A DNA stretch of 64,000 nucleotides from Acidobacteriota bacterium. Its GTDB lineage: Bacteria > Acidobacteriota > UBA6911. How positions within the stretch are numbered: the first letter of the stretch is position 1; every line of letters begins with the position of its first letter. This document shows, piece by piece, positions 1 through 64,000 of this stretch. The translations under genes were made by a program, and so were the position numbers. The DNA is taken from contig OY761556.1 of the NCBI GenBank assembly GCA_963664705.1, positions 3,040,001-3,104,000 of the forward strand, written 5' to 3'. The notes under the pieces were generated by a model that worked only from the letters and a program-made list of their open reading frames with translations, did no database searches and was not told the origin of the DNA.

Positions 1-1
1 C

Positions 2-520
2 GAAAACTCCATTCGGTTCTCTGTCGGAGAAGCCAATGCCGGCAGGGCCGGCGGCGATGCCGTGCTTGCGAAGCTTTCAGAGGTACTGCTTGTCGAAACG
101 TTGCGCCGCTACATTGCGCAACTGCCTCAAGAACAGACCGGATGGCTTGCCGGGGTCCGAGACCCTCATGTGGGCAAAGCCCTCGCGCTGCTTCACCGCA
201 ATCCTTCACATCCGTGGACCATTGCCACGCTCGCCCAGGCTGTTGGCGTTTCCCGATCCGTAATGGCAGAACGTTTCCGGCACTACCTGGACGATCCCCC
301 AATGTCCTATCTTACACGCTGGCGTCTTCAGCTCGGCGCGCAGATGCTGGCGGCGACGAGCCACAGCGTGGCACAAATTGCCCTGGAGGTTGGTTACGAA
401 TCCGAAGCCGCGTTCAATCGGGCTTTCAAACGGGAATATGGGTTGCCTCCTGCGCAATTTCGAACCACCGCGAAAGCTCCGGCATCCGCCAATTCAGTGG
501 TTCCACGCTCGGCGAACTAA
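2..520 (+). CDS. AraC-family transcriptional regulator (5' end outside window)
   Basis: C-terminal AraC HTH signature VAQIALEVGYESEAAFNRAFKREYGLPP; frame is open back to the window start. Confidence 0.9.
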   Translation, partial: ENSIRFSVGEANAGRAGGDAVLAKLSEVLLVETLRRYIAQLPQEQTGWLAGVRDPHVGKALALLHRNPSHPWTIATLAQAVGVSRSVMAERFRHYLDDPPMSYLTRWRLQLGAQMLAATSHSVAQIALEVGYESEAAFNRAFKREYGLPPAQFRTTAKAPASANSVVPRSAN

Positions 521-777
521 TGAATGCCAATAATCGTCACTTGCTCGTCTTGAAGCGCCAATAGCCTTTCTCTATGTCACCATTTGGAACAGCCATCTTC
601 CCGCCGCGTCCATAACTGACAGTAATACGGAGTTGCTTCTGCCGCTGGATCCCACGAAGCTGCATAATGACAAAATGCAACCAATCAATACTGCCTTCCC
701 AGCCAATTGGGAATCACTCTCGGGTTAAAGCCGGATAATTCGCTTTATAATGCATGGACGGAAGCTAGAATTGCTGA

Positions 778-1044
778 TCATTGTGTCCCTTTTTTTGTCG
801 CTTGGCGTGGAATCTTATGAAAAAGATAATCTCCAAAAGCGCAAAGACACACAACGAAACCCAATAATATAATTGCCAATTCCCCACTGGGTTCTTTTCT
901 GAGGCCGCCAGTTTTGCTCCTCACATTTTCTATTAACGGAAATCCGGCGATGAACCATTGATAAGCGCCCCAGCAAAACATCAAGATCCCGACCAGGAAC
1001 TCTAGAACAACTCTCGTCCAATTGAAAAAACGAGTGAAGGTCAT
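778..1044 (-). CDS. small two-TM membrane protein, unknown function
   Basis: 88 aa ORF with two hydrophobic segments, co-oriented downstream of the ICMT-family gene. Confidence 0.55.
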   Translation of the reverse strand: MTFTRFFNWTRVVLEFLVGILMFCWGAYQWFIAGFPLIENVRSKTGGLRKEPSGELAIILLGFVVCLCAFGDYLFHKIPRQATKKGTQ

Positions 1045-1097
1045 GGTTCATTATCTTCCATTGAGAATTGTTCAGCGGACGCCCCAATAAACGAGGC

Positions 1098-1832
1098 TCA
1101 CCAAATACCCTTTATCAGCTTCCATGTCACTCGTTCCGCATATTCCCTGTACCCCGGCAACTCCTGTTGGAGGACCCGATCCTCCAATATCGTTCGGACA
1201 ATGAACATCGCCATGAATAGTCCTGCTACGATAAAAGCCCAATCTGATCCAAACAGAAGAGGAACCCCTAATGTCCGCAGGGCCCAAAATGCATAGCCGG
1301 GGTGGCGTACGAACTGGTAAGGCCCCGCATCGATAACCTGATGGCCGCGATCCTGCTGTATCCGGATGAATGAGGAAAAAAAACGGTTGGACTTCATGGC
1401 CCATATCAGGCCCAGTGTTCCGAGGAGTATGAGTCCAACGCCGAGCAGATGCTTCCAAACGGGCTGCGATGGCGTCCAATTCCAACGATGATCCAGACCG
1501 GGAACAATGAGTTCGGCTAGGGTGAACAGCCCCACCAGGGAAACAAAGTATCTATCCCATGGCTTCGCTCCCGGCTTCGGAGCCATGCGTTCCTCTATGA
1601 GTCCCTCATCGAGACGAAATGGGCCCCATAATGGTAAAAGCGTACTGAGGAAAAGTATCACCAGGTAGGCCCATCCTGGCCACCAGGACAAGTCTCCTGC
1701 CGAAGCAAAAAGCATGACGCCGATGATGGATTCCACTGCCAGTGATCGAGTTGTTGCACGCGCTAAAAGGGTCAAAGCAGCCTCGCAGATTCTGATTATT
1801 CCGTTGCCGAACATCAGATTAGGCGCTATCAC
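1098..1832 (-). CDS. isoprenylcysteine carboxyl methyltransferase (ICMT/PEMT) family membrane protein; start uncertain
   Basis: HQVIDAGPYQFVRHPGY and EDRVLQQELPGYREY motifs; multiple TM segments. Confidence 0.85.
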   Translation of the reverse strand: MIAPNLMFGNGIIRICEAALTLLARATTRSLAVESIIGVMLFASAGDLSWWPGWAYLVILFLSTLLPLWGPFRLDEGLIEERMAPKPGAKPWDRYFVSLVGLFTLAELIVPGLDHRWNWTPSQPVWKHLLGVGLILLGTLGLIWAMKSNRFFSSFIRIQQDRGHQVIDAGPYQFVRHPGYAFWALRTLGVPLLFGSDWAFIVAGLFMAMFIVRTILEDRVLQQELPGYREYAERVTWKLIKGIW

Positions 1833-2041
1833 TCAGAGATCGCAAGGATAGAATTTGATTTCTTTAATGTCAGGTCGTACGGCCTGGTATTTCCAGGAAT
1901 GGCTGCAACCGGATGGATTCAACCCTGTTGTTCTGCGCCACTAAACTTCATAGAATAAAAAGACTTGTATACCTGGAACGGGAACTTACTGGATAGCTTG
2001 GCCAGGGTATTCCATTACGTGGCCCCAAAGGAGGAGATCCG

Positions 2042-3523
2042 TTGAGACGTCTCACAAAAATGCTAACGGGGATTGCAGTCCTGTGTATCGCACTCGGCTT
2101 TACGCCGTGTGAGTCCGAAGAGAATCGCGCGCAGACACCCGGTGATGAAACGGCAGACGTTGTCATCGTAGGCGCGGGCGTATCCGGTGAAACTGCGGCC
2201 CTCGAGCTGAAAGCACTGAATCCCAACCTTAAATTGGTGCTGCTGGAAAAACAGGCCACGACAGGTGGATCCCTCCGCTATTCCAGCGGCTATGTCGGTA
2301 CGAGTTCGAAGCTTTCCAGAAAATCATTCAACACGAATACGGTCGATGATGTGCTTGCCTTCCTGGACGATTACATTGGCAAAGACAACGTCAACCACCC
2401 CTTCGTACGCAAGCTCTATAATCTGGCGGAATATGTCACCGACAATTTCATCTCCTGGGGCGTCGATTTCGACGGAGCCAATGCAACGCGGGCACAGGAT
2501 CCACAGCAGGAAAGATGGACCCGCGAAGGAAGGCATCTGTGGTATTACATCCCCGCGGGAAGAACAAATTCCATAGCTAATGCACTGGAAGATCAGCTCC
2601 GGAAGCGGCAGGTGGATCTGCGACTCAACACTCAGGTGATGGAACTGCTCATTGCAGACGGAAAAGTCCTGGGAGTGAGGGTTCAGGCCAAAGACAAAAG
2701 CTACTCCATCGACGCGAAAGCAGTCCTTGTCGCTACCGGAGGGTTTTCCAGCAAGGGGGATCTCGTTAAGAAGATGACCGCAGGGATGTATAAGAACGTC
2801 CCGACCGGACCGAATCCCTACTCCTCGAACCCTGGCGCAACAGGCGATGTTTTTGGCTTTGTGGAAAAACTTGGCGTACCGACAATCGGGACCGGAGTCA
2901 TGGCTTACGCGGGATCGCCGGGCGGCGGGTCCATTCCATCGCGGTTCTATGTCAACCAGGATGGCAAACGCTACATGGATGAGTATTCCTGGGGCTATAA
3001 CATCACGTTCCAGACTCAAAAGAACACGACGAATTGTTACCGGCTACTTGATACCGCCGTGCTCAACGGGCAGTCTGACAGCACAAAGGCAAGCGTCGCC
3101 GCAAAGGTGAAAGCAGGAACCGCCTCTAAATATGACACGATCGATGAGCTTGCCAGCGGGCTCGGCATCAACGCAGCCCAATTGAAGCGAACCATCGCCG
3201 CCTACAATGCGGCCGTTGACGCGGGTCAGAGCCCGGAGTTCGGCTTACCGGTGAAAAATGCAACCCCGATCAAAAATGGGCCTTTTTATGCCGAACAGAT
3301 TGCCTACACAACGGCCGGCTCTCTTGTCTCCATCAGGACCGATAACGATGCCAGGGTCGTCAACCGCAATCTTCAGCCCATTCCCGGTCTCTATGCCAGC
3401 GGCGAGTGTGCCATCTCCAACCAGTTCTGGGGCGGACTCTACGCAGGCAGCGGCTTCGGCGTTGGCTCTTCGGCCTATAACGGTGTACTTGCAGCCCGCA
3501 CTATCGTGAGTGATTTGAAATAG
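2042..3523 (+). CDS. exported FAD-dependent oxidoreductase, flavocytochrome c/fumarate reductase flavoprotein superfamily
   Basis: signal-peptide-like N-terminus; DVVIVGAGVSG Rossmann motif, VLVATGGF, PIPGLYASGE; AGGAG SD before TTG. Confidence 0.85.
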   Translation: MRRLTKMLTGIAVLCIALGFTPCESEENRAQTPGDETADVVIVGAGVSGETAALELKALNPNLKLVLLEKQATTGGSLRYSSGYVGTSSKLSRKSFNTNTVDDVLAFLDDYIGKDNVNHPFVRKLYNLAEYVTDNFISWGVDFDGANATRAQDPQQERWTREGRHLWYYIPAGRTNSIANALEDQLRKRQVDLRLNTQVMELLIADGKVLGVRVQAKDKSYSIDAKAVLVATGGFSSKGDLVKKMTAGMYKNVPTGPNPYSSNPGATGDVFGFVEKLGVPTIGTGVMAYAGSPGGGSIPSRFYVNQDGKRYMDEYSWGYNITFQTQKNTTNCYRLLDTAVLNGQSDSTKASVAAKVKAGTASKYDTIDELASGLGINAAQLKRTIAAYNAAVDAGQSPEFGLPVKNATPIKNGPFYAEQIAYTTAGSLVSIRTDNDARVVNRNLQPIPGLYASGECAISNQFWGGLYAGSGFGVGSSAYNGVLAARTIVSDLK

Positions 3524-3622
3524 GTTCCTCGCCACTGCGTTTGCTAACGGTTGGATTTCCGACGGGATGAACAGAGAAGAACCAAGGCGTTCTCCTGGAT
3601 TACGGAGGTCAGGAAGGTGGAA

Positions 3623-4999
3623 ATGATGGCGCCAACAACCGAGGTCCAGAAGGTCCCGAATGCGGCAGCTTTTTGTGATGAAATCAAATTCAATCGCTTT
3701 CACGGCCTTCTCACTGTTCTGGGGATACTTACGCTTTTCTTCGACGGATACGATTCACAGGTTCTTTCCTACATATTGCCTGAGGTTATCAAAGAGTGGA
3801 GACTTAGTCCGGTCGAGGCCGGGTCGCTGGCATCCTACGGACTGCTCGGTCTTATGATTGGAACGGCCGGGATCGGGATGCTTTCCGACAGAATCGGAAG
3901 AAAGATCCCGCTCATGATCGGCCTTGCCCTGTTCTCGTTCTTCTGCGGTGCGCTATACTGGGCGCCTGATTTCAAGACCTTCTGCGTATTGCGCTTCATG
4001 TCCGGCCTGGGCATCGGGGGAGTGCTGACCCTGATCATCACAATAGCCACCGAATTCTCGCCCGCTGCCATCCGTGCGCGAATGGTTGCAGGAATGATGG
4101 CGGGATTCATGATTGGACCTGCGATCGCGGGATGGCTTTCCATGGCAATGGTTCCCACCTACGGCTGGCGCAGTGTGCTGCTGGTTTCTTTCTTGCCACT
4201 ACTGCTGCTGCCTCTGATCTATTTTTTTATGCCGGAATCCATTCGCTTTCTCGCTCAAAAAGGAGAGACGGAAAAGGCCATCGAAGTGCTGCGGAGAATT
4301 GAGCGCGCGGCAGGTGCTCAGCCGGCCAACTGGTCCAGGGAAAGCTTTTCCCTGGGCGCATCCTCGAGCGCCGGCGTCCGGCAACTTTTTGCGTCAAGAT
4401 TGGCCATCATGACCATGCTTGTCTGGCTGGTGTACTTCGGGAATCTGCTGGTTATCTACGGCCTCACGACCTGGTTACCGACACTGCTGGTGAGTGCCGG
4501 GATTCCGCTGGTGCGGAGTTTTGGGTATACATCCCTGAACCATCTTGGCGGAGCCGTTGGTACCGTGGCTATCGGCATCACCATGGACCGCTTTGGCAGA
4601 AAACCGGGACTTGTACTTTCCTATGTGTTTGCTGCCGTCAGCATCTGGCTTTTCGCCCGGTTTATTGGGAATAATGCCGGCCTTTACATCATTGGAATGA
4701 CGGCCGGCTTTTTTGTAAATGGTGCGCTCTCCGCGCAACATGCCGTCACTGCAGAAATATATCCAACCGCCATCCGGTCCACCGGAGTTGGGTGGGCTTT
4801 GACCATCGGCAGATTCGGAGCAATTTGCGGTCCCTTGCTGGGAGGCTATTTTCAGGCGCGCGGTTTTTCTTTGCAGCAATATTTCGATATGTTTGCCCTT
4901 CCGTGCCTGGTCTGCGCAGCTCTTGTGTATTTCTATCGGGTGAACGTAAAGGGCGAGACTCTCGAGAGCGTTGCCCGGCATTTATCTGGTGCGCGCTAG
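3623..4999 (+). CDS. MFS transporter, aromatic acid:H+ symporter-like
   Basis: FDGYD in TM1, GMLSDRIGRK and MDRFGRK MFS motif A, EIYPTAIRSTGVG. Confidence 0.9.
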   Translation: MMAPTTEVQKVPNAAAFCDEIKFNRFHGLLTVLGILTLFFDGYDSQVLSYILPEVIKEWRLSPVEAGSLASYGLLGLMIGTAGIGMLSDRIGRKIPLMIGLALFSFFCGALYWAPDFKTFCVLRFMSGLGIGGVLTLIITIATEFSPAAIRARMVAGMMAGFMIGPAIAGWLSMAMVPTYGWRSVLLVSFLPLLLLPLIYFFMPESIRFLAQKGETEKAIEVLRRIERAAGAQPANWSRESFSLGASSSAGVRQLFASRLAIMTMLVWLVYFGNLLVIYGLTTWLPTLLVSAGIPLVRSFGYTSLNHLGGAVGTVAIGITMDRFGRKPGLVLSYVFAAVSIWLFARFIGNNAGLYIIGMTAGFFVNGALSAQHAVTAEIYPTAIRSTGVGWALTIGRFGAICGPLLGGYFQARGFSLQQYFDMFALPCLVCAALVYFYRVNVKGETLESVARHLSGAR

Positions 5000-5147
5000 G
5001 ACCTCTTAACAACGGCGGCGTCTCATTAGCAGACGCCTTCCAGATTGTAAACGGATTCGCATACCATACTCCTTGCCTTTAGCCAGTGACGTATTTCATA
5101 TTCTTGGTTGTTATCGATTCCAGAACCAACCCGAGAAGGAGGAAATC

Positions 5148-5681
5148 GTGGACAGAAAAGAATTCCTCAAGGACATTTGCAGCTTTGGTATATGCGGATG
5201 CGTTTTAAGTCTCTCCGGGGATAAAGAGTCGCTGCATGCCGAGGATGCCGCCATGGATCAGAGACTCATTTTTGCCCGCTATCAGCTATCCAAGCTGGTA
5301 AGCTTCATGGCTGCAGATACGACATCGGCTTCCGCTGTTGGGCTCCTGCAAAAGACCGGTCGTGAATGTGCCAAGCTGGGCAAGCTTCACGCAAATTTCA
5401 TAAATAATCCCGAAGGCTACTTTGCTGCCGCCAGGAAAAACTGGGGCACAGACTTCGTGTGGGACAAAGACAAAAGCATGATCACAGTGATGGTGGCCGA
5501 GGGCCCATGCGGCTGTCCATTGGTTGACCCCAAGCGAACACCCGCATTTTGGTGCAACTGCTCGGCAGGGTATCAAAGGGAAACCTTCGAAACCATTTTC
5601 GGGAAACCGGTCCATGTTTCGCTCAAAGACTCCAAGCTCAACGGCAGCAAACGGTGCATTTTTGAAATCAGGTTGACCTAG
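5148..5681 (+). CDS. Cys-rich hypothetical protein with Tat-like N-terminus
   Basis: AGGAGG SD before GTG; MDRKEFLK; GRECA, CGCPLV, WCNCSAG and SKRCIF motifs suggest a 4VR-like metal-binding fold. Confidence 0.7.
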   Translation: MDRKEFLKDICSFGICGCVLSLSGDKESLHAEDAAMDQRLIFARYQLSKLVSFMAADTTSASAVGLLQKTGRECAKLGKLHANFINNPEGYFAAARKNWGTDFVWDKDKSMITVMVAEGPCGCPLVDPKRTPAFWCNCSAGYQRETFETIFGKPVHVSLKDSKLNGSKRCIFEIRLT

Positions 5682-5873
5682 TACGATGGCCAAGAGGAAA
5701 GGCTTTGCTTAATATAGGGCACGGGAGCGAGGCGATCCGTCTCCTGAAAGAGGTGTTACGCGATCACCCGGATCATCATGCTGCAAAAACAACCCTGACA
5801 ATTGCGTTGAAGCGCCAAGGTTCGAAGTAAGGCGAGTTATCCTGCCGTTTCCAACGACTCAATTCGGCCACAA

Positions 5874-6662
5874 TCAACGGGCTGCATGTTTTGCGGAAGC
5901 GTTTCTCGAATCTGGGTGGATTTTCTCGAGGACGAACGCAAGCCGAACAGGCTTTCCCTCAAGCACCCACTGTTTCTGGACTGTAAGCACACGAAAACCT
6001 GACATACGCGCCATCAGCCGGATCTCCGCTTCTGTATAATGGCGTTCCCGCACTTGTACGAGGCGCTTTTTGTAAAGGCGTCCACTCGGGATAAACCAGA
6101 GTTGTTGGAACTCAACAATCCCGCTTTTCGGATCATAGCGATTGGAGGACTTCATGTAGTTCTTTCCAATGGTGTATAGCGTTTCCCGCTCGTGCAGCCA
6201 TCGGAACCAATGCGCGGTGCTGATGTCAAAGAGGAATAATCCGCCGGGACGCAAAATGCCGGCAACACGATGGAAAACCTCCTGCAATTCTCTCGGCGAC
6301 AGCACGTGATTGAGCGCATCAAAATGGCAGGTAGCAACATCCGCCCGCACATCGAGCCGCAATTTTCGTATATCCTGGCAGAACCAGCGTACTCGGTCAG
6401 ATTTCCTGCGGGCTTGCCGCAGCATGGCGGGAGAGGCATCGACTCCAAGGACAGACCATCCGGCTCTGCGAGTCCAGGGAATAGTAGCATTCCCGGTTCC
6501 ACACATCAGATCGACCAGCGTCCGAATTTTCAGTCTGCGTTCTGTAATGGTTTGCAGAAGCAGTTGTCTCCAATACCGATAGAATTTTTGGAGTTCGGGG
6601 TCCGCCGCCAGCTCATCATAGACCTCCGCAAGGTCTTTATACGGATCGTCCTCTGCATGCAT
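5874..6662 (-). CDS. class I SAM-dependent methyltransferase
   Basis: VDLMCGTG motif I, GVDASPAML, LRPGGLFLFD. Confidence 0.9.
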   Translation of the reverse strand: MHAEDDPYKDLAEVYDELAADPELQKFYRYWRQLLLQTITERRLKIRTLVDLMCGTGNATIPWTRRAGWSVLGVDASPAMLRQARRKSDRVRWFCQDIRKLRLDVRADVATCHFDALNHVLSPRELQEVFHRVAGILRPGGLFLFDISTAHWFRWLHERETLYTIGKNYMKSSNRYDPKSGIVEFQQLWFIPSGRLYKKRLVQVRERHYTEAEIRLMARMSGFRVLTVQKQWVLEGKPVRLAFVLEKIHPDSRNASAKHAAR

Positions 6663-6935
6663 TTGATTGCTCCGTGAGGTTGCATCTCATGGGATTCCGC
6701 CGCACTCGAATGCTTGAAGCTGGAACGAATGGTAAACCAAAAGCAACCCATTATGGCAGGAAATATTCCGATCGGCACTATCGGCAGGATTGAGAAGGAT
6801 TGGCGCCTGGTATCTGTTGGTCGGCTTTGCCATCCTTCACGGCACGGGTGAAATCAATTTGTTCTTGCAAAATGAGAGTTGTGAGCTCAATGTATTGCGG
6901 TTTTTGATCAACAACCCCATTTATGGAGGTGTTCC

Positions 6936-7184
6936 ATGACAAAGCACATCGACTTCGACAACCTCCCCTCCTTTCGAAATCTCTAGCAAACGGAGGAAGG
7001 GGATATCCCTCCGAAACCAAAGTTCGTCGCGGCGAGAGAACTGTCCACCTCGAAAAAGAACTGCATGAAAAACTCGGTCGCAATGATCTATGCCCATGCG
7101 GATCCGGGCATCGGTTTCAAACAATGTTGTTTGCGATCGGGTCATTTCGACGGAAGCAATCGAAATCACTATTCAAGAGATTAG
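6936..7184 (+). pseudogene. SEC-C motif small protein split across three frames (pseudogene or programmed frameshifting)
   Basis: GGAGGT SD then ATG 6936; KLGRNDLCPCGSG in one frame and the expected (F)KQCC in the +1 frame after TTT-C at 7115-7118. Confidence 0.6.
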
Positions 7185-7226
7185 CGGCAAAATGCCAAGC
7201 GCCCTGATTCGTTTCGTGGATTGATA

Positions 7227-7257
7227 GGCTGCCGGTCGCTTATTGGCACCGGCAGCC
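7227..7257. terminator. GC-rich hairpin between convergent genes
   Basis: GGCTGCCGGT-N11-ACCGGCAGCC, perfect 10-bp stem. Confidence 0.6.
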
Positions 7258-7295
7258 AGGACCAGAAGTATCTATAGAGTGCGGGAGACCTTAAC

Positions 7296-8054
7296 CTAAT
7301 GAAGCGAAACGCCTCCATCGTGCACGATTAACTGTCCGGTGATCATCCGGCTGTCATCGCTGGCGAGAAAAAGCGCCACTCCGACGAGATCCTCAGGATA
7401 GGCCGGCTTCTTCAGGCAGCGCACAGCCATCTGCAATTCGTCAAGAGGAGCAGGCGGGAACTTCTTATTCCGATCGAATTCATCCCCTCCCTCCGAGTGG
7501 GTGAAGCCGGGGGCGATTGCATTTACATTGATATTGTATTCGCCGAGTTCGCGGGCCATTCCGCGCGTAAAGGCCATAATGGCACCTTTGGAGGAAATGT
7601 AATGCGGCATGCCCGCGACTCCTTCGAAAATGGTTCCCGAGGAGATGTTGATGATCTTCCCACCCTTGTCTTTCATGTGGGGAAAGACTGCCTTCACGCA
7701 CTGAAAGGGGCCCAGAGTGTTGACTTCCATAACCCGCATCCATTCCTCGCGGGTTACTTCCATGAAAGGTTTTATGGTTACCAGCAATCCCGCATTGTTC
7801 ACAAGAATATCAACGGCGCCAAATCGATCCATGGCGGTCTTCACCATGGCGTCACATTGTTCCTGCTGGCTCACATCGGTTTTAATATAAAGGGCCTGGC
7901 TTCCAGCCTTCTCAATGGCGGAAACGGTATCTGTCCCATCTGCGATATCCGCGACAACGACTCTCGCCCCTTCTTTCGCAAATCCGACTGCAAATGCAGC
8001 GCCGATTCCACGGGCCGCCCCTGTTATGATCGCAACCTTATCTTTAAGTCTCAC
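7296..8054 (-). CDS. SDR family NAD(P)-dependent oxidoreductase
   Basis: TGAARGIG, NNAG and catalytic YISSK (YxxxK); AGGAG SD before GTG. Confidence 0.92.
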   Translation of the reverse strand: MRLKDKVAIITGAARGIGAAFAVGFAKEGARVVVADIADGTDTVSAIEKAGSQALYIKTDVSQQEQCDAMVKTAMDRFGAVDILVNNAGLLVTIKPFMEVTREEWMRVMEVNTLGPFQCVKAVFPHMKDKGGKIINISSGTIFEGVAGMPHYISSKGAIMAFTRGMARELGEYNINVNAIAPGFTHSEGGDEFDRNKKFPPAPLDELQMAVRCLKKPAYPEDLVGVALFLASDDSRMITGQLIVHDGGVSLH

Positions 8055-8283
8055 CGCAGGCTCCTTTCGCAAGCACGAAAGGCTATCATACAGAATTTCT
8101 CAAATGCTCCCCAGGACTTATTCGACAGACAAATTCCGCGGCGGGCAGGAGGCAGTATTCGCCCCGGGGTGTCATGATTCCGCGATTGGTCATTGCCGCA
8201 ATTTGGCCGATAACAGCGCAGCAAACAGGAAACGGCACTCAGGACCCGTCTTCCTGCATCCGGCGCGCATGCCCACATTGCGG

Positions 8284-10380
8284 TCAAAGTCTCACATAAC
8301 CACCGGATGCATTGGTCCGCTGGAATGCGCCAACCATTGCCTTCATTTCCTCGGCCTGTCCGGAAAGTTTCTCTGCCGCATCGGCAGATTCCTCTGCGTT
8401 GCCAGCTACCTGCTGCGTCACCTGATTCATTTGTTCAACCGCCGTATTGACCTGTTCCACCCCCTGGCTCTGTTGCTCGGATGCGAGAGCGATCTCATTC
8501 ATTACAGCGCTGACCTTGTTCACCTGACGGTTGATCTCCGTCAGGTTATTCATTACCTCCTGGTTAATCGAAACTCCGCCTTCAGCGTTCCGGACGGATT
8601 CCGCAATCATGTTAGCTGTGTTTTTGGCGGCTTCAGCACTGCGCATGGCAAGGTTTCGCACTTCTTCGGCAACCACGGCAAATCCTTTTCCCGCATCGCC
8701 CGCACGCGCCGCTTCAACCGCAGCATTCAGCGCGAGCAGGTTGGTCTGGAATGCGATTTCGTCAATCGTCCGGACAATCCTGGCCGTCGAATCGGAAGAC
8801 GATTTGATCTTGTCAATCGAGTCGGAAAGTCGCTTCATGCTTTCCACACCCCTGCCCGCAGTGGACAGGGCGCCCTCCGCGAGATTGCGTGCTTCTTTTG
8901 CATTTTCCGCATTCCGCTTTGTCATTGAAGCCATTTCATGCAGGCTGCTCGACACCTCTTCCAGCGAACTTGCCTGTTCCGAAGCACCCTGCGAGAGGGA
9001 CTGACTGTCTGAAGAGATCTGGCTGGAGGCGGAGGCTACCTGTTCGGCCGCAAGCCCTGACTGGGTCAGCGCTTCATCCAGATTTGTGATCAGGGTGTTT
9101 ATGTTTTTCTTCATTGTCTCGAAATCACCCTGGTAATCGCGTTTGACCCGCGCAGTCAGGTCCTTGTTGGCAGCGGCGAGAAGGGCTGCGCCACCATCTT
9201 CTTCAATGAGGGAGCGCAGGGTATCGATGCACCGGTTCAGGCTATTCTTGATATTGTTGAAATCGCCATTATAGTCCTTAGTGATTTTCGGAGGGATGGC
9301 TCCTTTGCTGATGCGCGCGATGTAATCGGATGCCATCTGTAATGGCTCCACCACCGCATCCAGAGTCGCATTGAAGCCCGACACCATGGTGCGATATCCG
9401 CCTTCAAACTGTTCTGCTTTGCCGCGATGGGCCAGGTTGCCTTCCCGGGCGCTTCGGATCATTCCATTTATCTCATCCGTCACTTTGCGAAGATTAGCCA
9501 AGGCGGCTTCAAAGGAGGCGACAGTGCCTTGCGTCCTGAAGATGATGCCATCGACACTCCGAGCCAGGTCGCCGATTTCATCTTTGGTATCAATGTCGAG
9601 CGGTTCAGTGCCGGTGACAACCTTGATATCGAGATCGCCGCGGGCCATTGCCTCCGTCGCTTTTCCAAGGTTGGAAATGCAGATGTTTTGCAGCTTTTCG
9701 GCACGGGAGGCAACCTGTTTGATCGGGTTTGATATTTTGCGGGATGTCCAGAGTCCACATGCGACAGCAAGCCCAATGCCGATTCCAATAATTGCCACGG
9801 ACAGTTGTCTTCCATTGCCGGCGATAGCGGCATTATGTTCGGATGCAGCTTTGGCCTGGAAGGTGTTTTCATCAACAAGATTATCAATTGCCGCTACAAT
9901 TGTATCTGCGGATTGAAGGAATGGGCCTCGCATGAATGCCAGCGCTTCCTTTTTATTGCCGGCTTGCAGCATCTTTGCAAACTTCTCAAAATCCTCCGTA
10001 TACTTTTGCATGCCCAATGAGAGTCGGTCGAAGGTCTCTCTTTCGCTTTTTCTGACGACGACAGGGCGATGCTCCTTAATGAATGCGTTGATGCTGCTTA
10101 TCAGTTCCCGCACGCCTGCAAGTTTCAAATCTCTATCGCTGGAATCCTCAGCCAGAAGCGCATCCCGAACATTTACTCGCAGCAACTGCATCGTCTTGGC
10201 TGATTCTGCGGCTTTGCCCAACGGCAATACATTCGCTTGATACATGGCCATGTCGGCTTTGCTCAACGTTTCCAGCTGGAGTATGCCGAAACATCCAACC
10301 GCGCCCGCCGCCAGCGCCAATAAGGTTGCGAAGCAGATCAGTTTGGAGGTGATTTTCATGTCATAATACCACTTCAACAT
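8284..10380 (-). CDS. methyl-accepting chemotaxis protein (4HB sensor, HAMP, MCP signal domain)
   Basis: [37 protein letters not shown] hairpin; two TMs; AGGAG SD. Confidence 0.95.
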
Positions 10381-10997
10381 TGCTATCTCCTGTTGCCTGC
10401 TTGTTGCCAGGTTTCTGCTTTCGGCTTCCGCCGTAAACATGGCGCGGACCTTCTGCATTGATAACACGCAGTTCCTATCCAGAAGCATCCTGGCTTGCCC
10501 TGTAATTCAACTGATCCCGGGGTTTATGCCCTCCCCGCTGCAAATAATGCCGGCATAAATAAAAATAGGCGCAGCAGGCAATCTCTGAATTGCCCACTGC
10601 GCCTTCAACTTGCAGACCTTATTGCCTACACGCCAAGACACTATAATTACAGTATTCTTAAATGCATACAGCAGGGAGTTTCGTCCCGAATGCTACATTC
10701 ATTATCGGCGATAGGATATTGCCCCCTTAATGAAGAAATGCATTTACATAGCATTTTGCCCAATTTAACCGCATGTCTCTTTGGAACTTGAGACAATAAT
10801 CGGAATCCTCGCAGCCAGCCTCATCCTCGGCGGGAATCGTGGTCATACGCCGTAAATCTTCTCGGCTGTTTTTCCCGGCAACCGATTTTCCTATTGGAAT
10901 GGAAAAATTGGGTAATGAATCCATCTTCTGGTGGTTTTTTGAAGGTTTTGTCGCGTTTAGGAATGAACGGAATTCCAAAGCATCCAGGAGGTCAGTT

Positions 10998-12494
10998 ATG
11001 AAGGCTACAAACGCGGCCATTATGTTCGGATTCGTCCTCGTATTGTGTGCATCGATACGCTGCAGCTCCGCTCGCACATGGGAGGAGAAAGAGGTTCCTC
11101 TCAAACTGTATGTACCGGAGAGTAAACAATATACATTGCACAAGCCAGAACCGTGGAAAGTACAGGAAGAATCCAGGGACGATGCTTTCCGGATTCTGGT
11201 GTCTTCCGCTGACGGAAACTCCTTAGTTGACCTGTTTTGGGCCCGAAACGATCTGGGAAAACCGGATGCGCTCCGCCTTCTGTCAACCTACCAGGAATAT
11301 CTGGGCCGGAGGCACGCCGATGTAACGTTCAGCGAGGTATTTCTGTCTGCGGATTCATCCCGGGCCGTCGCGGCCGTCCGTTACCGGACCGGCCAATCCA
11401 TCATCAAAGGGCGCTATTTCTTTGAATCCAAACCCAAAGGATTATCCGTGCAAGGCTATTGTGCGCCGGAGAACCGCTTGACGGCGGAGCGATCATTGCT
11501 CCTCAATGTGATGGCAAGCATGGCTTTTTCCAAGACTCAGGCGAAAGGGAATCCTGCCCGCAGTTCCGCGGAATCTCAGCCTCAGTTCGTCCAACTGCCG
11601 TTGGTGCCGAAGCGGGCATCCGATGGCAGTCTTTCGATGAAAGTGCCGGCGGATTGGAAGTTCCTGGGAGGCGGCGGGAAGGTGGTCGCCAGTTCACCCG
11701 ACGGAGGAATGGGCGTCATGTTTACCACCTTCTCGGGCAATCCGTTTCTGAGGAATGCGCCGATCAGCCAAGGGGTGATTGGCTCCCAATACCTCCCACC
11801 GGCACAGACCTTGACCACAATATTCAATGGCTTTGGAAATAGGGGCGTTCGCATCCTTTCAGCACAAGCGGACCGCGCAACCGATCAACAGTTTTTGGCA
11901 ACCATCGGCCGGCGTTCCGAAACGCAGGATTTTATGGTCAGGTGGGATTCCCCCTCGGGGACTCCTTGTATCGGAGCCTTCAAGATGATAAATGCTCAGC
12001 CAAACGTGACGGGGCTTTGGTTCTGCATTGTGGCTGGGATATGGGGACCTGAAAAGGATTTTTACCGGTTCTATCCAATGCTTGAATCGATAGGATCGTC
12101 CTTTTCTATAAACGATCAGTTCGCCCGACAATATATCCAGGCAGGCCTGGAAAACCTGCGCCGTCTGCAGCAACAGACCATGGCTGCAATGCAAGATCTC
12201 AACCGGTCCCGGGAGCAAAATCAGAGTGCGTGGGAAGCCCGGCAGGAACGAAAGGAATTCATGGATTCCAATTGGGACGATTACTGGCGAGGCCATACTT
12301 ATTGGGTTTCGGCGCTGGAGGGCGGAAAAGTCTATAGTACCGACAACTGGGGTACGAGTGACAATGTTACAGGAGATTACCACGAAGGGGATGCCTACAA
12401 ATGGACCAATTTTGGCGGACAAAATCCGAACTACCCCTCTGAAAACATGCGGGAAGTAAGCGGTTATGAACTGAAGCAGCTTCAGATGAAATAA
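10998..12494 (+). CDS. exported hypothetical protein with C-terminal coiled coil
   Basis: AGGAGG SD; signal peptide; 498 aa ORF. Confidence 0.7.
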   Translation: MKATNAAIMFGFVLVLCASIRCSSARTWEEKEVPLKLYVPESKQYTLHKPEPWKVQEESRDDAFRILVSSADGNSLVDLFWARNDLGKPDALRLLSTYQEYLGRRHADVTFSEVFLSADSSRAVAAVRYRTGQSIIKGRYFFESKPKGLSVQGYCAPENRLTAERSLLLNVMASMAFSKTQAKGNPARSSAESQPQFVQLPLVPKRASDGSLSMKVPADWKFLGGGGKVVASSPDGGMGVMFTTFSGNPFLRNAPISQGVIGSQYLPPAQTLTTIFNGFGNRGVRILSAQADRATDQQFLATIGRRSETQDFMVRWDSPSGTPCIGAFKMINAQPNVTGLWFCIVAGIWGPEKDFYRFYPMLESIGSSFSINDQFARQYIQAGLENLRRLQQQTMAAMQDLNRSREQNQSAWEARQERKEFMDSNWDDYWRGHTYWVSALEGGKVYSTDNWGTSDNVTGDYHEGDAYKWTNFGGQNPNYPSENMREVSGYELKQLQMK

Positions 12495-12626
12495 TATCGG
12501 TATGTTGTGGCTGATTCGGTCAAGTCGGGAGAAGCAGTGCGGGAAGCCAGGAACCGGAAGCCATTGGACTTCGTCCAATGACACTTTGGAACCTGGCTTG
12601 ACCGATTCCAGAGAAAACCACAGACT

Positions 12627-15218
12627 TTATCTCTGTCGCGATTTGAACGCCGCCGCCTTTTCGCTTTCCTTCCCTGCCTCATAAAAAACAACGACGCGTT
12701 GCAGAGCCTCTCGCGTCCGCTCATGGTTTGAGCCCAGTGTTTTTTCCAACTGCTCATAGCTGGAAACCAGCACCGGTCCGGCTTCCGATCGGTTCCCTAA
12801 CTTGCCAAGGCATTCTGCCCAGATACTCTTCGAATTGACGACCAGCCAGTGTGTATCGGGCAGGACGCGGCGCCGCAATTGCAGGCTCTCCGCCAAATAG
12901 GGCAAGGCTTCGGAAGGACGATTCTCCGCCATCAGGCTTTTCCCGAGGATCTGAAGAGCCGCCGGAATCATGGGATGAATTTCCGGCAATGAAGTGCCTC
13001 TCATTGCCAGCACTTCCCGTGACAATCGACAGGCTTCGGGATAATCTCCCTTGTCGAACATCAGGTATGCATAATTCTGAAGAGTCCAGGCGACATCGGG
13101 ATGCCCCGCTCCCAGCAGTTTCCTGCGCAAATCGAGCACCTGCCTGAAAAGAGCTTCCGCCTCCGGATATTTTTTCAACGCCTCCTTGATGCTGGCCAGG
13201 TTGCTCATGGTGACGACAACCTCAAGATCTTCAATACCTCGGAGTGATTTGAGGATGGAAAGGGCCTCCTCATGCAAGCTTTCGGCTTCCGGGTACTTGC
13301 CGCGGGTACCCAGCACAATGGCCAGATTATTCAGGCTTTCAGCAACGTCCAGATGCCGGCTCCCCTCCAGTTTGCGGCGCAGGGCCAGGGAACGGCGGTG
13401 CAACTGCTCCGCCTGCTCGAAATCTCCCAGACGCAATCGCAAGGTCGCGAGCGTATCGGTCAGAGAAGCCGAGTCAAGGCTATCGGCTCCTGTCCTGGCT
13501 TCTACGAGGCGCAAGGCACGCCGGCATAAGGATTCCGCTGCCGCGGGATCCCCCCTCTCCATTGCAATAAGCGCAAGATGGTGAAGGTTCATTGCCACAT
13601 CGAGATTCTCGGGACCCAACAAGCGCTGCCGGATTTCGAGCGATCGCTGAATTTGCTGTTCCGCGAGGTCATACATTCCCAGACCCAGGTAAGCCAATCC
13701 CATGGTGGTACGGACTGCCGCCTCTGTAACGGGATCCGTTCGCAAATCCTGGCCGATGCGAAGGGATGCCTGATCGAGTAGAGAGGCTACGGTCACCTTC
13801 GGCCCACCGGTACGAGGATCCGCGGAACTGAGCATCTTCTGCAGAAAGCGAGTAACAGCCTCCGCCTTGGCGGCCTCCAACTGCGCATGATCCCGCTCCT
13901 GCCTGGCAATCCTCGCCTGACGCAAGGTGCCGATAATTCCTCCAGCCAGTGCCAGGATGACCATGGCGATAGCCAGAATCGGAATTGCGTTGCGATGAAA
14001 AAATTTGCCGGCACGATAGCCAAAGGTCGCAGCGCGCGCCTGAACGGGCAAACCCTCCAGGTGCCGCCTTATGTCCGAGGCGAATTGCTCTACCGACGAA
14101 TAACGTCGCCGGGACTCCTTGTGCATCGCCTTCAAGATGATATTGTCAAGATCGCCCCGCAGCTGCCGGCTCAACCGTCCTCCCGGCTCGCTTTTTGGCC
14201 CCTCAGCCTCCAGCATGTCTATAGCCCGATTTGAGTCGAGTGGCGCCTTGACCGCGAGGGAGCGCAAAACGGCGGTGCTGGGTTTTTCCGGCTCAACCTC
14301 CCCGATGATCCGAACGATTTCTGCCGGATTCCTGGTTTGCATCCGGTAAGGGGGACGGCCCGTAGCCAGTCTATAAAGCAAGATGCCCAGTGAATAAATG
14401 TCTGCGGTGGTATTAACCAATTCCCCGCGAGCCTGCTCCGGGCTCGAATAATCGGGTGTCATCATTAGCAGTCCAGGCTGGGTAGCCTGCGAATCGGCCG
14501 GACCAACTCCTGATGGAGTCACAAGTTTGGCAATTCCGAAATCCAGGAGTTTCGGTACTCCGCTGGGAGTCACCAAAATATTCCCGGGTTTCAAATCCCT
14601 ATGAATAACCAGATTCTGATGGGCAAACTGAACAGCGTCACAAACCTGCAAAAATAAATGCAGCTTTTCCGTCAGCGAAAGAACCTTTTCATCACAATAT
14701 TGGTTGATCGGAATCCCTTCCACGTATTCCATCACAAGGTAGGGAGAACCGTCACCAGTGCTGCCTCCATCCAACAGACGGGCGATATTGGGATGTTCCA
14801 GATTGGCCAGGATCTGCCGTTCGACCTGAAAACGCTCGAGGAGCATGTCATTGGCGCCACCGGGCCTCAACAGCTTGATGGCCACCTGTTTTTGATAGGC
14901 CTCATCGTCCCGTTCCGCAAGATAGACCATGCCCATTCCACCGCGGCCCAACTCGCGCACGATCCGGTACGGGCCAATCTGTCGGCCTACCCAGGCATTC
15001 CCTGACTTGTGTTCCAGAATCGCTACTCCATCGGGAGTGGCGGGATTTTCCAGGAATGAGCCCGATTTCCCCAGTGAAGCCAGCAAGGATTCCACCTCCA
15101 GGCGAAGCCGCGGATCACCATGGCAGGCCTGTTCAAGAAATGCGGCCTGCTGCGAAGGCGGAAGGAGCATGGCCTTCTGAAAAATGGCTTCAATCTCAGC
15201 CCAGGCGTCCATGTTCAT
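12627..15218 (-). CDS. membrane Ser/Thr protein kinase with TPR repeats
   Basis: LGRGGMGMVY, VAIK, HRDLKPGN, DFG; TM segment; multiple TPRs. Confidence 0.95.
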   Translation of the reverse strand: MNMDAWAEIEAIFQKAMLLPPSQQAAFLEQACHGDPRLRLEVESLLASLGKSGSFLENPATPDGVAILEHKSGNAWVGRQIGPYRIVRELGRGGMGMVYLAERDDEAYQKQVAIKLLRPGGANDMLLERFQVERQILANLEHPNIARLLDGGSTGDGSPYLVMEYVEGIPINQYCDEKVLSLTEKLHLFLQVCDAVQFAHQNLVIHRDLKPGNILVTPSGVPKLLDFGIAKLVTPSGVGPADSQATQPGLLMMTPDYSSPEQARGELVNTTADIYSLGILLYRLATGRPPYRMQTRNPAEIVRIIGEVEPEKPSTAVLRSLAVKAPLDSNRAIDMLEAEGPKSEPGGRLSRQLRGDLDNIILKAMHKESRRRYSSVEQFASDIRRHLEGLPVQARAATFGYRAGKFFHRNAIPILAIAMVILALAGGIIGTLRQARIARQERDHAQLEAAKAEAVTRFLQKMLSSADPRTGGPKVTVASLLDQASLRIGQDLRTDPVTEAAVRTTMGLAYLGLGMYDLAEQQIQRSLEIRQRLLGPENLDVAMNLHHLALIAMERGDPAAAESLCRRALRLVEARTGADSLDSASLTDTLATLRLRLGDFEQAEQLHRRSLALRRKLEGSRHLDVAESLNNLAIVLGTRGKYPEAESLHEEALSILKSLRGIEDLEVVVTMSNLASIKEALKKYPEAEALFRQVLDLRRKLLGAGHPDVAWTLQNYAYLMFDKGDYPEACRLSREVLAMRGTSLPEIHPMIPAALQILGKSLMAENRPSEALPYLAESLQLRRRVLPDTHWLVVNSKSIWAECLGKLGNRSEAGPVLVSSYEQLEKTLGSNHERTREALQRVVVFYEAGKESEKAAAFKSRQR

Positions 15219-15241
15219 GCCGGATGATCCTCTTCTTTGAA

Positions 15242-15823
15242 TTAGGAAACCGAAGTATTGCCTGAACTCATTTCCCGGTATAGCCAGGCTTTTGCCATAT
15301 TCCAATCCCGCAAAACGGTATTCGGCGAGATTCCAAGGGTTTCAGCTGTTTCTTCCAGCGTTAGGCCCGCAAAATATCGGAGTTCGACGACCCGGCATTT
15401 CCGAGGATCGATTTTTTCGAAGGCGGCGAGCGCATCGTTCAGAGCCAGAAGATCCGGGGATCCTTCATCAACCGCGACCATGCATTCATCCAGAGAAACA
15501 GGGCTGACCGCCCCTCCCCGTTTCTGGCGGCGCTTCTCCCGGGCGTGATCCACCAGGATCCGGCGCATCAATCGTGCAGCAATGGCCATAAAGTGCCCCC
15601 GGTTTTCCCAGTGAATGTTTTTCTGGTTCACAAGTTTGAGATACGCCTCATTAATCAAGGCGCTGGTTTGCAGCGTGTGGCCCGGATTTTCGTGGCTCAT
15701 GCAACGGGAGGCGAGCTTGTGCAACTCCTGATACACGATTGGGATCAGTCGTTCCAAGGCGTCTTCATCGCCCATTTCCCAGCTTTGAAAGAGGAGCGTT
15801 AGATCTTGAGAAGGGATATCCAT
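15242..15823 (-). CDS. ECF sigma factor of the Ser/Thr-kinase-associated type
   Basis: HTLQTSALINEAYLKL and RRILVDHAR motifs; directly upstream of the kinase. Confidence 0.92.
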   Translation of the reverse strand: MDIPSQDLTLLFQSWEMGDEDALERLIPIVYQELHKLASRCMSHENPGHTLQTSALINEAYLKLVNQKNIHWENRGHFMAIAARLMRRILVDHAREKRRQKRGGAVSPVSLDECMVAVDEGSPDLLALNDALAAFEKIDPRKCRVVELRYFAGLTLEETAETLGISPNTVLRDWNMAKAWLYREMSSGNTSVS

Positions 15824-16233
15824 GCGTCAGCCCTCTGTCTAATTCTGCAATTGTGCGCGGCCGCTCAAGTCTAACAAAAAATAGCACCAAAATATATTGG
15901 CAAGGCTCTCCACGAAAACAGCTGGATGGCGCTGGGAAATCCGCGATCACACAGTCATAGTCTGCGGTCGGATAGGTTATAGGATCTTTGCCACAGACTC
16001 TTGATCGTCTTACGGGAATATCATGAGATGAGGTATTCGATGGTAGCTGAGGGTTTCCTGTTGGCTGGCGGCGCAGCGGTAAGGGCGCAGTAAAATGCAC
16101 TTCCAAACTGATTCATGATCGTTTGCGATTCGACCAACTCCGGGGTCGCACTGCCGCCAATGCCTGGCGGCAGTTGTTCCGATGCATTAACGGGCAGTTG
16201 GACAAACTCAATGCACGCCAATCTAACTACTTT

Positions 16234-17220
16234 TCACTGCAACCGGAAAGAGGCCACAATATCCTCAAAAACCGATTTCAGGTTCGAAAACTGGGAGGAC
16301 GGGCTTGTCAGCGTCAAAAAGCAAACCTGGTTTTTTACATAGGTAATATACATCCAGTCGACTTCCTTCTCCCGGGGTATCGGGGACTCTCCTTCCATAC
16401 TGATGAATTCGGCCGGCTGACCTCCCAGCGTCGTGGAACGACGATCAAGGATTCGCAATCCCGGATTCAACTCAACAAAGTTCTGGACCTGGTTATCAGC
16501 AGCCTTTTTCAGGTCGTTTGCGCCTTTATCTTCGTAACCCACTATCATTCCCAGCAGAATGGAGGTAACCCCTTCGGCGTTTCTTTGCCTTCCATCAGGG
16601 GCTGAAAAGTATGTGACGCGCCGGCTCGGAGACAGGGTGCTGGTCCAATTGGAAGGAATCGAAACGGCAAATCCATTGCCACGAAATGGAAGCATCGACC
16701 AGCCGGGCAATGTCACCGATGTCTTGGTCGGTTGAGAAACCGCGTTGACCGCCGGAGGTTTTTGGTTCGGAATAGCACCGGATGCTCCGGCCAGCCGGAC
16801 TTCAACCGTCTTGGGCCGCCCCGACTTAATAAGCATTATCGCAATGGTATCGCCCGGGGAAAACTTGCTCATGCGCTGAACCATTTCAGGGCTATTGCGG
16901 ATGGGAGTATTGTCAATGACCGCGATCACATCGCCGATCTGAATGCCAGCCTGCGCCGCGGGACCGCCCGGCTGCAACTGTATGACCATAACTCCCTGCA
17001 TATTGGTCAATCCATTTTGGCCCAAATCCATGGGAGTAATATCCCGAACCTGCACTCCAAGCACAGCCGGGTTTCCAGGAGCAGGGGTGTCTCCGGCCCA
17101 TGAGGCAAAGGGGCATGTACATAGCCAAAGTACGATCAAAGTCAAAAAACAGGTGAATCTTGTCAAGCCCGGAAGAGCCAGCGGATTCCCTTCTTGAGAT
17201 TGCCTGTGATCTCTTAACAT
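16234..17220 (-). CDS. exported PDZ-domain protein with a PsbP-like C-terminal domain
   Basis: LGVQV...GGPAAQAGIQIGDVI PDZ motif; FAVSIPSNW...FEDIVASFRL. Confidence 0.75.
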   Translation of the reverse strand: MLRDHRQSQEGNPLALPGLTRFTCFLTLIVLWLCTCPFASWAGDTPAPGNPAVLGVQVRDITPMDLGQNGLTNMQGVMVIQLQPGGPAAQAGIQIGDVIAVIDNTPIRNSPEMVQRMSKFSPGDTIAIMLIKSGRPKTVEVRLAGASGAIPNQKPPAVNAVSQPTKTSVTLPGWSMLPFRGNGFAVSIPSNWTSTLSPSRRVTYFSAPDGRQRNAEGVTSILLGMIVGYEDKGANDLKKAADNQVQNFVELNPGLRILDRRSTTLGGQPAEFISMEGESPIPREKEVDWMYITYVKNQVCFLTLTSPSSQFSNLKSVFEDIVASFRLQ

Positions 17221-17369
17221 CGATGCCCCCGATCTTTCATTCTGAGAGTTGCATTTGAGGAAAAGGACTGTTCGGCCTGGCGCTTCAATATGATCTGACC
17301 GGCCATTATCCAATTTTTTACTTATCAACCATGAGGCCGCCGGGCCCCATGCAGGAACCGTAAATTGCT

Positions 17370-17933
17370 TCAAGGTTGATACTCGAGCAATTCGAATTTT
17401 GTAACTCCATTGTCGATGATCATTCCTGTCCATCCGGGGATGTCCCGACAGATATAAACACGGCGGGTGAACGAGGGCGCATCATCCTTCCCTTCCTCAG
17501 TGCGCTTGTGAACCTCATAATTCCAGGTACGCCCGGAAATCGTCAGCTGCACCGTCTTTTCCAGAGGGCCGATTTCTTCCATCATTTTCTTCCTTACGGC
17601 ATCCGCAATATAGCGCGGCCGGACAGCGGAGGAAGTGGAACTCGTCCCGTTCTCCAAAACGGTAACTTTGACGTTGGCCTGTTCATCCGTCAGAGAAACG
17701 ACCTCCTCGGTCACCTCCCGGGTTCGCTTGGGCGAATAGGGAGACAATTGCTCGGTTTGCCGAAAACGGACTTTAGTCCCAACTTTGGCAGTAAAATAGG
17801 GGCCGGGGACCTTTGGACCCTCACCCTGCCCGAATGCCAGAGAAACAACCAGGAAACACCAGAAGGTCAGGGCCGTTCTTTTCGAAAACCGGTTAAATAA
17901 TGAGCTGATTTGCACCGTCAGTTGGACGCACAT
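17370..17933 (-). CDS. exported hypothetical protein
   Basis: hydrophobic signal-like segment ending SLAFG; 187 aa. Confidence 0.6.
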   Translation of the reverse strand: MCVQLTVQISSLFNRFSKRTALTFWCFLVVSLAFGQGEGPKVPGPYFTAKVGTKVRFRQTEQLSPYSPKRTREVTEEVVSLTDEQANVKVTVLENGTSSTSSAVRPRYIADAVRKKMMEEIGPLEKTVQLTISGRTWNYEVHKRTEEGKDDAPSFTRRVYICRDIPGWTGMIIDNGVTKFELLEYQP

Positions 17934-18374
17934 GAAATGCTCCTTTTTGCATAAATTTGAGAGTACCAAGTCCGCATGATTGGCATGGCCGAGCGATTCT
18001 CCGATTTCATTTCATTGGCTTCTGGAACCGGAAACAGCGGCGTTCAACCTCTATACGCGGCTTTCCTGGGAAAATCCCACCATCCTTTACAAAGTTTTTT
18101 TACATTAATGGAGGGGCAAACCAATACAGCCTGGGGCTGGAACGCCCGAATCTCTGCGGGAGATTCAGGCACCCATTCCACAATCGAACTGCGGCCAAAT
18201 CAGCATTGGAAAGCGTAAAACAGGCCTTGGCAGGTTTGTTGCAGGGCAATGCGGGCATCAAAGGCTCAAAATCCTGAACAGATCTCAACCATTCGCTTCC
18301 GGCATCACCAAATACAGAACTACGCTGAGCTTATGGAACTTATGTGCCTCCTTAAAAAGCGTTCAATTCAGCCT

Positions 18375-19127
18375 TTATCTGAGTTTCATAGTGAAGGAAA
18401 AACTGCGATTGCGGTTGTCGCATCCTGTGCCCTCGATGGAACCGAAACCCATTCCGTGCCCGATGAAATTGGCGCGATATCCGGTATTGTCCGTCATCAA
18501 GGCTTCAAAAACGCTTCCGTTCATCTGACCTCTAAATTCAGGGCCTCCAGCGGGGTTCATGTTTCTGCCTGTAAAGATGCCATTGAGGGAAGGAATGCGA
18601 AATGTGTGATAGGACCGCGCCAGGTCGGCGCTGTTGATCACGACTATGTCCCACAGATCGCCCGATCCATTGAGATTATCATTCCCATTATTGATTCGCC
18701 CCGAATTGTCTCGCCCTGTGTCCCTGGGTATATCCGGTCGGCCCTTCTCTCCGCCGAATCCGCCCTGGTTGCCGCCATCATCCAGACCGGCAGTCTGGCC
18801 GGAACCTCCCGGACACTTTTTTAGATCATCTTCCATTAGCTTGATATTGGCATCGATGCTCGTACCCACAGAGTTCTTGCACCGGCCGTAATGCCAGGCT
18901 TTGTCGGTATCCATCAATTGAGGGGCATAATCTAACTTTTTTTGACATTGTCGATCCTGCCATTCCTTCGCTATCTTGACGGCTTTATCCGCATAGGTCT
19001 GGCAGGCATTTTCCAGTTCTGCGCCCGAAAGAATCCTCTGGGCAAAAAGATCCGCGCTATTGCAAAGCCCCAGCCAGACGGCAAACGCCAACAAACATAT
19101 GTGCGCTGTTTCTCGATTCATCTTCAT
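18375..19127 (-). CDS. exported Cys-containing hypothetical protein
   Basis: GAGG SD; signal peptide; several Cys; G/N-rich linker. Confidence 0.65.
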   Translation of the reverse strand: MKMNRETAHICLLAFAVWLGLCNSADLFAQRILSGAELENACQTYADKAVKIAKEWQDRQCQKKLDYAPQLMDTDKAWHYGRCKNSVGTSIDANIKLMEDDLKKCPGGSGQTAGLDDGGNQGGFGGEKGRPDIPRDTGRDNSGRINNGNDNLNGSGDLWDIVVINSADLARSYHTFRIPSLNGIFTGRNMNPAGGPEFRGQMNGSVFEALMTDNTGYRANFIGHGMGFGSIEGTGCDNRNRSFSFTMKLR

Positions 19128-19605
19128 AGTTCCTCTTTAAATTCGGGCTATTTGGGGGACATCTTCGGTGTCCAGCTAGCCAGAATATCGGCCCTGTATG
19201 TCAGTCCATTAGCTAAATTCCTCCTATTCCGGATCAAGGTTAAGGAAGTCCGTTTAAAAACCGCTACTATTCACTACTTGCTGAGCCATAAACGTGCAGG
19301 ACTGGAGCAAGACAGTCTCCGCATGGTCTCACATACAGGCAAGGATTGCGGATCCTCATCAAGAAAGACCTCCTGAGACGGCACACAGAGAGTTCGTTGT
19401 GCGAATCTCTTAAAGCCGGCCAAGGCTGCATCCTTTTTTGGACTTGCTTGGCTAAGGTCAAAATAATAGGCTTCATTCATCGGAGTAATCAGGTGCTTCT
19501 GTCCGCGGTGGATCGGTGGGATCCTCCGTGAGCACGCAGAGATACTCCTGATACAGACGGCCGCCATAAAGAAGTCCGCGACAAAAGTACTGCAGAGGAA
19601 ATCGG

Positions 19606-21999
19606 ATGACCGATCAGGATATCAGCCAAAACTCAGGCAGGCGAAAATGGACATTTCTTGAATTTAACGTTCTCTCGTACTGGACGGGAAGATACGGGCT
19701 TACGGCTCTTGCCGTAGCGGCCTCCGCTGTGCTGCGATGGTTCATGCCGGACGTGCTCAGCCGCGCACCGTATCTCGGTTTTTACCCAGCGGTTGTTGTG
19801 GCCGCAATCCTGGGAGGAGTTGGTCCCGGCTTAGCCGCAACGTTCGGCTCAATGCTGCTGGTTAATTTTGTCTTTGTTCAATTCGATTTTCTTGATTACG
19901 GACTCCAGATGCGAAACGTGATCTGGATCCTCGGGGGCATCGGTGTCAGTGTCCTTGCCGGGAGGTTAAGACATGCGCACGAAGAGCTGCACCAGTTCAA
20001 CATGCAATTGGAGCAGCGCATGGCTGAGCAAAAGCTCGCGGAGGAAGCATTGCGTGCGAGCGAGGAGCGATTTAGAGTTGCGCAGGAATTATCGCCGGAC
20101 GGATTCACGATTTTCCGGCCATTTCGTGACGAGCAGGGTCGTGTCCTCGATTTCACTTGGATCTATGAAAATGAAGCGATCGCTCGTCTAAATGGTACAG
20201 AACCGAAAGCGGTAATCGGGCGTCGACTTCTGGAGATTATCCCCAGTCACGCCGGTTCACCTTTCCATAGAGCATACCAGCAGGTGGCGGAGACGCATCA
20301 GCCATGCGTTCTGGAAGCACCCTTCCATGGGGAGACGATGGCGGAGGAAAAATGGTTCCGGGTTGCAGTAGTGCCCAGCGGACAAGACATTGCTATTCTT
20401 GCGCAAGATGTTACCGCCCGCAAATCCGCGGAAGCGGCTCTGCATCAGAGTGAGCAGCGATTTCGCCTAGCTTTGCGCAATGCACCTGTCTCGGTAGGTG
20501 TGCAGGATCGCAATCTCCGCTACATCTGGGCTTATAACGTGCGCACGGCGCGGATAGAAGACGTTATAGGGCACACTGATGCGGACCTGTTCTCTCCGGA
20601 CGAAACCGCCCATCTCACGACGATGAAACGGCGTGTCATGGAGGAGGATATTGAGCTGCAGGAGCAGCTTTGGTTGACTCGGCCGAGCGGGCGCTTTTTT
20701 CTCGGCACGTACTGGGAACCCATCCATGATGCGGCCGGGCAGGTTGTCGGCGTCGGAAGCGCCACCGTCGACCTGACAGCTATCAAACTTGCTGAAGAAA
20801 AGCTGGCCAAAGCAAACGAAGAACTGGAGCAGCGCGTTACCGAGCGAACTGCTGAGCTGGCCCACCGAGCCACGCAGCTTCGGGCTCTTGCCGCAGAGCT
20901 TACTCTTTCCGAGCAGCGGGAGCGAAGCCGCCTGGCAAAGGTCCTGCATGATCATCTGCAGCAATTGCTTGTCGGAGCCAAGTTCCGTCTGGCAATCATT
21001 GAAAAAGCCTCAGAGGATCTGATCAGGAAGGCACTCAAAGAAGTCGAAGACCTGCTCGATGAATCCATCGCTGTTTCCCGTGATCTTACCGCTGAACTCA
21101 ATCCTCCCATATTGCAGGAGTCAGGACTCAACGCCGGACTCCAATGGCTGGTCCGTCGTATGGCGGATAAGCATGGCCTTTTTGTCGACCTCGAACTGGA
21201 GGAGGGCGGCCCAATTCCTGAGCAACTGAGAATCTTTCTATTCGACTCGATCCGCGAGCTTCTGTTCAATATCGTAAAGCATGCGCATACGAGTTCAGCC
21301 GCTCTCAGTTTGCGCCATGTTGACGATCATCTGCAGGTCACAATTTCGGATCCGGGGGTTGGCTTTGATCCAGCCACAATGCCGGCTGCAGGCGGCGGAG
21401 TGGGATACGGACTCTTCAGCATTCGTGAGCGGCTGGAGACCTTGGGGGGCCGCTTGCAGATTCAAAGCACCCCAGGCGAAGGAAGCCGGATGGTTTTGTC
21501 TGTTCCCGTCGCTCCCATCGGGAAGATAGAGCCGCAATTTCGGGAAATTCCGGAACGGCCGGGAGTTCAGCCTATCCTATCCGATGGTTCCATATCCGGG
21601 CGGAAGATCCGTGTATTGCTGGCTGACGATCACACGATCGTCCGGCAAGGATTTGCAAATATGCTCAGGTCTGAACCGGACCTTGATGTTATCGGTCAGG
21701 CCGCTGATGGCCAGGAAGCGGTTGAGATGGCTCTCAAACTCTTGCCCGACGTTATCCTCATGGACATAAGCATGCCCAAACTCAGCGGAATCGAGGCAAC
21801 ACGTGATATTTTTCGGGAACATCCCGAGATTGCTATATTGGGGCTATCCATGTTTGAAGAGCCCGATACCGCTCAAGCCATGCGTGACGCCGGCGCGGTG
21901 GATTACCTGACAAAAAGCGGACCTGCAGACGGGCTGATCAATGCCATAAGGAAGGCTATCCATTTTCCAGGCGCCAAACAGCGCGTGCCGATTAAGTGA
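19606..21999 (+). CDS. hybrid sensor histidine kinase (membrane sensor, 2 PAS, HisKA_3/HATPase, C-terminal NarL-type receiver)
   Basis: ERSRLAKVLHDHLQQ H-box, DPGVGF, VLLADDH...ILMDISMP receiver. Confidence 0.92.
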   Translation: MTDQDISQNSGRRKWTFLEFNVLSYWTGRYGLTALAVAASAVLRWFMPDVLSRAPYLGFYPAVVVAAILGGVGPGLAATFGSMLLVNFVFVQFDFLDYGLQMRNVIWILGGIGVSVLAGRLRHAHEELHQFNMQLEQRMAEQKLAEEALRASEERFRVAQELSPDGFTIFRPFRDEQGRVLDFTWIYENEAIARLNGTEPKAVIGRRLLEIIPSHAGSPFHRAYQQVAETHQPCVLEAPFHGETMAEEKWFRVAVVPSGQDIAILAQDVTARKSAEAALHQSEQRFRLALRNAPVSVGVQDRNLRYIWAYNVRTARIEDVIGHTDADLFSPDETAHLTTMKRRVMEEDIELQEQLWLTRPSGRFFLGTYWEPIHDAAGQVVGVGSATVDLTAIKLAEEKLAKANEELEQRVTERTAELAHRATQLRALAAELTLSEQRERSRLAKVLHDHLQQLLVGAKFRLAIIEKASEDLIRKALKEVEDLLDESIAVSRDLTAELNPPILQESGLNAGLQWLVRRMADKHGLFVDLELEEGGPIPEQLRIFLFDSIRELLFNIVKHAHTSSAALSLRHVDDHLQVTISDPGVGFDPATMPAAGGGVGYGLFSIRERLETLGGRLQIQSTPGEGSRMVLSVPVAPIGKIEPQFREIPERPGVQPILSDGSISGRKIRVLLADDHTIVRQGFANMLRSEPDLDVIGQAADGQEAVEMALKLLPDVILMDISMPKLSGIEATRDIFREHPEIAILGLSMFEEPDTAQAMRDAGAVDYLTKSGPADGLINAIRKAIHFPGAKQRVPIK

Positions 22000-22437
22000 T
22001 CGATGGAGGAAGCCTATCGCGCACGAACCTGCACGGATCCATCAATACTTGAGGTACATTTTGCCAGGCAGCGTGCCCTGCCAGGACTGCCTACCGCAAA
22101 TTGAACATCGGTTCTGACTGGCATAGTTTGTCCTCGCTTGTGGCAATCTTTCCACACTCGCGACAAAAGTAAGCCGGATAGTTTGCCAGGATTTTCAATT
22201 CTTCAAAATCCGAGGCGCGAGGGAACGGACAGACCTTTTCATCAGACTGTTTTCTTTCCGACATCGATCACCTCAATTCCCGAAACCTTTCAGGAATATA
22301 AAATCGGATTTCACGTTGGTCAATTGCAGTACTGCTTGGCTGATGTATGTGCCTGAATTCCGGATACATTCGTCCAGGCAAAACTATATCTAGTCACCGG
22401 AGCAAGGCTCCAGAGCACAGCCCTCTCAATTCAATGG

Positions 22438-22776
22438 TCACTTAAAGCTTTCAACCGCGGCATTCTCGTTTTCGAAAACGTCAAAAACAGTTAAGAGCTT
22501 CGTGATTGTAAGCAGCTGATGCACTTTTTTGTTCAGGTTCAGGAGTTTCAATTTCCCACCCTGATTCGAAACGCTTGTGTATGCCGCGACCAATTCACCG
22601 ACACCCGAACTATCAATGTAGTTCACATCGGCAAGGTTCATTATGATTTTTTTGGAACCGCTATTTACGATATCCCGCACTTTGGTGCGAATAGCGGAAG
22701 TCCCTTCACCCAGGGTTATTTTCCCGCTCCAGTCGATGATGTTCACGTCACCCACAGTTCGCAGTGCCACGCTCAT
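22438..22776 (-). CDS. STAS-domain anti-sigma factor antagonist
   Basis: VNYIDSSGVGELV phosphoserine motif. Confidence 0.92.
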   Translation of the reverse strand: MSVALRTVGDVNIIDWSGKITLGEGTSAIRTKVRDIVNSGSKKIIMNLADVNYIDSSGVGELVAAYTSVSNQGGKLKLLNLNKKVHQLLTITKLLTVFDVFENENAAVESFK

Positions 22777-23083
22777 ATGATCTCCTCAGATACTGAGTTC
22801 AAATCAGATCGGCTCCTTTGACAGGGGAGCACTGGACTATTTGTATATATATAGGATTGGATGCAGCCGTATGCAAAAACGGCTGCTAAAAATCTGGCGG
22901 GCTGCCCTGCTGGAATCTCTCCATAGCGGGAATCCGCATGCCCATATTCCTGTCCATCGAACAAATCCACCGATTGGTCAAAATCGCTAAACGATCTTCG
23001 TCCCTGGACAGGAATCTATGAACATCGATTGCAGGGGTAATCCCTAATCCCAAATGATTGGGGCAAAGCACCAAGACATTGGA

Positions 23084-24226
23084 TTACCCTGCTATTTTGT
23101 GAACAGCTTTGGCGATGACAGGGATCGCGCGGTCAATCTCTTGATGCGTGGTGTGCCTGCCAACTGAGAAACGAATGGTTCCCATTGCCCACTCCTTCGG
23201 TACCTGCATTGCAGTCAGCACGGCCGAAATTGTTACACCATCAGCATGGCATGCGGCGCCCGCGGACGCAGCGACCTGCTCGCCGATCTCCGAAAGCAAA
23301 GTGGTTGCTTCAATGTTGCGAAAACTCAGGCTGAGTGTGTTTGGCAACCGACGTTCTGGATGGCCATTCAATTGGACGAGGCCATCTCCAAGCTCACGCC
23401 GGAGACCTTCATGCAAACGGTCCCGCATGAACCTGAAATGAACTATATTCCCGTCTAAATCCCTTTGCGCTATTTTGCAGGCATGTCCAAGGCCGACAAT
23501 CTCCAAAACATTTTCCGTCCCAGGCCGCCTTCCGCTTTCATGGTTGGCTCCATGAAGCAATTTTTCCAAACGAACTCCATCCCTGATAAACAATGCACCA
23601 ATGCCCTTCGGCGCATAAACCTTGTGGCCTGCAACCGTCAACAGGTCAACTCCCAATTTATCGACCTCAACAGAAACCTTGCCGATCGATTGCGCAGCGT
23701 CGGTGTGAAATAGTGCTCGGTGCTGATGCGCAATGGTGCAAAGCTCTGCAATGGGCTGTATAGTCCCGACCTCATTGTTAGCGTGCATTACGCTCACCAA
23801 TGCAGTGTCCGCAGTAATCACTCTTTTCAGCTCGGCAGGATCCACCAGTCCGTGCCGATCCACGGGCAAAACAACCAGCCGGAACCCGTGCTGCTCCAAC
23901 CACCAGCAGACTTCCATAACCGCCGGGTGTTCGATCGACGAAGTGATGATCTGCCTCTTCTCATTCTGGTATGCCCACGCCACGCCCTTTATCGCGGCAT
24001 TATTGCTTTCTGTTCCTCCGCTGGTGAACACCAAATTATGCGCCTCACAAGCCAGGAGGTCCGCAACCTGGCTTCGCGCATTTTCGACCGCTTTTTTTGC
24101 AATAGAGCCGAAGGAATGAGCGCTGGAAGGATTTCCAAAATGCTCCAATAAATAAGGCGCCATTGCATCAGCTACTTCTCGGTCAATGGGCGTGGTTGCG
24201 TTGTAATCAAGATAGATAGGTTTCAT
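23084..24226 (-). CDS. NifS/IscS-family PLP enzyme (cysteine desulfurase or selenocysteine lyase)
   Basis: IYLDYNATTP, FTSGGTESNN, HTDAAQ, AGHK (PLP Lys), SAGAACH (catalytic Cys). Confidence 0.92.
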   Translation of the reverse strand: MKPIYLDYNATTPIDREVADAMAPYLLEHFGNPSSAHSFGSIAKKAVENARSQVADLLACEAHNLVFTSGGTESNNAAIKGVAWAYQNEKRQIITSSIEHPAVMEVCWWLEQHGFRLVVLPVDRHGLVDPAELKRVITADTALVSVMHANNEVGTIQPIAELCTIAHQHRALFHTDAAQSIGKVSVEVDKLGVDLLTVAGHKVYAPKGIGALFIRDGVRLEKLLHGANHESGRRPGTENVLEIVGLGHACKIAQRDLDGNIVHFRFMRDRLHEGLRRELGDGLVQLNGHPERRLPNTLSLSFRNIEATTLLSEIGEQVAASAGAACHADGVTISAVLTAMQVPKEWAMGTIRFSVGRHTTHQEIDRAIPVIAKAVHKIAG

Positions 24227-24250
24227 TTCATCCTCATGCAGCCATTCTCA

Positions 24251-24883
24251 TTACTTAGGATCAGAACGCTTAGATGCAATCTCTGCGGCCATTTGCAGGT
24301 GGCGCTCCAAAATAGCAGTTGTCCCACCGGTTGTCTCGAGTGTCAAGTTGAAGATCCGGCAAAACTCACCGGCTCGTTCAAGAAACTGCTGATTCCCGTT
24401 CACACCTGTATCGATAAAGAGGCCTCGTCTGTAGTGCACAAAAAGTCTTTTTGCCATTTCCAGAGGATCTTTGCCATATTTTATCACGCGGTCAGCTTTG
24501 AGATTCTTGATTACGAGCTCCGGGCCGGCATCCGCCCAACCCGGAGTCATGAACCATGTTCCAACCTCCTTGCGGATTTCGCTTGTGTATTTTTCCGGGG
24601 TCATCAGGATCTGGATACAGTCATCCATCTGAGGCATCACAATGGGAATATCAAATTCGGCCTCAATTCCCTTGAGTGACTGGCAGTACCCATACCCCAG
24701 GAATATTACATCCACTCTGTCCTTTATAGAATCGATCTGCTCGCGAATGGCCTCTTTCATTCGTTTCGGATAGCAATGAAGGGCTACTTCAAGATAGATG
24801 ACCTCGCAGATTCCCTGCTTAGACTGCAGAATCCTGTCCAGCTCGAGTTTCATTATGTTGCAGGCAATGACACCGATTTTCAC
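24251..24883 (-). CDS. DUF1638-like protein (corrinoid methyltransferase associated)
   Basis: IAC, LHxxP, LGYGYC, DDCI and WFMTPGW motifs; AAGGA SD. Confidence 0.8.
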   Translation of the reverse strand: MKIGVIACNIMKLELDRILQSKQGICEVIYLEVALHCYPKRMKEAIREQIDSIKDRVDVIFLGYGYCQSLKGIEAEFDIPIVMPQMDDCIQILMTPEKYTSEIRKEVGTWFMTPGWADAGPELVIKNLKADRVIKYGKDPLEMAKRLFVHYRRGLFIDTGVNGNQQFLERAGEFCRIFNLTLETTGGTTAILERHLQMAAEIASKRSDPK

Positions 24884-24896
24884 TGCATCGTCCTTT

Positions 24897-26849
24897 CTAG
24901 ACACGGGGCTGACCAATTGCGAGGGCAACGACTTTTATTTCCATTAATACCGCTTTCCCCCATCCTCCACTGAGCGGTGCCGTCACCTCTTCCATTGTAA
25001 CCGTCAGATGAATGTCTCCTGCTCCAAGCTCCGCAGCCTGCGACTGCGCCATGGTTTGTGCCTTCGCCTTTGCAAAATCCGTAGCTTCCTTAACACTCTG
25101 GAATATTTTCTCCTCTTCGCACGGAACCACGGAATAACCAGATGGCCTGACAGGACGAACCAGGATCAGCGCAGAAGCCACAACTCTGCCGGTAACGGCC
25201 CCGATCGCATTGGCGACATCGGCATTTTCAGGAATTATCAGTTCTGCACCCAGGTGCTCGGCTACATGTGGGAAATAGGCCCTCACCGGTGCACCCACCG
25301 CGATAAGAGGCTTCTTCAACATAAAACGTGCTGATATTCGAGCCTGCGCATCAAGGCGCAGAATGCGTGCAAGCAATTCCTCGGCTTCCGGCGCATGCGC
25401 AGGAATTCCCTCATGGACCAAACAGGTGGAGGTAATCGTCAGCTCCAGCTTCTGCAAAATCTCTTCAAAGACGCGTTGCAGCAGCGCGGATCGATCCAGA
25501 CCTGTCTTCCTTTGGTAATAATTCGCGGCCATGCCGGCCGCATCCTTATCCCACAGGGCCAACGATCCCATGCAATGCAGCAGATCGGATGGCGTGAAAC
25601 ATATTTCTCCCACATACCCCAGATTAGACAAACGATCCAGATCCACCCATGGGCCTGCAATCTGGTCTATCTCATTGCGGTGCAGGACCGTCCCGCGGAG
25701 CGCGCCAAGGACTTGCCTCTCCTGCTTTTCCAGCCAGGGTGGAGGCTCCTTTGTCAGCGTGAAAAAACTCAAATCAAAATCAGTATGCCGAACCCCTTCG
25801 GTCTCGGTCAGCTTTCCGATCTTTTCCTCAAGACTTGAAAATAAGGTCGCTGCATGCGAAATCGGTTCTACCCGACGGGGCCCGATCTGAACGGATCCCT
25901 GAGAGTCGATCGAAATTTTGCTGTCGCCGCCGAGCCCGATTGTCCACATTTTTATGGATCGGATTCGCGTCTGCCAGCCTCCGACAATGGCTCCATCTTC
26001 AACAACGCTTGGCATAGATCCGGCGAGGACGCCAATGTCCGTGGTAGTGCCGCCCATATCGACAACCAGTGCATCATTCAATCCGGTCAGCCAACCTGCC
26101 CCGATCATACTCGCGGCAGGCCCGGACAAAATGGTTTCGACGGGCCTGCTTCTTGCAGCCTTTTCACTGATGAGCGATCCATCTCCCCGCACTACCATGA
26201 TTGGAGCACGAATGCCCTTTTCGACCAGTGATTGCGTCAGCGAATGAAGCAGGTCTCCGATAACAGGAAGAAGCCGCGCATTGAATGCCGCGGTAACGGC
26301 ACGTTCCAGCATTCCTACCGCGCCCGTAAGTTCATGCCCGCAGACGACCGGATGCCTGCAAATATGTTCAATACTCTCTTTGAGCACCAGTTCATGCTGA
26401 GGATTGTAGATGCTGAAATAGCCCGACAAGGCGAATGCATCTACCCGATCCTTCATTTCGAGGATGGTTTTCGTTCCCTCCCCGATATCGAGAGGTATGG
26501 TCTCATTGCCCGATCTGGCATGTGCCCCGCGAATCACTGCGATTTCATCCGCCGGGATACGATCTGGAATCCGGAATGTTGCCGGGTCAGGCACCGCCAT
26601 GATCAAACCAACGCGCTGTCCCTTTCCTTCTACAATGCTGTTGGTAGCCAACGTGGTCGAGAGAGCAACCAGCTGTATCTCGGGAAATAATCGCGCATCC
26701 AGTCCCGCCAAAGACTTCAGAATCCCTATCTTCAAGTCTTGCCTAGTTGTCAGGGCTTTGGATTTAGAAATGACCTGGTGCGCGTTAAAATCGACAATAA
26801 CGCTGTCGGTGAACGTTCCTCCAGTGTCGATGCCTATCCCGTATCTCAT
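24897..26849 (-). CDS. hydantoinase/oxoprolinase family ATPase (ASKHA fold)
   Basis: GIDTGGTFTD, STTLATN, ETILSGPAAS, DMGGTTTD. Confidence 0.9.
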   Translation of the reverse strand: MRYGIGIDTGGTFTDSVIVDFNAHQVISKSKALTTRQDLKIGILKSLAGLDARLFPEIQLVALSTTLATNSIVEGKGQRVGLIMAVPDPATFRIPDRIPADEIAVIRGAHARSGNETIPLDIGEGTKTILEMKDRVDAFALSGYFSIYNPQHELVLKESIEHICRHPVVCGHELTGAVGMLERAVTAAFNARLLPVIGDLLHSLTQSLVEKGIRAPIMVVRGDGSLISEKAARSRPVETILSGPAASMIGAGWLTGLNDALVVDMGGTTTDIGVLAGSMPSVVEDGAIVGGWQTRIRSIKMWTIGLGGDSKISIDSQGSVQIGPRRVEPISHAATLFSSLEEKIGKLTETEGVRHTDFDLSFFTLTKEPPPWLEKQERQVLGALRGTVLHRNEIDQIAGPWVDLDRLSNLGYVGEICFTPSDLLHCMGSLALWDKDAAGMAANYYQRKTGLDRSALLQRVFEEILQKLELTITSTCLVHEGIPAHAPEAEELLARILRLDAQARISARFMLKKPLIAVGAPVRAYFPHVAEHLGAELIIPENADVANAIGAVTGRVVASALILVRPVRPSGYSVVPCEEEKIFQSVKEATDFAKAKAQTMAQSQAAELGAGDIHLTVTMEEVTAPLSGGWGKAVLMEIKVVALAIGQPRV

Positions 26850-28672
26850 TGTGTCGTACCTGGAAAAGAAAGCGATTGAGCAAAAAGTCGGTCAAAGCCC
26901 GGATAGCAAGAGAGCTCGATGTAGCGAACCCGGCGTGCTATCGCTTCCGCCTCCACGCGCTCCTCCTGAGACAGAAGACACAATGCAGCTCCTGATTTTG
27001 ATGTATTGCCGACAAACGCTAATCGATCGGTTAATGCGTGCGGCAGAATACCAATGCGGACAAAGTTGTCGGCCCGGATATGACACCCAAAAGCGCCCGC
27101 GATATATACGCGATCCACTTCGGAGAGATCGAGATTCAGGTATTTGATTAACGCCACAATTCCGGAAAGAACAGCCCCTTTGGCCAATTGTACCTGACGA
27201 ATATCTTTTTGTGTCAACCTAACGGTATCCATCCCATTGCGGCCAAAGCTCAAAACAAAACTGACCCGTCCATCATTCTCTTGGAACCGTTCCGCCAGGC
27301 CTTCGCCACCTATTTTCTCAAATCTACCTGATTGGTTGAGAATGCCGGCATTGAGCATCTCTGCAATCGCATCGATAATGCCGCTCCCGCAGATTCCACT
27401 CGCAGGCTTTGCGCCGATTGTCCTGATGCCTACATCGTCTGCAATCGAAACCTGGTCAATGGCTCCTTCCGCAGCTCTCATCCCGCAACTGATATTCATT
27501 CCTTCGAGTGCGGGACCGGCAGCGCAGGAGCACGCGACGAATTCGCGGCCCGAACAGAATACAATTTCACCATTCGTCCCGATATCGATCAGGAGCGCAC
27601 GCTCATTTTTTTTGGCCAGTTCCGTGGTAAGAATACCGGCCACAATGTCGGCACCGACATAAGCCGAAACAGAAGGCAAACAATACACCTCGCCGAGTGG
27701 AGAAATTTCCAGCCCCACATCGCAGGCACGGAGACTCTGCCCGCCAGTGAAAACCGGAACATAGGGCGAACAGCCAATTCCTGCGGGATCAATCCCGAGC
27801 AGAAGATGCATCATTGTTGAGTTTGCAGCGACGACTACTTCGTAGATGCTCTCCCGGCCGATGCCTGCTTCATCGCATCCTTCGGCAATCAATCCATTAA
27901 TTCCCTGAACGATTGCATGCTGAAGATCCTGAAGCCCTTGATCCGCGTTGCGCGCGTGCTGAATCCGGCTGAGAACGTCCAGCCCGAAAGACTTTTGCGG
28001 ATTGAGGCAAGATCGGATAGCCATTTCCCGGCCGGTGGAAAGATTAAAGAGAGATGCCACAACCGTTGTTGTCCCAATATCCACCGCAACCCCAAAGTTG
28101 GAATCAACTGTATTGCCCGGCTCAATGTCTAACAGAACTCCGTTCGACACTGCGAGGGTAATCTTGTATTCCGAATCACGCAAAATCGATGGCAGCTTAC
28201 GCATTAGCGAAAGCGCAATACGCTGAAGTTTTAACCCCGATGCCTGCTCGATTCGGAAGAGGTCATCTGACGCTTCTTCCAGAGAAGGCGGTGCCATCTC
28301 GACATATAATTTTTGAAGAGAAGGATTCAACATAAACTGCGGCATCAGGCCATCGGAAAGAATCCTGTTCTCCAGTTCCCCCTTTTTGACTATTTCGAAT
28401 GCCGAGTTTCCATGAGCGCTCACCCGGCAAGCAAGACGAATGCCTTGAGCAAGACTCTCTTGATTCAGCAAGCGTGCTTCATCGGGGTGCGGTTCCTCGA
28501 CAATGCCCTCCAGGTGGCGCACAAGGCACTTGCCACAGGTCCCCAAGCCATTGCAGTTTGAATCCATTTCGACAGCAGCTTCCCGTGCCACATCGAGAAT
28601 GCTAGCGCCTTTGGCGGCGCGTACAGTTATGTTATGCGGCAATAAACGCACTTCGATTTCATCTATATGCAT
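26846..28672 (-). CDS. ATP-dependent reductive activator of corrinoid proteins (RACE/RACo-like; N-terminal 2Fe-2S, ASKHA)
   Basis: CNGLGTCGKC...RLAC 2Fe-2S motif, VDIGTTTV, DIGTNGE, GICGSG. Confidence 0.92.
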   Translation of the reverse strand: MHIDEIEVRLLPHNITVRAAKGASILDVAREAAVEMDSNCNGLGTCGKCLVRHLEGIVEEPHPDEARLLNQESLAQGIRLACRVSAHGNSAFEIVKKGELENRILSDGLMPQFMLNPSLQKLYVEMAPPSLEEASDDLFRIEQASGLKLQRIALSLMRKLPSILRDSEYKITLAVSNGVLLDIEPGNTVDSNFGVAVDIGTTTVVASLFNLSTGREMAIRSCLNPQKSFGLDVLSRIQHARNADQGLQDLQHAIVQGINGLIAEGCDEAGIGRESIYEVVVAANSTMMHLLLGIDPAGIGCSPYVPVFTGGQSLRACDVGLEISPLGEVYCLPSVSAYVGADIVAGILTTELAKKNERALLIDIGTNGEIVFCSGREFVACSCAAGPALEGMNISCGMRAAEGAIDQVSIADDVGIRTIGAKPASGICGSGIIDAIAEMLNAGILNQSGRFEKIGGEGLAERFQENDGRVSFVLSFGRNGMDTVRLTQKDIRQVQLAKGAVLSGIVALIKYLNLDLSEVDRVYIAGAFGCHIRADNFVRIGILPHALTDRLAFVGNTSKSGAALCLLSQEERVEAEAIARRVRYIELSCYPGFDRLFAQSLSFPGTTQ

Positions 28673-29682
28673 CAGCCTGTCACTACCTTTGAAAGGCTTT
28701 TAATATTTGCAGCCGGCGTTTTTGTGCTCATGCCACAGGCCGGCGCAAGGATATCCGCACCTGATTTCATGCATCGCCGACCATTAACGTAAACTCGGTC
28801 TGGTTGACCATGGGACAGCAGATAGGTATTTATATTCCCAGTCACGACTTTTGAAGGAGCAAGATCTCGAAGGCGCCTCAGGTTCACGACCGCATCCACA
28901 CTTAAGGATTCCGTATCGATTTCTTCCAGTGCGGTACCCAGGCTATGCACCTTCCCGCAGATATGAACAATGGAGGGAATCCCATACTTTCTGCGAAAAT
29001 GCCCGAGCAGTTGGTTGATATACGGAAGGGCAAACTCCGAAAAGGATTTCTTCCCGATTAGTTCCCCTGAGGCGGAGGGATCGGCAATACATACAAGGTC
29101 CGCTCCGGCCTCTATCAGGGCATCTCCGAATATTTTCAAGTTATCCACGACTATTTTCATCAATGCATGCGCGGCTTCTTTGTTATTAACCAGCGATCTG
29201 TAAAATATAAGAGGCTCGATCAATGACGTTGCCAGGCTGATAGGCCCGGTCAAATTGGCAAACACTGGGAGGCCGGGAGTCTGCGCGTGGAGCAGCCTCA
29301 CCGCCTCAACGCAGACCTTGGCTCGCCCACTTAGCGGATCCAGGTTTTGCAAGCGACCAGTGTCCGCAACACTCTCCATTGGATAGACGGCAACACTTGG
29401 TTCATGCTCCAACGAACCAAGATCTATGCGGGCGCCCATCGCTTCCGCTTCCACGGTCATACAGAATGGCACTCCGACATTTTCAACTCCCGCCCGCCTG
29501 CTCGTCTCAAGTGTCAACAGAGCCATAGCTTGCGGATTAACATGTGCTTCCGGCCATCGACATTGGGAGTCTTCCATTATCTCGGTTACCGCCATGTTCA
29601 TCATGCCGCCAGGGCAAATAAACGGAGGACGATCATATTCCTTTTTTTGCAATACATTCAAAAGTCTGGCTTTGGGATCCAT
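28672..29682 (-). CDS. MtaA/CmuA-like methylcobamide methyltransferase (UroD fold)
   Basis: PFCMTVEAEAMG, VHICG Zn motif, ILAPACG. Confidence 0.9.
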   Translation of the reverse strand: MDPKARLLNVLQKKEYDRPPFICPGGMMNMAVTEIMEDSQCRWPEAHVNPQAMALLTLETSRRAGVENVGVPFCMTVEAEAMGARIDLGSLEHEPSVAVYPMESVADTGRLQNLDPLSGRAKVCVEAVRLLHAQTPGLPVFANLTGPISLATSLIEPLIFYRSLVNNKEAAHALMKIVVDNLKIFGDALIEAGADLVCIADPSASGELIGKKSFSEFALPYINQLLGHFRRKYGIPSIVHICGKVHSLGTALEEIDTESLSVDAVVNLRRLRDLAPSKVVTGNINTYLLSHGQPDRVYVNGRRCMKSGADILAPACGMSTKTPAANIKSLSKVVTG

Positions 29683-29697
29683 GAATATCCTTCAACA

Positions 29698-29724
29698 GAG
29701 GAGCGCAAAAGCTTTGCGCTCCTC
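29698..29724 (-). terminator. strong intra-operon hairpin (mRNA stabiliser or partial terminator)
   Basis: GAGGAGCGCAAA-N3-TTTGCGCTCCTC, perfect 12-bp stem; only a weak U tract. Confidence 0.55.
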
Positions 29725-29734
29725 CTGAAACACC

Positions 29735-30613
29735 TTAGAAGCCGTAGGAAATCTGCAGACCGATCCTGGAACGAGCCTGCAGATCAATTCCGGGTGCTAT
29801 CTTCCCGGCAATTTGCGCTACACCGAAATCGAGATTGAGTTTGGAATCTCCTATAGGGGTCAATCGCATGGCATAGGTGATTGTGGTCGGAATAACGGCA
29901 TTCGGGAGCAGATCCGCGTGCGCCGGTTGCTGAGCCAGTTCCATTCCAAAGATTGCGGATGCACCTTTCGGAAGCTTTACCACAAATCCAGCAGCACCGA
30001 ACGCTCTGGCGGTCCACTCCGAAGCATTCCCTCCCATGCCCCACAATTCGGAATTCGTGCTTCGCACTCCTCCGCTCAAAATAATCGGGATATGGGTTTG
30101 TGTGATGGTTTTACTGGCGACAAAGTAAATGTCGCCGTTCGTGGTGTCCTTCTTTTGCATTGCGCCACCCACATTTTGAACCTGGCTACGGGCAATGAAG
30201 CCCACGGACATGGCAGGAACCCATTTTGTGTTAACGGCGTTCTCAGAAACCAAATTCAACTTGCCATGCACAATGTTGAATCCATTGTTCCAGAGCGGAC
30301 TGAAGTTGGCATCTCCACCGGCGGTATGAAGTGCACGCGTGTATCCAAATTCTATGCGTGAAAACGCTCCAACTGTTCCTGAAACATTATAGAAGTCGCC
30401 AAGGACACCACCGCCGTTCAGATAGTGGTAGGCAACAAGCGGATGGCCCAGGCCGGTTTTAGGAGATTGGGCCGTATATGCCAGAGGCGTTACAAATATT
30501 CCAGTCTCTCCTTCCCACCCGATGTTCTGAGCCTTCGCACAAAAATTACATAGGAAGCTCATTGTGATGATCAGCAAGACCGGTATTTTTCTATTCATAA
30601 GATACTTCTCCAC
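29735..30613 (-). CDS. exported beta-barrel outer-membrane protein (DUF3034-like)
   Basis: signal peptide (AKA/Q), EGETGIFVTPLA, amphipathic strands, C-terminal LQISYGF beta-signal. Confidence 0.7.
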   Translation of the reverse strand: MEKYLMNRKIPVLLIITMSFLCNFCAKAQNIGWEGETGIFVTPLAYTAQSPKTGLGHPLVAYHYLNGGGVLGDFYNVSGTVGAFSRIEFGYTRALHTAGGDANFSPLWNNGFNIVHGKLNLVSENAVNTKWVPAMSVGFIARSQVQNVGGAMQKKDTTNGDIYFVASKTITQTHIPIILSGGVRSTNSELWGMGGNASEWTARAFGAAGFVVKLPKGASAIFGMELAQQPAHADLLPNAVIPTTITYAMRLTPIGDSKLNLDFGVAQIAGKIAPGIDLQARSRIGLQISYGF

Positions 30614-30636
30614 ATGAATTTAAGAACTCGAACCGT

Positions 30637-31695
30637 CTAGTTGTCGAATCTACCGTACTTGCGCGCCGCATTTACGAGAGCGTCGACGTTTTCGGGAGGT
30701 GTATTGAAAGGGATTTCGCAGCCGGACGCGAGAATAAAGCCGCGGCGATCTCCCATTTTTTCGCAGATGGTCTTTGCTTCGGCATCAATTTCCTCCGGCG
30801 TATTCTTCAACATATTTGCCGGAGTGACATTGCCGACAAGCACTACCCTATGGCCCGCTACCGCTTTTGCCTGTCCGAGATCGACATTATCGAGACTCCA
30901 CATATCAAACTCGGCTTCGAGCATTGCGTTCCAGTTAGCAGTGGTTTTGCCGCAGATGTGGAGGACCGCGGGCAAACCTCCACCGTTTTTATGCACATGA
31001 TCCGTAAGACGCTTGAGATAGGGAGCCACGAACTCCTTGAAGTGCACAGGGCTGATCAGGCTGGCCGAGGCAACCGGCTCGACGATGAGCGGCAGCGCTT
31101 TGCGCGCGAGAATCTCATCAATGAACTTGATGCCTGCCTGCGTGCAGATTTCCATAAGTTCATGAACCCATGCTTTGTTTTTAATCAAAGCCCGCGTAAG
31201 TTGGTCCACCGGATACAAAGCACCAGCGGTGGTCAGCGGGCCTGCGAATACAGTAGAAACGCACACCTCACTGCCAACTTCTTTGACCGCAAGTTCAGTC
31301 GCCTCGAGATACACCGGCAATCGCCCATCTTTATTGAAATCCGGAACCTTGACCCTTTTCAGATCCGATCTTTCTTTGATGAGCGGCTCGGAAATTTGCG
31401 GTGCATCCTCTTCAAAAAACTGCATCTTGGTTCCCATCGCCTCGCCGAGCGTAGAAGTCGTGGAGAAAATCAGGATCGCGTCGTTTCCGTATCGTCGGAA
31501 TGCAGCGACATGAGCCTTGGCCATTGTCTTTGCATCGCGGTTATATTTCCCGATCGGGACGCCCAGCACACGGGCCGCGTGGTTGAGCACCAGCGGAAAG
31601 CATGCAATCCGTTGCGGCTTTTCCCCCTTGAGGTAGCAGATGATTCTTTCCAATGAAGACTGGGTATCAGCCGGAATAGAACTGGTTGTGCTCAT
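30637..31695 (-). CDS. UroD-fold corrinoid methyltransferase, second paralog
   Basis: GEAMG, LHICG, FILASGCEIP. Confidence 0.9.
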   Translation of the reverse strand: MSTTSSIPADTQSSLERIICYLKGEKPQRIACFPLVLNHAARVLGVPIGKYNRDAKTMAKAHVAAFRRYGNDAILIFSTTSTLGEAMGTKMQFFEEDAPQISEPLIKERSDLKRVKVPDFNKDGRLPVYLEATELAVKEVGSEVCVSTVFAGPLTTAGALYPVDQLTRALIKNKAWVHELMEICTQAGIKFIDEILARKALPLIVEPVASASLISPVHFKEFVAPYLKRLTDHVHKNGGGLPAVLHICGKTTANWNAMLEAEFDMWSLDNVDLGQAKAVAGHRVVLVGNVTPANMLKNTPEEIDAEAKTICEKMGDRRGFILASGCEIPFNTPPENVDALVNAARKYGRFDN

Positions 31696-32369
31696 TTAGC
31701 CCTCCCCAGGTTTGAACTGTTTTTCGCCACAAGCTTCTTTGCAAGTTCGACCGCATTGGTTGCATTATCCGCATAACCGTCAGCGCCTATCTTTTTTGCA
31801 AAGCCCTGGGAAATTGGTCCTCCGCCTACCATCACCTGAAATGAATTCCGGATCCCTTCTTCCTTGAGCATCTCGATGACGGTTGCCATGCCGTCCATGG
31901 TTGTGGTCATAAGAGTGGACATGCATATCAGTTCTGCGTTGATTTCCTTTGCTTTCTCGACAAAATCGGCCAGTGGGACATTTCTGCCGAGATCATGCAT
32001 TTCAAATCCGGCGACATCCATCATGATTCTCACAAGATTTTTGCCTATGTCGTGTGTGTCGCCTTCCATGACACCGATAACCGCTTTGTGCTTTTCCACC
32101 GTCGAATCCATCTTAAGATGGGGTCGAAGTATCTCCAGACCTGCATACATGGCATCCGAACAGATCAGCAGTTCAGGTACAAAGTATTCTTCCTTCTCAT
32201 ACAGGACGCCTGCTTTATTCATGCCTGCAACCAGGCCGAGGTTGATGGCATCATAAGCGTCATATCCGGCCTCGACCACTTCTCTTGCAGCTTTCACCGC
32301 CAATTCCTCATCCATGAGGAACACTCCGTCCATGAGATCCTTAAATAGATCCCCTCTTTCTCTGGGCAT
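31692..32369 (-). CDS. corrinoid (B12-binding) protein, MttC/MtbC-like
   Basis: EGDTHDIGKNLV (DxHxxG), STLMTTTM, VMVGGGP. Confidence 0.95.
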   Translation of the reverse strand: MPRERGDLFKDLMDGVFLMDEELAVKAAREVVEAGYDAYDAINLGLVAGMNKAGVLYEKEEYFVPELLICSDAMYAGLEILRPHLKMDSTVEKHKAVIGVMEGDTHDIGKNLVRIMMDVAGFEMHDLGRNVPLADFVEKAKEINAELICMSTLMTTTMDGMATVIEMLKEEGIRNSFQVMVGGGPISQGFAKKIGADGYADNATNAVELAKKLVAKNSSNLGRAK

Positions 32370-32439
32370 GTTCGTACCTACCTTTAATGCAAATTATTTG
32401 ATTTATGGACCACGGCGCACCCGCAGGATGTGCCTATGC

Positions 32440-32481
32440 TCAGGTAAAGCCGGAGAAGGTATACAGATGGAAAGCGGTCAT
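32440..32481 (-). promoter_or_regulatory. leader peptide A, MTAFHLYTFSGFT-UGA (alternative ATG at 32493), upstream of the corrinoid operon
   Basis: one of four leader ORFs ending TTC TCC GGC TTT ACC TGA; conserved arm at 32411-32427; TATGCT -10-like hexamer 7 nt before the ATG. Confidence 0.75.
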
Positions 32482-32546
32482 ATTGAACAGCATAGCTTAT
32501 GGACTGAATCGTATAAGAACGACTACTCTGTAATTAATTATCGTTA

Positions 32547-32561
32547 ATGCTTGTTCCACAT
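32547..32561. promoter_or_regulatory. candidate LysR box, ATGC-N7-ACAT
   Basis: T-N11-A dyad with one mismatch to the ATGC-N7-GCAT box at 39196. Confidence 0.4.
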
Positions 32562-32595
32562 ACGGAGAAAGCCTTGCGTATAAAAATCCACGGTT

Positions 32596-34509
32596 TCATG
32601 CCTTTGGCCCCAAAAAGCGAGTGTTATCAGGCGATCGTTTTGTAATACCAACCCTGTCCAGATAATCCAGAAGCGGCAGCGCATATTTGCGGGTTGCATC
32701 GATGAGATACTTAAACTGCACGCTTTCCATCCGCTTCTCTTTTTTAATGTGCTCTGTCACCAGTTCCCTTGCTTTTTCCACGGCTTCCGTGTGGAAGTAC
32801 ATATCTCCGGCTACTCGTATAAGGCGCCCATGCTCCGTAAGGAGACGCAGAGCCTCGGCTGCCTCTTTGGTGCCCAGCCCGCAAACTTGCATAACTTCTG
32901 CCCTATCGGGCGGGCTGAATATGCGTTGCAGGAATAGAGACTCCACATCCTGCAGACGTTTCTCTTCTGCAATGTCAAATCGAACGCTGTGCGATGCAAG
33001 AAGCACGCGATCTCCTGTTTTACGAATTTTGCCTCGGGATTCGAGTTCACTCAGCAGCCTTCGAATAACAGGTTTGGGCAGCTTGGATGTGGTTTGGCAG
33101 CTCTCGATTTCCAGCCCGGGGCTGGCCGGATCCTCCCGATGATATTTGGATATCTCTTCCAGCAGTTCCTGCGATAGTCTCTCGAAAGTGTCTGCGTGGA
33201 TAGTAAGGCTTTGCTCGAGGATCATTATCTTTGCGGAGTCGGCAAGCGACTGAACTATTCCCTCTGCGCAGCGTACTGTCTTCTTAATTCTTTGGGCGAT
33301 AGCCTTGATGGTTAATGCCTGGTCTGGGACCGTGCGGATAGCATATTCAGCGAACTCCGCATCGTCTCGCACGGCTTTAGCTCGACAATGCACATCTTCG
33401 AGTACGACGGGCCTGTTTCGTTTCAGCTTTCGTTCCAGCGCTTCGATGATCACTCCACCGCCGATAGTCTGAACGGGCGATAAGCTTCGCAAGATGAAGC
33501 GGTCCATCGGACCGGCCACGATAGGTTGGCTAAGTTGCACCTGCACAAGCGCGCGCTCCCCGCCACGAGAAACATCCCCTTCGAGCGTGTATACGGTTGC
33601 GGTATTCTCCGAAGTGCCGGTATGGAATTTCACCGAAGATCCGTTCTTGAGATACAGCCCATCGAGAGCCAGCATATTCAATTCGCACAAAAATAGATTG
33701 GCCGGAGTGAACCATCCTTCCACTGTAATGACATCCCCCCGGGAAATCGTATCCTGGTCCCATTGCGGCACATTAATCGCGGCACATTGTCCGCATTGCA
33801 CCCGATCCGACTGGGTCGCATAAACCTGAATTGCTTTTATCCTTCCGGTCGAAGCCTGAGGATAAATGATCACCTGTTCTCCCAAGCCGGCGGAACCACT
33901 GACAGGTATGCCGGATACGATCGTTCCATACCCTTTTACCGAGAAGGTGCGCTCGACGGGCAAACGGAATATGCCGTCTGTCTGTTTTGGCTTCAGGTTC
34001 TGAACCAAGTTCGCAAGTCCTTCATAAAACGGCTCGAATCCTTCTCCAGTAATGTTTGAAAAGGGAAAGATCGATGCGTTTTGTAGGAATGTCCCATGAA
34101 GGTAAGTGCGGATTTCCTGAGTAACGGTTTCGACACGCTCCGGAAGGACCTTGTCCACCTTGGTCAAAACGACAACGCCGTGCTGCACACCCAGCAGCGA
34201 CAGGATGTCCAGGTGCTCCCGTGTCTGCGGCATCACGCCATCATCGGCTGCAATAACAAAGATCACGGCATCGATCCCTGTAGCCCCAGCCACCATAGTC
34301 TTGACAAAGTTCTCATGCCCGGGAACATCTACAATCCCCACCTCGAGATCGGCGATTTTCCAGGGAGCAAAACCCAGCTCTATCGACATCCCCCTTTCTT
34401 TTTCTTCTTTCAACCGGTCGGTTTCGCACCCAGTCAGGTTCCCGACCAGGGCTGTTTTGCCATGATCGATATGGCCCGCGGTTCCAAGCGTAATGTTCTT
34501 TTGATTCAT
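32596..34509 (-). CDS. selB: selenocysteine-specific elongation factor SelB
   Basis: GTAGHIDHGKT, DVPGHE, C-terminal winged helix TRKYALPLLDYLD; follows selA. Confidence 0.97.
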   Translation of the reverse strand: MNQKNITLGTAGHIDHGKTALVGNLTGCETDRLKEEKERGMSIELGFAPWKIADLEVGIVDVPGHENFVKTMVAGATGIDAVIFVIAADDGVMPQTREHLDILSLLGVQHGVVVLTKVDKVLPERVETVTQEIRTYLHGTFLQNASIFPFSNITGEGFEPFYEGLANLVQNLKPKQTDGIFRLPVERTFSVKGYGTIVSGIPVSGSAGLGEQVIIYPQASTGRIKAIQVYATQSDRVQCGQCAAINVPQWDQDTISRGDVITVEGWFTPANLFLCELNMLALDGLYLKNGSSVKFHTGTSENTATVYTLEGDVSRGGERALVQVQLSQPIVAGPMDRFILRSLSPVQTIGGGVIIEALERKLKRNRPVVLEDVHCRAKAVRDDAEFAEYAIRTVPDQALTIKAIAQRIKKTVRCAEGIVQSLADSAKIMILEQSLTIHADTFERLSQELLEEISKYHREDPASPGLEIESCQTTSKLPKPVIRRLLSELESRGKIRKTGDRVLLASHSVRFDIAEEKRLQDVESLFLQRIFSPPDRAEVMQVCGLGTKEAAEALRLLTEHGRLIRVAGDMYFHTEAVEKARELVTEHIKKEKRMESVQFKYLIDATRKYALPLLDYLDRVGITKRSPDNTRFLGPKA

Positions 34510-34533
34510 AACTTTCCGATGCGGAATACAGCT

Positions 34534-35937
34534 TTATAAAATCTGACGTAAGGCTTCGATCACGATGGAATCTTCTCCCGGCAGGAGCGTCCTTGGATCA
34601 AATAACACTTGCTCGTTTTGAATCCTCGCAATGATGGGTATTCGGTGCTGGCGCAGCCTGAGAACCAGCGTCTGCGCGGATATTACTTTTGGAGTGATCA
34701 CCAGCAGTGTTGTTTGAAGGTTCTGGTCGGGCAGAGATCCACTGCCTGTCTGCGAAAATCCCTGAACTGTTTTGATTTCTGCCTGCGGTTGGGCCTCTCC
34801 AAGTTTGGCCGCCAATGTTTCAGCAGCAACCTGAAGATCTTCCGGTTTCCGAAGAATCATCTCGAGTGTGGGAAGTTTACGTTCAGCATTTTTTGAGTCG
34901 AGGAAAAGCCTGAGAGTCGCTTCCAGAGCTGCAAGAGTCAATTTGCCTACCCGCAGAATACGCGCAAACTGGTTTTTCCGGATCGCCGCTATTAAATCCG
35001 ATCTCCCAAGGATGATCCCTCCCTGCGAAGCGCCGATCAGCTTGTCAGCACTGCTGGTTATGAGGTCCGAGCCTGCCGCGATGGATTGTGGCAACGTCGG
35101 TTCCGGTTCAAAGCCATACCTCGACATATCTACCAGGGATCCCGCACCCACATCATCGATCAGAACGAGTTTATGTTTGTGGGCGATCTGTACCATCTCA
35201 TCGAGAGGCACCTCTGAGGTGAACCCGTGGATTTTGTAATTGCTGGGATGCACTCGAAGAAGCGCAGCCGTGTTTTCCGTAATTGCCCTCTCATAGTCCC
35301 TGGCATGCGTTTTGTTCGTGGTCCCGACTTCCACCATCCGGGCGCCGCTGAAGGCCATTACGTCCGGAAGCCTGAACTCTCCACCAATTTCGACGAGCTG
35401 GCCCCTGGACACAATCACCTCCTTACCCTTCGCGATTGTGTTGAGTACAATGGAGGTTGCGGCCGCGTTGTTGTTGACAACGGTAGCGGCCTGCGCGCCG
35501 GTAAGGCGGCAAAGAAGGGTCTCAACGCCTTCATCCCTGGATGATCTTTGGCCTGAACCTAAACCGATCTGGAGCCTGGAGTATCCGGCAAGTTCCTCCC
35601 TTATCTCCTCAAGAGCTTCCTTTGCGAGTACGGCCCGGCCCAGTGCCGTGTGCAAAATTATGCCTGTGGCGTTGATCACCTTTTGATAAAACGGCCGCTT
35701 CATTGAATTCAGGGCGCCGAGAGTCTGGCTGAGGATCTCCTTGGAAATATCGCTTTTGCTCTTGTCCTTATAAGCGCCCTTTTGGATTTTGGCTCGGACC
35801 TTTTCTTTGACCTCGCGCACGGTCAGGGTAATGATTTCGGGGTTGAACCCGATGCCTGCCGATTGCAGTTCCGCTGATTTGAGTATGACGTCAACAGAAG
35901 GAAGATTTCGCAGGGCTTGATTCTCCTGGTTTTTCAT
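34534..35937 (-). CDS. selA: L-seryl-tRNA(Sec) selenium transferase SelA
   Basis: LRNLPSVD, VINATGIILHT, VNNNAAA, SRGQLVEIGGEFRLP, SADKL (PLP Lys). Confidence 0.97.
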   Translation of the reverse strand: MKNQENQALRNLPSVDVILKSAELQSAGIGFNPEIITLTVREVKEKVRAKIQKGAYKDKSKSDISKEILSQTLGALNSMKRPFYQKVINATGIILHTALGRAVLAKEALEEIREELAGYSRLQIGLGSGQRSSRDEGVETLLCRLTGAQAATVVNNNAAATSIVLNTIAKGKEVIVSRGQLVEIGGEFRLPDVMAFSGARMVEVGTTNKTHARDYERAITENTAALLRVHPSNYKIHGFTSEVPLDEMVQIAHKHKLVLIDDVGAGSLVDMSRYGFEPEPTLPQSIAAGSDLITSSADKLIGASQGGIILGRSDLIAAIRKNQFARILRVGKLTLAALEATLRLFLDSKNAERKLPTLEMILRKPEDLQVAAETLAAKLGEAQPQAEIKTVQGFSQTGSGSLPDQNLQTTLLVITPKVISAQTLVLRLRQHRIPIIARIQNEQVLFDPRTLLPGEDSIVIEALRQIL

Positions 35938-36064
35938 AGGTCCCCATTCCGGAGTTAAACATCGCTCGAACCTGCGCTATGTCGCGCAACTTCTTACAAT
36001 CAGTAGTATGAGAATTGAAATCAGATAATGGGTAGACGGCGGACCGACGTTAGCGTTGGGACAC

Positions 36065-36112
36065 TCAGGTATATCCGGAGAAGGTATGGATAGATTGTGC
36101 AGACCCGATCAC
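36065..36112 (-). promoter_or_regulatory. leader peptide B, (M)IGSAQSIHTFSGYT-UGA, upstream of selAB
   Basis: GGAG SD 7 nt before GTG; ends TTC TCC GGA TAT ACC TGA; conserved arm at 36035-36050. Confidence 0.75.
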
Positions 36113-36139
36113 AAGCAGACTCCAATTAATGGTTATCGC

Positions 36140-36169
36140 ATTATCAATCCGACCTTGCCAAACCGTCAA
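36140..36169 (-). promoter_or_regulatory. sigma70-type promoter for leader B and selAB
   Basis: TTGACG-N18-GATAAT on the minus strand. Confidence 0.55.
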
Positions 36170-36520
36170 TAGTTTTTTCAAGGGAGCAATTTTGAAATTT
36201 GGTGCCTTTTGAGGTAAGCGGGGAATGGCGGCAAAGCGAAAGGAATTGCAAAAAGGACCGAAACAAATTATCGTGACGATTCGTTGATTGGACAAGAAAG
36301 TGAGTTTGCCTTGAAAACGGCAGTTTGGAAAACCTGGGAAGGCGGTTGAGTCGCGGCACACGATGCTCGTGGCGAGTTCGCTGGATGCCGGCCCGGGAGT
36401 GGCAATGCCGTAACTGCTTTTTGATTTCATTCCGTTCCATCTCTTAGGCTGCATCACATCCCATTCACAACCACAAAGATCAGCGCGGATTGGTTCCGCC
36501 TCAATTTGTTTCCTTGCCTA

Positions 36521-38143
36521 ATGAGATCTACTATGACGATCAATATTGAGCGACGAAGACGTGCAATGCAGCGTTCTGTTCGCCTGGGGCACTGTGTGTG
36601 CGACCCCGCAAAGCCCTGCCCCTGCGACCTGTTCAAGGAAAAAGACATTTGCCTCTGTGCCGGCGAGCGGTTGGAGGCTCCGGTCGGACCTGTCGCACTG
36701 ACGCAGTTGGTGGAGAAAGCCGGGTGCGCGTCTAAAATCGATCAAGCGTTTCTTAAGGCTACGCTTAATAATTTGCCCACCTTCGATGATCCGCATGTTT
36801 TGGTGGGAATGCCCGCGGGCGATGACGCCGGCGTGTACGAAATTGGAAATGGGATGGCGTTGGTGCAAACCGTGGATGTATTCACGCCTTCTGTAGACGA
36901 CCCATACCTATTTGGTCAGGTGGCAGCGGCTAATTCCCTCAGCGATGTTTATGCTATGGGTGGACGGCCGATCACCGCATTGTCAATTGTCGGATTTCCC
37001 GTGCGCAAGGTCCCGGACAGCGCCCTTCATGAAATAATGCGCGGCGGCATAGATAAAATGAAAGAAGCTGGGGTCCCGGTCATCGGCGGCCACAGTATCG
37101 ATGACGATCAGATAAAGGCAGGCTTTGCCGTAACCGGACTCATCCAAACCGATCAGGTAGCCACGAATGCTAATGCCCAGGTCGGTGACTTGCTAATTCT
37201 GACAAAGCCGCTGGGGACAGGAATTGTGGCCTTCGCCCGGCAAATCGGACGTGCCGAGGAAGAATCGGTAGCCGCTGCCGTGCAATCAATGACAACGCTC
37301 AATAAGGCAGCGGCAGAGCAAATGGCGGCGCACAATGTTCATTCTTGCACAGATGTCACCGGTTTCGGGCTTATGGGGCACTTGTCGGAAATGGCCTTGA
37401 GGAGCGGAGTTGATATTGAACTGCTCTGGGATAGTCTCCCCTGGTTCCCTGGTGTTTTGCAATATGTTGCCGATGGCATTCTTCCGGGAGCCATCGAGCG
37501 AAACAAAGAGTCGTGCGGAGACCGCGTATTTTCCGGCAGCGGGATCAGTGAACTTATGCTGGATATGTGCTTCGATGCTCAAACTTCGGGAGGGTTGCTC
37601 ATGGTGGTCGACCCGAAAAACTCGGAAACGCTTTTAAGCGCGCTACACCTCGCAGGCATCCCGGATGCATGTGTCATCGGCAACGTCCGGCAAAAAGGCG
37701 AAGGCCGCGTCTTTCTTGAAACCAATGGGAGAAGGAGATTACCTATGTCGAAAGATCAATCCAAACCCACTCCAACGCCGCAGGAATCCGCGTGCTGTAC
37801 GGAACAGGCCCAACAAGCTTCCTGCTGCAGCCCTGAAATCCAGACTGCCGGCTGTTGCTCCGGTGAGGCAGAATCAGCCGCCGAGTCGGGCGCGGAAGCA
37901 CTCTATGGGCAGTTTCTTTCCGCGGTAGGAAAGCCCGGAAGTCTGGATGCATTCACCAAACAGGCGATCAACATTGCGTTGGCGGTGGGGACCCGATGTG
38001 AACCCTGCCTAAAAGCCCACATTCAGAAGGCAAAACAAAACGGTTTCACACCGGCCGAGATAGATGAGGCCGCGTGGATGGGGGTGGGATTCGGAGGGTC
38101 GCCTGCTCTGATGATGTATACACGATTAAAAAATAGCAAATAG
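36521..38143 (+). CDS. selD: selenophosphate synthetase SelD with N-terminal Cys-rich extension and C-terminal AhpD/CMD-like domain
   Basis: AGCASKI, DDAGVY, QTVDVFTP, ANSLSDVYAMGG, TDVTGFGLMGH, DAQTSGGLL; C-terminal RCEPCLKAH. Confidence 0.95.
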   Translation: MRSTMTINIERRRRAMQRSVRLGHCVCDPAKPCPCDLFKEKDICLCAGERLEAPVGPVALTQLVEKAGCASKIDQAFLKATLNNLPTFDDPHVLVGMPAGDDAGVYEIGNGMALVQTVDVFTPSVDDPYLFGQVAAANSLSDVYAMGGRPITALSIVGFPVRKVPDSALHEIMRGGIDKMKEAGVPVIGGHSIDDDQIKAGFAVTGLIQTDQVATNANAQVGDLLILTKPLGTGIVAFARQIGRAEEESVAAAVQSMTTLNKAAAEQMAAHNVHSCTDVTGFGLMGHLSEMALRSGVDIELLWDSLPWFPGVLQYVADGILPGAIERNKESCGDRVFSGSGISELMLDMCFDAQTSGGLLMVVDPKNSETLLSALHLAGIPDACVIGNVRQKGEGRVFLETNGRRRLPMSKDQSKPTPTPQESACCTEQAQQASCCSPEIQTAGCCSGEAESAAESGAEALYGQFLSAVGKPGSLDAFTKQAINIALAVGTRCEPCLKAHIQKAKQNGFTPAEIDEAAWMGVGFGGSPALMMYTRLKNSK

Positions 38144-38177
38144 ATCGAGCAGGCAAACAAGTTGACCTAATTCACGC

Positions 38178-38207
38178 TTGACCTTGTATTGCAGGATGCC
38201 GTAAATT
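38178..38207 (+). promoter_or_regulatory. possible sigma70 promoter for tRNA-Sec
   Basis: TTGACC-N18-TAAATT, 7 nt before the tRNA 5' end. Confidence 0.45.
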
Positions 38208-38214
38208 CATCAGC

Positions 38215-38309
38215 GGAGGTGACGGGGGCCCGGTGGCTCCCGCGGTCTTCAAAACCGTTGAGCCGCCTTTAAAGCGGCAGGTGGGTTCAACTCCCATTCG
38301 CCTCCGCCA
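38215..38309 (+). tRNA. selC: tRNA-Sec (anticodon UCA)
   Basis: 95 nt; 8-bp acceptor stem GGAGGTGA/TCGCCTCC; loop CTTCAAA with TCA at 38249-38251; long variable arm; GCCA end. Confidence 0.97.
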
Positions 38310-38341
38310 CTACCCTTTGCTTCACTCCTTATCTCCGCCAA

Positions 38342-39091
38342 TTATCTTGTTGCCCGCAAATATACTCCCTCGGTGTACCTGGATGTGGTGTATCCGGTTT
38401 TGCCGAGAATCTTAGCCGAACGAAATCCGGCTTCGCCTAGTTTCGCCAGGTAGTCCCCACCCGGCAACGCTCCGGCGATTCAGGTCGACCAGGCATCCAT
38501 GCTCGCCAATGTCTCTTCTGGAATGCTTTCTACCACCACAAGATCGGCGGCCACAAAATTTCCGTCCGGACGTAACACCCGAGCGATCTCCCTAAAGGCT
38601 TTATCCTTATCAGGGACCAGGTTTAGAACACCGTTTGAAATCACGAAATCGAATGACGCATTTTCAAAAGGCAATTCTTCAGCCGATCCCTCTTGGAAAC
38701 GAAGGTTTTGCATAGCGGTTTCCGCCCGGGCTTTGCAGGCCCAATCGAGCATTTCGGCCGTAAAATCAATGCCGAAAACCAGTCCCTCCGGCCCCGCCAG
38801 GAGCGCTGAGACAAAAGAGTCAAGACCACAGCCACAGCCGATATCAAGGACTCGCTCTCCTTTACGCACGGAACGGATGCTGAATGGATTCCCCACTCCG
38901 ACGAATCTATCCACGACATCCTTCGGAATAGTACGGATCAACTCACGAGGGTATCCAAGCCGTTCCAAGCTCTCTTGTCCGACAGGATAGGGGAACAGAC
39001 CTTCCGCCTTATGCGAAACACCTCGGTATTTGCTCTTTATGGCAGACTGCAGTCGTTCTTTCCAATTGTCAGCGAAACAATTATCCGTCAC
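38342..39091 (-). CDS. ArsM (arsenite methyltransferase)-like SAM-dependent methyltransferase, selenoprotein (Sec204, UGA at 38480-38482)
   Basis: GVGNP, VLDIGCGCGLD, SNGVLNLVPDK; W-S-T-U-IAGAL matches the ArsM WxxCIAGA motif; frame continues 45 codons to TAA; 11-bp SECIS-like stem TTGCCGGGTGG-GGA-CTACCTGGCGA starts 12 nt after the UGA. Confidence 0.88.
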
Positions 39092-39195
39092 TTAACAGGC
39101 GCTCCCGTGTTGGTTTTCACCCTATAATTCCATTACTGCCTCTAATTGTAGAATCGCTCATGCTATGATAATAATGATTTTGTTGGACAGATACG

Positions 39196-39210
39196 ATGCA
39201 GATTTCGCAT
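39196..39210. promoter_or_regulatory. LysR recognition box ATGC-N7-GCAT
   Basis: perfect T-N11-A dyad overlapping the LysR start, about 65 nt upstream of the start site implied by a TACAAT -10 (39145-39150, minus strand) of the divergent methyltransferase. Confidence 0.55.
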
Positions 39211-40131
39211 AGAATAATTTCCCAACTGAATTTTCAACACTTGCGCACATTCCAGATATTGGCACGCCTTGAGAACTTCTCCAGAACAGGCGATCAAGTC
39301 GGACTATCGCAATCAGCCGTTTCAAGGCACATCAGTGCGTTGGAAGAGGCATTGGGGCTACGGCTATTTGAACGTATCGGACGGCGCGCAATATTGACCT
39401 CGGCCGGAAGAATTTTGCGAGAACGAATTGAGACGCTTATGCGAGAAGCCGATGCTCTGCCGAACATTCTTAAAGATTTGGCAGAAGGGATACAGGGCGA
39501 TCTCAGGATTGGCGCCTGCATTACCGCCGCAAATGCCATTCTTCCGCAAGCTCTCGGGTTGTACAGGCATCAGTACCCACACATCGGGCTTTCACTTCAA
39601 CCGGGCAATAGTTCTGATATTATCGAATGCCTTCGACGGGGTGAGATCGATCTTGCATTTGTTGCCTCGGACAGGTTGCCTTCCGATGTTAAAACTCTGG
39701 CGGAAATTGCGGATGATCTGATTTTATTCGCCTCGCCGGATCACCCAATCTCGATCAAGCGTAACATTGAAGCGAATGATCTCGCTGATTGCGACTTTAT
39801 CCAGCGAGAGGCTCCATCAGACACACACTCGATGGTCACGCGTTGGCTAGAAGCGAAAGGAATTCAGTTGCGAAATCTGATGGATGTGTGGTGACCGGAC
39901 ACTATCAGGCGCCTGGTAGGCGCTGGGTTGGGAATATCTGCACTGTCCCGCCGATTAATTGCGGACGAACTCCTGAAGAGAACTCTTAAGGAGTTGCGAG
40001 TCAAAGGATGGCCGCTGTCCAGGAAAATTCGAATTGCTGTTATGAAGGAGTATTTTTTGTCCAGGGCAACGAAGCAGTTCCTTCAGTTGCTGCGACACAA
40101 GGTCCCGGAGGGACGGTTCTTTGATGCCTAA
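39196..40131 (+). CDS. LysR-type transcriptional regulator with in-frame UGA (candidate Sec233 at 39892-39894)
   Basis: HTH motif LSQSAVSRHISALEEALGLRLFER; read-through gives MDVW-U-PDTIRRLVGAGLGISALS and a typical 311 aa length; hairpin CAGGCGCCT-GGT-AGGCGCTG with its loop 20 nt after the UGA. Confidence 0.85.
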
Positions 40132-40212
40132 TACAGGGAACTCCGACGTCTCAATGGCGAGCCGAAAGAAACCGCAATCTGTTCCGCCAAGCAGTACGTA
40201 GCCGCTTCATGC

Positions 40213-40239
40213 GGCGGGCTTGATCAAACCAAGCCCGCC
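40213..40239. terminator. hairpin between convergent genes
   Basis: GGCGGGCTTG-N7-CAAGCCCGCC, 10-bp stem. Confidence 0.6.
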
Positions 40240-40252
40240 ACACAGTTGTCAC

Positions 40253-41350
40253 TTACTTCTTCTTTTCCGCCCCTCTCTTTCCGCCCAGGTTGAACTGAAC
40301 ACCCAATTGCAGGCTGGTTTTTGCAAAATCTGCAGCTCTTTGGGTATTGGTGAAATCCAACCCGACATATTGATGAAGGCGAACAGGAACAGTGAGGTAG
40401 TAGGTCGCGAACCCCGCATCCCAAGCTATTCCCGGGGAAAGCGAAACCATGTACCCTGGCTGACGGTATCCAGATGTGGCGGTTAAAACGTTATAAACCG
40501 GAACACCAGCAACCTGGCTGCCGACAGACAACGAAAAGCGCTTGAAATGTGGAACAGCCGTGGATATGCCGCCGCTAAACTGGTAGGAATCCGGAGCGGT
40601 CAGATAGCGTACATTTTCCGCAACTGCCTGCGGACCGGCCGGGTTTACGGCCGCACCGAACGCGATGGTGTCGTTTTGCTTTTTGAGACTGAATAGGTAA
40701 AGCCCGCTTCCATAGACGCTGAATCGCCCTATCGAGCGGAACCCTTGAGCAGACAGCCTCAAGCCTAAAGCACCACTGCCAGGCTGAACAGCAGGATACA
40801 CGGGACGATTGATAATATTTGCCCCTTTGGAGTCGGGATAGGGGACCTGATAATTGGACTCCCCGGTTGGCAACCGAAGTCCCAAACCAACACTGATGTT
40901 CTGTTTGGTATTTTTTTCAGGATTCAGCAACCACATCCGGCCGCCAATGACGGCATCGCCGAAACCGTGCACGTGCTGATAATAGCGAGTGCCTGCGACT
41001 ACATTGCTCCAATAAGACCAGAGAACATAGGGAACTTCGGCGGTAAGGTTGATCCTGCGGGAGAGGCCATAGGCTCCCTGTAGATTCAGTGTGTCGCCTC
41101 CCTCCCACACCGAATTTGTCGATATGACGTCGTACCCACGAAACGTCTCATCGGTCGCAAATCGACCCCAATAGCTATTCAACTGAAACTGGCCCTTTTG
41201 CAGGTACGGGCCCATCATGCCGCCACGCATGGGCGACATACTCTTGGACAAAATTCAACCACAGCCCTGCGAGAATGCAGACTGAGGTATGAGTAGAGCG
41301 AGGCCGATTACCATCGGTAACAGCCAGCTCAAGTAATCACACTTCCTCAT
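40253..41350 (-). CDS. exported beta-barrel protein, paralog 1, candidate selenoprotein (signal peptide, then QG-C-G-U; UGA at 41255-41257)
   Basis: AAGGA SD; MRKCDYLSWLLPMVIGLALLIPQSAFS/QGCG-UGA-ILSK in frame with the 332 aa ORF; GFGD...LRLPTG barrel motif; hairpin ATGTCGCC-CATGCGT-GGCGGCAT after the UGA. Confidence 0.85.
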
Positions 41351-41388
41351 CGAAACATTCCTTTCTAGCATAGTTTTCTCTATTGCAC

Positions 41389-41403
41389 ACAAGCAACGTG
41401 CCA
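41389..41403 (-). promoter_or_regulatory. possible sigma54 -24/-12 promoter
   Basis: TGGCAC-N5-TTGT, one mismatch to TTGC. Confidence 0.3.
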
Positions 41404-41494
41404 CATTGTGGTCGAATGAGTCCTTCGCATGCAAATATATTTGAATATTATAATAATGAGAAATACGGATAAGATCTCAGGTAAGGCGGACTGG

Positions 41495-42934
41495 TTATTT
41501 GGAGGGCGCAGCTTCCATATTGGCAATCGCGAACAACTCGCTTCGACTCATGATGTATAAAGCTCCATTCGCAGCAACCGGTGTGCTGTACACAGAACTA
41601 CCCATTAAATTCTTCGCGAGAGTCTTTTGCTTTTTGCCGGCCAGAAAAACAGCAACATCGCCATCTTCATCCGCGAGATATATCTTCCCGTCTGAAAGCA
41701 GCGGAGATCCCCAAATTGCAGACTGCAGATCGTAATTCCAATAGGATTTCCCGGTTTCACTGTCGAGACAATGCAGAACGCCGCTGAAATCGGAGATATA
41801 CACCAACCCATCGGCAATGGCCGCGGTCGAAATAGAGCGGCGGACTTTGTCGCTGTGCCAGACCCGTCCACTTTCGGTGATATCGCCGCTTTGGGATGGA
41901 TCAATACTGTACATATGACCGGGGCCTTCTCCATGTTCCGGATCCTGACCGCTGGGAACGAAGACCCTGTTATTAAAGAAGACCGGAGTAGCAATTCCGT
42001 AATTTTTTGTTTTGGGCCAGACTGCGTTTTTGGGGTTCAAATCAAAGGACCAGAGCCTCTCTCCGGTACGCGCATTGAAGCCGTAGAGCCATCCATCACC
42101 GCCGGGAAAGAAAACCTGCATCGTTCCATTGACTTCACCTAGAGCCGGCGAAGCCCATTGTCCGTGAAGGATATGATCGCCAGGTGAATTATCCTGCCAG
42201 ACAACTTTGCCGGAGTTTTTATTGACAGCAATGAAGCTTGGGGCTTTAGGCGCAAAGACCTTCTCGTGATTTTCCGATACACCGTTTGAGGTCTCCACGA
42301 AAATCAAGTCGCCCCAAATAACCGGCGAGGAGCTGGCCATGTTGTGCGCATAGGTCCCCAACTCCTGCATCATATCGAGCTTCCAGATTACATCCGCATC
42401 CAGTTTGCTTTTATAGGCTTCATTCTGAACCGGACCGTCATTTTTCCCATCTTGAAATCCCTCAGTATCCAGGCAGACGAGTTCGCCGCGATTTGTAACA
42501 TAATAGAGACGCTTTCCTTCCACTGCGGGAGAAGAACACACTCCCTGTTCCGGCCAATCGTTGGCCGGACCTGAATCCAGCTTGTCCGTTACCGCCTGCC
42601 AGAGAAATTGACCGTCAGATTCGCGGAAGCACATCAGGATTCCCTTGTCGTCTTTAATTTCCGGATTTCGCGCATGCGCATTGTTGGTTCCAACAAACAC
42701 TTTTCCGTCTGCAACAACGGGGTTACCGTAGGATGTATCCCCAAGTGCTGCTCTCCATTTTATGTTGCTGCCAGTCTTGAGATCCCAGGTCGAGGGCAGC
42801 CCGACAATGGAACTAATCATATTTCGCTGAACCGATCCTCCCCACATGGGCCAGTCCTGAGATACAAGCGGCAGAATGGAAGCCGCCAGCAATAGGGTTG
42901 CAGCACAAACAATTATAAAGTGCACGTGGCGCAT
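41495..42934 (-). CDS. exported PQQ-binding-like beta-propeller (BamB-like) protein
   Basis: signal peptide, DWPMWGG, repeated SSP...G.VY...G..W blades. Confidence 0.88.
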   Translation of the reverse strand: MRHVHFIIVCAATLLLAASILPLVSQDWPMWGGSVQRNMISSIVGLPSTWDLKTGSNIKWRAALGDTSYGNPVVADGKVFVGTNNAHARNPEIKDDKGILMCFRESDGQFLWQAVTDKLDSGPANDWPEQGVCSSPAVEGKRLYYVTNRGELVCLDTEGFQDGKNDGPVQNEAYKSKLDADVIWKLDMMQELGTYAHNMASSSPVIWGDLIFVETSNGVSENHEKVFAPKAPSFIAVNKNSGKVVWQDNSPGDHILHGQWASPALGEVNGTMQVFFPGGDGWLYGFNARTGERLWSFDLNPKNAVWPKTKNYGIATPVFFNNRVFVPSGQDPEHGEGPGHMYSIDPSQSGDITESGRVWHSDKVRRSISTAAIADGLVYISDFSGVLHCLDSETGKSYWNYDLQSAIWGSPLLSDGKIYLADEDGDVAVFLAGKKQKTLAKNLMGSSVYSTPVAANGALYIMSRSELFAIANMEAAPSK

Positions 42935-43032
42935 GGTCTTCTCGAATATCTTGCGATTATCTCATCGGATCTTGGATCCTTTAAGGTGGCGCTAGTCTGC
43001 CGCCTCAAGGGATCGCCGCACAAAGAACAGGT

Positions 43033-43572
43033 CTAAGGCTTTTCGGCGCCTGTTTTATCCGGGGAAGCATCCAATGCCTCCATGATCTTTGCTTCGAGTG
43101 CCTTCTCGTCCCCTCGGTTGTAACCATTCTGATAAAACAGAACCTCGTTCTTTCTGCCGAGCAGATAGTGGGTCGGTGTCATCGTGAGGCGATAATCATC
43201 CATAAGATCATCTTGGGATACACCCAGCAATACGGGCACGGTTATGTGATATTTCTCCGTCCAGCCTGCAATCAGTTTGCTTTCATCCGGCTTGACGTTG
43301 ATTATGACGTAGGACAACCCTTGTTCCTTATATTTGTCGTATATCTTCAGGACTTCTGGTATCGCAAGATTGCAATAAGCGCAACTTGGATAATAAAAGG
43401 CTACCAGGGTTAATTTGTTTGCAAAATCCGGCAAGGTTTTCGTGATGCCTTCGGGAGTTTTCAGCTTGAACGGTTTAAACTTTTCTGCTGCAGGCCCGAG
43501 GGTCGTTAATAGAATAAGGCAACAGACAGTCAGGATGGTAATTTGAATGCTTTTCCTATCGCTTCTTGTCAT
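43033..43572 (-). CDS. exported TlpA/ResA-like thioredoxin-fold redoxin
   Basis: signal/TM segment, FKLKT, FYYPSCAYC (CxxC), cis-Pro TPTHYLL; AAGGA SD. Confidence 0.85.
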   Translation of the reverse strand: MTRSDRKSIQITILTVCCLILLTTLGPAAEKFKPFKLKTPEGITKTLPDFANKLTLVAFYYPSCAYCNLAIPEVLKIYDKYKEQGLSYVIINVKPDESKLIAGWTEKYHITVPVLLGVSQDDLMDDYRLTMTPTHYLLGRKNEVLFYQNGYNRGDEKALEAKIMEALDASPDKTGAEKP

Positions 43573-43683
43573 TTTGTATTCCTTGCAAATGCACTCATTG
43601 ATCACATTCAGGCAAACAAAAATGTCCGCATAATTCAGCGGGCAGCCACAGATGGCCACCCGCCGAAATAAACAGAATATCAA

Positions 43684-44787
43684 CTATTTTGCTGGTTTCT
43701 TTCCGCCGAGGCTGAAAGTCACGCCGAATTGCAGACTCATTTTATTCAGATTCCCGCTTTGCTGGGTGCCGGTAAAGTCCTTCAATATACCACCCCACAC
43801 ACGGACGGGAACTGTTAGAAAATAGGATCCAAGCTTTGTTCTCAGCGACAGGCCTGGGTTCAATGTTACAAGATATCCTGGCTGCCGATATCCCTCGGAA
43901 CCAGTCAGGACATTAAACGTCGGCACTCCCGCAATCTGGCTGCCCAAAGAGACGGAGAGCCCCTTCAAATGCGGGACAGGCGCGGACATGCCGGCATTAT
44001 ATAGATAGGAATCGGGCGTGGCGTTATAGCGCTTATTCGCCGCTACGGCGTCAGGCCCACCCGGGTTAAATGTGGACATGATTGACTGGGTATTGTTCTG
44101 CTCCTTGAAACTGAACAGATATAGAGCATTTGCATACACAGCGAAATGGCTGAACCTTCGGTATCCCTGCATTGCCACTCGGAGCCCGGCCGCACCGCTG
44201 CCAGGTTGTACGTCCGATTTTGCAGCATGGAGCTTGATATCCTGTCCCAGAATATTGGGGAACATAACCTGATAGTCCGAGTTTCCAGTAGGTAATCTGA
44301 AGGCCAACTGGAAGGCCATGTTCTGTTTTGTATTCTTTTCAGGATTGAAGAGCCATACGCGCCCGCCAATTATGGCATCACCCAGGCCTTTGGTTTTCAT
44401 TTCACGCCGTGAGCCTGCAATGGGATAGTTCCAGTAGGAATCGAGTAAGACCGGAACATCTGCGGTGATGTTGATTCTGCGGGTAAGGGCATACGCGCCC
44501 TGGAAGTTTAAGGATGTGCCACCCTGTTTTGGAGCCGCGTCCGCATTAATGAGGTCGCTCCGCAACTGGGTTCCGGTGAAGTATTGGTCGCTGTTAAACC
44601 GATTCAAACTGCCTTGAATCTGCCATTCTCCCTTTTCCAGATAGGGTCCAAGTAGGCCGCCGCTCATGGGGGCCACATTTCTTGCTAAAATTCAACCACA
44701 ACCTTGTGAAAACGCGCTCTGTGGCGCAAGCAGAGCCAGGCAAAGTGCCCACGGCACCAGCCAGCCCAGCAATTTCATCTTTGTCAT
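43684..44787 (-). CDS. exported beta-barrel protein, paralog 2, candidate selenoprotein (QG-C-G-U; UGA at 44692-44694)
   Basis: AAGGA SD; MTKMKLLGWLVPWALCLALLAPQSAFS/QGCG-UGA-ILAR; UGA is codon 32 in both paralogs; GGCC...GGCC hairpin downstream. Confidence 0.85.
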
Positions 44788-45019
44788 TTCTATTCCTTTC
44801 CATACACAGTTGTTTCAGCATTCAGAAAACCAGTTCATTTGACCAAAGCTTCCTCGCATTATGCAACAAGAAAGTTCTGCCAAATTGAGTAAGGCCAATT
44901 TCGCATACCTCCATAGGTCCGCGGCACTTTTATTGTCCGAAGGCAAATCCTAACTCAGATCTATTTTGCTCCGAAAAGCCTTGCTTCTATTCCCCTATCG
45001 GTGACACACTTATTCTGAC

Positions 45020-45061
45020 ATGAATAAAGTATTTACATCCCGCTTCTCCGGCTTCACTTGA
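45020..45061 (+). promoter_or_regulatory. leader peptide D, MNKVFTSRFSGFT-UGA, upstream of the RelE-like gene
   Basis: ends TTC TCC GGC TTC ACT TGA (synonymous variants); conserved arm CGTCGGTACGCCGTC at 45078-45092. Confidence 0.75.
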
Positions 45062-45153
45062 TAATCCTTTCCATACACGTCGGTACGCCGTCATCCTGAT
45101 TTCTCATTTTCGATAATCCAAATTGTGAGCTCATTGCAGCTGCGGAGCTTTGC

Positions 45154-45669
45154 GTGCAAGACACTGCGAAAGATAAGCCTCTTCTTATTCATCGACTCAA
45201 AACCTTTGATCGGAGCCTCGAAGAATTGCGGCACAAAGCCGGATCTGGTGAAATTGCGGCCAGCAAAGCGGAACAGCTGATTCGGCAGCTTTCGGGATCC
45301 AACGATATCAACTTGCGCAGGCAATTCAGATTTACCCGGAGTGGTGAAAACAGGATTACTTATTGTAGAAAATATGATTTGGGTTGCGGGTATCGGCTTG
45401 TATTCATCAGGAAAGGAGAGCAAATCGCCTTTCTATATGTTGGGACACATGACGACTGCTTTCGTTGGATTAGCCGAAATAGGGGATTTACCTACGAATT
45501 CGTTGATTCAATGAATAATCCCGAGCCTCCACGGCCAGAAGCTGAAACCAATCATTTCTCCGATGAACATCAATATCTTGAAACAGACGAATATGAAGAC
45601 CAGCTGATGCGCAAAATAGATGACAAAATTTTGCGGGTTGTCTTTGCCGGCCTGACAACACAGTCTTAG
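45154..45669 (+). CDS. hypothetical protein with RelE/YafQ-like core and acidic tail
   Basis: RKYDLGCGYRLVF...FLYVGTHD resembles the RelE/YafQ-superfamily C-terminus; GGAG SD before GTG. Confidence 0.6.
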   Translation: MQDTAKDKPLLIHRLKTFDRSLEELRHKAGSGEIAASKAEQLIRQLSGSNDINLRRQFRFTRSGENRITYCRKYDLGCGYRLVFIRKGEQIAFLYVGTHDDCFRWISRNRGFTYEFVDSMNNPEPPRPEAETNHFSDEHQYLETDEYEDQLMRKIDDKILRVVFAGLTTQS

Positions 45670-45779
45670 TTCAGTTTTTTGATAGAAGATACTTCATATT
45701 TGCAGCATTCAGCAACGCGTGTTTTGGACCCAATCAAATTGTACCCTCATCCCAATCCCGAGTGAAAAACCAGCCACCA

Positions 45780-45827
45780 TCCCCGTTTCCCATCCATGGG
45801 CTTATAGTCGTGGCTGGGAAACGGGGA
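45780..45827. terminator. long hairpin between convergent genes
   Basis: TCCCCGTTTCCCA...TGGGAAACGGGGA, 13-bp outer stem. Confidence 0.6.
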
Positions 45828-45845
45828 ACTGATAACAGGGCGCTA

Positions 45846-48197
45846 TTAAGCTTTACCAAGCGCTTTAAGCACCTTATCCGGCGTGGCAGGCGGGTCTACC
45901 CATTTATCAATTGCATTGTAAATGGCACAGATGATCATATGTGTGTTTGACATGGAATGGCTGATGCCGTTGGCCCCGTAGGTTCCATTGCCGGCGCGCG
46001 TTTCAACCAGACTCGTCTGTAGCTTCGGCACATCCAGCATGCCCGGTTTTTTGTACTCGATCATGTTGGTATTGAGTTTTACGCCGGTCTGCTTATCGTA
46101 GAAGTAGTCTTCAAACATCTGGCATCCCTGGCTGAAGAACGCAACCTGGTCGAGTTGCCCCTCAAGCGAAATGCGCCTGATTACTTTGCCCGAGTCCACC
46201 GCGGCTCCGTACCTCAGGATTTCCACCTCACCCGTTTCTGTATCGACAGCCACTTCGCAGTACAGAGTATTCAGTGTGTCATACTTGCTGGGCCATAGCG
46301 GTGCGGGAGGATGCCCGGCAAATGTCGCAAATACGTTTGACGAGAGACTCTTGATTGGTACCCCGGCAGTCTTGTCTGACTTGAGTACTATTTTGCCATT
46401 TACTATATCCAGGTCTTCCGGCTTCTTGCCCTTCAACGGGTTTGGAGCCGTCTTTCGCGGCGGTCCGAATCCTCCAGCCGCCGGTTTGTCCGCTTCAGCA
46501 ATCGCCGCTTCAAAAATGCGCTGTCTGAATATCTGGCAGCATTCTTTCATGACCCAACCCGTAGCTACAAGTCCGTCTGCCCCTCCGCTAATAGACACGA
46601 ACATTGCATTGGGATCATAATCAATGCTGATATCCGCAGCTTCCAGGCCGAGCTCTTCTGCGGCAATCATGGCAACGCCTTCAACAGAAAATACCCCAGC
46701 ATGGGGACCCTGGATCGGCATGTGCACAACTCCGTTCCGAAGCTCGAGCACTGCGTGAAAATCACTGCCCATTGCATGCCTTGGGCACATCTGGTATCTG
46801 AAACCGGCCCCGTGCATCCTGCCGTCAGGCAGTTTCTTTGCGCCGTTTTTATGCCAGGTCCAGTTCATCATTTTCTTTCCGGCTTCGATGCAGGCGTCAA
46901 AGCTGGGAACCGATCTTGTGTCCTTCTGTCCGTCAGGCCCATGGAGGTTCAGCCTGGCAATATCGATTGGGTCTTTCCCAAGTTTCTCGGCAATTATATG
47001 AATTGCCATAGTAACGGAGTCCCAATTGAAGGGACAAAATTGCGAACTGAATGGCATCAGACCGCGATTGCTGTCCACGATATCCATTCTCTGCCGGATG
47101 TTAAGGCATTTTGTTCCTATGTACGGTCCGTAACCCTGATCGCCAATAGTCCCGAAAAATGAATTGCCTGTAGTGCCGCCGTCGGCAATAGAGAAATCAT
47201 CGAAAGCGGTAATCAGTCCGTCCTTTGTAAATCCCACCTTCATGTGAATAAAACGCTGCTGAATCATGAAATCAAAGGTGTCCTTGCGTGTGTTTATGCA
47301 ACGCACGGGCCTTCCGGTCCTCTTTGCCAGAAGCGGCGTAATCTGCTGGGATCGTCGTATCGTCCAGTCGCAGTACTTGCCACCCTGAAAGAGCCCTTCC
47401 TGTACCGTCTTTTCCGGCGGCAGACCGTACAATTGTCCGATCGCGTTTTTGCCGCCGCTGGCGTGCCAGACAGCGCCTTCTATATGGAGATTATCTCTTC
47501 CAAGGTAAGGATCATCGAACCACCACGCTACGGAACTGTGCGGATTGGGAGAAGCGGAAGCATACGTAGGCATGTTTAGGTCGTATTCGATAATGTAATC
47601 GGCTTCCTTGAAACCTTGCTCTACATCTCCCTGGTTTTGATTTGAATAGGAAACATTCCCTTTTTTCGGAGGATTGTTATTCCCTCCCCCACCGAAAGGA
47701 TTGCTGGGACCGCCTCTATCCTCGGGCCGAATCACCGGAGCGCTGGCTTCTCTTCCCGCTTTGATATCCACGACATGCGGAAGGATTTCCCATTCCACAT
47801 TAAGTGCCTTTAAAGCCTCATCGCAGATATCTCCATTTTCCGCTACCACAATGAATCCCACTTCTATGTTTTCTTCTTCTGCAACATCGGAAATAAAAGG
47901 CTGGGGCGCACCGCCCATGCCGCCACGCTGCAGCTTTTTTAAGTCTTCATCCTTCCATGTGACGATATCCACAACTCCGGGAACAGCCTTGGCTTTTTCG
48001 AGATTGAAACTTTTTATCCTTGCGTGCGCATGAGGACTGCGCAGAAATTTGGCTTCGAGCATATTGGGAACGACATAATCGATTCCGAATTTAGCGAGAC
48101 CCGAGGCAACTGCCCATGACAGTTTGCCGGGCAGGTTTGCCCTGCCGACTACCCTGAAATCCTCTCTTTGTCCGTTAGTTCCTGTTAAATCAGCCAT
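45846..48197 (-). CDS. xanthine dehydrogenase-family molybdopterin-binding subunit (atypical active-site motifs)
   Basis: LRSPHAHARI, LAKRTGRPV, EVAVDTETGEV, VDSGKVI. Confidence 0.88.
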   Translation of the reverse strand: MADLTGTNGQREDFRVVGRANLPGKLSWAVASGLAKFGIDYVVPNMLEAKFLRSPHAHARIKSFNLEKAKAVPGVVDIVTWKDEDLKKLQRGGMGGAPQPFISDVAEEENIEVGFIVVAENGDICDEALKALNVEWEILPHVVDIKAGREASAPVIRPEDRGGPSNPFGGGGNNNPPKKGNVSYSNQNQGDVEQGFKEADYIIEYDLNMPTYASASPNPHSSVAWWFDDPYLGRDNLHIEGAVWHASGGKNAIGQLYGLPPEKTVQEGLFQGGKYCDWTIRRSQQITPLLAKRTGRPVRCINTRKDTFDFMIQQRFIHMKVGFTKDGLITAFDDFSIADGGTTGNSFFGTIGDQGYGPYIGTKCLNIRQRMDIVDSNRGLMPFSSQFCPFNWDSVTMAIHIIAEKLGKDPIDIARLNLHGPDGQKDTRSVPSFDACIEAGKKMMNWTWHKNGAKKLPDGRMHGAGFRYQMCPRHAMGSDFHAVLELRNGVVHMPIQGPHAGVFSVEGVAMIAAEELGLEAADISIDYDPNAMFVSISGGADGLVATGWVMKECCQIFRQRIFEAAIAEADKPAAGGFGPPRKTAPNPLKGKKPEDLDIVNGKIVLKSDKTAGVPIKSLSSNVFATFAGHPPAPLWPSKYDTLNTLYCEVAVDTETGEVEILRYGAAVDSGKVIRRISLEGQLDQVAFFSQGCQMFEDYFYDKQTGVKLNTNMIEYKKPGMLDVPKLQTSLVETRAGNGTYGANGISHSMSNTHMIICAIYNAIDKWVDPPATPDKVLKALGKA

Positions 48198-48255
48198 TGT
48201 ATACCCCCATGATTAATTGCAGCGCTGCGTAGGTTGCGATAATGTAATTAGATTG

Positions 48256-49299
48256 CTAAGCTAATTTTTCCAGAATCGGCTGTAATCTTGATGGCTCCAG
48301 TCCGATTGAAAAGGCGTTGATACCTTCCATAATTTTGAAAGATCCTGATTCAGACTTCGCGTCCATAATCAGTACATTCCCTCCAAAGCGTGGTTTCATA
48401 ATTCCCACACGGTGTTGAACCTGCCCAATGGTTTCAGAGTCAGTGAGGTTCTTTTCCATTAAAGACTCTATTGTGAGATCCGGCCCATTGATTGTCCGCT
48501 TATGCATATCCGCGTATACCGGCGTTTTGTTCACATCCGGAACAACGGACAGAAAGATCACTCTGGAATCAAGCACAGAAGATGTATCGCCGTTGCGATT
48601 CCGCAGCAGTCTTTGGGTTGCAATCTCAACCGGAACATAGTAAGAATCCACTTCTCTGGCCAAAGGCATCTTAAAAGCTATATATCTGCCCAGTTTTTTC
48701 GAATGGAGAACAAATTCCGGGATGCGCTTTGCAGGGTGATGGAACTGACGTCCGAAAGCAATTTCTCCGATTTCGACAACAAGAGGCTTATTGTCGGCAT
48801 CGAGAGCGACCCCAAGAATTCCATCAGGTTCGAGCTCAACGGTAAGGGCAAGCGCAACCCAGGCTTCATACCCTCTCCGAAACATTGCTGTTGTATCTAC
48901 GATAAGATCGTTTCCCACAACCCATTCAAAATCACCCTCAGGTATTTTCCCCTGAACCAGTTCAAATAGCCGGTTGTATATGAGGCGCATCATCCCTTGT
49001 TGGGGATTGTGAAGAAAGCTGGACAGATCGAGCGGCAACTGAATTTTGCAATTTAGTGTATTGGACAACCTGGTTTCAGACTCAATGTAATTTTGCGAGA
49101 GAGCGAAAATGTCCAATGCAAATGAACGGCTCCATGATTCGACGATTGCCGCTCGGACGTTGTCAAAATGCGCATAGAATCTGTCACGCCGATCTTTAGG
49201 AATGTGCACTTCATGTGGAGAAATATGGATTTCCGGGTTTGACGAAATGAATTCACTCAGAATCCCATACTCGCGTTTCCACTTTGGATCAAGAGTCAT
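48256..49299 (-). CDS. hypothetical protein inserted between the XDH-family FAD and Mo subunit genes
   Basis: 347 aa ORF; visibly more AT-rich than its neighbours. Confidence 0.65.
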   Translation of the reverse strand: MTLDPKWKREYGILSEFISSNPEIHISPHEVHIPKDRRDRFYAHFDNVRAAIVESWSRSFALDIFALSQNYIESETRLSNTLNCKIQLPLDLSSFLHNPQQGMMRLIYNRLFELVQGKIPEGDFEWVVGNDLIVDTTAMFRRGYEAWVALALTVELEPDGILGVALDADNKPLVVEIGEIAFGRQFHHPAKRIPEFVLHSKKLGRYIAFKMPLAREVDSYYVPVEIATQRLLRNRNGDTSSVLDSRVIFLSVVPDVNKTPVYADMHKRTINGPDLTIESLMEKNLTDSETIGQVQHRVGIMKPRFGGNVLIMDAKSESGSFKIMEGINAFSIGLEPSRLQPILEKLA

Positions 49300-49319
49300 A
49301 AATATCTTGTCTATGAACC

Positions 49320-49394
49320 GTCCATCGGGTCGGAATCGGAATCGAAATTAGGCTTCCAACCCCAATACCGATTCCGACCGCGAATCCGATGGAC
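49320..49394. repeat. imperfect inverted repeat containing GGAATC hexamers
   Basis: TCCATCGG-GTCGGAATCGG...CCGATTCCGAC...CCGATGGA. Confidence 0.55.
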
Positions 49395-49405
49395 ATTCTA
49401 AATGG

Positions 49406-50356
49406 TTAGACAGTTGCCAGGAGCGCTCGTTTGACGAGCGTCTTTGCGATCTGCACTTTGTACTTGGTGGCACTCAACGGCTTGGCGTCTTCAACCGCAG
49501 CCGCGCCGGCCGCTTCGGCATTGGCTTCATTGATAGCCTTGCCTGCGATCGCCGCTTCGGCCTTGACCGCGCGATACGGTTTCGGGGCAACGGCATTCAG
49601 AGCAATCCTCGGAGCTCCTCCCCCCACCATCACGGCACAGTTGACGATCGGGAAATCGATCGACTTGCGGATGGCGAATTTGAGGAAAGCGCTCTTGGCA
49701 CCGGCCGGAGGGGTCGGGACCTGGATTTCGGTGATGAATTCGCCGGCAGCGAGAACGGTGTTGCCGGGGAATTTGACATCAAAGAAATTCTCGGCATTGA
49801 TCTTGCGCGTGTTGGTCACCACGGAGGCATTCAAAGCAATGAGAGCCGGGGCGACGTCGCTGGGATGAACGGCGATGCATTTGTTGACGTTGCCGAAGAT
49901 GGAGTGATAGCGGTTGTCGCCCATCATAGCAAAGCAGGTTGTGCCACCCTTGCGGACGCAAGGGAACCGGTTTTCCGGCTTCCGGAAGTACCAGCAGCGG
50001 TGGAGCTGAGCGATGTTGCCGCCGATGGTGCCCATGTCGCGGACATGGGGCGTGGCGACGCGCAGAGCTGCCTGAGCCAGAGCGGTGTATTTCGCATTGA
50101 TGTCCTTGTTGGCTGCGACATCCGCAAGGCGTGTGGCGGCGCCGATTTTCAGGATACCGGCTTCTTCCTTGATGTAATCGAGACCCGGGGTAACGGTCTT
50201 GATGTTAATCACGGCTTCGGGGTACGTGGGAAGGATGTTGTCCTTGAGCCGGCCGATGAGATCGGTGCCCCCGGCAATGATTTCTGTTTTTCCGCCGGCA
50301 AGGGCAGTTTTGACCTCGGCCAGGGTTTTTGCATTCGTATGATTGAAACCTTTCAT
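49406..50356 (-). CDS. xanthine dehydrogenase-family FAD-binding subunit (PaoB/YagS-like, with 4Fe-4S insert)
   Basis: IAGGTDL, MGTIGGNI, RCWYFR...C..KGG..C...C insert. Confidence 0.92.
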   Translation of the reverse strand: MKGFNHTNAKTLAEVKTALAGGKTEIIAGGTDLIGRLKDNILPTYPEAVINIKTVTPGLDYIKEEAGILKIGAATRLADVAANKDINAKYTALAQAALRVATPHVRDMGTIGGNIAQLHRCWYFRKPENRFPCVRKGGTTCFAMMGDNRYHSIFGNVNKCIAVHPSDVAPALIALNASVVTNTRKINAENFFDVKFPGNTVLAAGEFITEIQVPTPPAGAKSAFLKFAIRKSIDFPIVNCAVMVGGGAPRIALNAVAPKPYRAVKAEAAIAGKAINEANAEAAGAAAVEDAKPLSATKYKVQIAKTLVKRALLATV

Positions 50357-50368
50357 GAGTGTCTCCTC

Positions 50369-51091
50369 CTATGCCTTGCCCATAGCCTGAGCTGCTTCCA
50401 TAATTGCGGTAGGATGCCGCGGGTAGGTTCCACAGCAGCAGATATTGCCGGCGAGAGCCTGTTTGCAGTCATTCTCGGTCGGATTGGGATTCTTCTGCAG
50501 CAGAGCCTTGGCCGAAACGACGAAGCCCGGAGTGCAGTAGCCGCACTGCATCGCGTCCCACTTGCAGTAGGACTGGATGAGGGAGCGCCATTTGGGATCG
50601 GCGGCAATTCCTTCGACGGTCTCGATGGATTTGCCCTCGCATTCGACCGCCAGGGTCGAGCAGGAGAGGACGGTTCTGCCGTCAATGTTCACGGAGCAGG
50701 AACCGCATACGCCGCGGTCACACATCTGCTTGGCTCCGGTAAGACCGAGTTTGAACTGCAGAGTGCGCTGAAGGGTCCAGTGCGGCTCGATGAGGACTTC
50801 GTACTCCTTGCCGTTCACCTTGAGTTTGGTAGCAACAGGGAGCGCATATCCGGGATGTGCCTGGGCGAAGTGGGTTTTCAATCCGCCATACGTGTTAAAA
50901 TCTTTTGCGCAGACCGGGCACTTGAAGTTGGTGATGGTCGTGGGAGCTTCTGCGGCAGCCGCAGCAGCCGCTTCGGTGGACAGGGTAAGGCCTGCTCCCA
51001 GAGTGCTGCCGGCTACAACAGCGCCTGCACTTTTAAGAAAATTTCTTCGATTCAGTCCTGTTCCTTCGTTGATAATTGTTTCATCTGCCAT
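50369..51091 (-). CDS. xanthine dehydrogenase-family 2x[2Fe-2S] subunit with Tat signal and C2H2-like finger
   Basis: NRRNFLK; CPVC-x12-H-x4-H; CDRGVCGSC; QCGYCTPG; NICCCG. Confidence 0.93.
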   Translation of the reverse strand: MADETIINEGTGLNRRNFLKSAGAVVAGSTLGAGLTLSTEAAAAAAAEAPTTITNFKCPVCAKDFNTYGGLKTHFAQAHPGYALPVATKLKVNGKEYEVLIEPHWTLQRTLQFKLGLTGAKQMCDRGVCGSCSVNIDGRTVLSCSTLAVECEGKSIETVEGIAADPKWRSLIQSYCKWDAMQCGYCTPGFVVSAKALLQKNPNPTENDCKQALAGNICCCGTYPRHPTAIMEAAQAMGKA

Positions 51092-51233
51092 GGCAGGTCC
51101 TCCTTAAGATTATTTGCCATCGCGTATCTAAACGCATACGCAAAGGACAGCCAGCCGAACTTGGGTGGCCTGGGAAAATCAAACCGCATTTTTAGGAAAG
51201 TGAATGACGACGTACCGGCGTTTCTTAGTGCGT

Positions 51234-51275
51234 TCAGGTAAAGCCGGAGAACTTATAGCGTGGGATTCTATTCAT
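51234..51275 (-). promoter_or_regulatory. leader peptide C, MNRIPRYKFSGFT-UGA, upstream of the molybdoenzyme operon
   Basis: ends TTC TCC GGC TTT ACC TGA; conserved arm CGCCGGTACGTCGTC at 51206-51220. Confidence 0.75.
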
Positions 51276-51426
51276 ATCAGGAGGAGAGTATGCAACACCA
51301 ATAAAGGCCGAAACAAGCATTTTCTGTCTATCCGACGCTTCCTCCAGGGACAGGATTCCATGTACATCAATTGCATAGGTACGAGAAAACGTGGCACCGA
51401 ACTCACAACCCACTCCAGGTTGCCAA

Positions 51427-52824
51427 GTGGGTGTAACTTCCTTTCTGTAAATTCAATTTAGTTTTTATCAAATCTGATTTGGTTTTGGGACCGGAGTGAA
51501 GGCGAGGGAACCGAGCCAAAACGAAGATCCCAAAACCAAGCAATAGCTTGTGTTGGGTGGGCCAAATCTGTTTTCCTATCCTTTGAATCGCCAAACTCAA
51601 TGGAAAGGAGACCGAAGTGGCCCACCAATCCGAATCTAACGTAGTGGATACCGTCGTTCAACTTCTTTGTGAATCCGGACTCTCCAAAATGGGGGAGGCC
51701 GTACGAATCATGCTCAATGAGGCAATGCGAATTGAGAGGTCGCGAGCAATTGAAGCCGAACCCTATCAGCGCACCGATCGACGGAAGGGTTATAGCAACG
51801 GTTTTAAACCCAAAACGCTGGACACGCGCCTTGGGGCGATCACATTTCAAGTGCCACAGACCCGTGGAGTGGAGTTTTATCCCTCGGCTCTGGAAAAAGG
51901 CATACGCAGCGAGCGGGCGCTTAAACTCGCTATCGCCGAGATGTATGTGCAAGGCGTGTCCACCCGCAAGGTCACCGAAGTGATGCGGCAGCTCTGCGGA
52001 CTCGATGTCTCCAGCACGCAGGTCAGTCGCGCGACTCAAGCCCTGGACGAAGAACTGAAGGCTTGGCGCCAGCGACCCATTGGCGAAATACCTTATCTGG
52101 TGCTGGACGCGCGATACGAAAAGGTTCGCCATGGCGGTTCAGTTGTTTCCTGCGCAGTTCTAATCGCGGTTGGCATCACTGCAAAGGGACATCGTAGCTT
52201 ATTGGGCGTGAGTGTCTCGTTGAGCGAGGCAGAGGTACATTGGCGTGAATTTCTCGGCAGCCTGCAGGATCGGGGCCTCCATGGAGTCAAGCTGATCGTC
52301 AGCGACGACCATTCTGGGCTCAAGGCAGCCGGTCAGGCCCGGTTTACAGGAGTTCCCTGGCAACGATGCCAGTTTCACTTGCAGCAGAATGCCGGCCACT
52401 ATGTACCTCGCATAGAAATGCGCAGCGATCTCGCGGCCGACTTGCGCGCTGTTTTTGACGCGCCGGACCGACCAGAAGCCGATCGCCGACTGGAAATGGC
52501 TGTACGCAAATATGAGAAATCTGCACCGAAGCTGGCTGCCTGGCTGTCCGCCAATATACCCGATGGCCTAACAGTGTTTATATTGCCGATTTCTCACCGT
52601 CGACGACTCCGGACATCGAATGTTCTGGAGCGGCTCAATAAAGAAATCAAGCGCCGTACACGTGTCGCGACTTTGTTCCCCAATGAGGCATCATTGTTGC
52701 GGCTTGTCAGTGCAGTACTGATGGAAATCAGTGAAGAATGGGAGACTGAAAAGATTTACTTAACCATGGAAAGCAGCGGCCTAATCACACAGGAATGAAT
52801 TTACAGAAAAAAAGTTGCTTCGCC
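51427..52824 (+). mobile_element. complete IS256-family insertion sequence
   Basis: imperfect 29-bp terminal IRs sharing TTTCTGTAAATTCA; 8-bp target duplication GTTGCCAA at 51419-51426 and 52825-52832. Confidence 0.93.
51617..52798 (+). CDS. IS256-family transposase
   Basis: EMYVQGVSTRKV, LDARYEKVR, SDDHSGL, WQRCQFH, TSNVLERLNKEIKRR. Confidence 0.97.
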   Translation: MAHQSESNVVDTVVQLLCESGLSKMGEAVRIMLNEAMRIERSRAIEAEPYQRTDRRKGYSNGFKPKTLDTRLGAITFQVPQTRGVEFYPSALEKGIRSERALKLAIAEMYVQGVSTRKVTEVMRQLCGLDVSSTQVSRATQALDEELKAWRQRPIGEIPYLVLDARYEKVRHGGSVVSCAVLIAVGITAKGHRSLLGVSVSLSEAEVHWREFLGSLQDRGLHGVKLIVSDDHSGLKAAGQARFTGVPWQRCQFHLQQNAGHYVPRIEMRSDLAADLRAVFDAPDRPEADRRLEMAVRKYEKSAPKLAAWLSANIPDGLTVFILPISHRRRLRTSNVLERLNKEIKRRTRVATLFPNEASLLRLVSAVLMEISEEWETEKIYLTMESSGLITQE

Positions 52825-52854
52825 GTTGCCAATGCTCCTTTGGCCTACAAAACA

Positions 52855-53352
52855 CTAAAGACTGAATTTCCTCAATCCCTTCGAACCAAGTAAAAGCCAC
52901 AATCCAAGCCCCAGCTTGACCACGCCTTGAACCAAGGGAACGAAGGAGAGAGTCCAGTTTACATTTCGATTTATTGTACGAATAGCGGAGCTAAGGGCGA
53001 ACAGGCCGCACAGTGGGGCTATGGAATCGACAACCATGAGAATCCCTAGTGCTGAGAATACAATACTTTGGATAAGCTGCGGAGTTATACCCGAAGCGTT
53101 TTCGGGCAACGGCGTTTGCGGAGATTTGGCTGCAATTCGACCGGCAAGGAGCCAGTTATTAGCAGTGAGCCACAAAACAACGCTAAGCAGTAACAGTCCT
53201 GCGGTAGGAACAAACAATAAAATCATCGAATAATTCAGCATGGTGAAAGCAGGTCGAATCGATAGCGGGAATTGCAGTGAACTTAGACTAACAATGAATG
53301 CATATATACTGAGAATTTTGCAGGCAACCTCCATGGTTTCGTGCTTGTTCAT
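52855..53352 (-). CDS. four-TM membrane hypothetical protein
   Basis: GAGGAGG SD; four hydrophobic segments. Confidence 0.65.
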   Translation of the reverse strand: MNKHETMEVACKILSIYAFIVSLSSLQFPLSIRPAFTMLNYSMILLFVPTAGLLLLSVVLWLTANNWLLAGRIAAKSPQTPLPENASGITPQLIQSIVFSALGILMVVDSIAPLCGLFALSSAIRTINRNVNWTLSFVPLVQGVVKLGLGLWLLLGSKGLRKFSL

Positions 53353-53492
53353 TAGATCCTCCTCGACCCGTTAACTGCTATTGATGGCAAATCCGAAGCT
53401 GGTTTATTCCCAAAATTGTTGACTATTGTACCGGAGGATCAACATGTCAGTCCACACTGTAGACTGAATCGCTTTTCCATTCGCCAGGAAAT

Positions 53493-53609
53493 AGGATTGT
53501 TGATAACGAGGTGAATCGGGGGGGAGGCCTGTGAGATTCGCCCCCAAGAGTGTTACCTATGTTTCCGGAATGGACCCTTTGGCAGGTGGTCGGGGCGAAA
53601 GGATTCGAA
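53493..53609. repeat. degenerate IS481-end plus tRNA-Pro 3' fragment (att-like), direct repeat of 55185-55333
   Basis: TGGTCGGGGCGAAAGGATTCGAA (53587-53609) is 22/23 identical to the tRNA-Pro(CGG) 3' end; shared TGATAACGAGGTGAATCGGG and GTGTTACCTATGT..CCGG.ATGGACC. Confidence 0.8.
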
Positions 53610-53944
53610 TTCTACGCCCATGCGTTCAGCTCACTTCGCAGATGTTCACAAGTAGCCCATAAACAAAGATCTTGAGCTCTCTTTCCTGCATTGTCCGAAC
53701 TTCGCCTATCACTGCCAAACAGGCTTGAACTTTGACCCGTTATTACACACGCTCTACACACGGATTGACCTTTATCAGAGCCTTTCATTTATCAGGCAAT
53801 ATCCAGAAATTGTTCAGCAGCATATATAAAAGCAATCCACCAATGTCACAATTTTCTGAGAGAACGCAGCACATTTGTAGATAATCGGATAGCTCGGTAG
53901 CAAACAGCGATCCCGTCATTCGTCACGAATACAAGAGGAGAGTC

Positions 53945-54994
53945 ATGTCCATGCATCTACGATTGCACGTTGCGGTCTTCGTATTAGCAATAGTGATTGG
54001 AGGAACTGGCCTGTTGGGCCAGCGCAGAGAACAGACCTTCTTCCCGGACAAAAGCGGGATCATAGAAGCTATAAAAATCGATCGCAACTCAGGCGAGGGA
54101 TGGCATCTCTCTGTTGCTGAACAAAAGGCTTTTTATGGCCATCTTGCTGAGTTGCATGAATTGTTCTTGGCGCAACCAGTTTTCAAGCCACCGAAGGGAT
54201 TTATGATCTCCGGCTATGCGCGCGCAGAAGACAAGTATGCCCGTACTGGAACTCCCGTCCGTGGGTCTAGCAGGCTGCGCTATATTCCCTACATACTTCA
54301 GAATGACTATAATACAGGCAAGCCCCCGGCCGGTAAGGAACCCTTTTCGTTCATATACCTCGAAGAGGATGTGTATCTTCATGTCAATGATCCAACTGCA
54401 GCTCTTGGGAGTTACGAGGCGGGTCCATTTTTTCCATCTGCGACAACACCGGTACTTTTCCAACCACACAAGATTGGAGAGCGTGACGGATTTCCCATCT
54501 ATGCGACGAGCGAGGGAAACTATGTCTCACCACTCCTCGTGATGACGCGATCCGCGAAATCGGTGTGGGTCCCGCTCAGCCAGGAAGGGTTTCTCAATAT
54601 CTTAATCAAACACCATCAGGCACGACGCGCAGCCAAAGACTCTGATTACAGGTCTGAGGAGCCGATTGTAAATATGCAAGCGGCACTGGCGAAAATGTCG
54701 CCGCAAGAGAAGCAGCGACAGGCGTTCTATCTTGAGCACTACGATTATAGTCCGCCCCTTGCCGCACCAGGCACACCGAGGGCTCAGCCCTTGGTCATAC
54801 CAAACCCTGAATTGTTCGATCCATCATTGCCGCGGACGGCGGTCCAACTTATCATTGTGCAGTTTCACGCAGCTTGGAACCTCAAGGATCCACAACCTGA
54901 ACAGTTCGGGAATTTCATGAACGTACGCCAGGCACAGACGCTGGACACCTCCAATTGGCAAGCAATCAGCGCTATTCTGGACGAACGCCCTTGA
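53945..54994 (+). CDS. exported hypothetical protein (cargo between tRNA-Pro repeats)
   Basis: GAGGAG SD; signal peptide; 349 aa. Confidence 0.75.
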   Translation: MSMHLRLHVAVFVLAIVIGGTGLLGQRREQTFFPDKSGIIEAIKIDRNSGEGWHLSVAEQKAFYGHLAELHELFLAQPVFKPPKGFMISGYARAEDKYARTGTPVRGSSRLRYIPYILQNDYNTGKPPAGKEPFSFIYLEEDVYLHVNDPTAALGSYEAGPFFPSATTPVLFQPHKIGERDGFPIYATSEGNYVSPLLVMTRSAKSVWVPLSQEGFLNILIKHHQARRAAKDSDYRSEEPIVNMQAALAKMSPQEKQRQAFYLEHYDYSPPLAAPGTPRAQPLVIPNPELFDPSLPRTAVQLIIVQFHAAWNLKDPQPEQFGNFMNVRQAQTLDTSNWQAISAILDERP

Positions 54995-55104
54995 TTGAAT
55001 GCACTTGGATTGCCTTTTACTAGCCAGGCAGATCGCATTGGACAAAACCTTATAGAAAGCGAATACACCAAAGTTAAAGGCAATGCCGGCAAAAGGTCTT
55101 TGGC

Positions 55105-55300
55105 AGAGTCTTTGCAGATTAATACGTCGGTATCAGAGAGGTCGAAAACGATATCCTGCTCGTAAATTTTATGGATTATGATCCAGGATTTTTTGATAAC
55201 GAGGTGAATCGGGTGGAGCCTGTAGGCGAAAATCCATTCGCCCCAAAAGTGTTACCCATGTCTCCGGTATGAAGTGTTACCTATGTGTCCGGGATGGACC
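55105..55300 (+). pseudogene. IS481-family transposase C-terminal remnant and right end
   Basis: translates RVFAD*YVGIREVENDILLVNFMDYDPGFFD...[14 protein letters not shown]; doubled TGTTACC.ATGT.TCCGG end motif. Confidence 0.7.
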
Positions 55301-55309
55301 CTTTGGCGG

Positions 55310-55387
<78 letters not shown>

Positions 55388-55501
55388 ACAAGAACGCAAA
55401 TCCTAGCGCAATTTGCCCCAGCAATCAAGTTCGATCGGGCATTCCGATGAAAAAACCGGATATTCCCGCCCGTTTCCAACCCCGAGGCGTGATGAAACCC
55501 C

Positions 55502-56263
55502 TTATTTCCCTTTGATTCGGAAAAAAGTTTCCGCTTCGCGCATCAGGGATTGAGCTGCCGTATAGTCGGTCTGATCACGCTGCAGCGGCGTGATCGAGAC
55601 ATAATTCTCCACGATTGCCTGGCGATCCGAAACAAACTCGATCTTCGGATTCTGTGCGGGGCTGAACGGTAAACCATCCAGGTCGCCCTTAAAATCCAAC
55701 GCATTGAAATGCGGCGTATGCTCGGAACACCCTTGCCGCGTTATCCTGGTCCCCTTGATCCGGCGCGCCGGCGGAAAATTCACGTTCAGGCAGATCTCGC
55801 CAACTATGCCATTATGAAGCAGCGCGGCAACCAGGTCGCGCATGTACTCTGCCCCTTCTTTAAACCGGATCGGCTTCTCCGTATAGGCCTGGGATACGGC
55901 TATCGCGGGAATACCGTGAGCGGAGGCCTCCCGCGCGGCGGCCACAGTGCCTGAGTACATGATATCGTCCCCCAGGTTGGCCCCGTGGTTGATCCCGGAA
56001 ATGACAAGGTCCGGGAATTGAACAAACAGATGCCGCAGCGCGTATATCACGCAATCCGCAGGCGTCCCATTCAATACATAGTGATTCGGCCTGATTTCCT
56101 GAAGATTGAGGGGAGAGCGAAGCGTCAGCCCGTGACTGACGGCGCTGCGCTCCTGGTCAGGAGCAACGACGATAATATGGGCAAGCCCGTTCAAGGCAGC
56201 CTCAAGGGTCTTTATCCCTTCGGCCTCAATCCCATCATCGTTGGTAAGAAGAATGACTTTCAC
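55502..56263 (-). CDS. surE: 5'/3'-nucleotidase SurE
   Basis: ILLTNDDG, GTPADCV, SGINHGANLG, YSGTVAAA. Confidence 0.95.
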   Translation of the reverse strand: MKVILLTNDDGIEAEGIKTLEAALNGLAHIIVVAPDQERSAVSHGLTLRSPLNLQEIRPNHYVLNGTPADCVIYALRHLFVQFPDLVISGINHGANLGDDIMYSGTVAAAREASAHGIPAIAVSQAYTEKPIRFKEGAEYMRDLVAALLHNGIVGEICLNVNFPPARRIKGTRITRQGCSEHTPHFNALDFKGDLDGLPFSPAQNPKIEFVSDRQAIVENYVSITPLQRDQTDYTAAQSLMREAETFFRIKGK

Positions 56264-56278
56264 AGTGTAGATAGAGAA

Positions 56279-56355
56279 TGGTCGGGACGAGTGGATTTGA
56301 ACCACCGACCACACGCACCCCAAGCGTGTGCGCTACCAGGCTGCGCTACGTCCCG
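56279..56355 (-). tRNA. tRNA-Pro (GGG)
   Basis: 77-nt cloverleaf; anticodon loop TTGGGGT; CCA end; conserved ihf-merR-tRNAPro-surE context. Confidence 0.96.
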
Positions 56356-56373
56356 ACGCAGGATCGAACAGTA

Positions 56374-56742
56374 TCATTCGCGGTCCAGCAAAGTCAATAT
56401 GTTCTCAAGCTCAGCTTTCACCTTCTTGAGCCGATCGGAGGGTTCCGCAGGCGCAGGCGGAGGCAGTTCCGGAACCGCTTCCTGAACCGGTTCCTCTATT
56501 TTATGCGCGCTCAAGTATTTGCGCGCACCCGCGATCGTGAAGCCCTCCTCATACAGGAGCTTTTTTATCCGCAGCAGCAACTCAATATCTTTCGGGCGAT
56601 ACGTTCGTTGACCTGACTTGCTTTTCGGGGGAGAAAGCGCCGAAAACTCCGTCTCCCAGAAACGCAGGACATGCGCTTCTACTCCGACGATTTCGCAGAC
56701 TTCCCTTATTTTGTAATAAAGCTTCTTGGGGACAAACGTCAT
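56374..56742 (-). CDS. MerR-family HTH regulator
   Basis: YYKIREV...HVLRFWETEF...GQRTY...LLYEEGFTIAGA. Confidence 0.9.
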   Translation of the reverse strand: MTFVPKKLYYKIREVCEIVGVEAHVLRFWETEFSALSPPKSKSGQRTYRPKDIELLLRIKKLLYEEGFTIAGARKYLSAHKIEEPVQEAVPELPPPAPAEPSDRLKKVKAELENILTLLDRE

Positions 56743-56745
56743 CGG

Positions 56746-57015
56746 TTAAACCGTTTTCAAATTCTTTGAAAGCTTGAACTTGATCGAATTCCGGCCGGGA
56801 ATCAGCATCGCCTCACCTGTTTGCGGGTTTACTCCCTTCTTGTCTTTCCGCCGCATCAACGTAAAACACCCGAATCCGCTGAGCAGAACCTTTTCCCCAC
56901 GCACCAGCCGTTCCTTGATCGTTTCCAGAATAAGGTCCACGATCTTCTGTGCTTCCGCATAAGAAAGACCGCCGTGAGCCTCGTAGACCCTTTTGCTGAT
57001 ATCGTTTTTGTTCAT
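56746..57015 (-). CDS. IHF/HU family DNA-binding protein (IHF-alpha-like)
   Basis: LSGFGCF...GVNPQTGE. Confidence 0.9.
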   Translation of the reverse strand: MNKNDISKRVYEAHGGLSYAEAQKIVDLILETIKERLVRGEKVLLSGFGCFTLMRRKDKKGVNPQTGEAMLIPGRNSIKFKLSKNLKTV

Positions 57016-57063
57016 CTGCCACTGTCGATGCCCCTCGGCATCGAATTTACGGATTCGTCGCGC

Positions 57064-58395
57064 TTACTTCCGTGGAGGCTTCAGCCGCTGCTGAATGCGA
57101 ATCGGCGTCGCGAAAAATCCGAAATGCTCCCGCAATTTGTTTGCGAGATATCTCTCGGTGGAAAAATGCAAGCGGTCCCGCCCCGTCGTAAAAATGACAA
57201 ACGTCGGAGGGTTCGATCTCGCCTGTGTTATATAGCGAATCCCAAGCCTCTGGTTGGGATCCTGCGCAGAAAACGTTTCTGCTGTATCGGGGACAAACAG
57301 ATTATTCAGCGTGCCGGTCGGGATCCTCACGTTGCGGGCTTCATACGCCTGGCGAATGACATCAAACAGCTTGGAAACGCGCTGCCCGGTCACAGCCGAA
57401 ACAGTCAAAATCGGGGCATACGAAAGGTACTTCATGCGCCGGTGAATATCCTCGGTATAAGTTTCGAGCGTGTGGGTGTCCTTCTCGACAAGGTCCCATT
57501 TGTTCAGCACAATAATGACAGAGCAGCCGGACTCCGCGGCATAGCCGCCAATGCCGGCATCGAGCTTTGTCACGCCTTCCTCGGCATCCAGCAGCAGGAG
57601 CGCTACATCGGCTTTATCCAGGCTTTTTTGTGCCATGACCACGCTGACCTTCTCGGTCCGCCCTTCAGTCTTCCCTTTGCGGCGGATTCCAGCAGTATCG
57701 ATAATCCGGAATCGCGTCCCTTCCCGAACCAAGAGCGTATCCACAGCGTCGCGCGTGGTTCCCGCGACATTGGTTACAATCGATCGTTCAAATCCCAGGA
57801 GGCGATTGACCAGCGAAGATTTGCCGACGTTGGGCCGGCCGACAACCGCGACGCCAATTTCCTCCGCAGGTTCAGCCTCCTCATCCACCGCGGAGGACGC
57901 AAATCCGGACGCGCGCTCGGCCAGGGCATCCAGCAGATCCGCGGTACCGATTCCGTGCTCGGCTGAAATCCCATACACCTGCTCCATGCCGAATTCATGG
58001 AACGCAGCAGTATGGCTTTCCCAGGAAGAGGAATCGATTTTGTTAACGACAGTCCAGACCGGTTTCCCTGTTTTCCGCATCATCGGCAGGAGCTGCTCAT
58101 CCAGGGGAGTGATTCCCGCCTTGCCGTCCACCACCATCAGGATGAGATGGGATTCCGAGATCGCCGCGGCCACCTGATTCAGTATCTTCTCAGGGATAAG
58201 CTCATTGGCATCGGGAATCATCCCTCCGGTATCGAGCACCGAGATCTGTCTGTTATTCCAACGCACGGAACCGTAAATACGATCCCGGGTAATGCCGGCC
58301 TCGTCGCCGACAATAGCTTTTCTCGTTCCGCACAACCGGTTAAAAAGCGTCGATTTGCCGACATTGGGCCGGCCTATAATAGCTACTTGAAACAT
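57064..58395 (-). CDS. der: ribosome biogenesis GTPase Der (EngA)
   Basis: two GRPNVGKS G-domains, DTAGIRRK, C-terminal KH-like domain. Confidence 0.97.
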   Translation of the reverse strand: MFQVAIIGRPNVGKSTLFNRLCGTRKAIVGDEAGITRDRIYGSVRWNNRQISVLDTGGMIPDANELIPEKILNQVAAAISESHLILMVVDGKAGITPLDEQLLPMMRKTGKPVWTVVNKIDSSSWESHTAAFHEFGMEQVYGISAEHGIGTADLLDALAERASGFASSAVDEEAEPAEEIGVAVVGRPNVGKSSLVNRLLGFERSIVTNVAGTTRDAVDTLLVREGTRFRIIDTAGIRRKGKTEGRTEKVSVVMAQKSLDKADVALLLLDAEEGVTKLDAGIGGYAAESGCSVIIVLNKWDLVEKDTHTLETYTEDIHRRMKYLSYAPILTVSAVTGQRVSKLFDVIRQAYEARNVRIPTGTLNNLFVPDTAETFSAQDPNQRLGIRYITQARSNPPTFVIFTTGRDRLHFSTERYLANKLREHFGFFATPIRIQQRLKPPRK

Positions 58396-58548
58396 ATTAA
58401 CCTTCTAGTAAATACAAATACCCCGAACAATATACCTAAATTTGCGAGACTTGGCGCCTAGTTTCTTTTGCGGGGCATTCTGCGCCTGATTGGAGCGCCA
58501 AACCACGACCTCCAGGTTTAAGCCTTTTGAGCCTTCAGCTGGGAAAAG

Positions 58549-59433
58549 TTAAGGTTTAACTGGAACTACCAGAGGGAAAGCCTTATTCCTTAGGCTAATT
58601 TCGACAGGGAGACCACCCGCAAGTTCGCCATCCACCTGCACCAGTACATCGGCACCGCCCCGAATGCTCAATGTCCGTGCCCGCAATCGATGCGTCCAGC
58701 TATGCCTGGCCGCTTTTCCAAACCAGGCCTGAATCAGGAAAAAACCCAGGGCAAGTCTACGCCGTCCTTCCAGAATCAGGATGTCCACCAGACCATCGGT
58801 CATATCCGCATCGGGACAGAAAAGGAGTCCTCCGCCATAGCTTCTGGCATTGCACACCAGACAGCTCGTTGCGGGATAAGTCCGCCCCTCGACCAGTACC
58901 TGGAACTCAGGAAATGAATAGCTGCGCAGGCCGGAGGCGATCGCCGCCGCATAGGCAGCCATGCCGATCTTTTTCTTCAGTGCAGGATTCACCCCGGCTA
59001 CAACAAAAGCATCGAAACCGATGCCGGCCACGAACAAAGAGCGCTTCGCCCCACCGTTCAGCTCGCACAAATCCACATTTCGGACACTACCTCCCAGGGC
59101 AGTCGTCAGCGCATGCACGGGATTCAATGGCACCCGCAATTCCCGGGCAACCACGTTGGCCGTTCCGGCCGGCAGGATTGCGACAGGGAAAGGAGGCTGC
59201 GGCAAACGGCAGGCAACCTCGTTGATTGTCCCGTCCCCTCCGCAAATGCCCACAAGATCCGGGGGCGAGAGGGTCAATTCTTCCGCTATCGAACCGGCAT
59301 GCTCCGGCCTTTGCGTTTCACGTATTTCGACCTTCCAGTCCCTGCGATCCCAGTTCCGGACGTGGTTCCGGATAGACTGATAGGCACGGCCTCCGCCGGC
59401 AACAGGATTGGCAATAATAACCAGTCTCTTCAT
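58549..59433 (-). CDS. diacylglycerol kinase family (YegS/DagK-like) lipid kinase
   Basis: NPVAG, GGDGT, PAGTAN, QVDGE. Confidence 0.92.
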   Translation of the reverse strand: MKRLVIIANPVAGGGRAYQSIRNHVRNWDRRDWKVEIRETQRPEHAGSIAEELTLSPPDLVGICGGDGTINEVACRLPQPPFPVAILPAGTANVVARELRVPLNPVHALTTALGGSVRNVDLCELNGGAKRSLFVAGIGFDAFVVAGVNPALKKKIGMAAYAAAIASGLRSYSFPEFQVLVEGRTYPATSCLVCNARSYGGGLLFCPDADMTDGLVDILILEGRRRLALGFFLIQAWFGKAARHSWTHRLRARTLSIRGGADVLVQVDGELAGGLPVEISLRNKAFPLVVPVKP

Positions 59434-59453
59434 TCGGATATATTCAATGCGGA

Positions 59454-59993
59454 TTACCTGATGGAAATCAGAAGACCGCCGCTTGCTTCGAACAGGTTGA
59501 TGGATCCGGAAAACGCGCTGGCATTGTAGCCGCGCACGTCAAAACGCAGCCCAAGAGGCCCAGCCAGCTTCGGAAACTTCAATCCGCCGCCATAATTGAA
59601 CGCAAACCTTGTCCCAACCGGCAGGTCGGAATCGCCATACTGGTGAAGGACGCCCACGCCGGCGGTAAGGTAAGGGACCACTTTGTGAACAGGGACATCA
59701 ATGATCAAGTTACTGTTGTAGACAAATCCTTTCGCCTCCTTAATTGCCGTGCGAGGGGGAAAGAGGTAATCGGAACTGAACGCCAGGGTATGCTCCACGC
59801 CGAGCTTTGGAACAATATTGGTGCGAAGCCGGGCGCCGATCACGGGACCGCTGTCGAGAGCGGTTTTTACGTTGTTATAGCTGATCGTGCCGGGACGAAC
59901 GCCGCCGGCGAAAAGGGTCAGGTCCGCCGATGAAAGCGGGACGGCAAAGAAAACGGCCACGGCAACTGCAGCGAGCAAAAAACGTGCAAACAT
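59454..59993 (-). CDS. small outer-membrane beta-barrel protein
   Basis: signal peptide; VPYLTAGVG...FNYGGG..LRFDVR strands. Confidence 0.8.
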   Translation of the reverse strand: MFARFLLAAVAVAVFFAVPLSSADLTLFAGGVRPGTISYNNVKTALDSGPVIGARLRTNIVPKLGVEHTLAFSSDYLFPPRTAIKEAKGFVYNSNLIIDVPVHKVVPYLTAGVGVLHQYGDSDLPVGTRFAFNYGGGLKFPKLAGPLGLRFDVRGYNASAFSGSINLFEASGGLLISIR

Positions 59994-60087
59994 AAGCGCC
60001 TCCGGCATGAACCTTGTGTACCCAATCGTTTTTTCAGAATCGAAGCAATCGAAATTGCCGGCTTCCCGCCGGCATGCAAATTGGCTT

Positions 60088-61458
60088 TTAGTTGGGCCGG
60101 CGAGATGCGGGCGCTCCCGGCAAGCGGGTTTGGGCTAATTCGCCATCCGTCATCTGCAACTCACTATTCAGCTTGTCACGCAGCGCGGCAAAGCTCGCAA
60201 ACTGATCCTTCGATACCGGGTTTCCCGGTGGAAAGATCACCTTCAGGGGATTAATGGGCTTCCCGTTTCGCATGACGCGAAAATCAAGGTGTGGACCGGT
60301 TGACAACCCCGTGGATCCGACGTACCCGATTACATCACCCTGGCTCACATGAGTTCCGGGTTTGGCTGCAATGCGAGACAAATGCAGGTACGCGGTTTCG
60401 AATCCGCCGGAATGACGCAGCCTTACCATTTTGCCGCTGCCGCCGCTGAACCCGGCGCTTATCACGGTCCCGGCCCCAACCGCCTGTACCGGCGCCCCCA
60501 TGGGTGCCGCATAATCCACGCCAAGATGCGCGCGCACTACACGCAGGATCGGGTGCATCCTCGCTACCGAAAATTTGGACGATATACGGGCAAATTTGAG
60601 CGGGGACTTCAGAAATGATCTTTTGAGGGATTTGCCGTCGGGCGCATAGTAGGCCGGTTTGCCGTTTTCATCCGTAAAGCGGAATCCGGAAAATTCCTTT
60701 TTCCCGTTCTGAAAAACCGCGGCCTGAATTGCGCCATACTTGGCACACTTACCATTCAAGTATTTCTTTTCTATGAGAATTCTGAACGAATCCCCATTCT
60801 TGATATCTGAATAGAAGTCGATATCCGATCCGAAAATATCGGCGAGATCCAAAGCCAACTGATCCATCTCGCCAAGATTCTTTATAGCCGCAAACAGAGA
60901 TGACTCTATCACGCCCTGGACGGCCTCGACGCGCGTTTCGTAGGGGAAGTCCTTCATGACAGGAACCAGCCGGTCCTGAACCGGATCCTGGAAAACCGTG
61001 AGATAGCGCTGATCGTCCACAGGGTAGCGGAAATCGCGGAAATCGCCGTCGTTTGTAAGATGGATCCAGTAAGGCTGCCCGGCCCTTACCCTGGCCAAGT
61101 TGTATTCCATGCGCGCCGAATCAATGATCCGGTTGGTTAATTCGCTGGAAAGACCATGACGGGTCAACACATCGGTAATAGTCTGATGCGGTTGAAACAG
61201 CCCCACAATTTCGCGCAATTCCGGAATTCGCGGCGAGGCAGCCACGATTGGAATCTGCCCGGACATATGCAGCTGGGTACCGGCCGGGTTATGTCTTGCG
61301 GCCAGGTAAACCGCCCCTGCAAGCAGAAGGATTAATATTGCCGAATAGCTGGTTGCGACGGCAAAAGGACCCTGGAGAAATCTGGAAGGCAAAAGCGTGG
61401 CTTTGGATCCAGTCCCCGGCTTCTCCAGATCAGGAGGGGATGACGCACGATTCGCCAA
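60088..61458 (-). CDS. M23-family peptidoglycan DD-endopeptidase (MepM-like)
   Basis: HLGVDYAA (HxxxD), YLHLS, STGPHLDF. Confidence 0.92.
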   Translation of the reverse strand: MANRASSPPDLEKPGTGSKATLLPSRFLQGPFAVATSYSAILILLLAGAVYLAARHNPAGTQLHMSGQIPIVAASPRIPELREIVGLFQPHQTITDVLTRHGLSSELTNRIIDSARMEYNLARVRAGQPYWIHLTNDGDFRDFRYPVDDQRYLTVFQDPVQDRLVPVMKDFPYETRVEAVQGVIESSLFAAIKNLGEMDQLALDLADIFGSDIDFYSDIKNGDSFRILIEKKYLNGKCAKYGAIQAAVFQNGKKEFSGFRFTDENGKPAYYAPDGKSLKRSFLKSPLKFARISSKFSVARMHPILRVVRAHLGVDYAAPMGAPVQAVGAGTVISAGFSGGSGKMVRLRHSGGFETAYLHLSRIAAKPGTHVSQGDVIGYVGSTGLSTGPHLDFRVMRNGKPINPLKVIFPPGNPVSKDQFASFAALRDKLNSELQMTDGELAQTRLPGAPASRRPN

Positions 61459-61475
61459 ACAATCACCCCTAATAG

Positions 61476-61958
61476 TTATTTTCGCAGTTTATTCGAAAGC
61501 CGTTTTTCAACATCTGCGGGGACAAGCCCCTGAATCGCTCCACCGAGCTGCGCGATTTCCTTCACCAGTTTCGAACTCAGGAAGGAATAAGACTCGGCGG
61601 GCAACATGAAGACGGTTTCGACCTTGCTTGAGAGTCTGCGATTCATCAGGGCCATCTGCAGTTCATACTCGTAGTCCGATACAGCCCGGATGCCGCGAAT
61701 GATAACGGAAGCTCCGATCTGATCCACAAAGTCGACAAGAAGTCCGTCAAAAGAGGTGACGGAGACATTCTTGAGATCGCGAACAGCTTCCTCCAACATG
61801 TCTACCCGTTCTTCAACAGAGAACAGCGGAACTTTTCCCGCGTTGCGAAGTATTGCCACCACCACTCGATCAAAAAGAGCGGCGCTCCTCTGGATCAAAT
61901 CCATATGCCCATTGGTTACGGGGTCGAAAGATCCGGGATAAACAGCTCGAGTTTCCAT
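61476..61958 (-). CDS. coaD: phosphopantetheine adenylyltransferase
   Basis: YPGSFDPVTNGH, RGIRAVSDYEYE, SSKLVKE. Confidence 0.97.
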   Translation of the reverse strand: METRAVYPGSFDPVTNGHMDLIQRSAALFDRVVVAILRNAGKVPLFSVEERVDMLEEAVRDLKNVSVTSFDGLLVDFVDQIGASVIIRGIRAVSDYEYELQMALMNRRLSSKVETVFMLPAESYSFLSSKLVKEIAQLGGAIQGLVPADVEKRLSNKLRK

Positions 61959-62019
61959 AGTAGAGCTTTCCTCAAAGTACAGCGGGATTATAGGAGCAAG
62001 GCCTAATGAAAAGCAAGCA

Positions 62020-62328
62020 TCACTCCAGCCGGCCAACAATATCCCGCAGCATCCTGGAAAGCTCTATGGCCTCCCCCTGTGTCGGAATCCGCCGGAGGCT
62101 CTCGAGTACCAACGTCCACTCCTGATGCCCCTGCATGCTATCGATATTCAGACCGCGCAGTTTTTTCCTAAACCGTCGAGCTCTGTCCGCGGTTTCAAGA
62201 TAATACTCCAGGCGCCCCGGCGGTGTGGATTTGGCCTCGGAAGCGATAGCTATCGCCAGTCGCGTGCGCGCCAATTCGAGGGCTACCAGCAGCTCTCTGT
62301 GTAGTTTTGTGAAAGTCCGACCCGACAT
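62020..62328 (-). CDS. hypothetical helical protein
   Basis: 102 aa ORF upstream of coaD, divergent from the sigma factor. Confidence 0.45.
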   Translation of the reverse strand: MSGRTFTKLHRELLVALELARTRLAIAIASEAKSTPPGRLEYYLETADRARRFRKKLRGLNIDSMQGHQEWTLVLESLRRIPTQGEAIELSRMLRDIVGRLE

Positions 62329-62434
62329 CACTTTGCACCACAATTTGTGAAATACAGAGCATTGCAACGAAACAATAGCAGTGTTCGAAATGCATCCTTA
62401 CTAATGACCTCATAGCCCTTTTGAGCCAAAAAAA

Positions 62435-63100
62435 ATGCAGATGGAAACAACACCGGACGACGAGAGTTTTCGGACTCTGCTGGGAACCGTTGTCAGCCGA
62501 AACGGCAGCAAATGGCTCCGGTTCATCCTGACCATTCTGAGAAATCAGGCGGACGCTGAAGACGTTCTCCAGGAAGCCATCCGTCGAGTCTTGGCGCGAA
62601 ATGTGCCATTACAGTCGGAGGATCAGATAAGAATGTACGTGGGTCGAACCATAGCAAATGCAGCGCTGGAATTTTTCAACACCAGGAAGAGAGACCGGGT
62701 TCGCCATCAGTCACTGTGCGAACAGGCCGCCTTGCTGCGCAGATCTTCCTCGCCAGGCTCCCGCATCGAGCAACGGGAACAGGCCAAAGAAAGAGAGCGT
62801 TTGCTCGGGTGTCTTGAAGAAGGATTGAAACATCTGCCCGCCAAACAGTACGAGGCGTTGCGCCTCACGATATTGGAAGCAGGGGATCTTTCAATTCGCG
62901 ATGTCGGGAGCCGGAATGACATCCCATATTCCACGCTCCGGCATCGGAGTAAACAGGGGTTAAGGCAGCTACGGAAATTCATCATTGCGCGGGGGAAGCG
63001 GAATAGGAGTCAGGAGGCAGGAGTCAGGAGTCAGGAGACAGGATGCAGGAGACAGGAGGAGGAATGGAAAGCGCAGCGGCAAGGTCCTTTCAGGATTTGA
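62435..63100 (+). CDS. ECF-type RNA polymerase sigma factor; C-terminus runs into heptamer repeats
   Basis: DAEDVLQEA region 2; LKHLPAKQYEAL...HTH region 4. Confidence 0.8.
   Translation: MQMETTPDDESFRTLLGTVVSRNGSKWLRFILTILRNQADAEDVLQEAIRRVLARNVPLQSEDQIRMYVGRTIANAALEFFNTRKRDRVRHQSLCEQAALLRRSSSPGSRIEQREQAKERERLLGCLEEGLKHLPAKQYEALRLTILEAGDLSIRDVGSRNDIPYSTLRHRSKQGLRQLRKFIIARGKRNRSQEAGVRSQETGCRRQEEEWKAQRQGPFRI
63004..63060 (+). repeat. tandem heptamer array CAGGAG(A/T/G), about 8 units
   Basis: taggagt caggagg caggagt caggagt caggaga caggatg caggaga caggagg. Confidence 0.9.
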
Positions 63101-63468
63101 TTGTCTGGAAAAAGGCGCATCTGTTTGTGTTGGAAGTTTATCGGTTTACTGCCAGCCTGCCTAAACAGGAGGCATATGCTCTGTCGTCTCAAATGCGGCG
63201 CGCAGCCGTTTCCATACCTGCAAATATTGCCGAAGGATTCAAGCGACATGGACAATACGATAAATCCAGGTTTATGAATTTTGCCCAGGCTTCGTTGGAG
63301 GAATGCCGCTATTACCTGATACTTGCAGCAGATCTCAACTATGGAAAAACCGATTCTCTCATGAGTATGGCGGAGGAAGTCAGCCGCATACTGCACGCCT
63401 ATTCCCGTTCTATCTTAAATCGGAAGCAGGAGCCAAAACTCAGGAGTCGGCCTCCGGATCACTCCTGA
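63064..63468 (+). CDS. four-helix-bundle protein (23S rRNA IVS protein/bAvd-like family)
   Basis: FQDLIVWKKA, QMRRAAVSIPANIAEG, ASLEECRY. Confidence 0.92.
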   Translation: MESAAARSFQDLIVWKKAHLFVLEVYRFTASLPKQEAYALSSQMRRAAVSIPANIAEGFKRHGQYDKSRFMNFAQASLEECRYYLILAADLNYGKTDSLMSMAEEVSRILHAYSRSILNRKQEPKLRSRPPDHS

Positions 63469-63999
<531 letters not shown>

Positions 64000-64000
64000 T

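Follow-up and report, generated by a model that had tools for sequence, protein, structure and literature searches.

A selenium-centred gene block of an Acidobacteriota bacterium with a second sel gene set, UGA-containing genes and UGA-ending leaders that likely sense scarce Sec-tRNA

The TnaC arrest peptide couples ribosome stalling to Rho-dependent termination. In PMC11890864, PepNL of Escherichia coli is described as a 14-aa ORF that ends at UGA, where the nascent peptide hinders RF2 and a UGA-reading tRNA counteracts the arrest. For selenium, the bacterial precedent found is the 5′ UTR of E. coli selAB, in which a SECIS-like element 3 nt from the SD represses translation via SelB-GTP-Sec-tRNA (Thanbichler and Boeck 2002, as given in PMC13449736). 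In Methanococcus, PMC11097638 reports that the HrsM regulon, comprising Cys back-up enzymes, a corrinoid plus URO-D-type system, YedE and TusA, responds to Se shortage, with SdmABC-like genes and yedE increasing on Se depletion, and that a DNA-binding LysR exerts the control, the Se signal sensed being stated there as unknown. Here, we describe a 28-kb block at positions 23084–51275 of the window, which is the whole stretch of 64,000 nucleotides analysed (strands are given as + or −). The block combines accessory Sec genes with what are likely Se-scavenging operons, and a UGA-leader sensor likely keeps these operons ON when Sec-tRNA is scarce. A literature search retrieved neither a Sec-containing LysR nor a Sec-sensing leader peptide.

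The second sel gene set and the operons of the block

The sequence-only reading had listed selA, selB, selC and selD, four UGA-interrupted genes and four UGA-ending leaders in the block, and all of these were recovered, the interrupted genes being those of an ArsM-like methyltransferase, a LysR regulator and two barrels. Its proposal that two uses of UGA coexist in a Se-centred block also held, as both the Sec codons within genes and the UGA-ending leaders are conserved. The selA, selB and selD of the block score above their NCBIfam cut-offs, with accessory selB (32596–34509, −) and selA (34534–35937, −) sharing 34% and 40–41% identity with the housekeeping copies, respectively. The accessory SelD (36533–38143, +) carries an N-terminal Cys cluster and a C-terminal CMD domain and is followed by a second tRNA-Sec (selC, 38215–38309, +). 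A complete other selA/B/C/D set, the housekeeping one, is located elsewhere in the genome; its SelD is the Sec form, whereas the accessory SelD has Cys at that site, as do those of 3/3 relatives examined. Reassignment of UGA was rejected, since TGA also serves as the stop codon of ordinary genes, selB and the corrinoid gene among them. The GC content ranges from 0.48 to 0.54 in the block against 0.53 in the genome, and a Mutator-family transposase lies at 51617, near the block edge.

On the minus strand, one operon starts with a corrinoid protein (31692–32369) and continues with MtaA/URO-D family methyltransferase 2 (30637–31695), a no-family protein (29735–30613), MtaA/URO-D family methyltransferase 1 (28672–29682), a RACo/AcsV-like corrinoid activator (26846–28672), a hydantoinase/oxoprolinase-like protein (24897–26849), a DUF1638 protein (24251–24928) and, as its last gene, a NifS/IscS-like cysteine desulfurase that is a candidate Sec lyase (23084–24226). 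The corrinoid protein and the two URO-D-type methyltransferases share one operon, as expected for SdmABC, and together probably form an SdmABC-like methyl-selenide demethylase. The signal-peptide-like N terminus and C-terminal Phe of the no-family protein suggest an outer-membrane barrel; the gene is absent from the equivalent position in relative G007. Cysteine desulfurase orthologues with 71–73% identity adjoin leader loci in G017 and G018. The XDH/aldehyde-oxidoreductase-like operon (45846–51091, −) comprises a TAT-signal Fe-S subunit (50369–51091), an FAD subunit (49406–50356), an ORF of unassigned product (48256–49299) and the large subunit (45846–48197). An ORF with weak ParE/RelE-like similarity (45154–45669, +), which closes the XDH-like operon in relatives, is inverted here and has its own leader.

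Class I and class II leaders

The class I leader consists of M-x7-FSG[FY]T-UGA and a SECIS-like hairpin. Four such leaders were identified, each with the hairpin, whereas the sequence-only reading had named no leader positions, though its end coordinate, 51275, coincides with the ATG of the last leader. The leader of the corrinoid/demethylase operon (32400–32481, −) runs from ATG 32481 through 13 codons to FSGFT and TGA 32442–32440 (ORF 32481–32440), with a TAG one codon further on. The one 5′ of selA (36030–36112, −) runs from GTG 36112 through 15 codons to FSGYT and TGA 36067–36065 (ORF 36112–36065), with a TAA four codons past it. The third (45020–45095, +) has ATG 45020 and TGA 45059–45061 (ORF 45020–45061) with a TAA directly after, and the fourth (51200–51275, −) has ATG 51275 and TGA 51236–51234 (ORF 51275–51234) with a TAA two codons on. 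A six-frame search of the 6.9 Mb genome gave four matches to FSG[FY]T-TGA, all inside the block, and no match to FSG[FY]T followed by TAA or TAG. A look-alike at about 41477 was rejected, as it sits after a TAA and has neither start codon nor hairpin.

Among 25 matches picked by the C-terminal pattern alone, an ATG at codon −13 was observed in 21 (1.5% of random TGA sites), a second stop within 0–4 codons in 22 (17.5%) and the hairpin in 23 (0.16%). In 43 model matches, Gly is encoded by four codons, Ser by three and Phe by two, and position −4 varies between S, T, A, L and others; these synonymous codons and residue changes indicate conservation at the peptide level. The eight N-terminal residues vary freely, and read-through would add only 0–4 residues. 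The hairpin carries GG[U/G] 16–22 nt 3′ of the UGA in 40/43 model matches, resembling the CGGU cores that follow several Sec codons in the genome, including that of the housekeeping selD. The hairpin is weak, with most leaders at about −2 to −6 kcal/mol, and nearly invariant in sequence, and its covariation did not exceed that of shuffles, though 96% of cells pair. The tails 3′ of the leaders have a C/G ratio of 1.42 against 0.99 in 2138 upstream windows, with C exceeding G in just 29/43 tails and the corrinoid leader tail having 9 C and 10 G; the genome contains two copies of rho. The leaders are always oriented toward the downstream gene, and the first start codon downstream lies at least 70 nt past the leader UGA. 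By eye, −10-like promoter boxes were seen near leaders, while a search for sigma-70 promoters and terminators gave counts no higher than in shuffles. Neither leader type matched Rfam. A small ORF whose C-terminal residues are conserved up to a UGA, if translated as is probable, fits an attenuator of the TnaC/PepNL type.

The model found the leader in 19/29 genus genomes, where it heads XDH-like operons, TonB-type receptors, accessory selA, the corrinoid demethylase and YedE. XDH-like operons are the commonest target with 13 of 44 model matches, a set that includes the 23 training sequences and related, hence not independent, genomes; none of the three XDH S/M paralogue loci of the genome itself (93–99% identical) has a leader. 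The leader lies directly 5′ of accessory selA in three of the four relatives having that gene, and in the fourth it heads ABC genes upstream instead. The corrinoid-gene orthologue in G007 is preceded by the same leader. Model match L124 and pattern matches L001 and L002 lie inside coding sequence and were taken as chance. In five genomes of other phyla, the model gave three weak matches (E 0.017–0.24), and no true leader was recognised on inspection.

A different, class II leader precedes selD (36284–36510, +), with a short ORF ending in W-x-x-G-TGA (TGA 36347–36349), an invariant structured core and a terminator-like hairpin. The intrinsic terminator has a GC stem and U run in 5/5 relatives and is degenerate in the window copy. 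On folding, it remains formed at equilibrium in 5/6 copies, though competing helices exist. In truncated transcripts, the 5′ arm of the terminator is most sequestered with the ribosome five codons past the UGA, a result that could point to control of the opposite sign. A simple antiterminator model was unsupported by the folding, as no clean or consistent switch with ribosome position was seen.

Genes interrupted by UGA

Each of the four genes contains a single in-frame TGA beyond which the frame is open and homologous. A coding-potential search of the whole genome for selenoproteins was too noisy to give a count. The ArsM-like methyltransferase (38342–39091, −; TGA 38480–38482) belongs to a known selenoprotein family: it has the fold and UxxG site of the arsenite methyltransferase selenoproteins (NF008823; PMC13188914 Table 1) but stays at 192 bits, under the cut-off of 263, and is without the fusion domains that NF041536/NF041537 have at the C terminus. 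Divergently oriented from it is the LysR gene (39196–40131, +), with its TGA at 39892–39894 (codon 233). The TGA and the conserved C-terminal frame were found in 6/6 DNA loci, its own included, together with a conserved SECIS-like stem that bears a GGU loop 20 nt past the UGA and in which the codons CGC CTG GTA GGC are invariant while the flanks vary. Among 112 close homologues in the database, 105 stop at the Sec-equivalent residue, being entries truncated at UGA, and none has Cys there; distant LTTRs carry Ser, Asn or His. Sec machinery is present in the LysR hosts G000 and G451, with the selB of G451 above its cut-off. One search of genome contigs for this LysR found nothing, another gave 80 loci of which 79 were generic LysRs, and a metagenome search gave four family members among 39 loci, so the DNA context is known for six loci alone.

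The predicted fold is that of a full-length LTTR (residues 9–299), the nearest solved structures being NdhR/CbbR 5y2v, YeiE 8sbh and 7erp, with Sec233 aligning with the Ser/Asn after ELG in NdhR/CbbR and YeiE. This is not the position of OxyR Cys199. PMC8931317 names Glu145 and Arg191 as pocket residues of YeiE.

Barrel 1 (40253–41350, −; TGA 41255–41257, directly past a signal-peptide-like segment) is a FapF/COG4313-like outer-membrane channel, a fold assignment shown on its paralogue, barrel 2 (43684–44787, −; TGA 44692–44694, codon 32). The barrel 2 model (pLDDT 82) best matched FapF 5o67 (E 5e-13) and the COG4313 channel 4rl8 (E 3e-9), with which the barrels have the beta-barrel fold in common at about 10–12% identity; unlike these channels, they carry a predicted Sec, or Cys in homologue P0145, where the mature chain begins. 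All 11/11 loci have a single TGA at this mature N terminus, as does G389. Hairpins are present, though the window copies lack a GGU loop. Between the two barrels lie a PQQ-like beta-propeller protein (41495–42934, −), which has many paralogues in the genome, and a TlpA-like thioredoxin with CxxC (43033–43683, −). In one other genome, the barrel is linked to the leader regulon. The genes of the LysR and the barrels appear to encode genuine selenoproteins, the LysR with UGA233 being predicted to represent a new family; both families are absent from a list of 119 selenoprotein families.

Direction of control, alternatives and comparison with known systems

In the mechanism that we favour, a ribosome would translate the 13-residue leader peptide and arrive at the UGA. 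With SelB-GTP-Sec-tRNA on the hairpin, Sec would be inserted, and the ribosome would depart at the second stop 0–4 codons on, which would give Rho access to the C-rich tract and thereby end transcription. Without Sec-tRNA, the conserved FxGFT peptide would hinder RF2 in a TnaC/PepNL-like manner, the ribosome would stay and transcription would go on. The selD leader might reach the same outcome via its intrinsic terminator, and Sec-LysR, ArsM and the barrels would be selenoproteins needing Sec for their full-length products. The direction of regulation had been held unreadable from sequence, which appears too cautious: a Cys-SelD backing the Sec-SelD, a second SelAB, the SdmABC-like operon, YedE and TonB-type receptors all suggest that the block is induced when Se is low. 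A fuller picture is more tentative, and we give it somewhat less than even chances: that the SECIS-coupled FxGFT-UGA arrest peptide, with RF2 and Sec-tRNA in competition, runs a Se-starvation regulon joined by a terminator-based selD leader, a Sec-LysR and a Sec-channel, in which the ParE/RelE-like gene might remove ribosomes that have stalled at Sec codons.

The opposite sign, with Sec insertion turning the operons ON and the block serving as a Se-replete utilisation or detoxification unit, is unlikely but survives best among the alternatives. It is favoured by the Sec-containing barrel gene that a leader heads in G389 and by the selD-leader arm being best sequestered after read-through. Molybdenum hydroxylases can require a Se cofactor, though TIGR03311 matches only weakly here. 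The XDH-like operons, whose link to low Se is unexplained, count against the favoured sign. Set against the opposite sign, a Cys-SelD and second SelAB would be of little use while the housekeeping Sec-SelD works; in Methanococcus, starvation switches on uptake and SdmABC-like genes (PMC11097638), and SelB-GTP-Sec-tRNA represses the selAB genes of E. coli (PMC13449736).

A shade less probable is the sequence-only reading's own model of an integrated island in which Sec-LysR, made only when Se suffices, controls promoters atop the leaders. All parts do lie within 28 kb, the best NCBIfam match of the LysR is the Se-associated LysR_Se/HrsM model NF040786, and in Methanococcus the LysR regulator HrsM acts as a repressor of Cys back-up genes (PMC11097638). 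Yet the LysR scores 177 bits against a cut-off of 250, Sec-LysR was found in none of 60 relatives, four with accessory selAB among them, and in none of 400 phylum genomes, and no sel genes were seen among the ORFs neighbouring its five other DNA loci, several of which are on short contigs. The barrel occurs in 1/29 genus genomes. Synteny in relatives, a check named beforehand, did not bear out one conserved island either: gene order is not kept, leader-headed modules recur in varying order, and G007 has most modules, spread over five contigs, with no LysR match. Because the LysR was not found in the 60 relatives and elsewhere lies outside Se loci, the block is a patchwork of modules that recur and not a fixed two-layer circuit; most likely, the LysR-arsM pair was added locally and does not act as the master switch of an island.

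That the hairpin alone is a SelB binding site of the E. coli selAB type, the short ORF being incidental, is improbable; the precedent and the nearly invariant hairpin speak for it, whereas the fixed ATG at −13, the peptide-level conservation, the nearby second stop and the distance of at least 70 nt to a start codon, against 3 nt from element to SD in E. coli, speak against it. We give hardly any credence to the leaders being DNA operators or small free selenopeptide genes with no sensing role, as the compact bipartite motif near −10-like boxes would allow, since their variation tracks codon degeneracy, their orientation is constant, and a peptide with eight free residues would gain only 0–4 by read-through.

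If the preferred reading of a low-Se sensor is true, the leader, about 90 nt long, would report Sec-tRNA supply and could serve as a Se biosensor. As a mark of the regulon, it nominates TonB-type receptors, ABC transporters, XDH-like enzymes and barrels as Se-acquisition genes, and the predicted LysR and barrel families would bring DNA-binding and channel classes into the selenoproteome. Compared with known systems, the class I leader resembles PepNL and TnaC in being a short ORF that stops at UGA but differs from both in its SECIS-like hairpin, second stop and FxGFT motif, and in its proposed competitor, Sec-tRNA on SelB. It shares with the E. coli selAB element a SECIS-like RNA upstream of selAB, but has a UGA ORF and a distant start codon and heads many unrelated operons. 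In contrast to the HrsM regulon of Methanococcus, the control element here would be a leader, and the LysR of the block itself has a predicted Sec.

Gene content of the block and its second sel set

The block at positions 23084–51275 begins at its left end with a minus-strand operon of a corrinoid protein, two MtaA/URO-D methyltransferases, a RACo activator, a hydantoinase-like protein, DUF1638 and a NifS-like enzyme. It is followed rightward by selB and selA, then by the divergent selD and selC, by an ArsM-like methyltransferase with a divergent LysR regulator gene (39196–40131, plus strand), by two paralogous predicted outer-membrane channels (barrels) with a PQQ-like propeller and TlpA, and, at the right end, by an ORF at 45154 and an XDH-like operon (45846–51091, minus strand). 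All the Sec synthesis genes claimed by the sequence-only reading (selA, selB, selC and selD) are present, and the genome, a single 6.9-Mb contig, holds a second selA, selB, selD and selC outside the block. Of the 29 genus genomes, 27 have a housekeeping-type selA, some 40% identical to the island copy; only four have the island-type selA (71–80% identity). The SelD catalytic site carries Sec in the housekeeping copy and Cys in the island copy, and Cys also occupies it in each of three island-type SelDs examined from relatives. Based on this Cys-type SelD, the second sel set and the restricted selA, the block is accessory, and since its SelD has the Cys form, it could make selenophosphate without first needing Sec. 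The island SelD (36533–38143, plus strand) also contains an N-terminal Cys cluster, a C-terminal Cys-pair linker and a CMD/AhpD domain, all kept in relatives. A Mutator-family transposase (51617–52798, plus strand) adjoins the XDH leader, with two tRNA-Pro genes 4–5 kb beyond it (55311–56355).

UGA-ending leaders and the genes they head

The four UGA-ending leaders proposed earlier were recovered as four short ORFs ending in FSG[FY]T-TGA, the only ones in the whole genome, where FSG[FY]T followed by TAA or TAG does not occur. The pattern of these class I leaders was matched in 12 of the 29 genus genomes, against two matches in total for the reversed control. Among 25 matches chosen by their last six codons alone, 21 have an ATG exactly 13 codons upstream of the TGA (1.5% of random TGA sites), 22 a second stop 0–4 codons past it (17.5%) and 23 a downstream hairpin (0.16%). 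Two of the 25, one of which has the ATG, lie inside coding sequence and were rejected as chance matches, while the remaining 23 trained a leader model that yielded 44 matches when 42 sources were searched. The ORF ends in [FY]T-TGA in 43 of the 44, and the counts for ORF, codons, loop and tail cover 43. Leader codons vary synonymously, with position −4 differing in amino acid; a second stop lies within four codons of the UGA in 39/43, and a GG[U/G] loop 16–22 nt 3′ of it in 40/43, the same CGGU core following several Sec codons of this genome. The hairpin folds weakly, with 96% of cells pairing and no covariation above shuffles. The 50 nt past the hairpin are C-rich overall (C/G 1.42 vs 0.99 in 2138 upstream windows), a difference reached by none of 10,000 resamplings of sequences that include kin and are not independent, with C exceeding G in only 29 of the 43 tails; two rho genes are found in the genome. 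A refined model matched 19 of the 29 genus genomes, one of them at E 0.007; elsewhere in the family it matched none of 21 genomes, and in other families of the class one of 86. In two relatives (L125 in G021 and L126 in G022) the short ORF contains a TAA with UGA and hairpin intact, and these are possibly decayed copies.

Downstream of the 44 matches lie XDH-like operon genes (13), TonB-type receptors (nine, four by Pfam and five by likeness to those), accessory selA (four) and, directly, a corrinoid gene (two), the remaining targets including ABC or activase/dehydratase operons and one YedE. In G389, which belongs to a different family, a leader stands before a Sec-barrel, a TusA-like ORF and a TusA-like/methionine-synthase-like fusion, the latter two named by eye; this locus (L285, ~9414–12905) is a second candidate methyl-selenium salvage operon. 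Locus L235 of G018 (7445–14196) has a leader before a TonB receptor, NifH-like and nitrogenase-component-1-like genes and an ABC binding protein. The ORF at 45154–45669 (plus strand) weakly resembles ParE/RelE (Pfam E 0.007; Atlas 0.87), and its close clusters are unnamed and mostly from Thermodesulfobacteriota. It is predicted to be leader-controlled in two different arrangements and might act on stalled ribosomes. The leader is absent from the genome's three near-identical paralogue loci for XDH S/M outside the block. At these loci (contig positions 67011–68663, 4312852–4314513 and 5998593–6002823) the XDH-like FAD and Fe-S subunit genes share 93–99% identity with those of the island and are paired with more divergent large subunits, a pattern indicative of recent duplication or gene conversion.

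A different, class II leader lies before selD, next to and divergent from the selA leader, and was found in five of the 29 genus genomes (75–79% identity). Its open frame ends in W-x-x-G-TGA, with synonymous variation and an invariant core, followed by a GC stem and U run that are degenerate in the window copy; it has no Rfam match. Four copies have selD, or genes inserted ahead of it, as their target, and two copies a methyltransferase.

A mosaic island and its predicted selenoproteins

The block had been read as one integrated selenium island whose synteny should recur in relatives, a reading that holds only in part. Similar clusters do occur in two of them, in G020 together with transport genes, and in G007 as a demethylase operon, selD-selC, TlpA, barrels, PQQ protein and selAB, spread over five short contigs in a different order. 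The barrel, however, is present in one of the 29 genus genomes, and neither 60 relatives nor 400 phylum genomes yielded the LysR; the neighbours listed for its five other loci, several of which are short contigs, included no sel genes. The leader-headed module is the conserved unit, and the block is a mosaic accessory island.

The LysR has 112 database homologues at at least 51% identity, its own entry included, of which 105 stop at the residue of the UGA site (codon 233) and none has Cys there. All six available DNA loci have TGA as this codon, a frame that runs on through a conserved C-terminal part, and hairpin codons without variation; selB is present in G451 (Ca. Acidoferrum). The predicted Sec site aligns to Ser/Asn after ELG in NdhR and YeiE. 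The barrels, with a predicted FapF/COG4313-like fold, carry a single TGA at the start of the mature chain in 11/11 loci; a Cys homologue exists, and in the window copies the loop of the SECIS departs from the usual form. Named homologues of both come from Acidobacteriota. The ArsM-like methyltransferase belongs to an already known selenoprotein family, whereas LysR and barrel are predicted to be two new ones. Both are absent from the 119-family table in PMC13188914, the word 'LysR' is missing from the main text of each of PMC13188914, PMC13326102 and PMC12013277, and PMC9312934 names LysR_Se as a Se-related regulator, not a selenoprotein.

Elsewhere on the contig (769201, 2672994, 3545351, 3553263, 4763923, 6765277, 6853641, 6870141 and 381682), paralogous ~600-aa genes seem to form an expanded selenoprotein family; each is interrupted in frame by a TGA within a G[HDG]-U-x-x-C motif, and SECIS-like hairpins accompany most of them. 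A 72-nt tRNA-like element outside the window (1625651–1625722, minus strand; anticodon UCA, mismatched acceptor stem) does not have the fold of a tRNA-Sec; the ORFs on either side of it resemble rtcR and rtcB/rtcA.

Proposed direction of control and known systems

A ribosome that has inserted Sec would travel just 0–4 codons to the next stop, which makes dwell time a likelier signal than position. In the simplest account, the nascent leader peptide would hinder RF2 at the UGA, combined with Rho-dependent termination: with Sec-tRNA present, read-through, release and termination would follow, and with Sec-tRNA absent, the ribosome would stall and downstream genes would be expressed. The gene content (Cys-SelD, second SelAB, uptake systems and an SdmABC-like operon) suggests that leader-headed operons are ON at low Se, and the Methanococcus counterpart of the SdmABC-like operon is reported in PMC11097638 to rise 5.6–7.8 log2-fold on Se depletion. 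This direction is weakened by the leader heading a Sec-dependent barrel in G389, by XDH-like operons being targets with no evident link to low Se, and by the ambiguous class II leader, where competing helices gave no clean switch in equilibrium and truncated folding and one reading of the latter favours ON after read-through. We infer expression at low Se.

Searches of open-access papers turned up no Sec-sensing leader peptide, and the leaders may represent leader-peptide control with a new input. In TnaC, stalling is paired with Rho-dependent termination, and the termination step proposed for class I leaders is modelled on it. The proposed arrest is likened to PepNL, where, according to PMC11890864, the nascent peptide hinders RF2 at a UGA and a UGA-reading tRNA counteracts the arrest. 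Expression at low Se parallels Escherichia coli selAB, which is repressed by SelB-GTP-Sec-tRNA via a SECIS-like UTR element, as described in PMC13449736.

Follow-up and report, generated by a model that had tools for sequence, protein, structure and literature searches.

Four Leader Cassettes and the Genes behind Them

The window, the 64,000-nt stretch of DNA analysed here, contains four copies of a two-part motif, in which an open reading frame of 13-15 codons ending in F-S-G-F/Y-T-UGA is followed by a 15-nt element. Leader A (32440..32481, minus strand) begins with ATG and spans 13 codons, MTAFHLYTFSGFT, with its stop TGA at 32442-32440; Leader B (36065..36112, minus strand) begins with GTG and spans 15 codons, (M)IGSAQSIHTFSGYT, with its TGA at 36067-36065. 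Leaders C (51234..51275, minus strand; MNRIPRYKFSGFT) and D (45020..45061, plus strand; MNKVFTSRFSGFT) are again ATG-initiated frames of 13 codons closed by TGA. The next in-frame stop is TAG in A, one codon past the TGA, and TAA in B, C and D, after four, two and zero codons, respectively, that of B abutting the second block. The 15-nt blocks of B (36036..36050, minus strand; ACGUCGGUCCGCCGU, of the form RCG-Y-CG[GKN]CG-Y-CGU), C (51207..51221, minus strand; ACGCCGGUACGUCGU) and D (45077..45091, plus strand; ACGUCGGUACGCCGU) are joined by a divergent one in A (32412..32426, minus strand; CUGCGGGUGCGCCGU), which fits GCG-GGUG-CGC and not the canonical 15-mer. The initial annotation had reported these coordinates and readings, a non-UGA stop within 0-4 codons, a GGTnCGyCGT motif 17-20 nt past each UGA and a gene 70-142 nt downstream, all of which agree with our measurements: the spacers are 18, 19, 17 and 20 nt, and the following gene starts 70, 127, 142 and 92 nt past the TGA, for A, B, C and D.

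A chance origin of the motif in the window is excluded, since the pattern TTCTCCGGNTWYACYTGA gives four matches against 0.06 expected and none of 100 shuffles gets to four; the two-part pattern with GGTNCGYCGT gives four against 0.00 expected. When the 6.9-Mb genome was scanned, the two-part motif appeared only four times, always in the window. The pattern scan added a single one-mismatch match that lacks the TGA, and a sequence model at E<=0.01 recovered the same four copies and no others.

Leader A precedes an operon of corrinoid-protein, MtaA-like and RACo genes (26846..32369, minus strand), which encodes an MtbC-like corrinoid protein (31692-32369), an MtaA/CmuA-like methyltransferase (30637-31695), a 292-aa protein to which no family is given (29735-30613), an MtaA-like protein (28672-29682) and a RACo-type corrinoid activase (26846-28672), all on the minus strand; an ortholog with a leader is found in a second genome. 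Behind B lie selA2 (34534-35937) and selB2 (32596-34509), a second, divergent set of Sec synthesis and delivery genes (32596..35937, minus strand). A SelD of the Cys type belongs to the second Sec set of the window; the main SelD depends on Sec. Behind C is a TAT-2Fe2S/FAD/Mo-hydroxylase operon (45846..51091, minus strand) with a TAT-signal 2Fe-2S subunit (50369-51091), a FAD subunit (49406-50356), a 347-aa protein to which no family is given (48256-49299) and a Mo-binding large subunit of the xanthine-dehydrogenase family (45846-48197), each on the minus strand; this leader-gene pairing recurs in six more copies elsewhere among relatives. The corrinoid, selA-selB and molybdoenzyme assignments made earlier stand, but the "RelE-like" gene behind D (45154..45669, plus strand) encodes 171 aa of no recognised family, with only a sub-threshold ParE_like match (E 0.007, 16.8 bits versus a cut-off of 24.4). 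We note that a neighbouring gene in the same island codes for a selenium-metabolism-associated LysR-type selenoprotein.

Among the window copies, only Leader B has a Shine-Dalgarno-like GGAG with a promoter-like site further upstream (36169-36140, minus strand; TTGACG-18-GATAAT). In cassette C, a sigma-70-type promoter is predicted from the sequence (51287..51316, minus strand; TTGTTT-N18-CATACT), and its -10-like element ends 11 nt 5' of the ATG, so the leader C mRNA is predicted to lack a Shine-Dalgarno and to carry next to no 5' UTR. This promoter and near-leaderless ATG layout is conserved among related copies.

Conservation of the Leader across the Genus

Across the genus (30 genomes), the sequence model recovers 41 copies, which are spread over 19 genomes. 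An ATG lies exactly 13 codons 5' of the stop in 27 of the 41 copies, and in 36 an in-frame ATG falls 9-19 codons ahead of the UGA. In those 27 copies, entropy over codons 9-13 is higher at position 3 than at positions 1 and 2 (for the Gly codon, 1.43 versus 0 and 0.23); the Ser of FSGFT is written TCC, TCA or TCG, or gives way to Ala or Thr, and all four Gly codons are used. The concentration of variation in third positions, taken with the fixed position of the ATG, argues that the leader ORF is translated. Judged by codon-position entropy in relatives, the ORF is under coding selection, as had been proposed from the window alone, and the start codon and frame, whose non-conservation would have spoken for a mere DNA or RNA motif, are both conserved among relatives.

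The stop is TGA in 41/41 copies, against a baseline of 35% of stops in 3854 long frames of the window's genome; replacement by UAA or UAG, named beforehand as evidence against a role for the UGA, occurs in none. A second in-frame stop follows within five codons (0-4 codons between) in 39 of the 41, compared with 0/41 and 1/41 in the other two frames and 15% after ordinary long frames of the window's genome. This frame-specific second stop argues that the UGA is truly decoded. The cassette order is therefore a promoter-like site, an almost leaderless ATG, about 13 codons to F-(S/A/T)-G-F-T, the UGA and a back-up stop 0-4 codons on. The comparison shows this putative leader to be a portable cassette set ahead of selenium uptake, Sec-synthesis and other selenium-linked operons.

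The Element Past the UGA

The element, with consensus RCG-Y-CG[GKN]CG-Y-CGU, starts about 14 nt past the UGA and presents its GGU at 17-20 nt. The authentic Sec sites of the window's genome (n=4) have loops GGUCU, GGU, GGGU and UGGUA at +18 to +20, and the placement in the leaders is thus SECIS-like. In the bacterial SECIS model as quoted in PMC13188914, the loop is 3-9 nt and opens with G and then G/U, the spacing is 16-37 nt and a stability of -7.5 kcal/mol is required. The leader element satisfies the loop and spacing rules of that model, and only 13 of the 41 copies reach its -7.5 kcal/mol within 40 nt past the UGA. In stability, the motif past the UGA falls short of the model.

The 15-nt hairpin itself has very little stability, with a median of -0.9 kcal/mol and values from -2.0 to +0.8 over the 35 canonical copies. 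A paired reading of the element fits 97.5% of 200 cells, including 21 G-U and one G-C to A-U double change. Covariation is not above shuffles (339-365 of 500 match the observed values), a comparison with little power because the element is so highly conserved. Folded singly, the four window copies do no better than shuffles (z -1.2 to +1.3), and the MFE folds of the 41 copies differ among themselves, with no common fold. Recognition by SelB is not known to need as much as 14 nt of conserved sequence, so something else may read the element.

In another reading, the 15-bp ACGnCG-N3-CGnCGT would be a DNA operator for a dimeric regulator, for example the neighbouring selenium-associated LysR-type selenoprotein, and would act as a roadblock about 60-70 bp past the transcription start, with the ORF separate or accessory. 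The dyad symmetry at the DNA level, the conservation of sequence rather than structure and the selenium-associated LysR gene of the island fit such an operator, yet we regard it as improbable. The asymmetries of the element are strand-specific: a pyrimidine at positions 4 and 12 (both mismatch positions), a conserved G-K centre, and A/G at position 1 versus an almost invariant T at 15 (17 G-U cells). The LysR box is T-N11-A, which the element does not match. The spacer to the UGA, moreover, is kept in length, and its sequence differs in 39/41 copies, and an operator leaves the invariant UGA and the frame-specific second stop unexplained.

Coding selection and a UGA with SECIS-like placement, which suggests Sec incorporation, would also be expected of small selenopeptides, M-x7-FSGFT-Sec-x0-4, that function as products and not as cis-acting sensors. 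We hold this to be very improbable: the stretch past the UGA, 0-4 residues long, shows no conservation (none, A, TH, VSQR and others), paralogues have dissimilar N-terminal halves, each of the copies stands right before an operon with a promoter-like site of its own, and one genome carries four paralogues ahead of unrelated operons.

Output and Comparison with Known Systems

Between leader and gene, none of the window leaders (n=4) has an intrinsic terminator-like site, and in the six copies that precede the Mo-hydroxylase operon the sequence leading to the gene is not conserved; the classical attenuation proposed earlier is not borne out. Just past the element, the first 20 nt are 30% C and 8% G (38 copies) in a genome of 53% G+C. 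TnaC of the tna operon undergoes an RF2-dependent stall at a UGA stop, coupled to Rho-dependent termination. The leaders resemble it in their shortness, conserved C-terminal residues, obligatory UGA and the G-poor tract soon after, and they could likewise be arrest peptides, in which the FSGFT chain and a small selenium compound, sensed in place of Sec-tRNA, would block RF2 at the UGA, the element and G-poor tract would be used by Rho or some other factor, and the SECIS likeness would be incidental. The conserved C-terminal residues and RF2-specific stop, a hairpin too weak for the SECIS model, the likeness of the tract to a Rho loading site and the lack of intrinsic terminators all point this way. 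We nevertheless consider it unlikely, because the frame-specific back-up stop of 39/41 copies would be superfluous without readthrough of the UGA, the GGU is exactly at the authentic SECIS loop distance, and the tract is only about 30 nt long, with just 39 nt from element to next start codon in copy A. Unlike TnaC, the leaders have a fixed-distance SECIS-like element, a frame-specific back-up stop and a putative selenium regulon.

In the trpL, hisL and pheL leaders, a ribosome on a short ORF gauges how much of one charged tRNA is available and thereby sets operon expression. The Sec leaders, proposed to be short translated reporters of the same kind, differ in having one recoded stop in place of a regulatory codon run and no terminator/antiterminator pair found at the window leaders; their signal would be whether SelB or RF2 acts on the UGA. 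The E. coli selAB 5' UTR, as described in PMC13449736 (Thanbichler and Bock 2002, EMBO J 21:6925), holds an untranslated SECIS-like element 3 nt from the selA Shine-Dalgarno that represses initiation directly. The likeness is a SECIS-like RNA ahead of selA-selB whose proposed reader, in feedback on the Sec machinery, is SelB loaded with Sec-tRNA; the leader element differs in following, at SECIS distance, the UGA of a 13-codon ORF that is translated, in lying behind a UGA 31-363 nt from the called gene start, in preceding many non-sel operons and in its far weaker hairpin. For Treponema primitia fdhF(Sec), PMC3892789 describes translation-coupled transcription with the UGA inside the selenoprotein gene itself. 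There, as proposed for the leaders, a ribosome at a Sec codon reads selenium supply and the amount of downstream RNA changes (PMC3892789); here the UGA belongs to a mini-gene of its own, which would control other genes. Neither Rfam, with which comparison had been suggested, nor literature searches yielded a description of such a leader, and a putative Sec-codon leader sensor is a kind of gene switch that we could not find in print.

Putative Regulon and Proposed Mechanism

The 41 leaders stand before genes or operons for TonB-dependent receptors (9), Mo-hydroxylase operons (7), SelA (4), a 353-aa family of no assigned function (4), corrinoid proteins (2), BzdQ-like activases (2), short unknown ORFs (2) and, once each, YedE, YedF, TusE/DsrC, an ABC ATPase and an MvhD-like protein. 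The genes predicted to be under leader control are a selenium set in 19 genomes, which extends to relatives the association seen in the window. Five genomes have a second selB, and all five have a leader upstream of it, immediately before selA in four and, in the fifth, before a TusE/DsrC-like gene, with selB broken; this recurrence points to feedback logic. The MvhD-like putative target itself looks like a selenoprotein, and control could run in either direction. Leaders common in genomes without Sec machinery were named in the initial annotation as evidence against its proposal; selB is present in every leader-bearing genome, but it is also present in 127/137 genomes of the class, so leader-selB co-occurrence is uninformative and without power.

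We give somewhat better than even chances to the reading that the copies are translated leader mini-genes, closed by Gly-Phe-Thr-UGA, that act as Sec-decoding sensors. The Sec-tRNA/SelB-sensing leader proposed at the outset keeps its support from coding selection, the invariant UGA, the back-up stop, the SECIS distance and the selenium genes, and loses attenuation and SECIS stability. While the UGA occupies the A site, the element would be just outside the ribosome, at the place of a SECIS, and would recruit SelB-GTP-Sec-tRNA(Sec). Were this complex plentiful, Sec would be inserted and the ribosome would end immediately on the back-up stop. We note that Sec insertion would advance the ribosome by just 0-4 codons, which counts against the sensor reading. 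Were the complex scarce, the ribosome would dwell on the UGA, where RF2 is predicted to be slowed by the conserved G-F-T at the end of the nascent chain, and dwell time near the 5' end would set operon expression. The output would more likely take a generic route, by 5'-end mRNA protection or Rho at the G-poor tract, than a dedicated terminator. Our best guess is that the waiting ribosome would protect or open the message, and that selA2-selB2, the uptake genes and the other operons would go up when Sec is short.

Four leader copies and their distribution

The four short ORFs of the window that end in F-S-G-F/Y-T-UGA, leaders A (32481-32440, -), B (36112-36065, -), C (51275-51234, -) and D (45020-45061, +), have the coordinates and readings that the initial annotation assigned to them. 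The four copies are genuine, and chance cannot account for them: the coding block TTCTCCGGNTWYACYTGA matches four times in the window versus 0.06 expected, none of 100 shuffles reaches four, and the block joined to GGTNCGYCGT matches four times versus 0.00 expected, with TGA-to-GGT spacers of 18, 19, 17 and 20 nt. The whole 6.9-Mb genome contains these four copies only, along with one 1-mismatch match that lacks the TGA. Gene annotation also bears out the neighbors first proposed, namely, a corrinoid protein/MtaA-like/RACo operon downstream of A, selA-selB downstream of B, and a TAT-2Fe2S/FAD/Mo-hydroxylase operon downstream of C. The gene behind D, originally called RelE-like, is present and encodes 171 aa, but its match to ParE_like is sub-threshold.

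Among the 51 genomes of the order, a strict pattern detects the motif in 8, which belong to a single genus. A sequence-only covariance model trained on 14 copies, a search of relatives that had been suggested at the outset, recovers 41 copies in 19 of the 30 genomes of the genus; a copy typically consists of a promoter-like site, the leader ORF and its UGA, a back-up stop and a conserved element, together termed the cassette. When the search is extended to 137 class genomes, the model gains a single true copy, MKEVRSLSDFSGFT-UGA, from another family (G127), and one false hit, in G131. The true copy, the only one found outside the genus (locus L090, 1484-1560), precedes an ORF (1626 onward) with a signal peptide, directly after which stands a UGA with a long frame continuing behind it. 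Because selB is nearly everywhere (30 of 30 genus genomes, 29 of them over the family cut-off, and 127 of 137 class genomes), the co-occurrence of leader and selB is uninformative. The class tallies take in one unpublished genome, G046, which has no leader match and on which no other result rests.

A wider scan of one genome per species with the pattern TTCACCTGA-N12-22-CGYCGGKNCGYCGT returned 48 loci, 21 of which end in G-F-T-UGA, with an ATG 11-23 codons upstream in 19 of the 21. All 21 are in records of Acidobacteriota, Acidobacteria, Terriglobia, Terriglobales or Sulfopaludibacter, and most are from the same genomes as in the genus search. The remaining 27 do not resemble leaders; most of them come from other phyla, in genomes rich in G+C. 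The gene yedE is present in 8 of 401 sampled genomes of the phylum; the flanks of these eight loci (at most ~1.5 kb per side) contain no GGN-TWY-ACN-TGA word on either strand.

A translated leader ORF that ends at UGA

An in-frame ATG lies 9-19 codons before the UGA in 36 of the 41 copies, and exactly 13 codons before it in 27. Among these 27, the third position is the most variable one at codons 9-13 (0.88, 1.43, 1.43, 0.88 and 0.50 bits), with positions 1 and 2 at 1.23 bits at most and often at 0. All four Gly codons are used across copies, Ser appears as TCC, TCA or TCG or gives way to Ala or Thr, and the upstream Arg, His, Tyr and Pro codons vary synonymously as well. The tail itself is nearly invariant (G 40/41, F 40/41 with Y in copy B, T 41/41, TGA 41/41). 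This coding signature, taken with the conserved start and length, shows by comparative sequence criteria that the leader is a short translated ORF, as had been proposed.

Upstream of the leaders, a promoter-like pair is conserved (CTTGnn, 17-18 nt, CATACT-like). The -10-like pentamer, found in 23 of 26 copies, ends only 7-13 nt before the ATG, and an SD-like 4-mer occurs in the last 20 nt before the ATG in just one of 26. Given the closeness of the -10 to the ATG and the near absence of an SD, the leader message is predicted to be nearly leaderless.

The claimed dependence on UGA is upheld, in that a stop codon used by 35% of the 3854 long open frames of this genome (TAG 34%, TAA 31%) closes every leader in frame with the conserved ORF. 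A second in-frame stop follows within five codons in 39 of 41 copies, compared with 0/41 and 1/41 in the other two frames and 15% after ordinary long frames. These second stops (TAA 19, TAG 15, TGA 7) come after 0, 1, 2 or 4 codons and, by eye, directly abut the element (UAR-CGYCGG) in about 15 copies. The copies are related, so the back-up-stop counts are non-independent events; despite this relatedness, both where the second stop falls and which codon it is vary from one gene context to another. A back-up stop confined to one frame would serve a purpose only if ribosomes regularly continued in frame beyond the UGA. The leader UGA is special and is probably decoded.

A SECIS-like element behind the UGA

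The conserved 15-nt element (RCG-Y-CG-GKN-CG-Y-CGU) is divergent in copy A. Of its 35 canonical copies, 34 begin 11-16 nt beyond the UGA and one begins 20 nt beyond it. The transcribed element can fold into five pairs that flank a Y-Y mismatch and are capped by a G-K-N triloop. Pairing is kept in 97.5% of 200 cells; these include 21 G-U cells, and one double change turns G-C into A-U. Covariation in the element is no better than in shuffles, 339-365 of 500 controls reaching the same scores, because the sequence hardly varies. Two other structures were tried: a 3-bp hairpin in the element, superseded by the five-pair form, and an RNAalifold helix from 14 copies that paired CGGC/ACC of the coding block with GGU/GYCG of the element. 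The latter was dropped because the coding block changes among the 41 copies (TCA-GGA, TCG-GGT, GCG-GGC) without a matching change in the element. Single-sequence folds yielded no stable RNA structure beyond that of shuffles.

The dyad symmetry of the element also allows it to be read as a DNA operator. Three features of the element are asymmetric with respect to the sense strand and favor RNA: each of the two mismatch positions is a pyrimidine, the center is a conserved G-K, and A/G at position 1 stands opposite U at position 15.

As quoted in PMC13188914, the bacterial SECIS consensus has an in-frame UGA directly upstream, a 3-9-nt apical loop in which either the first or the second position is G, mostly with G/U next to it, a UGA-to-apical-loop spacing of 16-37 nt, an upper stem of 4-16 bp, and a minimum free energy of -7.5 kcal/mol or lower. 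The RNA reading of the element agrees with this consensus in the in-frame TGA of all copies, in the loop of the proposed hairpin (GUU, GUA, GUC, GUG, GGC, GGU or GGA), and in the spacing, the GGU of the four window copies starting 17-20 nt after the UGA. Its stem of five pairs interrupted by the Y-Y mismatch is borderline, and its energy falls short: the 15-mer hairpins of the 35 canonical copies have a median of -0.9 kcal/mol and span -2.0 to +0.8, and no more than 13 of the 41 copies get down to -7.5 kcal/mol in the 40 nt that follow the UGA. Four authentic Sec sites of this genome, those of FdhA, SelD1, an ArsM-like methyltransferase and a LysR-type regulator, have loops GGUCU, GGU, GGGU and UGGUA that begin 18-20 nt after the UGA, in hairpins of -14.9 to -29.3 kcal/mol over 60 nt. 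Because the hairpin is so weak and breaks the energy rule, we term the element SECIS-like and stop short of classing it as a true SECIS; SelB binding and Sec insertion are putative. The back-up stop lends indirect support to the notion that the element may direct Sec insertion.

Comparison with Rfam 15, another check raised in the initial annotation, gave no match in the window at gathering score, tRNAs aside; the four leader loci had no match at E<=1, and 20 related loci had none at E<=0.01. At L053, L060, L061 and L071, loci from four genomes, the ~130 nt between the leader and a 248-379-aa gene are well conserved and G+C-rich and have no match in Rfam; this region may be a second structured RNA element.

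Genes behind the leaders

Across all 41 copies, the downstream genes are TonB-dependent receptors in nine, 2Fe-2S or Mo subunits of xanthine-dehydrogenase-family operons in seven, selA in four, a family of 248-379 aa without assigned function (the 353-aa family) in four, and other unknowns in three. Short unknown ORFs, whose leaders resemble those of the TonB receptors, account for two copies, as do a corrinoid protein and a BzdQ-like acyl-CoA dehydratase activase. YedE, YedF, a TusE/DsrC-like protein, an ABC-transporter ATPase, an MvhD-like gene, a transglutaminase-like gene and the ParE-like gene of copy D follow one leader each, and the last copy lies at a contig end with no gene behind it. 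Genes for selenium uptake and for Sec synthesis are clearly represented in this set, in keeping with the selenium link first suggested.

The MvhD/VhuD-like gene (L075, 600-1393, -) carries a UGA in the G-U-x-x-G-x-C-H position, as well as one non-UGA stop after codon 52 in the assembly; it is possibly a selenoprotein under leader control. The FeS and FAD genes of operon C (49406-51091) have 94-99% identical paralogues on the chromosome contig (C1:6002104-6002823 and 67974-68663) that lack a leader, and the regions upstream of these paralogues do not align with cassette C. A short stretch upstream of the 6.0-Mb paralogue resembles the 3′ part of the element plus the bases that follow, and it is possibly a decayed cassette.

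Two Sec systems

The genome has two complete Sec systems, one in the window (32596-38309) and one elsewhere on the chromosome (C1:3657373-3659256, 3461774-3463159, 2046792-2047721 and 6559014-6559112). The latter is the main set, and its SelD is itself a selenoprotein. The window set consists of selA2-selB2, a Cys-type SelD (G-C-A-S-K) fused to an AhpD-like (AhpD/CMD) domain, and a second tRNA-Sec; selA2 and selB2 are 40% and 34% identical to the main copies, and the set as a whole is 34-44% identical. Five genomes of the genus carry a second selB (G000, G002, G007, G012 and G020), and each of the five has a leader upstream of that gene: in four the leader immediately precedes selA, and in G012 it precedes a TusE/DsrC-like gene, with a broken selB. 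As 14 other genomes have leaders with a single selB, the leaders are independent of the second SelB. A stand-by set that needs no Sec and is controlled by a leader would fit induction when Sec is short.

Two genes with in-frame TGA codons lie beside the window set. A selenium-metabolism-associated LysR-type regulator (39196-40113, +), itself a selenoprotein, has TGA at 39892-39894, codon 233, with a hairpin loop UGGUA behind it, so the full-length regulator would need Sec. The ArsM-like gene (38342-39091, -), which matches NCBIfam models of methyltransferase selenoproteins, has TGA at 38482-38480, codon 204, followed by a strong hairpin. Separately, a 72-nt tRNA-like gene (C1:1625651-1625722, -; L158 352-423) with a predicted UCA anticodon is called "SeC" by ARAGORN and, across positions 4-67, reaches 43 bits with the general tRNA model of Rfam; if functional, it would read UGA.

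Output and proposed mechanism

The initial annotation described a translated, UGA-dependent, selenium-linked leader that works by attenuation. The leader part is supported; attenuation of the classical kind is not, since none of 18 terminator-like sites at 32000-51600 lies between any window leader and its gene. The gap between element and start codon in copy A is just 39 nt. The leaders contain a single UGA and no repeated codon, that is, no run of codons for a sensed amino acid. Six aligned Mo-hydroxylase copies revealed no conserved output structure, being conserved only at "CAUUU" and the Shine-Dalgarno region. The lack of terminators, the unconserved stretch to the gene in these six copies, and distances of 31-363 nt from the UGA to the called gene start favor a generic output route. 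Behind the element begins a G-poor, C-rich tract of ~30 nt (G 8%, C 30% over 20 nt, 38 copies).

We propose that SelB-Sec-tRNA would compete with RF2 at the leader UGA, that the G-F-T nascent end may slow RF2, and that the signal would be ribosome dwell time. Two candidate outputs are protection of the nearly leaderless message by the waiting ribosome and access of Rho to the G-poor tract. The leader-controlled genes would, at a guess, be on under Sec shortage; this direction is less settled because one regulated gene resembles a selenoprotein. The full reading is that a portable promoter/leader/mini-SECIS cassette acts as a Sec-decoding sensor, in which a race between SelB-Sec-tRNA and RF2 at one UGA, biased by G-F-T and a deliberately weak SECIS, sets a selenium-starvation regulon. 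The regulon would include a stand-by selA2-selB2, beside the Cys-type SelD and second tRNA-Sec, able to restart selenoprotein synthesis once the cell has lost the means to produce the main, Sec-dependent SelD. We put this reading forward tentatively and give it slightly less than an even chance.

Relation to known systems and significance

Classical leader-peptide attenuators and TnaC are close known systems. The former combine a short translated leader ORF with terminator/antiterminator hairpins and a run of codons for the sensed amino acid; the cassette shares the leader ORF but has neither a terminator/antiterminator pair nor repeated regulatory codons. TnaC-type leaders have a conserved C-terminal peptide, an obligatory UGA and a Rho loading site beside the stop codon, and the cassette shares the first two in its G-F-T tail and its invariant TGA. 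We rate the cassette as belonging with the ribosome-mediated leader sensors. Full-text searches of the literature gave no description of a UGA-ending leader of such a kind, and a 2026 review of prokaryotic selenoproteomes does not contain the words "leader", "upstream" or "SECIS-like". Also among the closest known systems are the untranslated SECIS-like site of Escherichia coli selAB (PMC13449736) and the translation-coupled transcription of Treponema primitia fdhF(Sec) (PMC3892789).

How bacteria sense their selenium status is little understood; in the literature consulted, the untranslated SECIS-like site of E. coli selAB is the single bacterial cis-element described. If the proposal is true, Sec decoding itself would be the measurement, made by a leader mini-gene, which would account for the co-ordination of uptake with Sec synthesis and possible backup enzymes. 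The cassette would provide a sequence signature for selenium-linked genes of unassigned function, such as TonB receptors, the corrinoid methyltransferase operon, Mo-hydroxylases and the 353-aa family, and it would be a compact natural part for Sec-responsive expression.

What the first reader, a model, noticed from the sequence alone, without database searches (positions are those of the whole stretch)
39196..40131. LysR transcription factor with in-frame UGA and a strong SECIS-like hairpin: candidate selenoprotein regulator and Se sensor
SEEN: the ORF track splits this gene into 232 aa and 67 aa pieces in the same frame. Reading UGA 39892-39894 as sense gives a 311 aa LTTR, ...NLMDVW-U-PDTIRRLVGAGLGISALS..., continuous with the LTTR effector-domain pattern xxETIKxxVxAGLGISxL. 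The stem CAGGCGCCT-GGT-AGGCGCTG has a G-first loop 20 nt after the UGA, fitting the bacterial SECIS model. The gene is 0.9 kb from tRNA-Sec and divergent from another Sec gene. KNOWN: the LysR regulator HrsM mediates Se-dependent regulation in Methanococcus but is not a selenoprotein; Sec is typical of redox enzymes. INFERENCE: full-length regulator is made only when Se is available, and/or Sec in the effector pocket senses a metalloid or oxidant.
Basis: partly seen in the sequence, partly recalled or inferred. Interest (0 to 1): 0.9.

Follow-up and report, generated by a model that had tools for sequence, protein, structure and literature searches.

The report
Selenocysteine-containing LysR regulator family
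This regulator gene is not broken: its internal UGA stop codon sits at the same position, followed by the same RNA hairpin, in dozens of soil-bacterial relatives, so it very likely encodes selenocysteine, which would make it a selenium-containing gene switch absent from the selenoprotein catalogues searched.

Summary
ORF 39196-39894 ends at TGA, and the same frame runs on to TAA 40129-40131, giving a 311-aa LysR-type regulator.

This is not a recent nonsense mutation:
- 106 of 112 homologous protein clusters (51-100% identity) stop at exactly this column.
- 37 of the 38 metagenomic loci that reach the column have an in-frame TGA there. One MAG has it too.
- The 76-94 codons after the TGA are under purifying selection.
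- The hairpin 39908-39924, which lies 20 nt after the UGA, covers the four most codon-invariant columns of 86 conserved degenerate columns.

The genome encodes selA, selB, selD and tRNA-Sec, one full set beside the gene.

The family is one clade, and its nearest full-length relatives mostly carry Cys-Pro-Glu at this position.

In an AlphaFold model (pLDDT 88.7), Sec233 caps a helix of regulatory subdomain II. YeiE's sulfite-pocket residues are largely conserved, but Sec233's YeiE equivalent is not among them.

Neighbouring genes point to metalloid and chalcogen handling: a Sec-type arsenite methyltransferase, MerT, ArsC-like and DsrE-like genes.

No LysR or DNA-binding selenoprotein appears in the reviews and NCBIfam release searched. 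This scan has noted other Sec-containing LysR regulators on other DNA, with Sec at a different position.

The sensing role of Sec is inferred, not shown.

The parts
39196..40131 (+). LysR-type regulator gene, 311 codons plus TAA. The HTH domain is residues 13-72 and the regulatory domain is 97-302.
39892..39894 (+). In-frame UGA, predicted selenocysteine codon (residue 233).
   Evidence: There is a TGA at this column in 37 of the 38 related loci that reach it and in G437. 106 of 112 homolog clusters end here.
39908..39924 (+). Predicted SECIS hairpin: 7-bp stem and GGU loop (39915-39917), with the loop starting 20 nt after the UGA.
39145..39187 (+). Conserved upstream element: ATTnTAG, about 13 nt, then TATGAT-N3-AAATGATTTT(A/G)TTGG, ending about 9 nt before the start codon. 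It is likely a promoter and/or the regulator's own operator.
   Evidence: It is conserved in 13 of 13 aligned loci of both subtypes. Its function was not tested.
38351..39091 (-). Divergent arsenite-methyltransferase-like selenoprotein gene. Sec is at residue 204 (TGA 38480-38482, motif U-I-A-G). Its own hairpin has its loop 23 nt after the UGA.
   Evidence: The UxxG arsenite methyltransferase is listed as a known selenoprotein in PMC13188914.
38215..38309 (+). tRNA-Sec (anticodon UCA).
36506..38143 (+). selD (Cys form) fused to a C-terminal AhpD/CMD domain.
34537..35937 (-). selA.
32599..34509 (-). selB.

Best explanation
The gene at 39196-40131 is one uninterrupted 311-codon LysR-type regulator gene whose in-frame UGA (39892-39894) is predicted to be read as selenocysteine with the help of the conserved hairpin at 39908-39924.

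Shown here:
- The UGA, the reading frame after it and the hairpin are conserved across a whole clade of relatives.
- The genome has the full Sec machinery.
- The protein folds in silico as a complete LysR regulator only if the UGA is read through.

Inferred:
- SelB with Sec-tRNA would bind the hairpin and insert Sec233.
- The selenol sits at the N-cap of a helix in regulatory subdomain II, beside an oxyanion pocket of the YeiE (sulfite-sensor) type. It likely acts as the reactive sensing residue for a soft metalloid, chalcogen or oxidant species such as arsenite, selenite, Hg(II) or a reactive S/Se species.
- That reaction would shift the regulatory domain and change transcription of the divergently transcribed target. 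Here the target is a Sec-containing arsenite-methyltransferase-like gene.
- As a side effect, full-length regulator would be made only when selenium is available.
For: (1) Conserved UGA. 106 of 112 homolog clusters at 51-100% identity end at exactly the residue before the UGA. 37 of the 38 metagenomic loci that reach the column have an in-frame TGA; the 38th, L111, is a frameshifted contig that still holds TGGTGACC. The Candidatus Acidoferrum MAG G437 has one TGA at the same place. A further 15 clusters of a sister subfamily (225-227 aa) end at the same column.

(2) The downstream part is translated. The frame stays open for 76-94 codons. dN/dS for codons 245-305 is 0.10-0.41 where dS could be computed, against 0.06-0.29 upstream. 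Pfam LysR_substrate spans the UGA. The AF2 model has pLDDT 87-97 over residues 230-309 (10-residue block means), and its regulatory domain superposes on YeiE's with TM 0.88-0.93.

(3) Hairpin. In 13 sequences thinned to under 90% DNA identity, the four lowest codon-entropy columns of 86 conserved columns with at least 4-fold degeneracy are codons 239-242 (CGC CTG GTA GGC). 0 of 100,000 random sets of four columns score as low. The two single-base variants keep pairing as G-U (L108, L123).

(4) Machinery. selB, selA, selD and tRNA-Sec lie within 7 kb. G437 also has selA and tRNA-Sec.

(5) Sec/Cys relationship. The Sec forms make one clade (SH-aLRT 99-100). Its sister is a Cys-Pro-Glu protein, and 19 of the 27 rows in the neighbouring clade are Cys-Pro-Glu. 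14 of the 27 full-length hits to the sister subfamily are Cys-Pro-Glu.

(6) Position. Sec233 follows strand 226-231 and caps helix 234-242. YeiE pocket residues N126, S127, R191, S195 and T197 align with conserved N138, S139, R204, S208 and T210.

(7) Context. An ArsM-like Sec methyltransferase is divergent in the window, L089 and L091. MerT plus an HMA protein are in L091, an ArsC-like gene in L094, and DsrE-like genes in L098 and L123.
Against: - There is no direct evidence of selenium in the protein, and no RNA run was listed.
- As a single sequence, the hairpin folds no better than shuffles.
- Covariation is not significant: 384 of 500 shuffles reach the observed score. The stem barely varies, and L117 breaks the two apical pairs.
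- Sec233's YeiE equivalent (Asn in MELGNSEAIK) is not among the eight residues listed as lining the sulfite site. I could not measure distances in the model.
- No second Cys is universal in the clade. C199 is missing in the sister subfamily and C108 occurs only in the W-type.
- In the Cys-Pro-Glu clade, 8 of 27 rows have S, Q, G, A or W at the column, so a thiol there is not indispensable.
- Target genes differ between subtypes. DUF1264 is divergent in 4 of 4 G-type loci scanned.
- Closeness to sel genes is not conserved.
Confidence: 0.8

Rival explanations
1. The UGA is read as Sec, but Sec has no chemical role. The UGA and hairpin would be kept only as a translational gate, so that full-length regulator is made in proportion to Sec-tRNA and selenium supply, and a truncated inactive 232-aa product is made otherwise.
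For: No Cys-containing ortholog was found inside the Sec clade. All 106 end-at-column clusters and 37 loci have the stop, and the nearest full-length protein is only 36% identical. Relatives tolerate S, A, G or Q at this column. Sec233's equivalent is not a listed pocket residue in YeiE. In this genome the gene sits in a sel gene island.
Against: The neighbouring clades mostly keep Cys-Pro-Glu, often as C-P-E-T-C, at a helix N-cap. That pattern is typical of a reactive thiol. A gate could sit at any codon, yet the UGA never moves. In the other loci the gene is not next to sel genes.
Confidence: 0.13
2. The UGA is decoded, but not as Sec. It would be read as Cys by a tRNA-Sec look-alike, or as Trp/Gly by near-cognate read-through in the weak UGA-C context.
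For: The genome holds two different tRNA(UCA) genes and two selA/selB pairs. Earlier notes of this scan describe Cys-charging look-alikes of tRNA-Sec in other genomes. UGA is followed by C in all 37 loci.
Against: Both tRNAs score 70.6 bits on Rfam tRNA-Sec and are called tRNA-SeC by ARAGORN. selA and selB lie beside the window's copy. The conserved hairpin at SECIS distance would serve no purpose for plain read-through.
Confidence: 0.04
3. UGA is a true stop. The functional product would be the 232-aa protein, or the gene would be a pseudogene or an assembly error.
For: Gene callers and NCBI annotate 232-aa proteins, for example a 232-aa 'LysR family transcriptional regulator'.
Against: The downstream frame is open and under purifying selection in all the relatives. 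The regulatory-domain fold needs residues 247-302. Synonymous sites are saturated elsewhere in the gene (dS above 1 in most pairs), yet the stop and hairpin are fixed. Contigs from three runs agree.
Confidence: 0.03

Closest known systems
LysR_Se / HrsM, the 'selenium metabolism-associated LysR family transcriptional regulator' (NCBIfam NF040786; Lin et al. 2015, PMC5322559, passages read)
   Same: It is the best NCBIfam match (177 bits). Both are LysR regulators linked to selenium genes, and in this window the gene lies beside selD, tRNA-Sec, selA and selB.
   Different: The score is below the 250-bit cut-off. LysR_Se is not described as a selenoprotein in the passages read. The same genome has a separate canonical member (312 bits) with Ser at the column. 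In the other loci the Sec form is not next to sel genes.
YeiE / CysL sulfite-sensing LysR regulators (PDB 7erp, 7fdf, 8sbh; PMC8931317, passages read)
   Same: This is the closest regulatory-domain structure (TM 0.88-0.93, rmsd 1.7-2.6 A). Five of the eight pocket residues are conserved: N, S, R, S and T.
   Different: E145, which selects sulfite over sulfate, is replaced by Ala or Gly. S96 is Cys, Ser or Thr. YeiE has Asn where this family has Sec. The NCBIfam YeiE score is 172 against a cut-off of 480.
OxyR, the Cys199/Cys208 peroxide-sensing LysR regulator (PDB 6g1d, 4x6g)
   Same: It is a LysR regulator whose signal is chemistry at a reactive chalcogen residue at a helix N-cap of subdomain II. 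It appears among the structural matches.
   Different: The reactive residue sits at a different helix. By my hand alignment from recalled OxyR sequence, C199 falls near S208/D209, not at residue 233. There is no C208 equivalent.
Cys-Pro-Glu LysR relatives (e.g. P0127, P0300, P0302; unnamed or generically named)
   Same: These are the nearest full-length relatives (35-41% identity). They share the motif [C/U]-P-[E/D] at the same helix N-cap and the same pocket residues.
   Different: They have Cys instead of Sec, and 10 of 14 have a second Cys four residues later (C-P-E-T-C). Their function is unknown, and no DNA was available to check for a hairpin.
Other Sec-containing LysR regulators noted earlier by this scan (e1-7113356, e1-7670630)
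   Same: They are LysR regulators with an in-frame UGA and a hairpin, and also appear to be uncatalogued.
   Different: According to those notes, Sec lies at the OxyR Cys199-equivalent position and the hosts are marine sulfate reducers and relatives. I did not re-examine them.

Membership tests
Bacterial selenoprotein gene | In-frame UGA conserved at one column among orthologs | tested here: met
   37 of 38 loci, G437, and 106 of 112 clusters end at the column.
Bacterial selenoprotein gene | Coding sequence continues in frame after the UGA and is under protein-level selection | tested here: met
   There are 76-94 open codons. dN/dS is 0.10-0.41. The Pfam domain and the AF2 fold span the UGA.
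Bacterial selenoprotein gene | SECIS stem-loop just downstream of the UGA, with G in the apical loop at a suitable distance (bSECIS model parameters recalled, not read here) | tested here: met
   A 7-bp stem with a GGU loop starts 20 nt after the UGA. It is invariant at synonymous sites (0 of 100,000 random column sets score as low). Covariation itself is not significant.
Bacterial selenoprotein gene | Host encodes selA, selB, selD and tRNA-Sec | tested here: met
   G437 has selA and tRNA-Sec.
Bacterial selenoprotein gene | Cys-containing homologs at the Sec column | tested here: met
   14 of 27 full-length hits and 20 of the 31 non-Sec rows of the enclosing clade are Cys-Pro-Glu. None lies inside the Sec clade.
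Bacterial selenoprotein gene | Selenium physically present in the protein | not testable with these tools
   This needs 75Se labelling or mass spectrometry.
LysR-type transcriptional regulator | N-terminal HTH_1 plus C-terminal LysR_substrate domain, and the full-length fold | tested here: met
   Pfam E-values are 1.4e-19 and 4.7e-46. Foldseek TM is 0.82 to full-length CysB 9fdd_A.
LysR-type transcriptional regulator | Divergently transcribed target gene with a shared control region | tested here: inconclusive
   A divergent gene is present in the window and in L089, L091, L098, L123 and 4 of 4 G-type loci. A conserved upstream motif exists. Binding was not tested.
LysR_Se (NF040786) | Score at or above the curated cut-off (250 bits) | tested here: not met
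   177.3 bits.
LysR_Se (NF040786) | Gene next to Sec-decoding genes | tested here: inconclusive
   Met in the window. 0 of 41 related loci hold a tRNA-Sec, and no sel gene appeared among the 36 neighbouring ORFs scanned.
YeiE (NF040889) | Curated cut-off of 480 bits, and Glu145 in the pocket | tested here: not met
   171.7 bits. The Glu145 column is Ala or Gly.
OxyR | Cys at the C199 and C208 positions | tested here: not met
   NF008361 scores 80 bits against a cut-off of 329. The region reads REAPSDTHSMVTRWLEA with no Cys. The position mapping was done by hand from recalled OxyR sequence.

The most novel reading that the evidence does not exclude
An obligate-selenocysteine transcription factor. 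In this soil-bacterial LysR clade, the selenol at the helix N-cap would itself be the sensor. It would capture arsenite, selenite or Hg(II), or be oxidised, next to a YeiE-like oxyanion pocket, and so switch on metalloid-handling genes such as a Sec-dependent arsenite methyltransferase. The UGA would at the same time make the amount of regulator depend on selenium supply. That would be the first natural selenium-based allosteric switch in a DNA-binding regulator.
Probability: 0.4. Interest if true: 0.9.

Novelty: new variant of a known kind. Interest (0 to 1): 0.8.

Why it matters
Known selenoproteins are almost all redox enzymes or metal and sulfur carriers. A DNA-binding regulator that always carries Sec would extend selenocysteine into signal sensing and transcription control.

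- It offers a natural test of what selenium adds over sulfur in a sensor. Cys-Pro-Glu relatives exist for comparison.
- It links selenium status to arsenic, mercury and sulfur handling in widespread soil bacteria; the named records are Acidobacteriota and Terriglobales.
- In practice, more than 120 protein clusters in public databases are mis-called as 225-232-aa truncated LysR proteins.

Tried and rejected
- Both genome-contig scans were unproductive. The first found nothing. The second used generic HTH patterns and returned ordinary LysR genes; only L042, cut off by its contig end, was a true relative.
- Whole-genome searches found the gene only in G000 and G437. I searched 61 relatives, 401 genomes of the phylum and 401 of G437's order. 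With 400 genomes, only 5 candidates per genome were scored, so some may have been missed.
- No RNA holder was listed. Run X6, which has the same species label, gave no reads on the stretch, so it is no test.
- Single-sequence folding z-scores and the covariation shuffles give no support on their own.
- The first tree did not place the Cys forms near the Sec clade. Adding the sister subfamily and its hits changed this. That is a quick tree, because the careful search did not finish.
- A selenenylsulfide partner was rejected: no Cys is universal in the clade.
- The supplementary alignment of LysR_Se in PMC5322559, which shows the 'conserved proline', could not be read.
- No distances could be measured in the AF2 model.

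Full report
**Observation.**
- ORF 39196-39894 (+) encodes 232 aa and ends in TGA. A 67-aa ORF (39928-40131) lies in the same frame.
- With TGA read as Sec, the frame is open for 311 codons...NLMDVW-U-PDTIRRLVGAGLGISALS....
- Pfam finds HTH_1 at residues 13-72. It finds one LysR_substrate match at 97-302, covering profile positions 2-207 of 209, so the domain runs across the UGA.
- The hairpin GGCGCCU-GGU-AGGCGCU lies at 39908-39924, and its loop starts 20 nt after the UGA.
- tRNA-Sec is at 38215-38309 (Rfam 70.6 bits against a gathering score of 47).
- The divergent gene 38351-39091 (-) has its own in-frame TGA.
- As a single sequence, the hairpin folds no better than shuffled controls (z = 0.08; z = -1.63).

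**The stop codon is conserved, not recent.**
- A search of 5.8 billion proteins returned 112 clusters at 51-100% identity, almost all 229-235 aa long. Of these, 106 end with the residue just before the UGA (...M[DE]V[WG]). The other six are cut short or frameshifted.
- A metagenome scan with an effector-domain alignment returned 40 loci. Two end before the column.
- Of the 38 loci that reach it, 37 have an in-frame TGA there. It is followed by CCN in 36 and by CTG in one.
- The 38th locus, L111, is a frameshifted contig that still holds TGGTGACC.
- 24 of the 37 84-nt stretches around the TGA are distinct DNA sequences.
- A Candidatus Acidoferrum MAG (G437) has a 59%-identical gene with one TGA at the same place.
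- A sister subfamily of 15 clusters (225-227 aa, 39-45% identical) ends at the same column.

**The part after the UGA is translated.**
- The frame stays open for 76-94 codons in every locus that reaches its end.
- In 13 sequences thinned to under 90% DNA identity, synonymous sites are saturated in most pairs.
- dN/dS for codons 245-305 is 0.10-0.41 where dS could be computed. Upstream it is 0.06-0.29.
- An AlphaFold2 model built on alignment A3 has mean pLDDT 88.7 and pTM 0.79, with 10-residue block means of 87-97 over residues 230-309.
- The model matches full-length CysB (TM 0.82) and the YeiE regulatory domain (TM 0.88-0.93, rmsd 1.7-2.6 A).
- Strands 247-251, 265-267 and 274-283 and helix 290-302 belong to the regulatory fold. 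A 232-aa product would therefore lack part of it.

**The hairpin.**
- Among 86 conserved columns with at least 4-fold codon degeneracy, the mean codon entropy is 1.54 bits.
- The four lowest-entropy columns are codons 240, 242, 239 and 241, which read CTG, GGC, CGC and GTA.
- None of 100,000 random four-column sets scores as low.
- RNAalifold gives a 7-bp stem with a GGU loop. The two single-base variants become G-U pairs (L108, L123). The closing pair occurs as A-U, G-U, G-C and, in three sequences, A-C. L117 breaks the two apical pairs.
- Covariation is not significant: 384 of 500 shuffles reach the observed score. The support is therefore conservation at silent sites, not compensatory change.
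- The neighbouring methyltransferase gene has a comparable hairpin: an 11-bp stem whose loop starts with G 23 nt after its UGA.

**Sec machinery.**
- selB (32599-34509), selA (34537-35937), a selD-AhpD fusion (36506-38143) and tRNA-Sec lie just upstream.
- The genome holds a second selA, a second selB and a second, different tRNA-Sec elsewhere.
- G437 also has selA and tRNA-Sec.
- selA is found in 38 of 41 relatives, yet the Sec-LysR is found in only 1 of 61. It is therefore an accessory gene in a lineage that generally uses Sec.
- These tallies, and that, include the unpublished genome G046. No other claim rests on it.

**Family placement.**
- The best NCBIfam match is the selenium-metabolism-associated LysR family (NF040786) at 177 bits, below its 250-bit cut-off. 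YeiE follows at 172 bits, cut-off 480.
- No dedicated model for a Sec form appeared.
- The same genome has a canonical NF040786 member (312 bits) with Ser at the column.
- An exhaustive HMMER search of 1.84 billion representatives found no full-length protein above 37% identity.
- Among 146 full-length hits, the column holds S 72, N 27, H 9, C 9, T 9, G 7 and others 13.
- In a tree of 83 rows, the 17 Sec rows form one clade (SH-aLRT 99). This was a quick search, because the careful one did not finish.
- The sister of the Sec clade is the Cys-Pro-Glu protein P0127 (support 82). The next clade (support 95) has 19 Cys-Pro-Glu rows of 27.
- 14 of the 27 full-length hits to the sister subfamily are Cys-Pro-Glu, and 10 of those 14 read C-P-E-T-C.

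**Where Sec sits.**
- In the model, Sec233 follows strand 226-231 and caps helix 234-242.
- YeiE's published sulfite-lining residues are S96, S97, N126, S127, E145, R191, S195 and T197 (PMC8931317, passages read).
- By the alignment, these correspond to C108, I109, N138, S139, A157, R204, S208 and T210.
- Of these, N138, S139, R204, S208 and T210 are conserved in the family.
- Sec233 aligns with an Asn of YeiE that is not in that list. 'In the pocket' is therefore not shown, and I could not measure distances.
- No Cys is universal in the clade.

**Context.**
- The divergent gene is an ArsM-like Sec methyltransferase (motif UxxG) in the window, L089 and L091.
- L091 adds MerT and an HMA protein. 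L094 has an ArsC-like gene (161 bits, cut-off 174). L098 and L123 have DsrE-like genes.
- 4 of 4 scanned G-type loci have a divergent DUF1264 gene.
- No related locus holds a tRNA-Sec (0 of 41).
- A motif ATTnTAG...TATGAT-N3-AAATGATTTTATTGG, ending about 9 nt before the start codon, is conserved in 13 of 13 aligned loci.

**Literature.**
- Lin et al. 2015 (PMC5322559, passages read) define LysR_Se by its neighbourhood to sel genes. They do not call it a selenoprotein in the passages read.
- 'LysR' occurs 0 times in each of three sources: the 2026 review of the prokaryotic selenoproteome (PMC13188914), the deep-Sep paper (PMC12013277) and the 'Eight unexpected selenoprotein families' preprint. 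These were term searches only. 'DNA-binding' and 'helix-turn-helix', searched in the 2026 review only, also occur 0 times.
- The only regulator-like entry in the 2026 review is an FmdB-family protein.
- The 2022 review (PMC9312934) mentions LysR_Se only as a regulator.
- NCBI annotates one member as a 232-aa LysR protein.
- Earlier notes of this scan describe other Sec-containing LysR regulators with Sec at the OxyR Cys199 position, on other DNA. I did not re-test them.

**Verdict.** The gene is very probably a genuine selenoprotein gene and the founding example of a distinct, uncatalogued Sec-containing LysR clade. The mechanism is inferred from position, relatives and neighbours. It has two parts: the selenol as sensor for a metalloid, chalcogen or oxidant signal, and selenium-dependent synthesis as a built-in gate.

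Noticed in passing
window 32599-38309; G000:3461774, 3657373, 6559014: The genome carries two selA genes, two selB genes and two clearly different tRNA-Sec(UCA) genes. One full set, with selD, forms an island in the window. Several relatives also have two selA genes.
   Followed up: partly
window 36506-38143: SelD (Cys form) has a Cys-rich N-terminal extension and a C-terminal AhpD/CMD domain with a CxxC motif. That domain weakly matches the GSU3128 (seleno)protein family.
   Followed up: no
window 23087-32369: Directly upstream of selB lies a corrinoid methyl-transfer gene set: two URO-D-like methyltransferases, a B12-binding protein, a RACo activase, DUF1638 and a hydantoinase-like protein. 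A class-V aminotransferase (cysteine or selenocysteine lyase type) lies there too.
   Followed up: no
L091 3105-3981 (-): Behind the Sec methyltransferase sit a MerT-like gene ending at TGA and an HMA-domain gene. There is a weak match to the MerT/CopZ selenoprotein model NF045683 (66 bits, cut-off 375).
   Followed up: no
proteins P0311, P0125, P0298: These further LysR proteins of 222-233 aa end at the same alignment column (...MELG...VLAIP). They may be additional Sec subfamilies. No DNA was available.
   Followed up: no
window 40253-44676: Two paralogous ~330-aa proteins with no family match flank a PQQ-type beta-propeller and a redoxin. A PQQ_2 protein also lies near the regulator in L103.
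   Followed up: no
L111 / P0111: This metagenomic contig has two frameshifts around the UGA, so a gene caller produced a 201-aa protein that reads across it in the wrong frame. This is likely an assembly or sequencing error.
   Followed up: partly
window 45849-48197 and 51617-52795: A xanthine-dehydrogenase-family molybdenum enzyme and a Mutator-family transposase lie downstream of the island.
   Followed up: no

Follow-up and report, generated by a model that had tools for sequence, protein, structure and literature searches.

Paired outer-membrane-type beta-barrels of an Acidobacteriota bacterium with a very likely N-terminal selenocysteine and a likely thioredoxin-like partner

The window analysed here, 64,000 nucleotides of contig OY761556.1 of an Acidobacteriota bacterium (GCA_963664705.1), carries two paralogous genes, A and B, in which an in-frame UGA is, on comparative sequence grounds, very likely read as selenocysteine (Sec). 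The explanation that we favour for the locus as a whole, and consider reasonably probable, is that of an outer-membrane channel armed with Sec, whose selenol would be kept reduced by a neighbouring thioredoxin-like protein. The features of the locus are collected in Table 1.

The products of genes A and B are 52% identical, and each gene has exactly one in-frame TGA. The table-11 ORF calls begin downstream of it and are devoid of a signal peptide. When the frame is read through the UGA, a GAAAGGA motif 6-8 nt before the ATG is followed by a 27-residue stretch that looks by eye like a type I signal peptide, ending in PQSAFS, and then by Q-G-C-G-U-IL; the motifs GFGD/GLGD, RLPTG and LQxGVxF are found further on. 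The preliminary description of this DNA had claimed the signal peptide, the beta-barrel and the UGA at codon 32 of both genes, and its coordinates and motifs proved correct. Contigs of two runs from what is probably the source sample did not differ from the sequence between positions 38100 and 45000, and both UGA sites are also covered by identical contigs of another study's run (X5). An assembly slip is thereby excluded as the source of the TGA.

Table 1. Features of the barrel locus and of the adjoining selenium genes, in window coordinates
Feature	Position	Strand	Remarks
selB	32596..34509	-	TIGR00475 over cut-off
selA	34534..35937	-	TIGR00474 over cut-off
selD with C-terminal AhpD/CMD-like domain	36506..38143	+	TIGR00476 and TIGR00778 over cut-off
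tRNA-Sec (selC)	38215..38309	+	anticodon UCA; Rfam RF01852, 70.6 bits
ArsM-like methyltransferase	38342..39091	-	in-frame UGA (38480-38482); strong hairpin, z -3.41; NCBIfam
LysR-type regulator, candidate selenoprotein	39196..40131	+	UGA at codon 233 (39892-39894), then hairpin
Gene B, exported beta-barrel protein, very likely a selenoprotein, paralogue of gene A	40253..41350	-	365 aa; mature N-terminus Q-G-C-G-U
Gene B SECIS-like hairpin	41218..41238	-	7/7 family pairs
Gene B in-frame UGA, codon 32 (very likely Sec)	41255..41257	-	extra Cys30 at 41261-41263
Gene B predicted signal peptide	41270..41350	-	residues 1-27; read from sequence
Gene B Shine-Dalgarno-like GAAAGGA	41359..41365	-	
Exported PQQ_2-type beta-propeller protein	41495..42934	-	between the paralogues; Pfam
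TlpA/ResA-like thioredoxin-fold protein	43033..43572	-	N-terminal hydrophobic export-like segment; CAYC; Pfam Redoxin/AhpC-TSA over cut-off
Gene A, exported beta-barrel protein, very likely a selenoprotein	43684..44787	-	367 aa; mature N-terminus Q-G-C-G-U
Gene A SECIS-like hairpin	44655..44675	-	+17..+37; shifted register, 4/7 family pairs
Gene A in-frame UGA, codon 32 (very likely Sec)	44692..44694	-	extra Cys30 at 44698-44700
Gene A predicted signal peptide	44707..44787	-	residues 1-27, end A-F-S; read from sequence
Gene A Shine-Dalgarno-like GAAAGGA	44794..44800	-	

The pattern of signal, TGA and open frame is weak evidence when taken alone, since a permissive filter, asking for a Met upstream, a hydrophobic stretch, the TGA and at least 250 open codons behind it, was passed by 21 of the 2532 TGA sites in the genome. 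The selenocysteine reading put forward earlier was borne out by the homologues. Among 69 distinct genes the homologous column holds TGA in 54, the Cys codon TGC in 15 and no other codon, which excludes chance nonsense mutations; L024/L031 (G064), apparently frameshifted and with the N-terminus out of view, had been left out before these counts. Of 79 database representatives whose N-terminus is intact, 78 have Cys at this column, P0399 being the one without it. The homologues keep Cys or UGA there, as the preliminary description required. It is extremely improbable, in our view, that the UGA truly ends translation or codes for another residue (as it would in pseudogenes, under Trp or Cys suppression, or in a split gene that starts further downstream), or that the cysteine is a lipoprotein attachment site. 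The gene callers do begin both proteins downstream, but such products would have no export signal, and TGA stands at this column in the 54 genes even where identity falls to about 22%, the frames being intact on both sides. The x-Q-G-C sequence is loosely similar to a lipobox, but the -3/-1 residues suit signal peptidase I cleavage before Gln; residue -1 of the predicted cleavage site is A, G or S in all 66 family genes. The weakness of the gene A hairpin by itself can also be counted for a stop, and against suppression stands the failure to find any credible tRNA with a UCA anticodon beyond the two tRNA-Sec of the genome. A third UCA match of ARAGORN (72 nt) was rejected for its broken acceptor stem and odd loop.

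Both hairpins lie at +17..+37 past the UGA with the loop at about +24..+30, in agreement with the 24-25 nt noted before. Neither of them singly beats dinucleotide shuffles (z 0.14 for gene A and -1.32 for gene B), and therefore the case for a SECIS rests on the family comparison. At least five of seven stem pairs are formed in 46/51 TGA genes versus 1/15 TGC genes, and a C at +24 is present in 51/51 versus 5/15. Both sides change in six of the seven pairs, and 86% of the cells are paired, as against 24-50% for slid controls. Against synonymous-codon controls the stability is modestly higher (mean z -1.06; p<=0.05 in 4/51 genes, neither A nor B among them), which indicates that the conserved A-P-V-x-G peptide accounts for much of it. 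As in the recoding of the E. coli fdhF type, in which SelB reads a SECIS behind the UGA, there is an in-frame UGA, a selABCD set, Cys orthologues and an in-frame hairpin with a loop G some 16-37 nt downstream. Unlike in that type, Sec would stand 3-5 residues past the signal-peptide cleavage site, and the SECIS would double as the A-P-V-x-G peptide.

The preliminary description took CxU for the active motif of these proteins, and this did not hold for the family. Among the 54 Sec genes, C-G-U occurs in 7, all confined to one subclade, C-U in 1 and plain Q-G-U in 46, and the Cys forms have plain Q-G-C. Because the extra Cys is present in so few of them, the conserved unit is one selenol or thiol; by this comparison the family trait is a single Sec/Cys (QG-U or QG-C), and the extra Cys of CxU is an addition of the subclade. 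In 49/57 mature sequences the column is the sole Cys/Sec site. Sec and Cys forms are interleaved on the tree, with at least nine forced changes of the Cys label.

The genome contains two sets each of selA, selB, selD and true tRNA-Sec, one of which lies 2-8 kb from the barrels; the SelD of the other set has a UGA at its catalytic site. Outside the class, selA was found in 23/23 genomes with the TGA form, and no selA was found in 8/12 of those with the TGC form only; these eight are not independent events, given that seven belong to one family. Within the class, 21/22 carriers of the TGA form have selA, a figure that is uninformative because selA is near-universal there (125/137); the TGA form without a selA match was seen in G085, which is 92% complete. 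Could the C-G-U subclade form a selenium-acquisition channel for the second sel operon, with selenite or selenide caught on the selenol, reduced by TlpA and passed toward SelD-AhpD? Barrel and TlpA genes stand beside selD-AhpD in four assemblies (the window, L078, L084 and L086), in the window and L086 with selA-selB alongside, and G116 and G122, the two same-genus genomes with the subclade, each gave two selA matches, as did G000. There is also a precedent in Geobacter ExtI, a porin reported to be involved in selenite uptake (PMC5877670). However, genomes in which no selA was found still carry Cys forms, which excludes this as a role of the whole family. A selenium-dependent uptake channel would be missing when most needed, and the linkage to selD may reflect one mobile block, since the four assemblies are close kin; an IS256 element lies 7 kb upstream. 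We regard this possibility as quite unlikely.

Regarding the fold, AlphaFold models built from alignments of 79 and 109 sequences gave 12-stranded barrels for the products of A and B (pLDDT 90.5 and 91.3). The best solved structural match was the COG4313 channel Pput2725 (PDB 4RL8; Z 24.6, rmsd 2.7 over 257 residues), in line with the likeness to MetA-pathway/SphA-type channels proposed before, and FapF was also similar (Z 21.8; profile E 2.5e-11; Foldseek E 1e-12). Neither window protein matched PF13557 (Phenol_MetA_deg), and among 15 homologues 2 scored over the cut-off and 3 more under it. The barrels thus appear to be a superfamily related to COG4313/PF13557, not filed as a member of it. 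Compared with the COG4313 channels (Pput2725, SphA, TcpY), identity is 14%, and the mature length is 338-340 residues here versus 270-320. The invariant N-terminal Cys/Sec, the SECIS and the likely thioredoxin partner belong to the window family and go unmentioned in the consulted parts of the COG4313 paper (PMC4493636); there the characterised channels are linked to hydrophobic organics, and the window family is without an aromatic-catabolism context. With FapF (PDB 5O65/5O67/5O68; NCBIfam NF058560) the barrels share twelve predicted strands, the PTG motif and, by analogy, a plug, but not the long N-terminal coiled coil; no fap operon was seen, and their NF058560 scores do not exceed 38 bits, whereas the cut-off is 700.

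Only 27 residues precede strand 1. Residues 1-19 have pLDDT <50 in both models, and the models align from residue 11 onward with 4RL8 from its residue 1, so that this arm, and with it the gate proposed in the preliminary description, may be placed in the lumen by analogy only. In Pput2725 and FapF, the closest structures, N-terminal segments plug the barrel from the periplasmic side, and the FapF plug regulates opening (PMC4493636, PMC5557850). This favours the idea that the channel is an ordinary one of COG4313 type, passing hydrophobic organics or secreted peptides, and that the Sec/Cys on its plug is only a redox switch or a structural anchor without cargo contact. Nevertheless, aromatic-degradation or fap-like genes did not recur among the neighbours in 54 loci. 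Where costly Sec is used again and again, it is usually the catalytic residue, and on both counts we find this idea very unlikely.

A thioredoxin-fold CxxC gene lies within 1.3 kb of 13/66 barrel genes (11 downstream on the same strand), of both Sec and Cys forms, and in 0/600 random one-strand windows; 9 of these 13 neighbours had themselves seeded the profile that counted them. The other 53 had none within 1.3 kb, and for 4/66 fewer than 600 nt of downstream sequence were available. Such a gene also neighbours the barrels in L084 and L086, and in 54 wider loci it was the commonest neighbour cluster (9 loci) except for histidine-kinase/signalling proteins. Furthermore, a CxxC thioredoxin domain is fused to the barrel C-terminus in 4/150 representatives, that of P0311 being 48% identical to the window TlpA. 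The thioredoxin-like neighbour, which the preliminary description had missed, is likely a partner of the barrels that keeps the N-terminal site reduced. Periplasmic TlpA, ResA and DsbE reductases are likewise exported thioredoxin folds with CxxC, adjoining or fused to their presumed substrate. Their known substrates are an apocytochrome or a copper protein, whereas here the presumed substrate is the N-terminal Sec/Cys of an outer-membrane channel. The PQQ_2-type protein has close paralogues elsewhere in the genome and is probably accessory.

An unlikely but more serious alternative, close to the first interpretation of the locus, is that the channel serves uptake or detoxification and that its Sec directly binds a soft metal or metalloid (Cu(I), Hg(II), As(III)); C-G-U would be a bidentate site, and TlpA would only protect it from oxidation. 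Scattered observations agree with it: the P0290 barrel is fused to two HMA CxxC domains; in G116 the second copy (C-G-U) follows arsF-arsG-arsE/hgcA-hgcB on the same strand at a distance of 350 nt, close to acr3 and arsC; an SO_0444-like efflux permease, whose match was under cut-off, is divergent from the L080 copy; and gene B is only 1.2 kb away from the ArsM-like Sec methyltransferase. Nevertheless, these loci are single cases among 54 neighbourhoods (52 with a barrel call), where no family-wide metal or arsenic neighbourhood was found and no metal gene recurred in clustering. Recurrence was limited to TlpA, generic signalling, FG-GAP/TPR and TonB-type genes, the Pfam scan covering 31 selected proteins among 416 ORFs. 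In addition, the one Cys/Sec of most members would be a weak chelator, and thioredoxin fusions outnumber HMA fusions four to one. The proposed metal binding thus keeps that scattered support, and the thioredoxin partner is far better supported. The ArsM-like protein resembles known selenoprotein families; its best NCBIfam matches (NF041537, NF041536, NF047649) were all under cut-off.

The channel recycled by thioredoxin, our preferred reading, can be laid out in steps. The Shine-Dalgarno sequence, signal peptide, Q-G-C-G-UGA, hairpin and complete nearby sel genes are seen in the sequence. SelB would almost certainly read the hairpin to insert Sec, with signal peptidase I cutting before Gln28; Sec would then be the fifth mature residue here and the third in most family members. 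The body is very probably a COG4313/FapF-type barrel, as modelled; by analogy with Pput2725, the 27-residue arm would hang on the periplasmic side and could enter the lumen. The selenol would probably react with a pore entrant or be oxidised to a mixed bond, here a Cys30-Sec32 selenenylsulfide, which the periplasmic TlpA CxxC would reduce, resetting the site and freeing the cargo. More tentatively, with chances somewhat below even, the cargo may be a soft species that reacts with thiols (soft metal or metalloid, organometalloid, sulfur or selenium compound) and not a hydrocarbon. In the absence of selenium, translation would yield no more than a 31-residue peptide, and no Cys paralogue was found in this genome as backup. 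The Se-gated expression suggested previously does follow from this ordinary UGA decoding, but it is true of any selenoprotein and hence no sign of regulation.

Next to the barrel cluster, in convergent orientation, lies the LysR gene, a candidate selenoprotein transcription factor by its sequence. At its UGA position 106/113 homologue calls end. Homologue DNA was not found in 137 class genomes, a phylum sample of 401, an order sample of 301 or the plasmids searched, and viral contigs gave one distant match only. Table 1 of the 2026 catalogue of 119 prokaryotic selenoprotein families (PMC13188914) lists neither the barrel family nor a LysR or other DNA-binding regulator, and no description of either as a selenoprotein was found in the main texts of the mostly open-access literature searched. 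That table does include other predicted Sec in exported beta-barrel-type proteins, the GSU2204/MtrB-PioB type (NF041027) and the TonB-dependent receptor FCYXU type (NF049945); these models were unmatched by the window barrels, and size, motif and context are all different. No NCBIfam r20 selenoprotein model was matched by the two window proteins or 15 homologues.

At 50% identity the barrel family falls into 455 clusters (E<=1e-30; Sec and Cys forms pooled). It is frequent in a phylum that is a major one in soils and sediments, and databases list its members as hypothetical proteins cut at the UGA, without signal peptide and active residue. If true, the recycling of a channel's selenol by thioredoxin would couple redox chemistry to passage across the outer membrane in a new way, and the Cys forms with adjacent or fused TlpA make this mechanism directly testable. 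The neighbouring LysR, whose UGA is conserved, could be a transcription factor that contains selenium. A further-reaching view, which we put at a rather low probability, is that the barrels are catalytic selenoenzyme-channels extending the periplasmic thioredoxin chain to the outer membrane, in which an N-terminal selenol in the pore would capture the cargo and a dedicated, sometimes fused, TlpA would free it, here within a self-contained selenium island with a second selABCD set, possibly under a Sec-containing LysR.

The two paralogous genes, A and B, encode predicted beta-barrel selenoproteins with 52% identity to each other, and they are the only copies in the 6.89-Mb genome. All the sequence features reported in the preliminary description were present: each ATG is preceded by a Shine-Dalgarno-type GAAAGGA, and both N-termini, as read from the sequence, show a 27-residue signal-peptide-like stretch ending in PQSAFS and followed by Q-G-C-G-TGA, with the TGA at codon 32. 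Across 38100-45000, sequencing runs of the probable source sample gave contigs that agree at every position, and short contigs of identical sequence, from a run belonging to a different study, also cover both UGA sites.

Features of the sel island and its surroundings (window coordinates)
Feature	Position	Strand	In-frame UGA / remarks
selA/selB/selC/selD set, complete	32596-38309		second set
ArsM-like methyltransferase	38342-39091	minus	38480-38482, UxxG-type Sec site
LysR regulator	39196-40131	plus	codon 233, 39892-39894
Gene B, predicted barrel selenoprotein	40253-41350	minus	codon 32
TlpA, thioredoxin-fold protein	43033-43572	minus	CAYC; between genes A and B
Gene A, predicted barrel selenoprotein	43684-44787	minus	codon 32
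ParE-like domain gene	45154-45669		upstream of gene A
Xanthine-dehydrogenase-family molybdoenzyme cluster	45846-51091		upstream of gene A
IS256 transposase	51617-52798		upstream of gene A

Among 56 database matches, the best 23 are calls of 322-337 aa starting downstream of the UGA codon, and more distant ones start with a signal peptide followed by Q-G-C. Family carriers were found in 23 of the 137 genomes of the class, and 29 of the first 31 loci presented Q-G-TGA, Q-G-C-G-TGA or Q-C-TGA; the other two (L024/L031, G064:C11) correspond to a single apparently frameshifted gene whose N-terminus is out of view. The genomes of the class, a sample of the phylum and metagenome contigs gave 69 distinct genes, whose mature N-termini were QG-U in 46 (one from the unpublished genome G081, on which no conclusion rests), QGCG-U in 7, QC-U in 1, QG-C in 14 and QS-C in 1, where U stands for TGA and C for TGC; no other codon was seen at this column in the 69 genes. 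The Cys-x-Sec pair of the window proteins is a subclade feature. Since the extra Cys is confined to that subclade, the predicted unit of the family is a single selenol or thiol, and 49 of 57 mature sequences contain no Cys or Sec other than this N-terminal one. In a quick maximum-likelihood tree, Sec and Cys forms are intermixed. An exhaustive profile search yielded 455 clusters at E<=1e-30. Among the 150 top-ranking representatives, 71 calls lack the N-terminus, and an N-terminal Cys is present in 78 of the remaining 79. Public proteins of the family are truncated and annotated as hypothetical.

Outside the class, 35 genomes contain a full-length member: all 23 with a TGA form have selA, and among the 12 with the TGC form only, no selA was detected in 8, seven of which belong to one family. 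Within the class, selA occurs in 21 of 22 other carriers, but also in 125 of the 137 genomes overall. A stem pairing +17..+23 with +31..+37 formed at least five of its seven pairs in 46 of 51 TGA genes versus 1 of 15 TGC genes, with two-sided changes at six of the seven pairs and 86% of cells paired versus 24-50% in slid controls; a C at +24 was found in 51/51 TGA genes and 5/15 TGC genes. Taken singly, neither the gene A hairpin, which pairs in a shifted register, nor that of gene B exceeds shuffled controls, and the gain over synonymous-codon controls is modest (mean z -1.06; p<=0.05 in 4 of 51). From these sequence comparisons, the UGA of the barrel family almost certainly specifies selenocysteine. 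The selenium-gated expression proposed earlier is what ordinary UGA decoding would produce; the genome has neither a Cys backup copy nor a credible suppressor tRNA. One tRNA-like element of 72 nt that carries a UCA anticodon (window's genome, G000:C1:1625651-1625722) is degenerate and was rejected as a suppressor. Another, 90 nt in length and with an unassigned anticodon, has a long variable arm and lies at G000:C1:2597966-2598055.

The family is missing from the 119 that the 2026 review tabulates (Table 1, PMC13188914), where the families of barrel type are GSU2204/MtrB and TonB-dependent FCYXU, and it was not found in passages of the 2022 review or of deep-Sep. No description of it was found in the literature searched. 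The family is real and very likely new among selenoproteins; its barrels resemble those of COG4313 and FapF and have a likely thioredoxin partner.

AlphaFold models of both proteins are beta-barrels (mean pLDDT 90.5 for gene A and 91.3 for gene B), with pLDDT below 50 in residues 1-19, which contain C-G-U. Foldseek ranked FapF, an amyloid secretion channel, first, and then the COG4313 channel 4RL8 (Pput2725); on structural re-alignment the top match was 4RL8 (Z 24.6, rmsd 2.7 over 257 residues, with model 11-328 aligned to chain 1-268), followed by FapF (Z 21.8) and autotransporter barrels. These results support both the beta-barrel assignment and the suggested likeness to MetA-pathway/SphA-like channels. 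The window proteins resemble COG4313 channels in architecture but are not filed as members; neither matched PF13557 or any NCBIfam model, and 2 of 15 homologues passed the PF13557 cut-off. Because the first 14 residues of Pput2725 fold into the lumen from the periplasmic side (PMC4493636) and FapF has a helical plug on the periplasm side (PMC5557850), the N-terminal arm is, by analogy, probably a plug.

The genes selB, selA, selD and tRNA-Sec all lie within 8 kb of gene B. This set is the second of the genome; another selA, selB, selD and true tRNA-Sec are found elsewhere, and that other SelD has a UGA at the catalytic position. Both tRNA-Sec genes appear intact. The window SelD, which is extended at the N-terminus by a Cys-rich stretch and ends in an AhpD/CMD domain, is conserved at 76-82% in loci L078, L084 and L086. 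The ArsM-like methyltransferase, a single-domain relative of NF041537/NF041536/NF047649, presents a strong hairpin (z -3.41), and the genome encodes two further paralogues with Cys. With the ParE-like gene, the molybdoenzyme cluster and the IS256 transposase upstream of gene A, the sel island is possibly mobile. Just downstream of selB (29735-32369) there are a corrinoid protein, an MtaA/CmuA-like methyltransferase and an unassigned 292-aa exported protein with a terminal Phe, possibly a second barrel type. Near G000:C1 1728094 (minus strand), an in-frame UGA occurs in a U-G-S-C motif, probably of the known UGSC selenoprotein family, as named in the 2026 review's table.

In the LysR gene, the UGA is followed by a GCGCC/GGCGC hairpin, and the product read through it covers the LysR model NF040786 end to end (residues 11-301), with a score below the cut-off. 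Of its 113 database matches, 106 (51-100% identical, the window's own call included) stop exactly at the residue preceding the UGA codon; one apparently frameshifted match retains the downstream part. With its homologues compared as protein calls and no Cys orthologue seen among them, the window LysR is a strong candidate, quite probably a selenoprotein. The 106 endings suggest a widespread family of selenocysteine-containing transcription factors; the term LysR is absent from the main text of the 2026 review (PMC13188914).

The thioredoxin partner is, judged from gene context, the strongest functional clue for the barrel Sec. The stretch between genes A and B encodes, in their orientation, a beta-propeller protein in addition to TlpA. 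Of 66 barrel genes, 13 have a CxxC TlpA/thioredoxin gene no more than 1.3 kb away, in 11 cases downstream in the same orientation and in 2 divergently, versus 0 of 600 random one-strand windows; 9 of these 13 neighbours had seeded the profile used for the count. Such neighbours accompany Sec as well as Cys forms; in L084 and L086, too, a TlpA gene comes after the barrel, and in 54 wider loci TlpA/thioredoxin is the commonest non-signalling neighbour cluster. Independently, 4 of the best 150 representatives (P0285, P0311, P0335 and P0392) carry a C-terminal thioredoxin domain fused to the barrel, that of P0311 being 48% identical to the window TlpA, and one (P0290) carries two HMA domains. Two of these five, P0311 and P0290, are calls truncated at the N-terminus and possibly represent Sec forms. 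The C-terminus of such barrels is periplasmic.

Regarding the cargo, the C-G-U/C-U subclade adjoins selD-AhpD in four related assemblies. In L001 (4143-8609), the other copy of the same-genus genome G116, a C-G-U barrel, comes 350 nt after arsF-arsG-arsE/hgcA-hgcB, and acr3-arsC is nearby in divergent orientation; this is a mercury-methylation and organoarsenical cluster. In L079 (6085-9316; G076), a Sec barrel is directly followed by tusA-like, dsrE-like and methionine-synthase-like genes, a sulfur-relay context. At another locus, one barrel copy faces an SO_0444-like permease. These scattered neighbours, none of them family-wide, all suggest chemistry of thiol-reactive metal(loid)s or chalcogens. 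Given the single selenol or thiol, the thioredoxin neighbours and the fusions, we favour, as a fairly probable mechanism, a relay between the selenol and TlpA: the selenol would react at the pore with cargo or oxidant, closing in the window barrels a Cys30-Sec32 selenenylsulfide, and TlpA would then reset the site.
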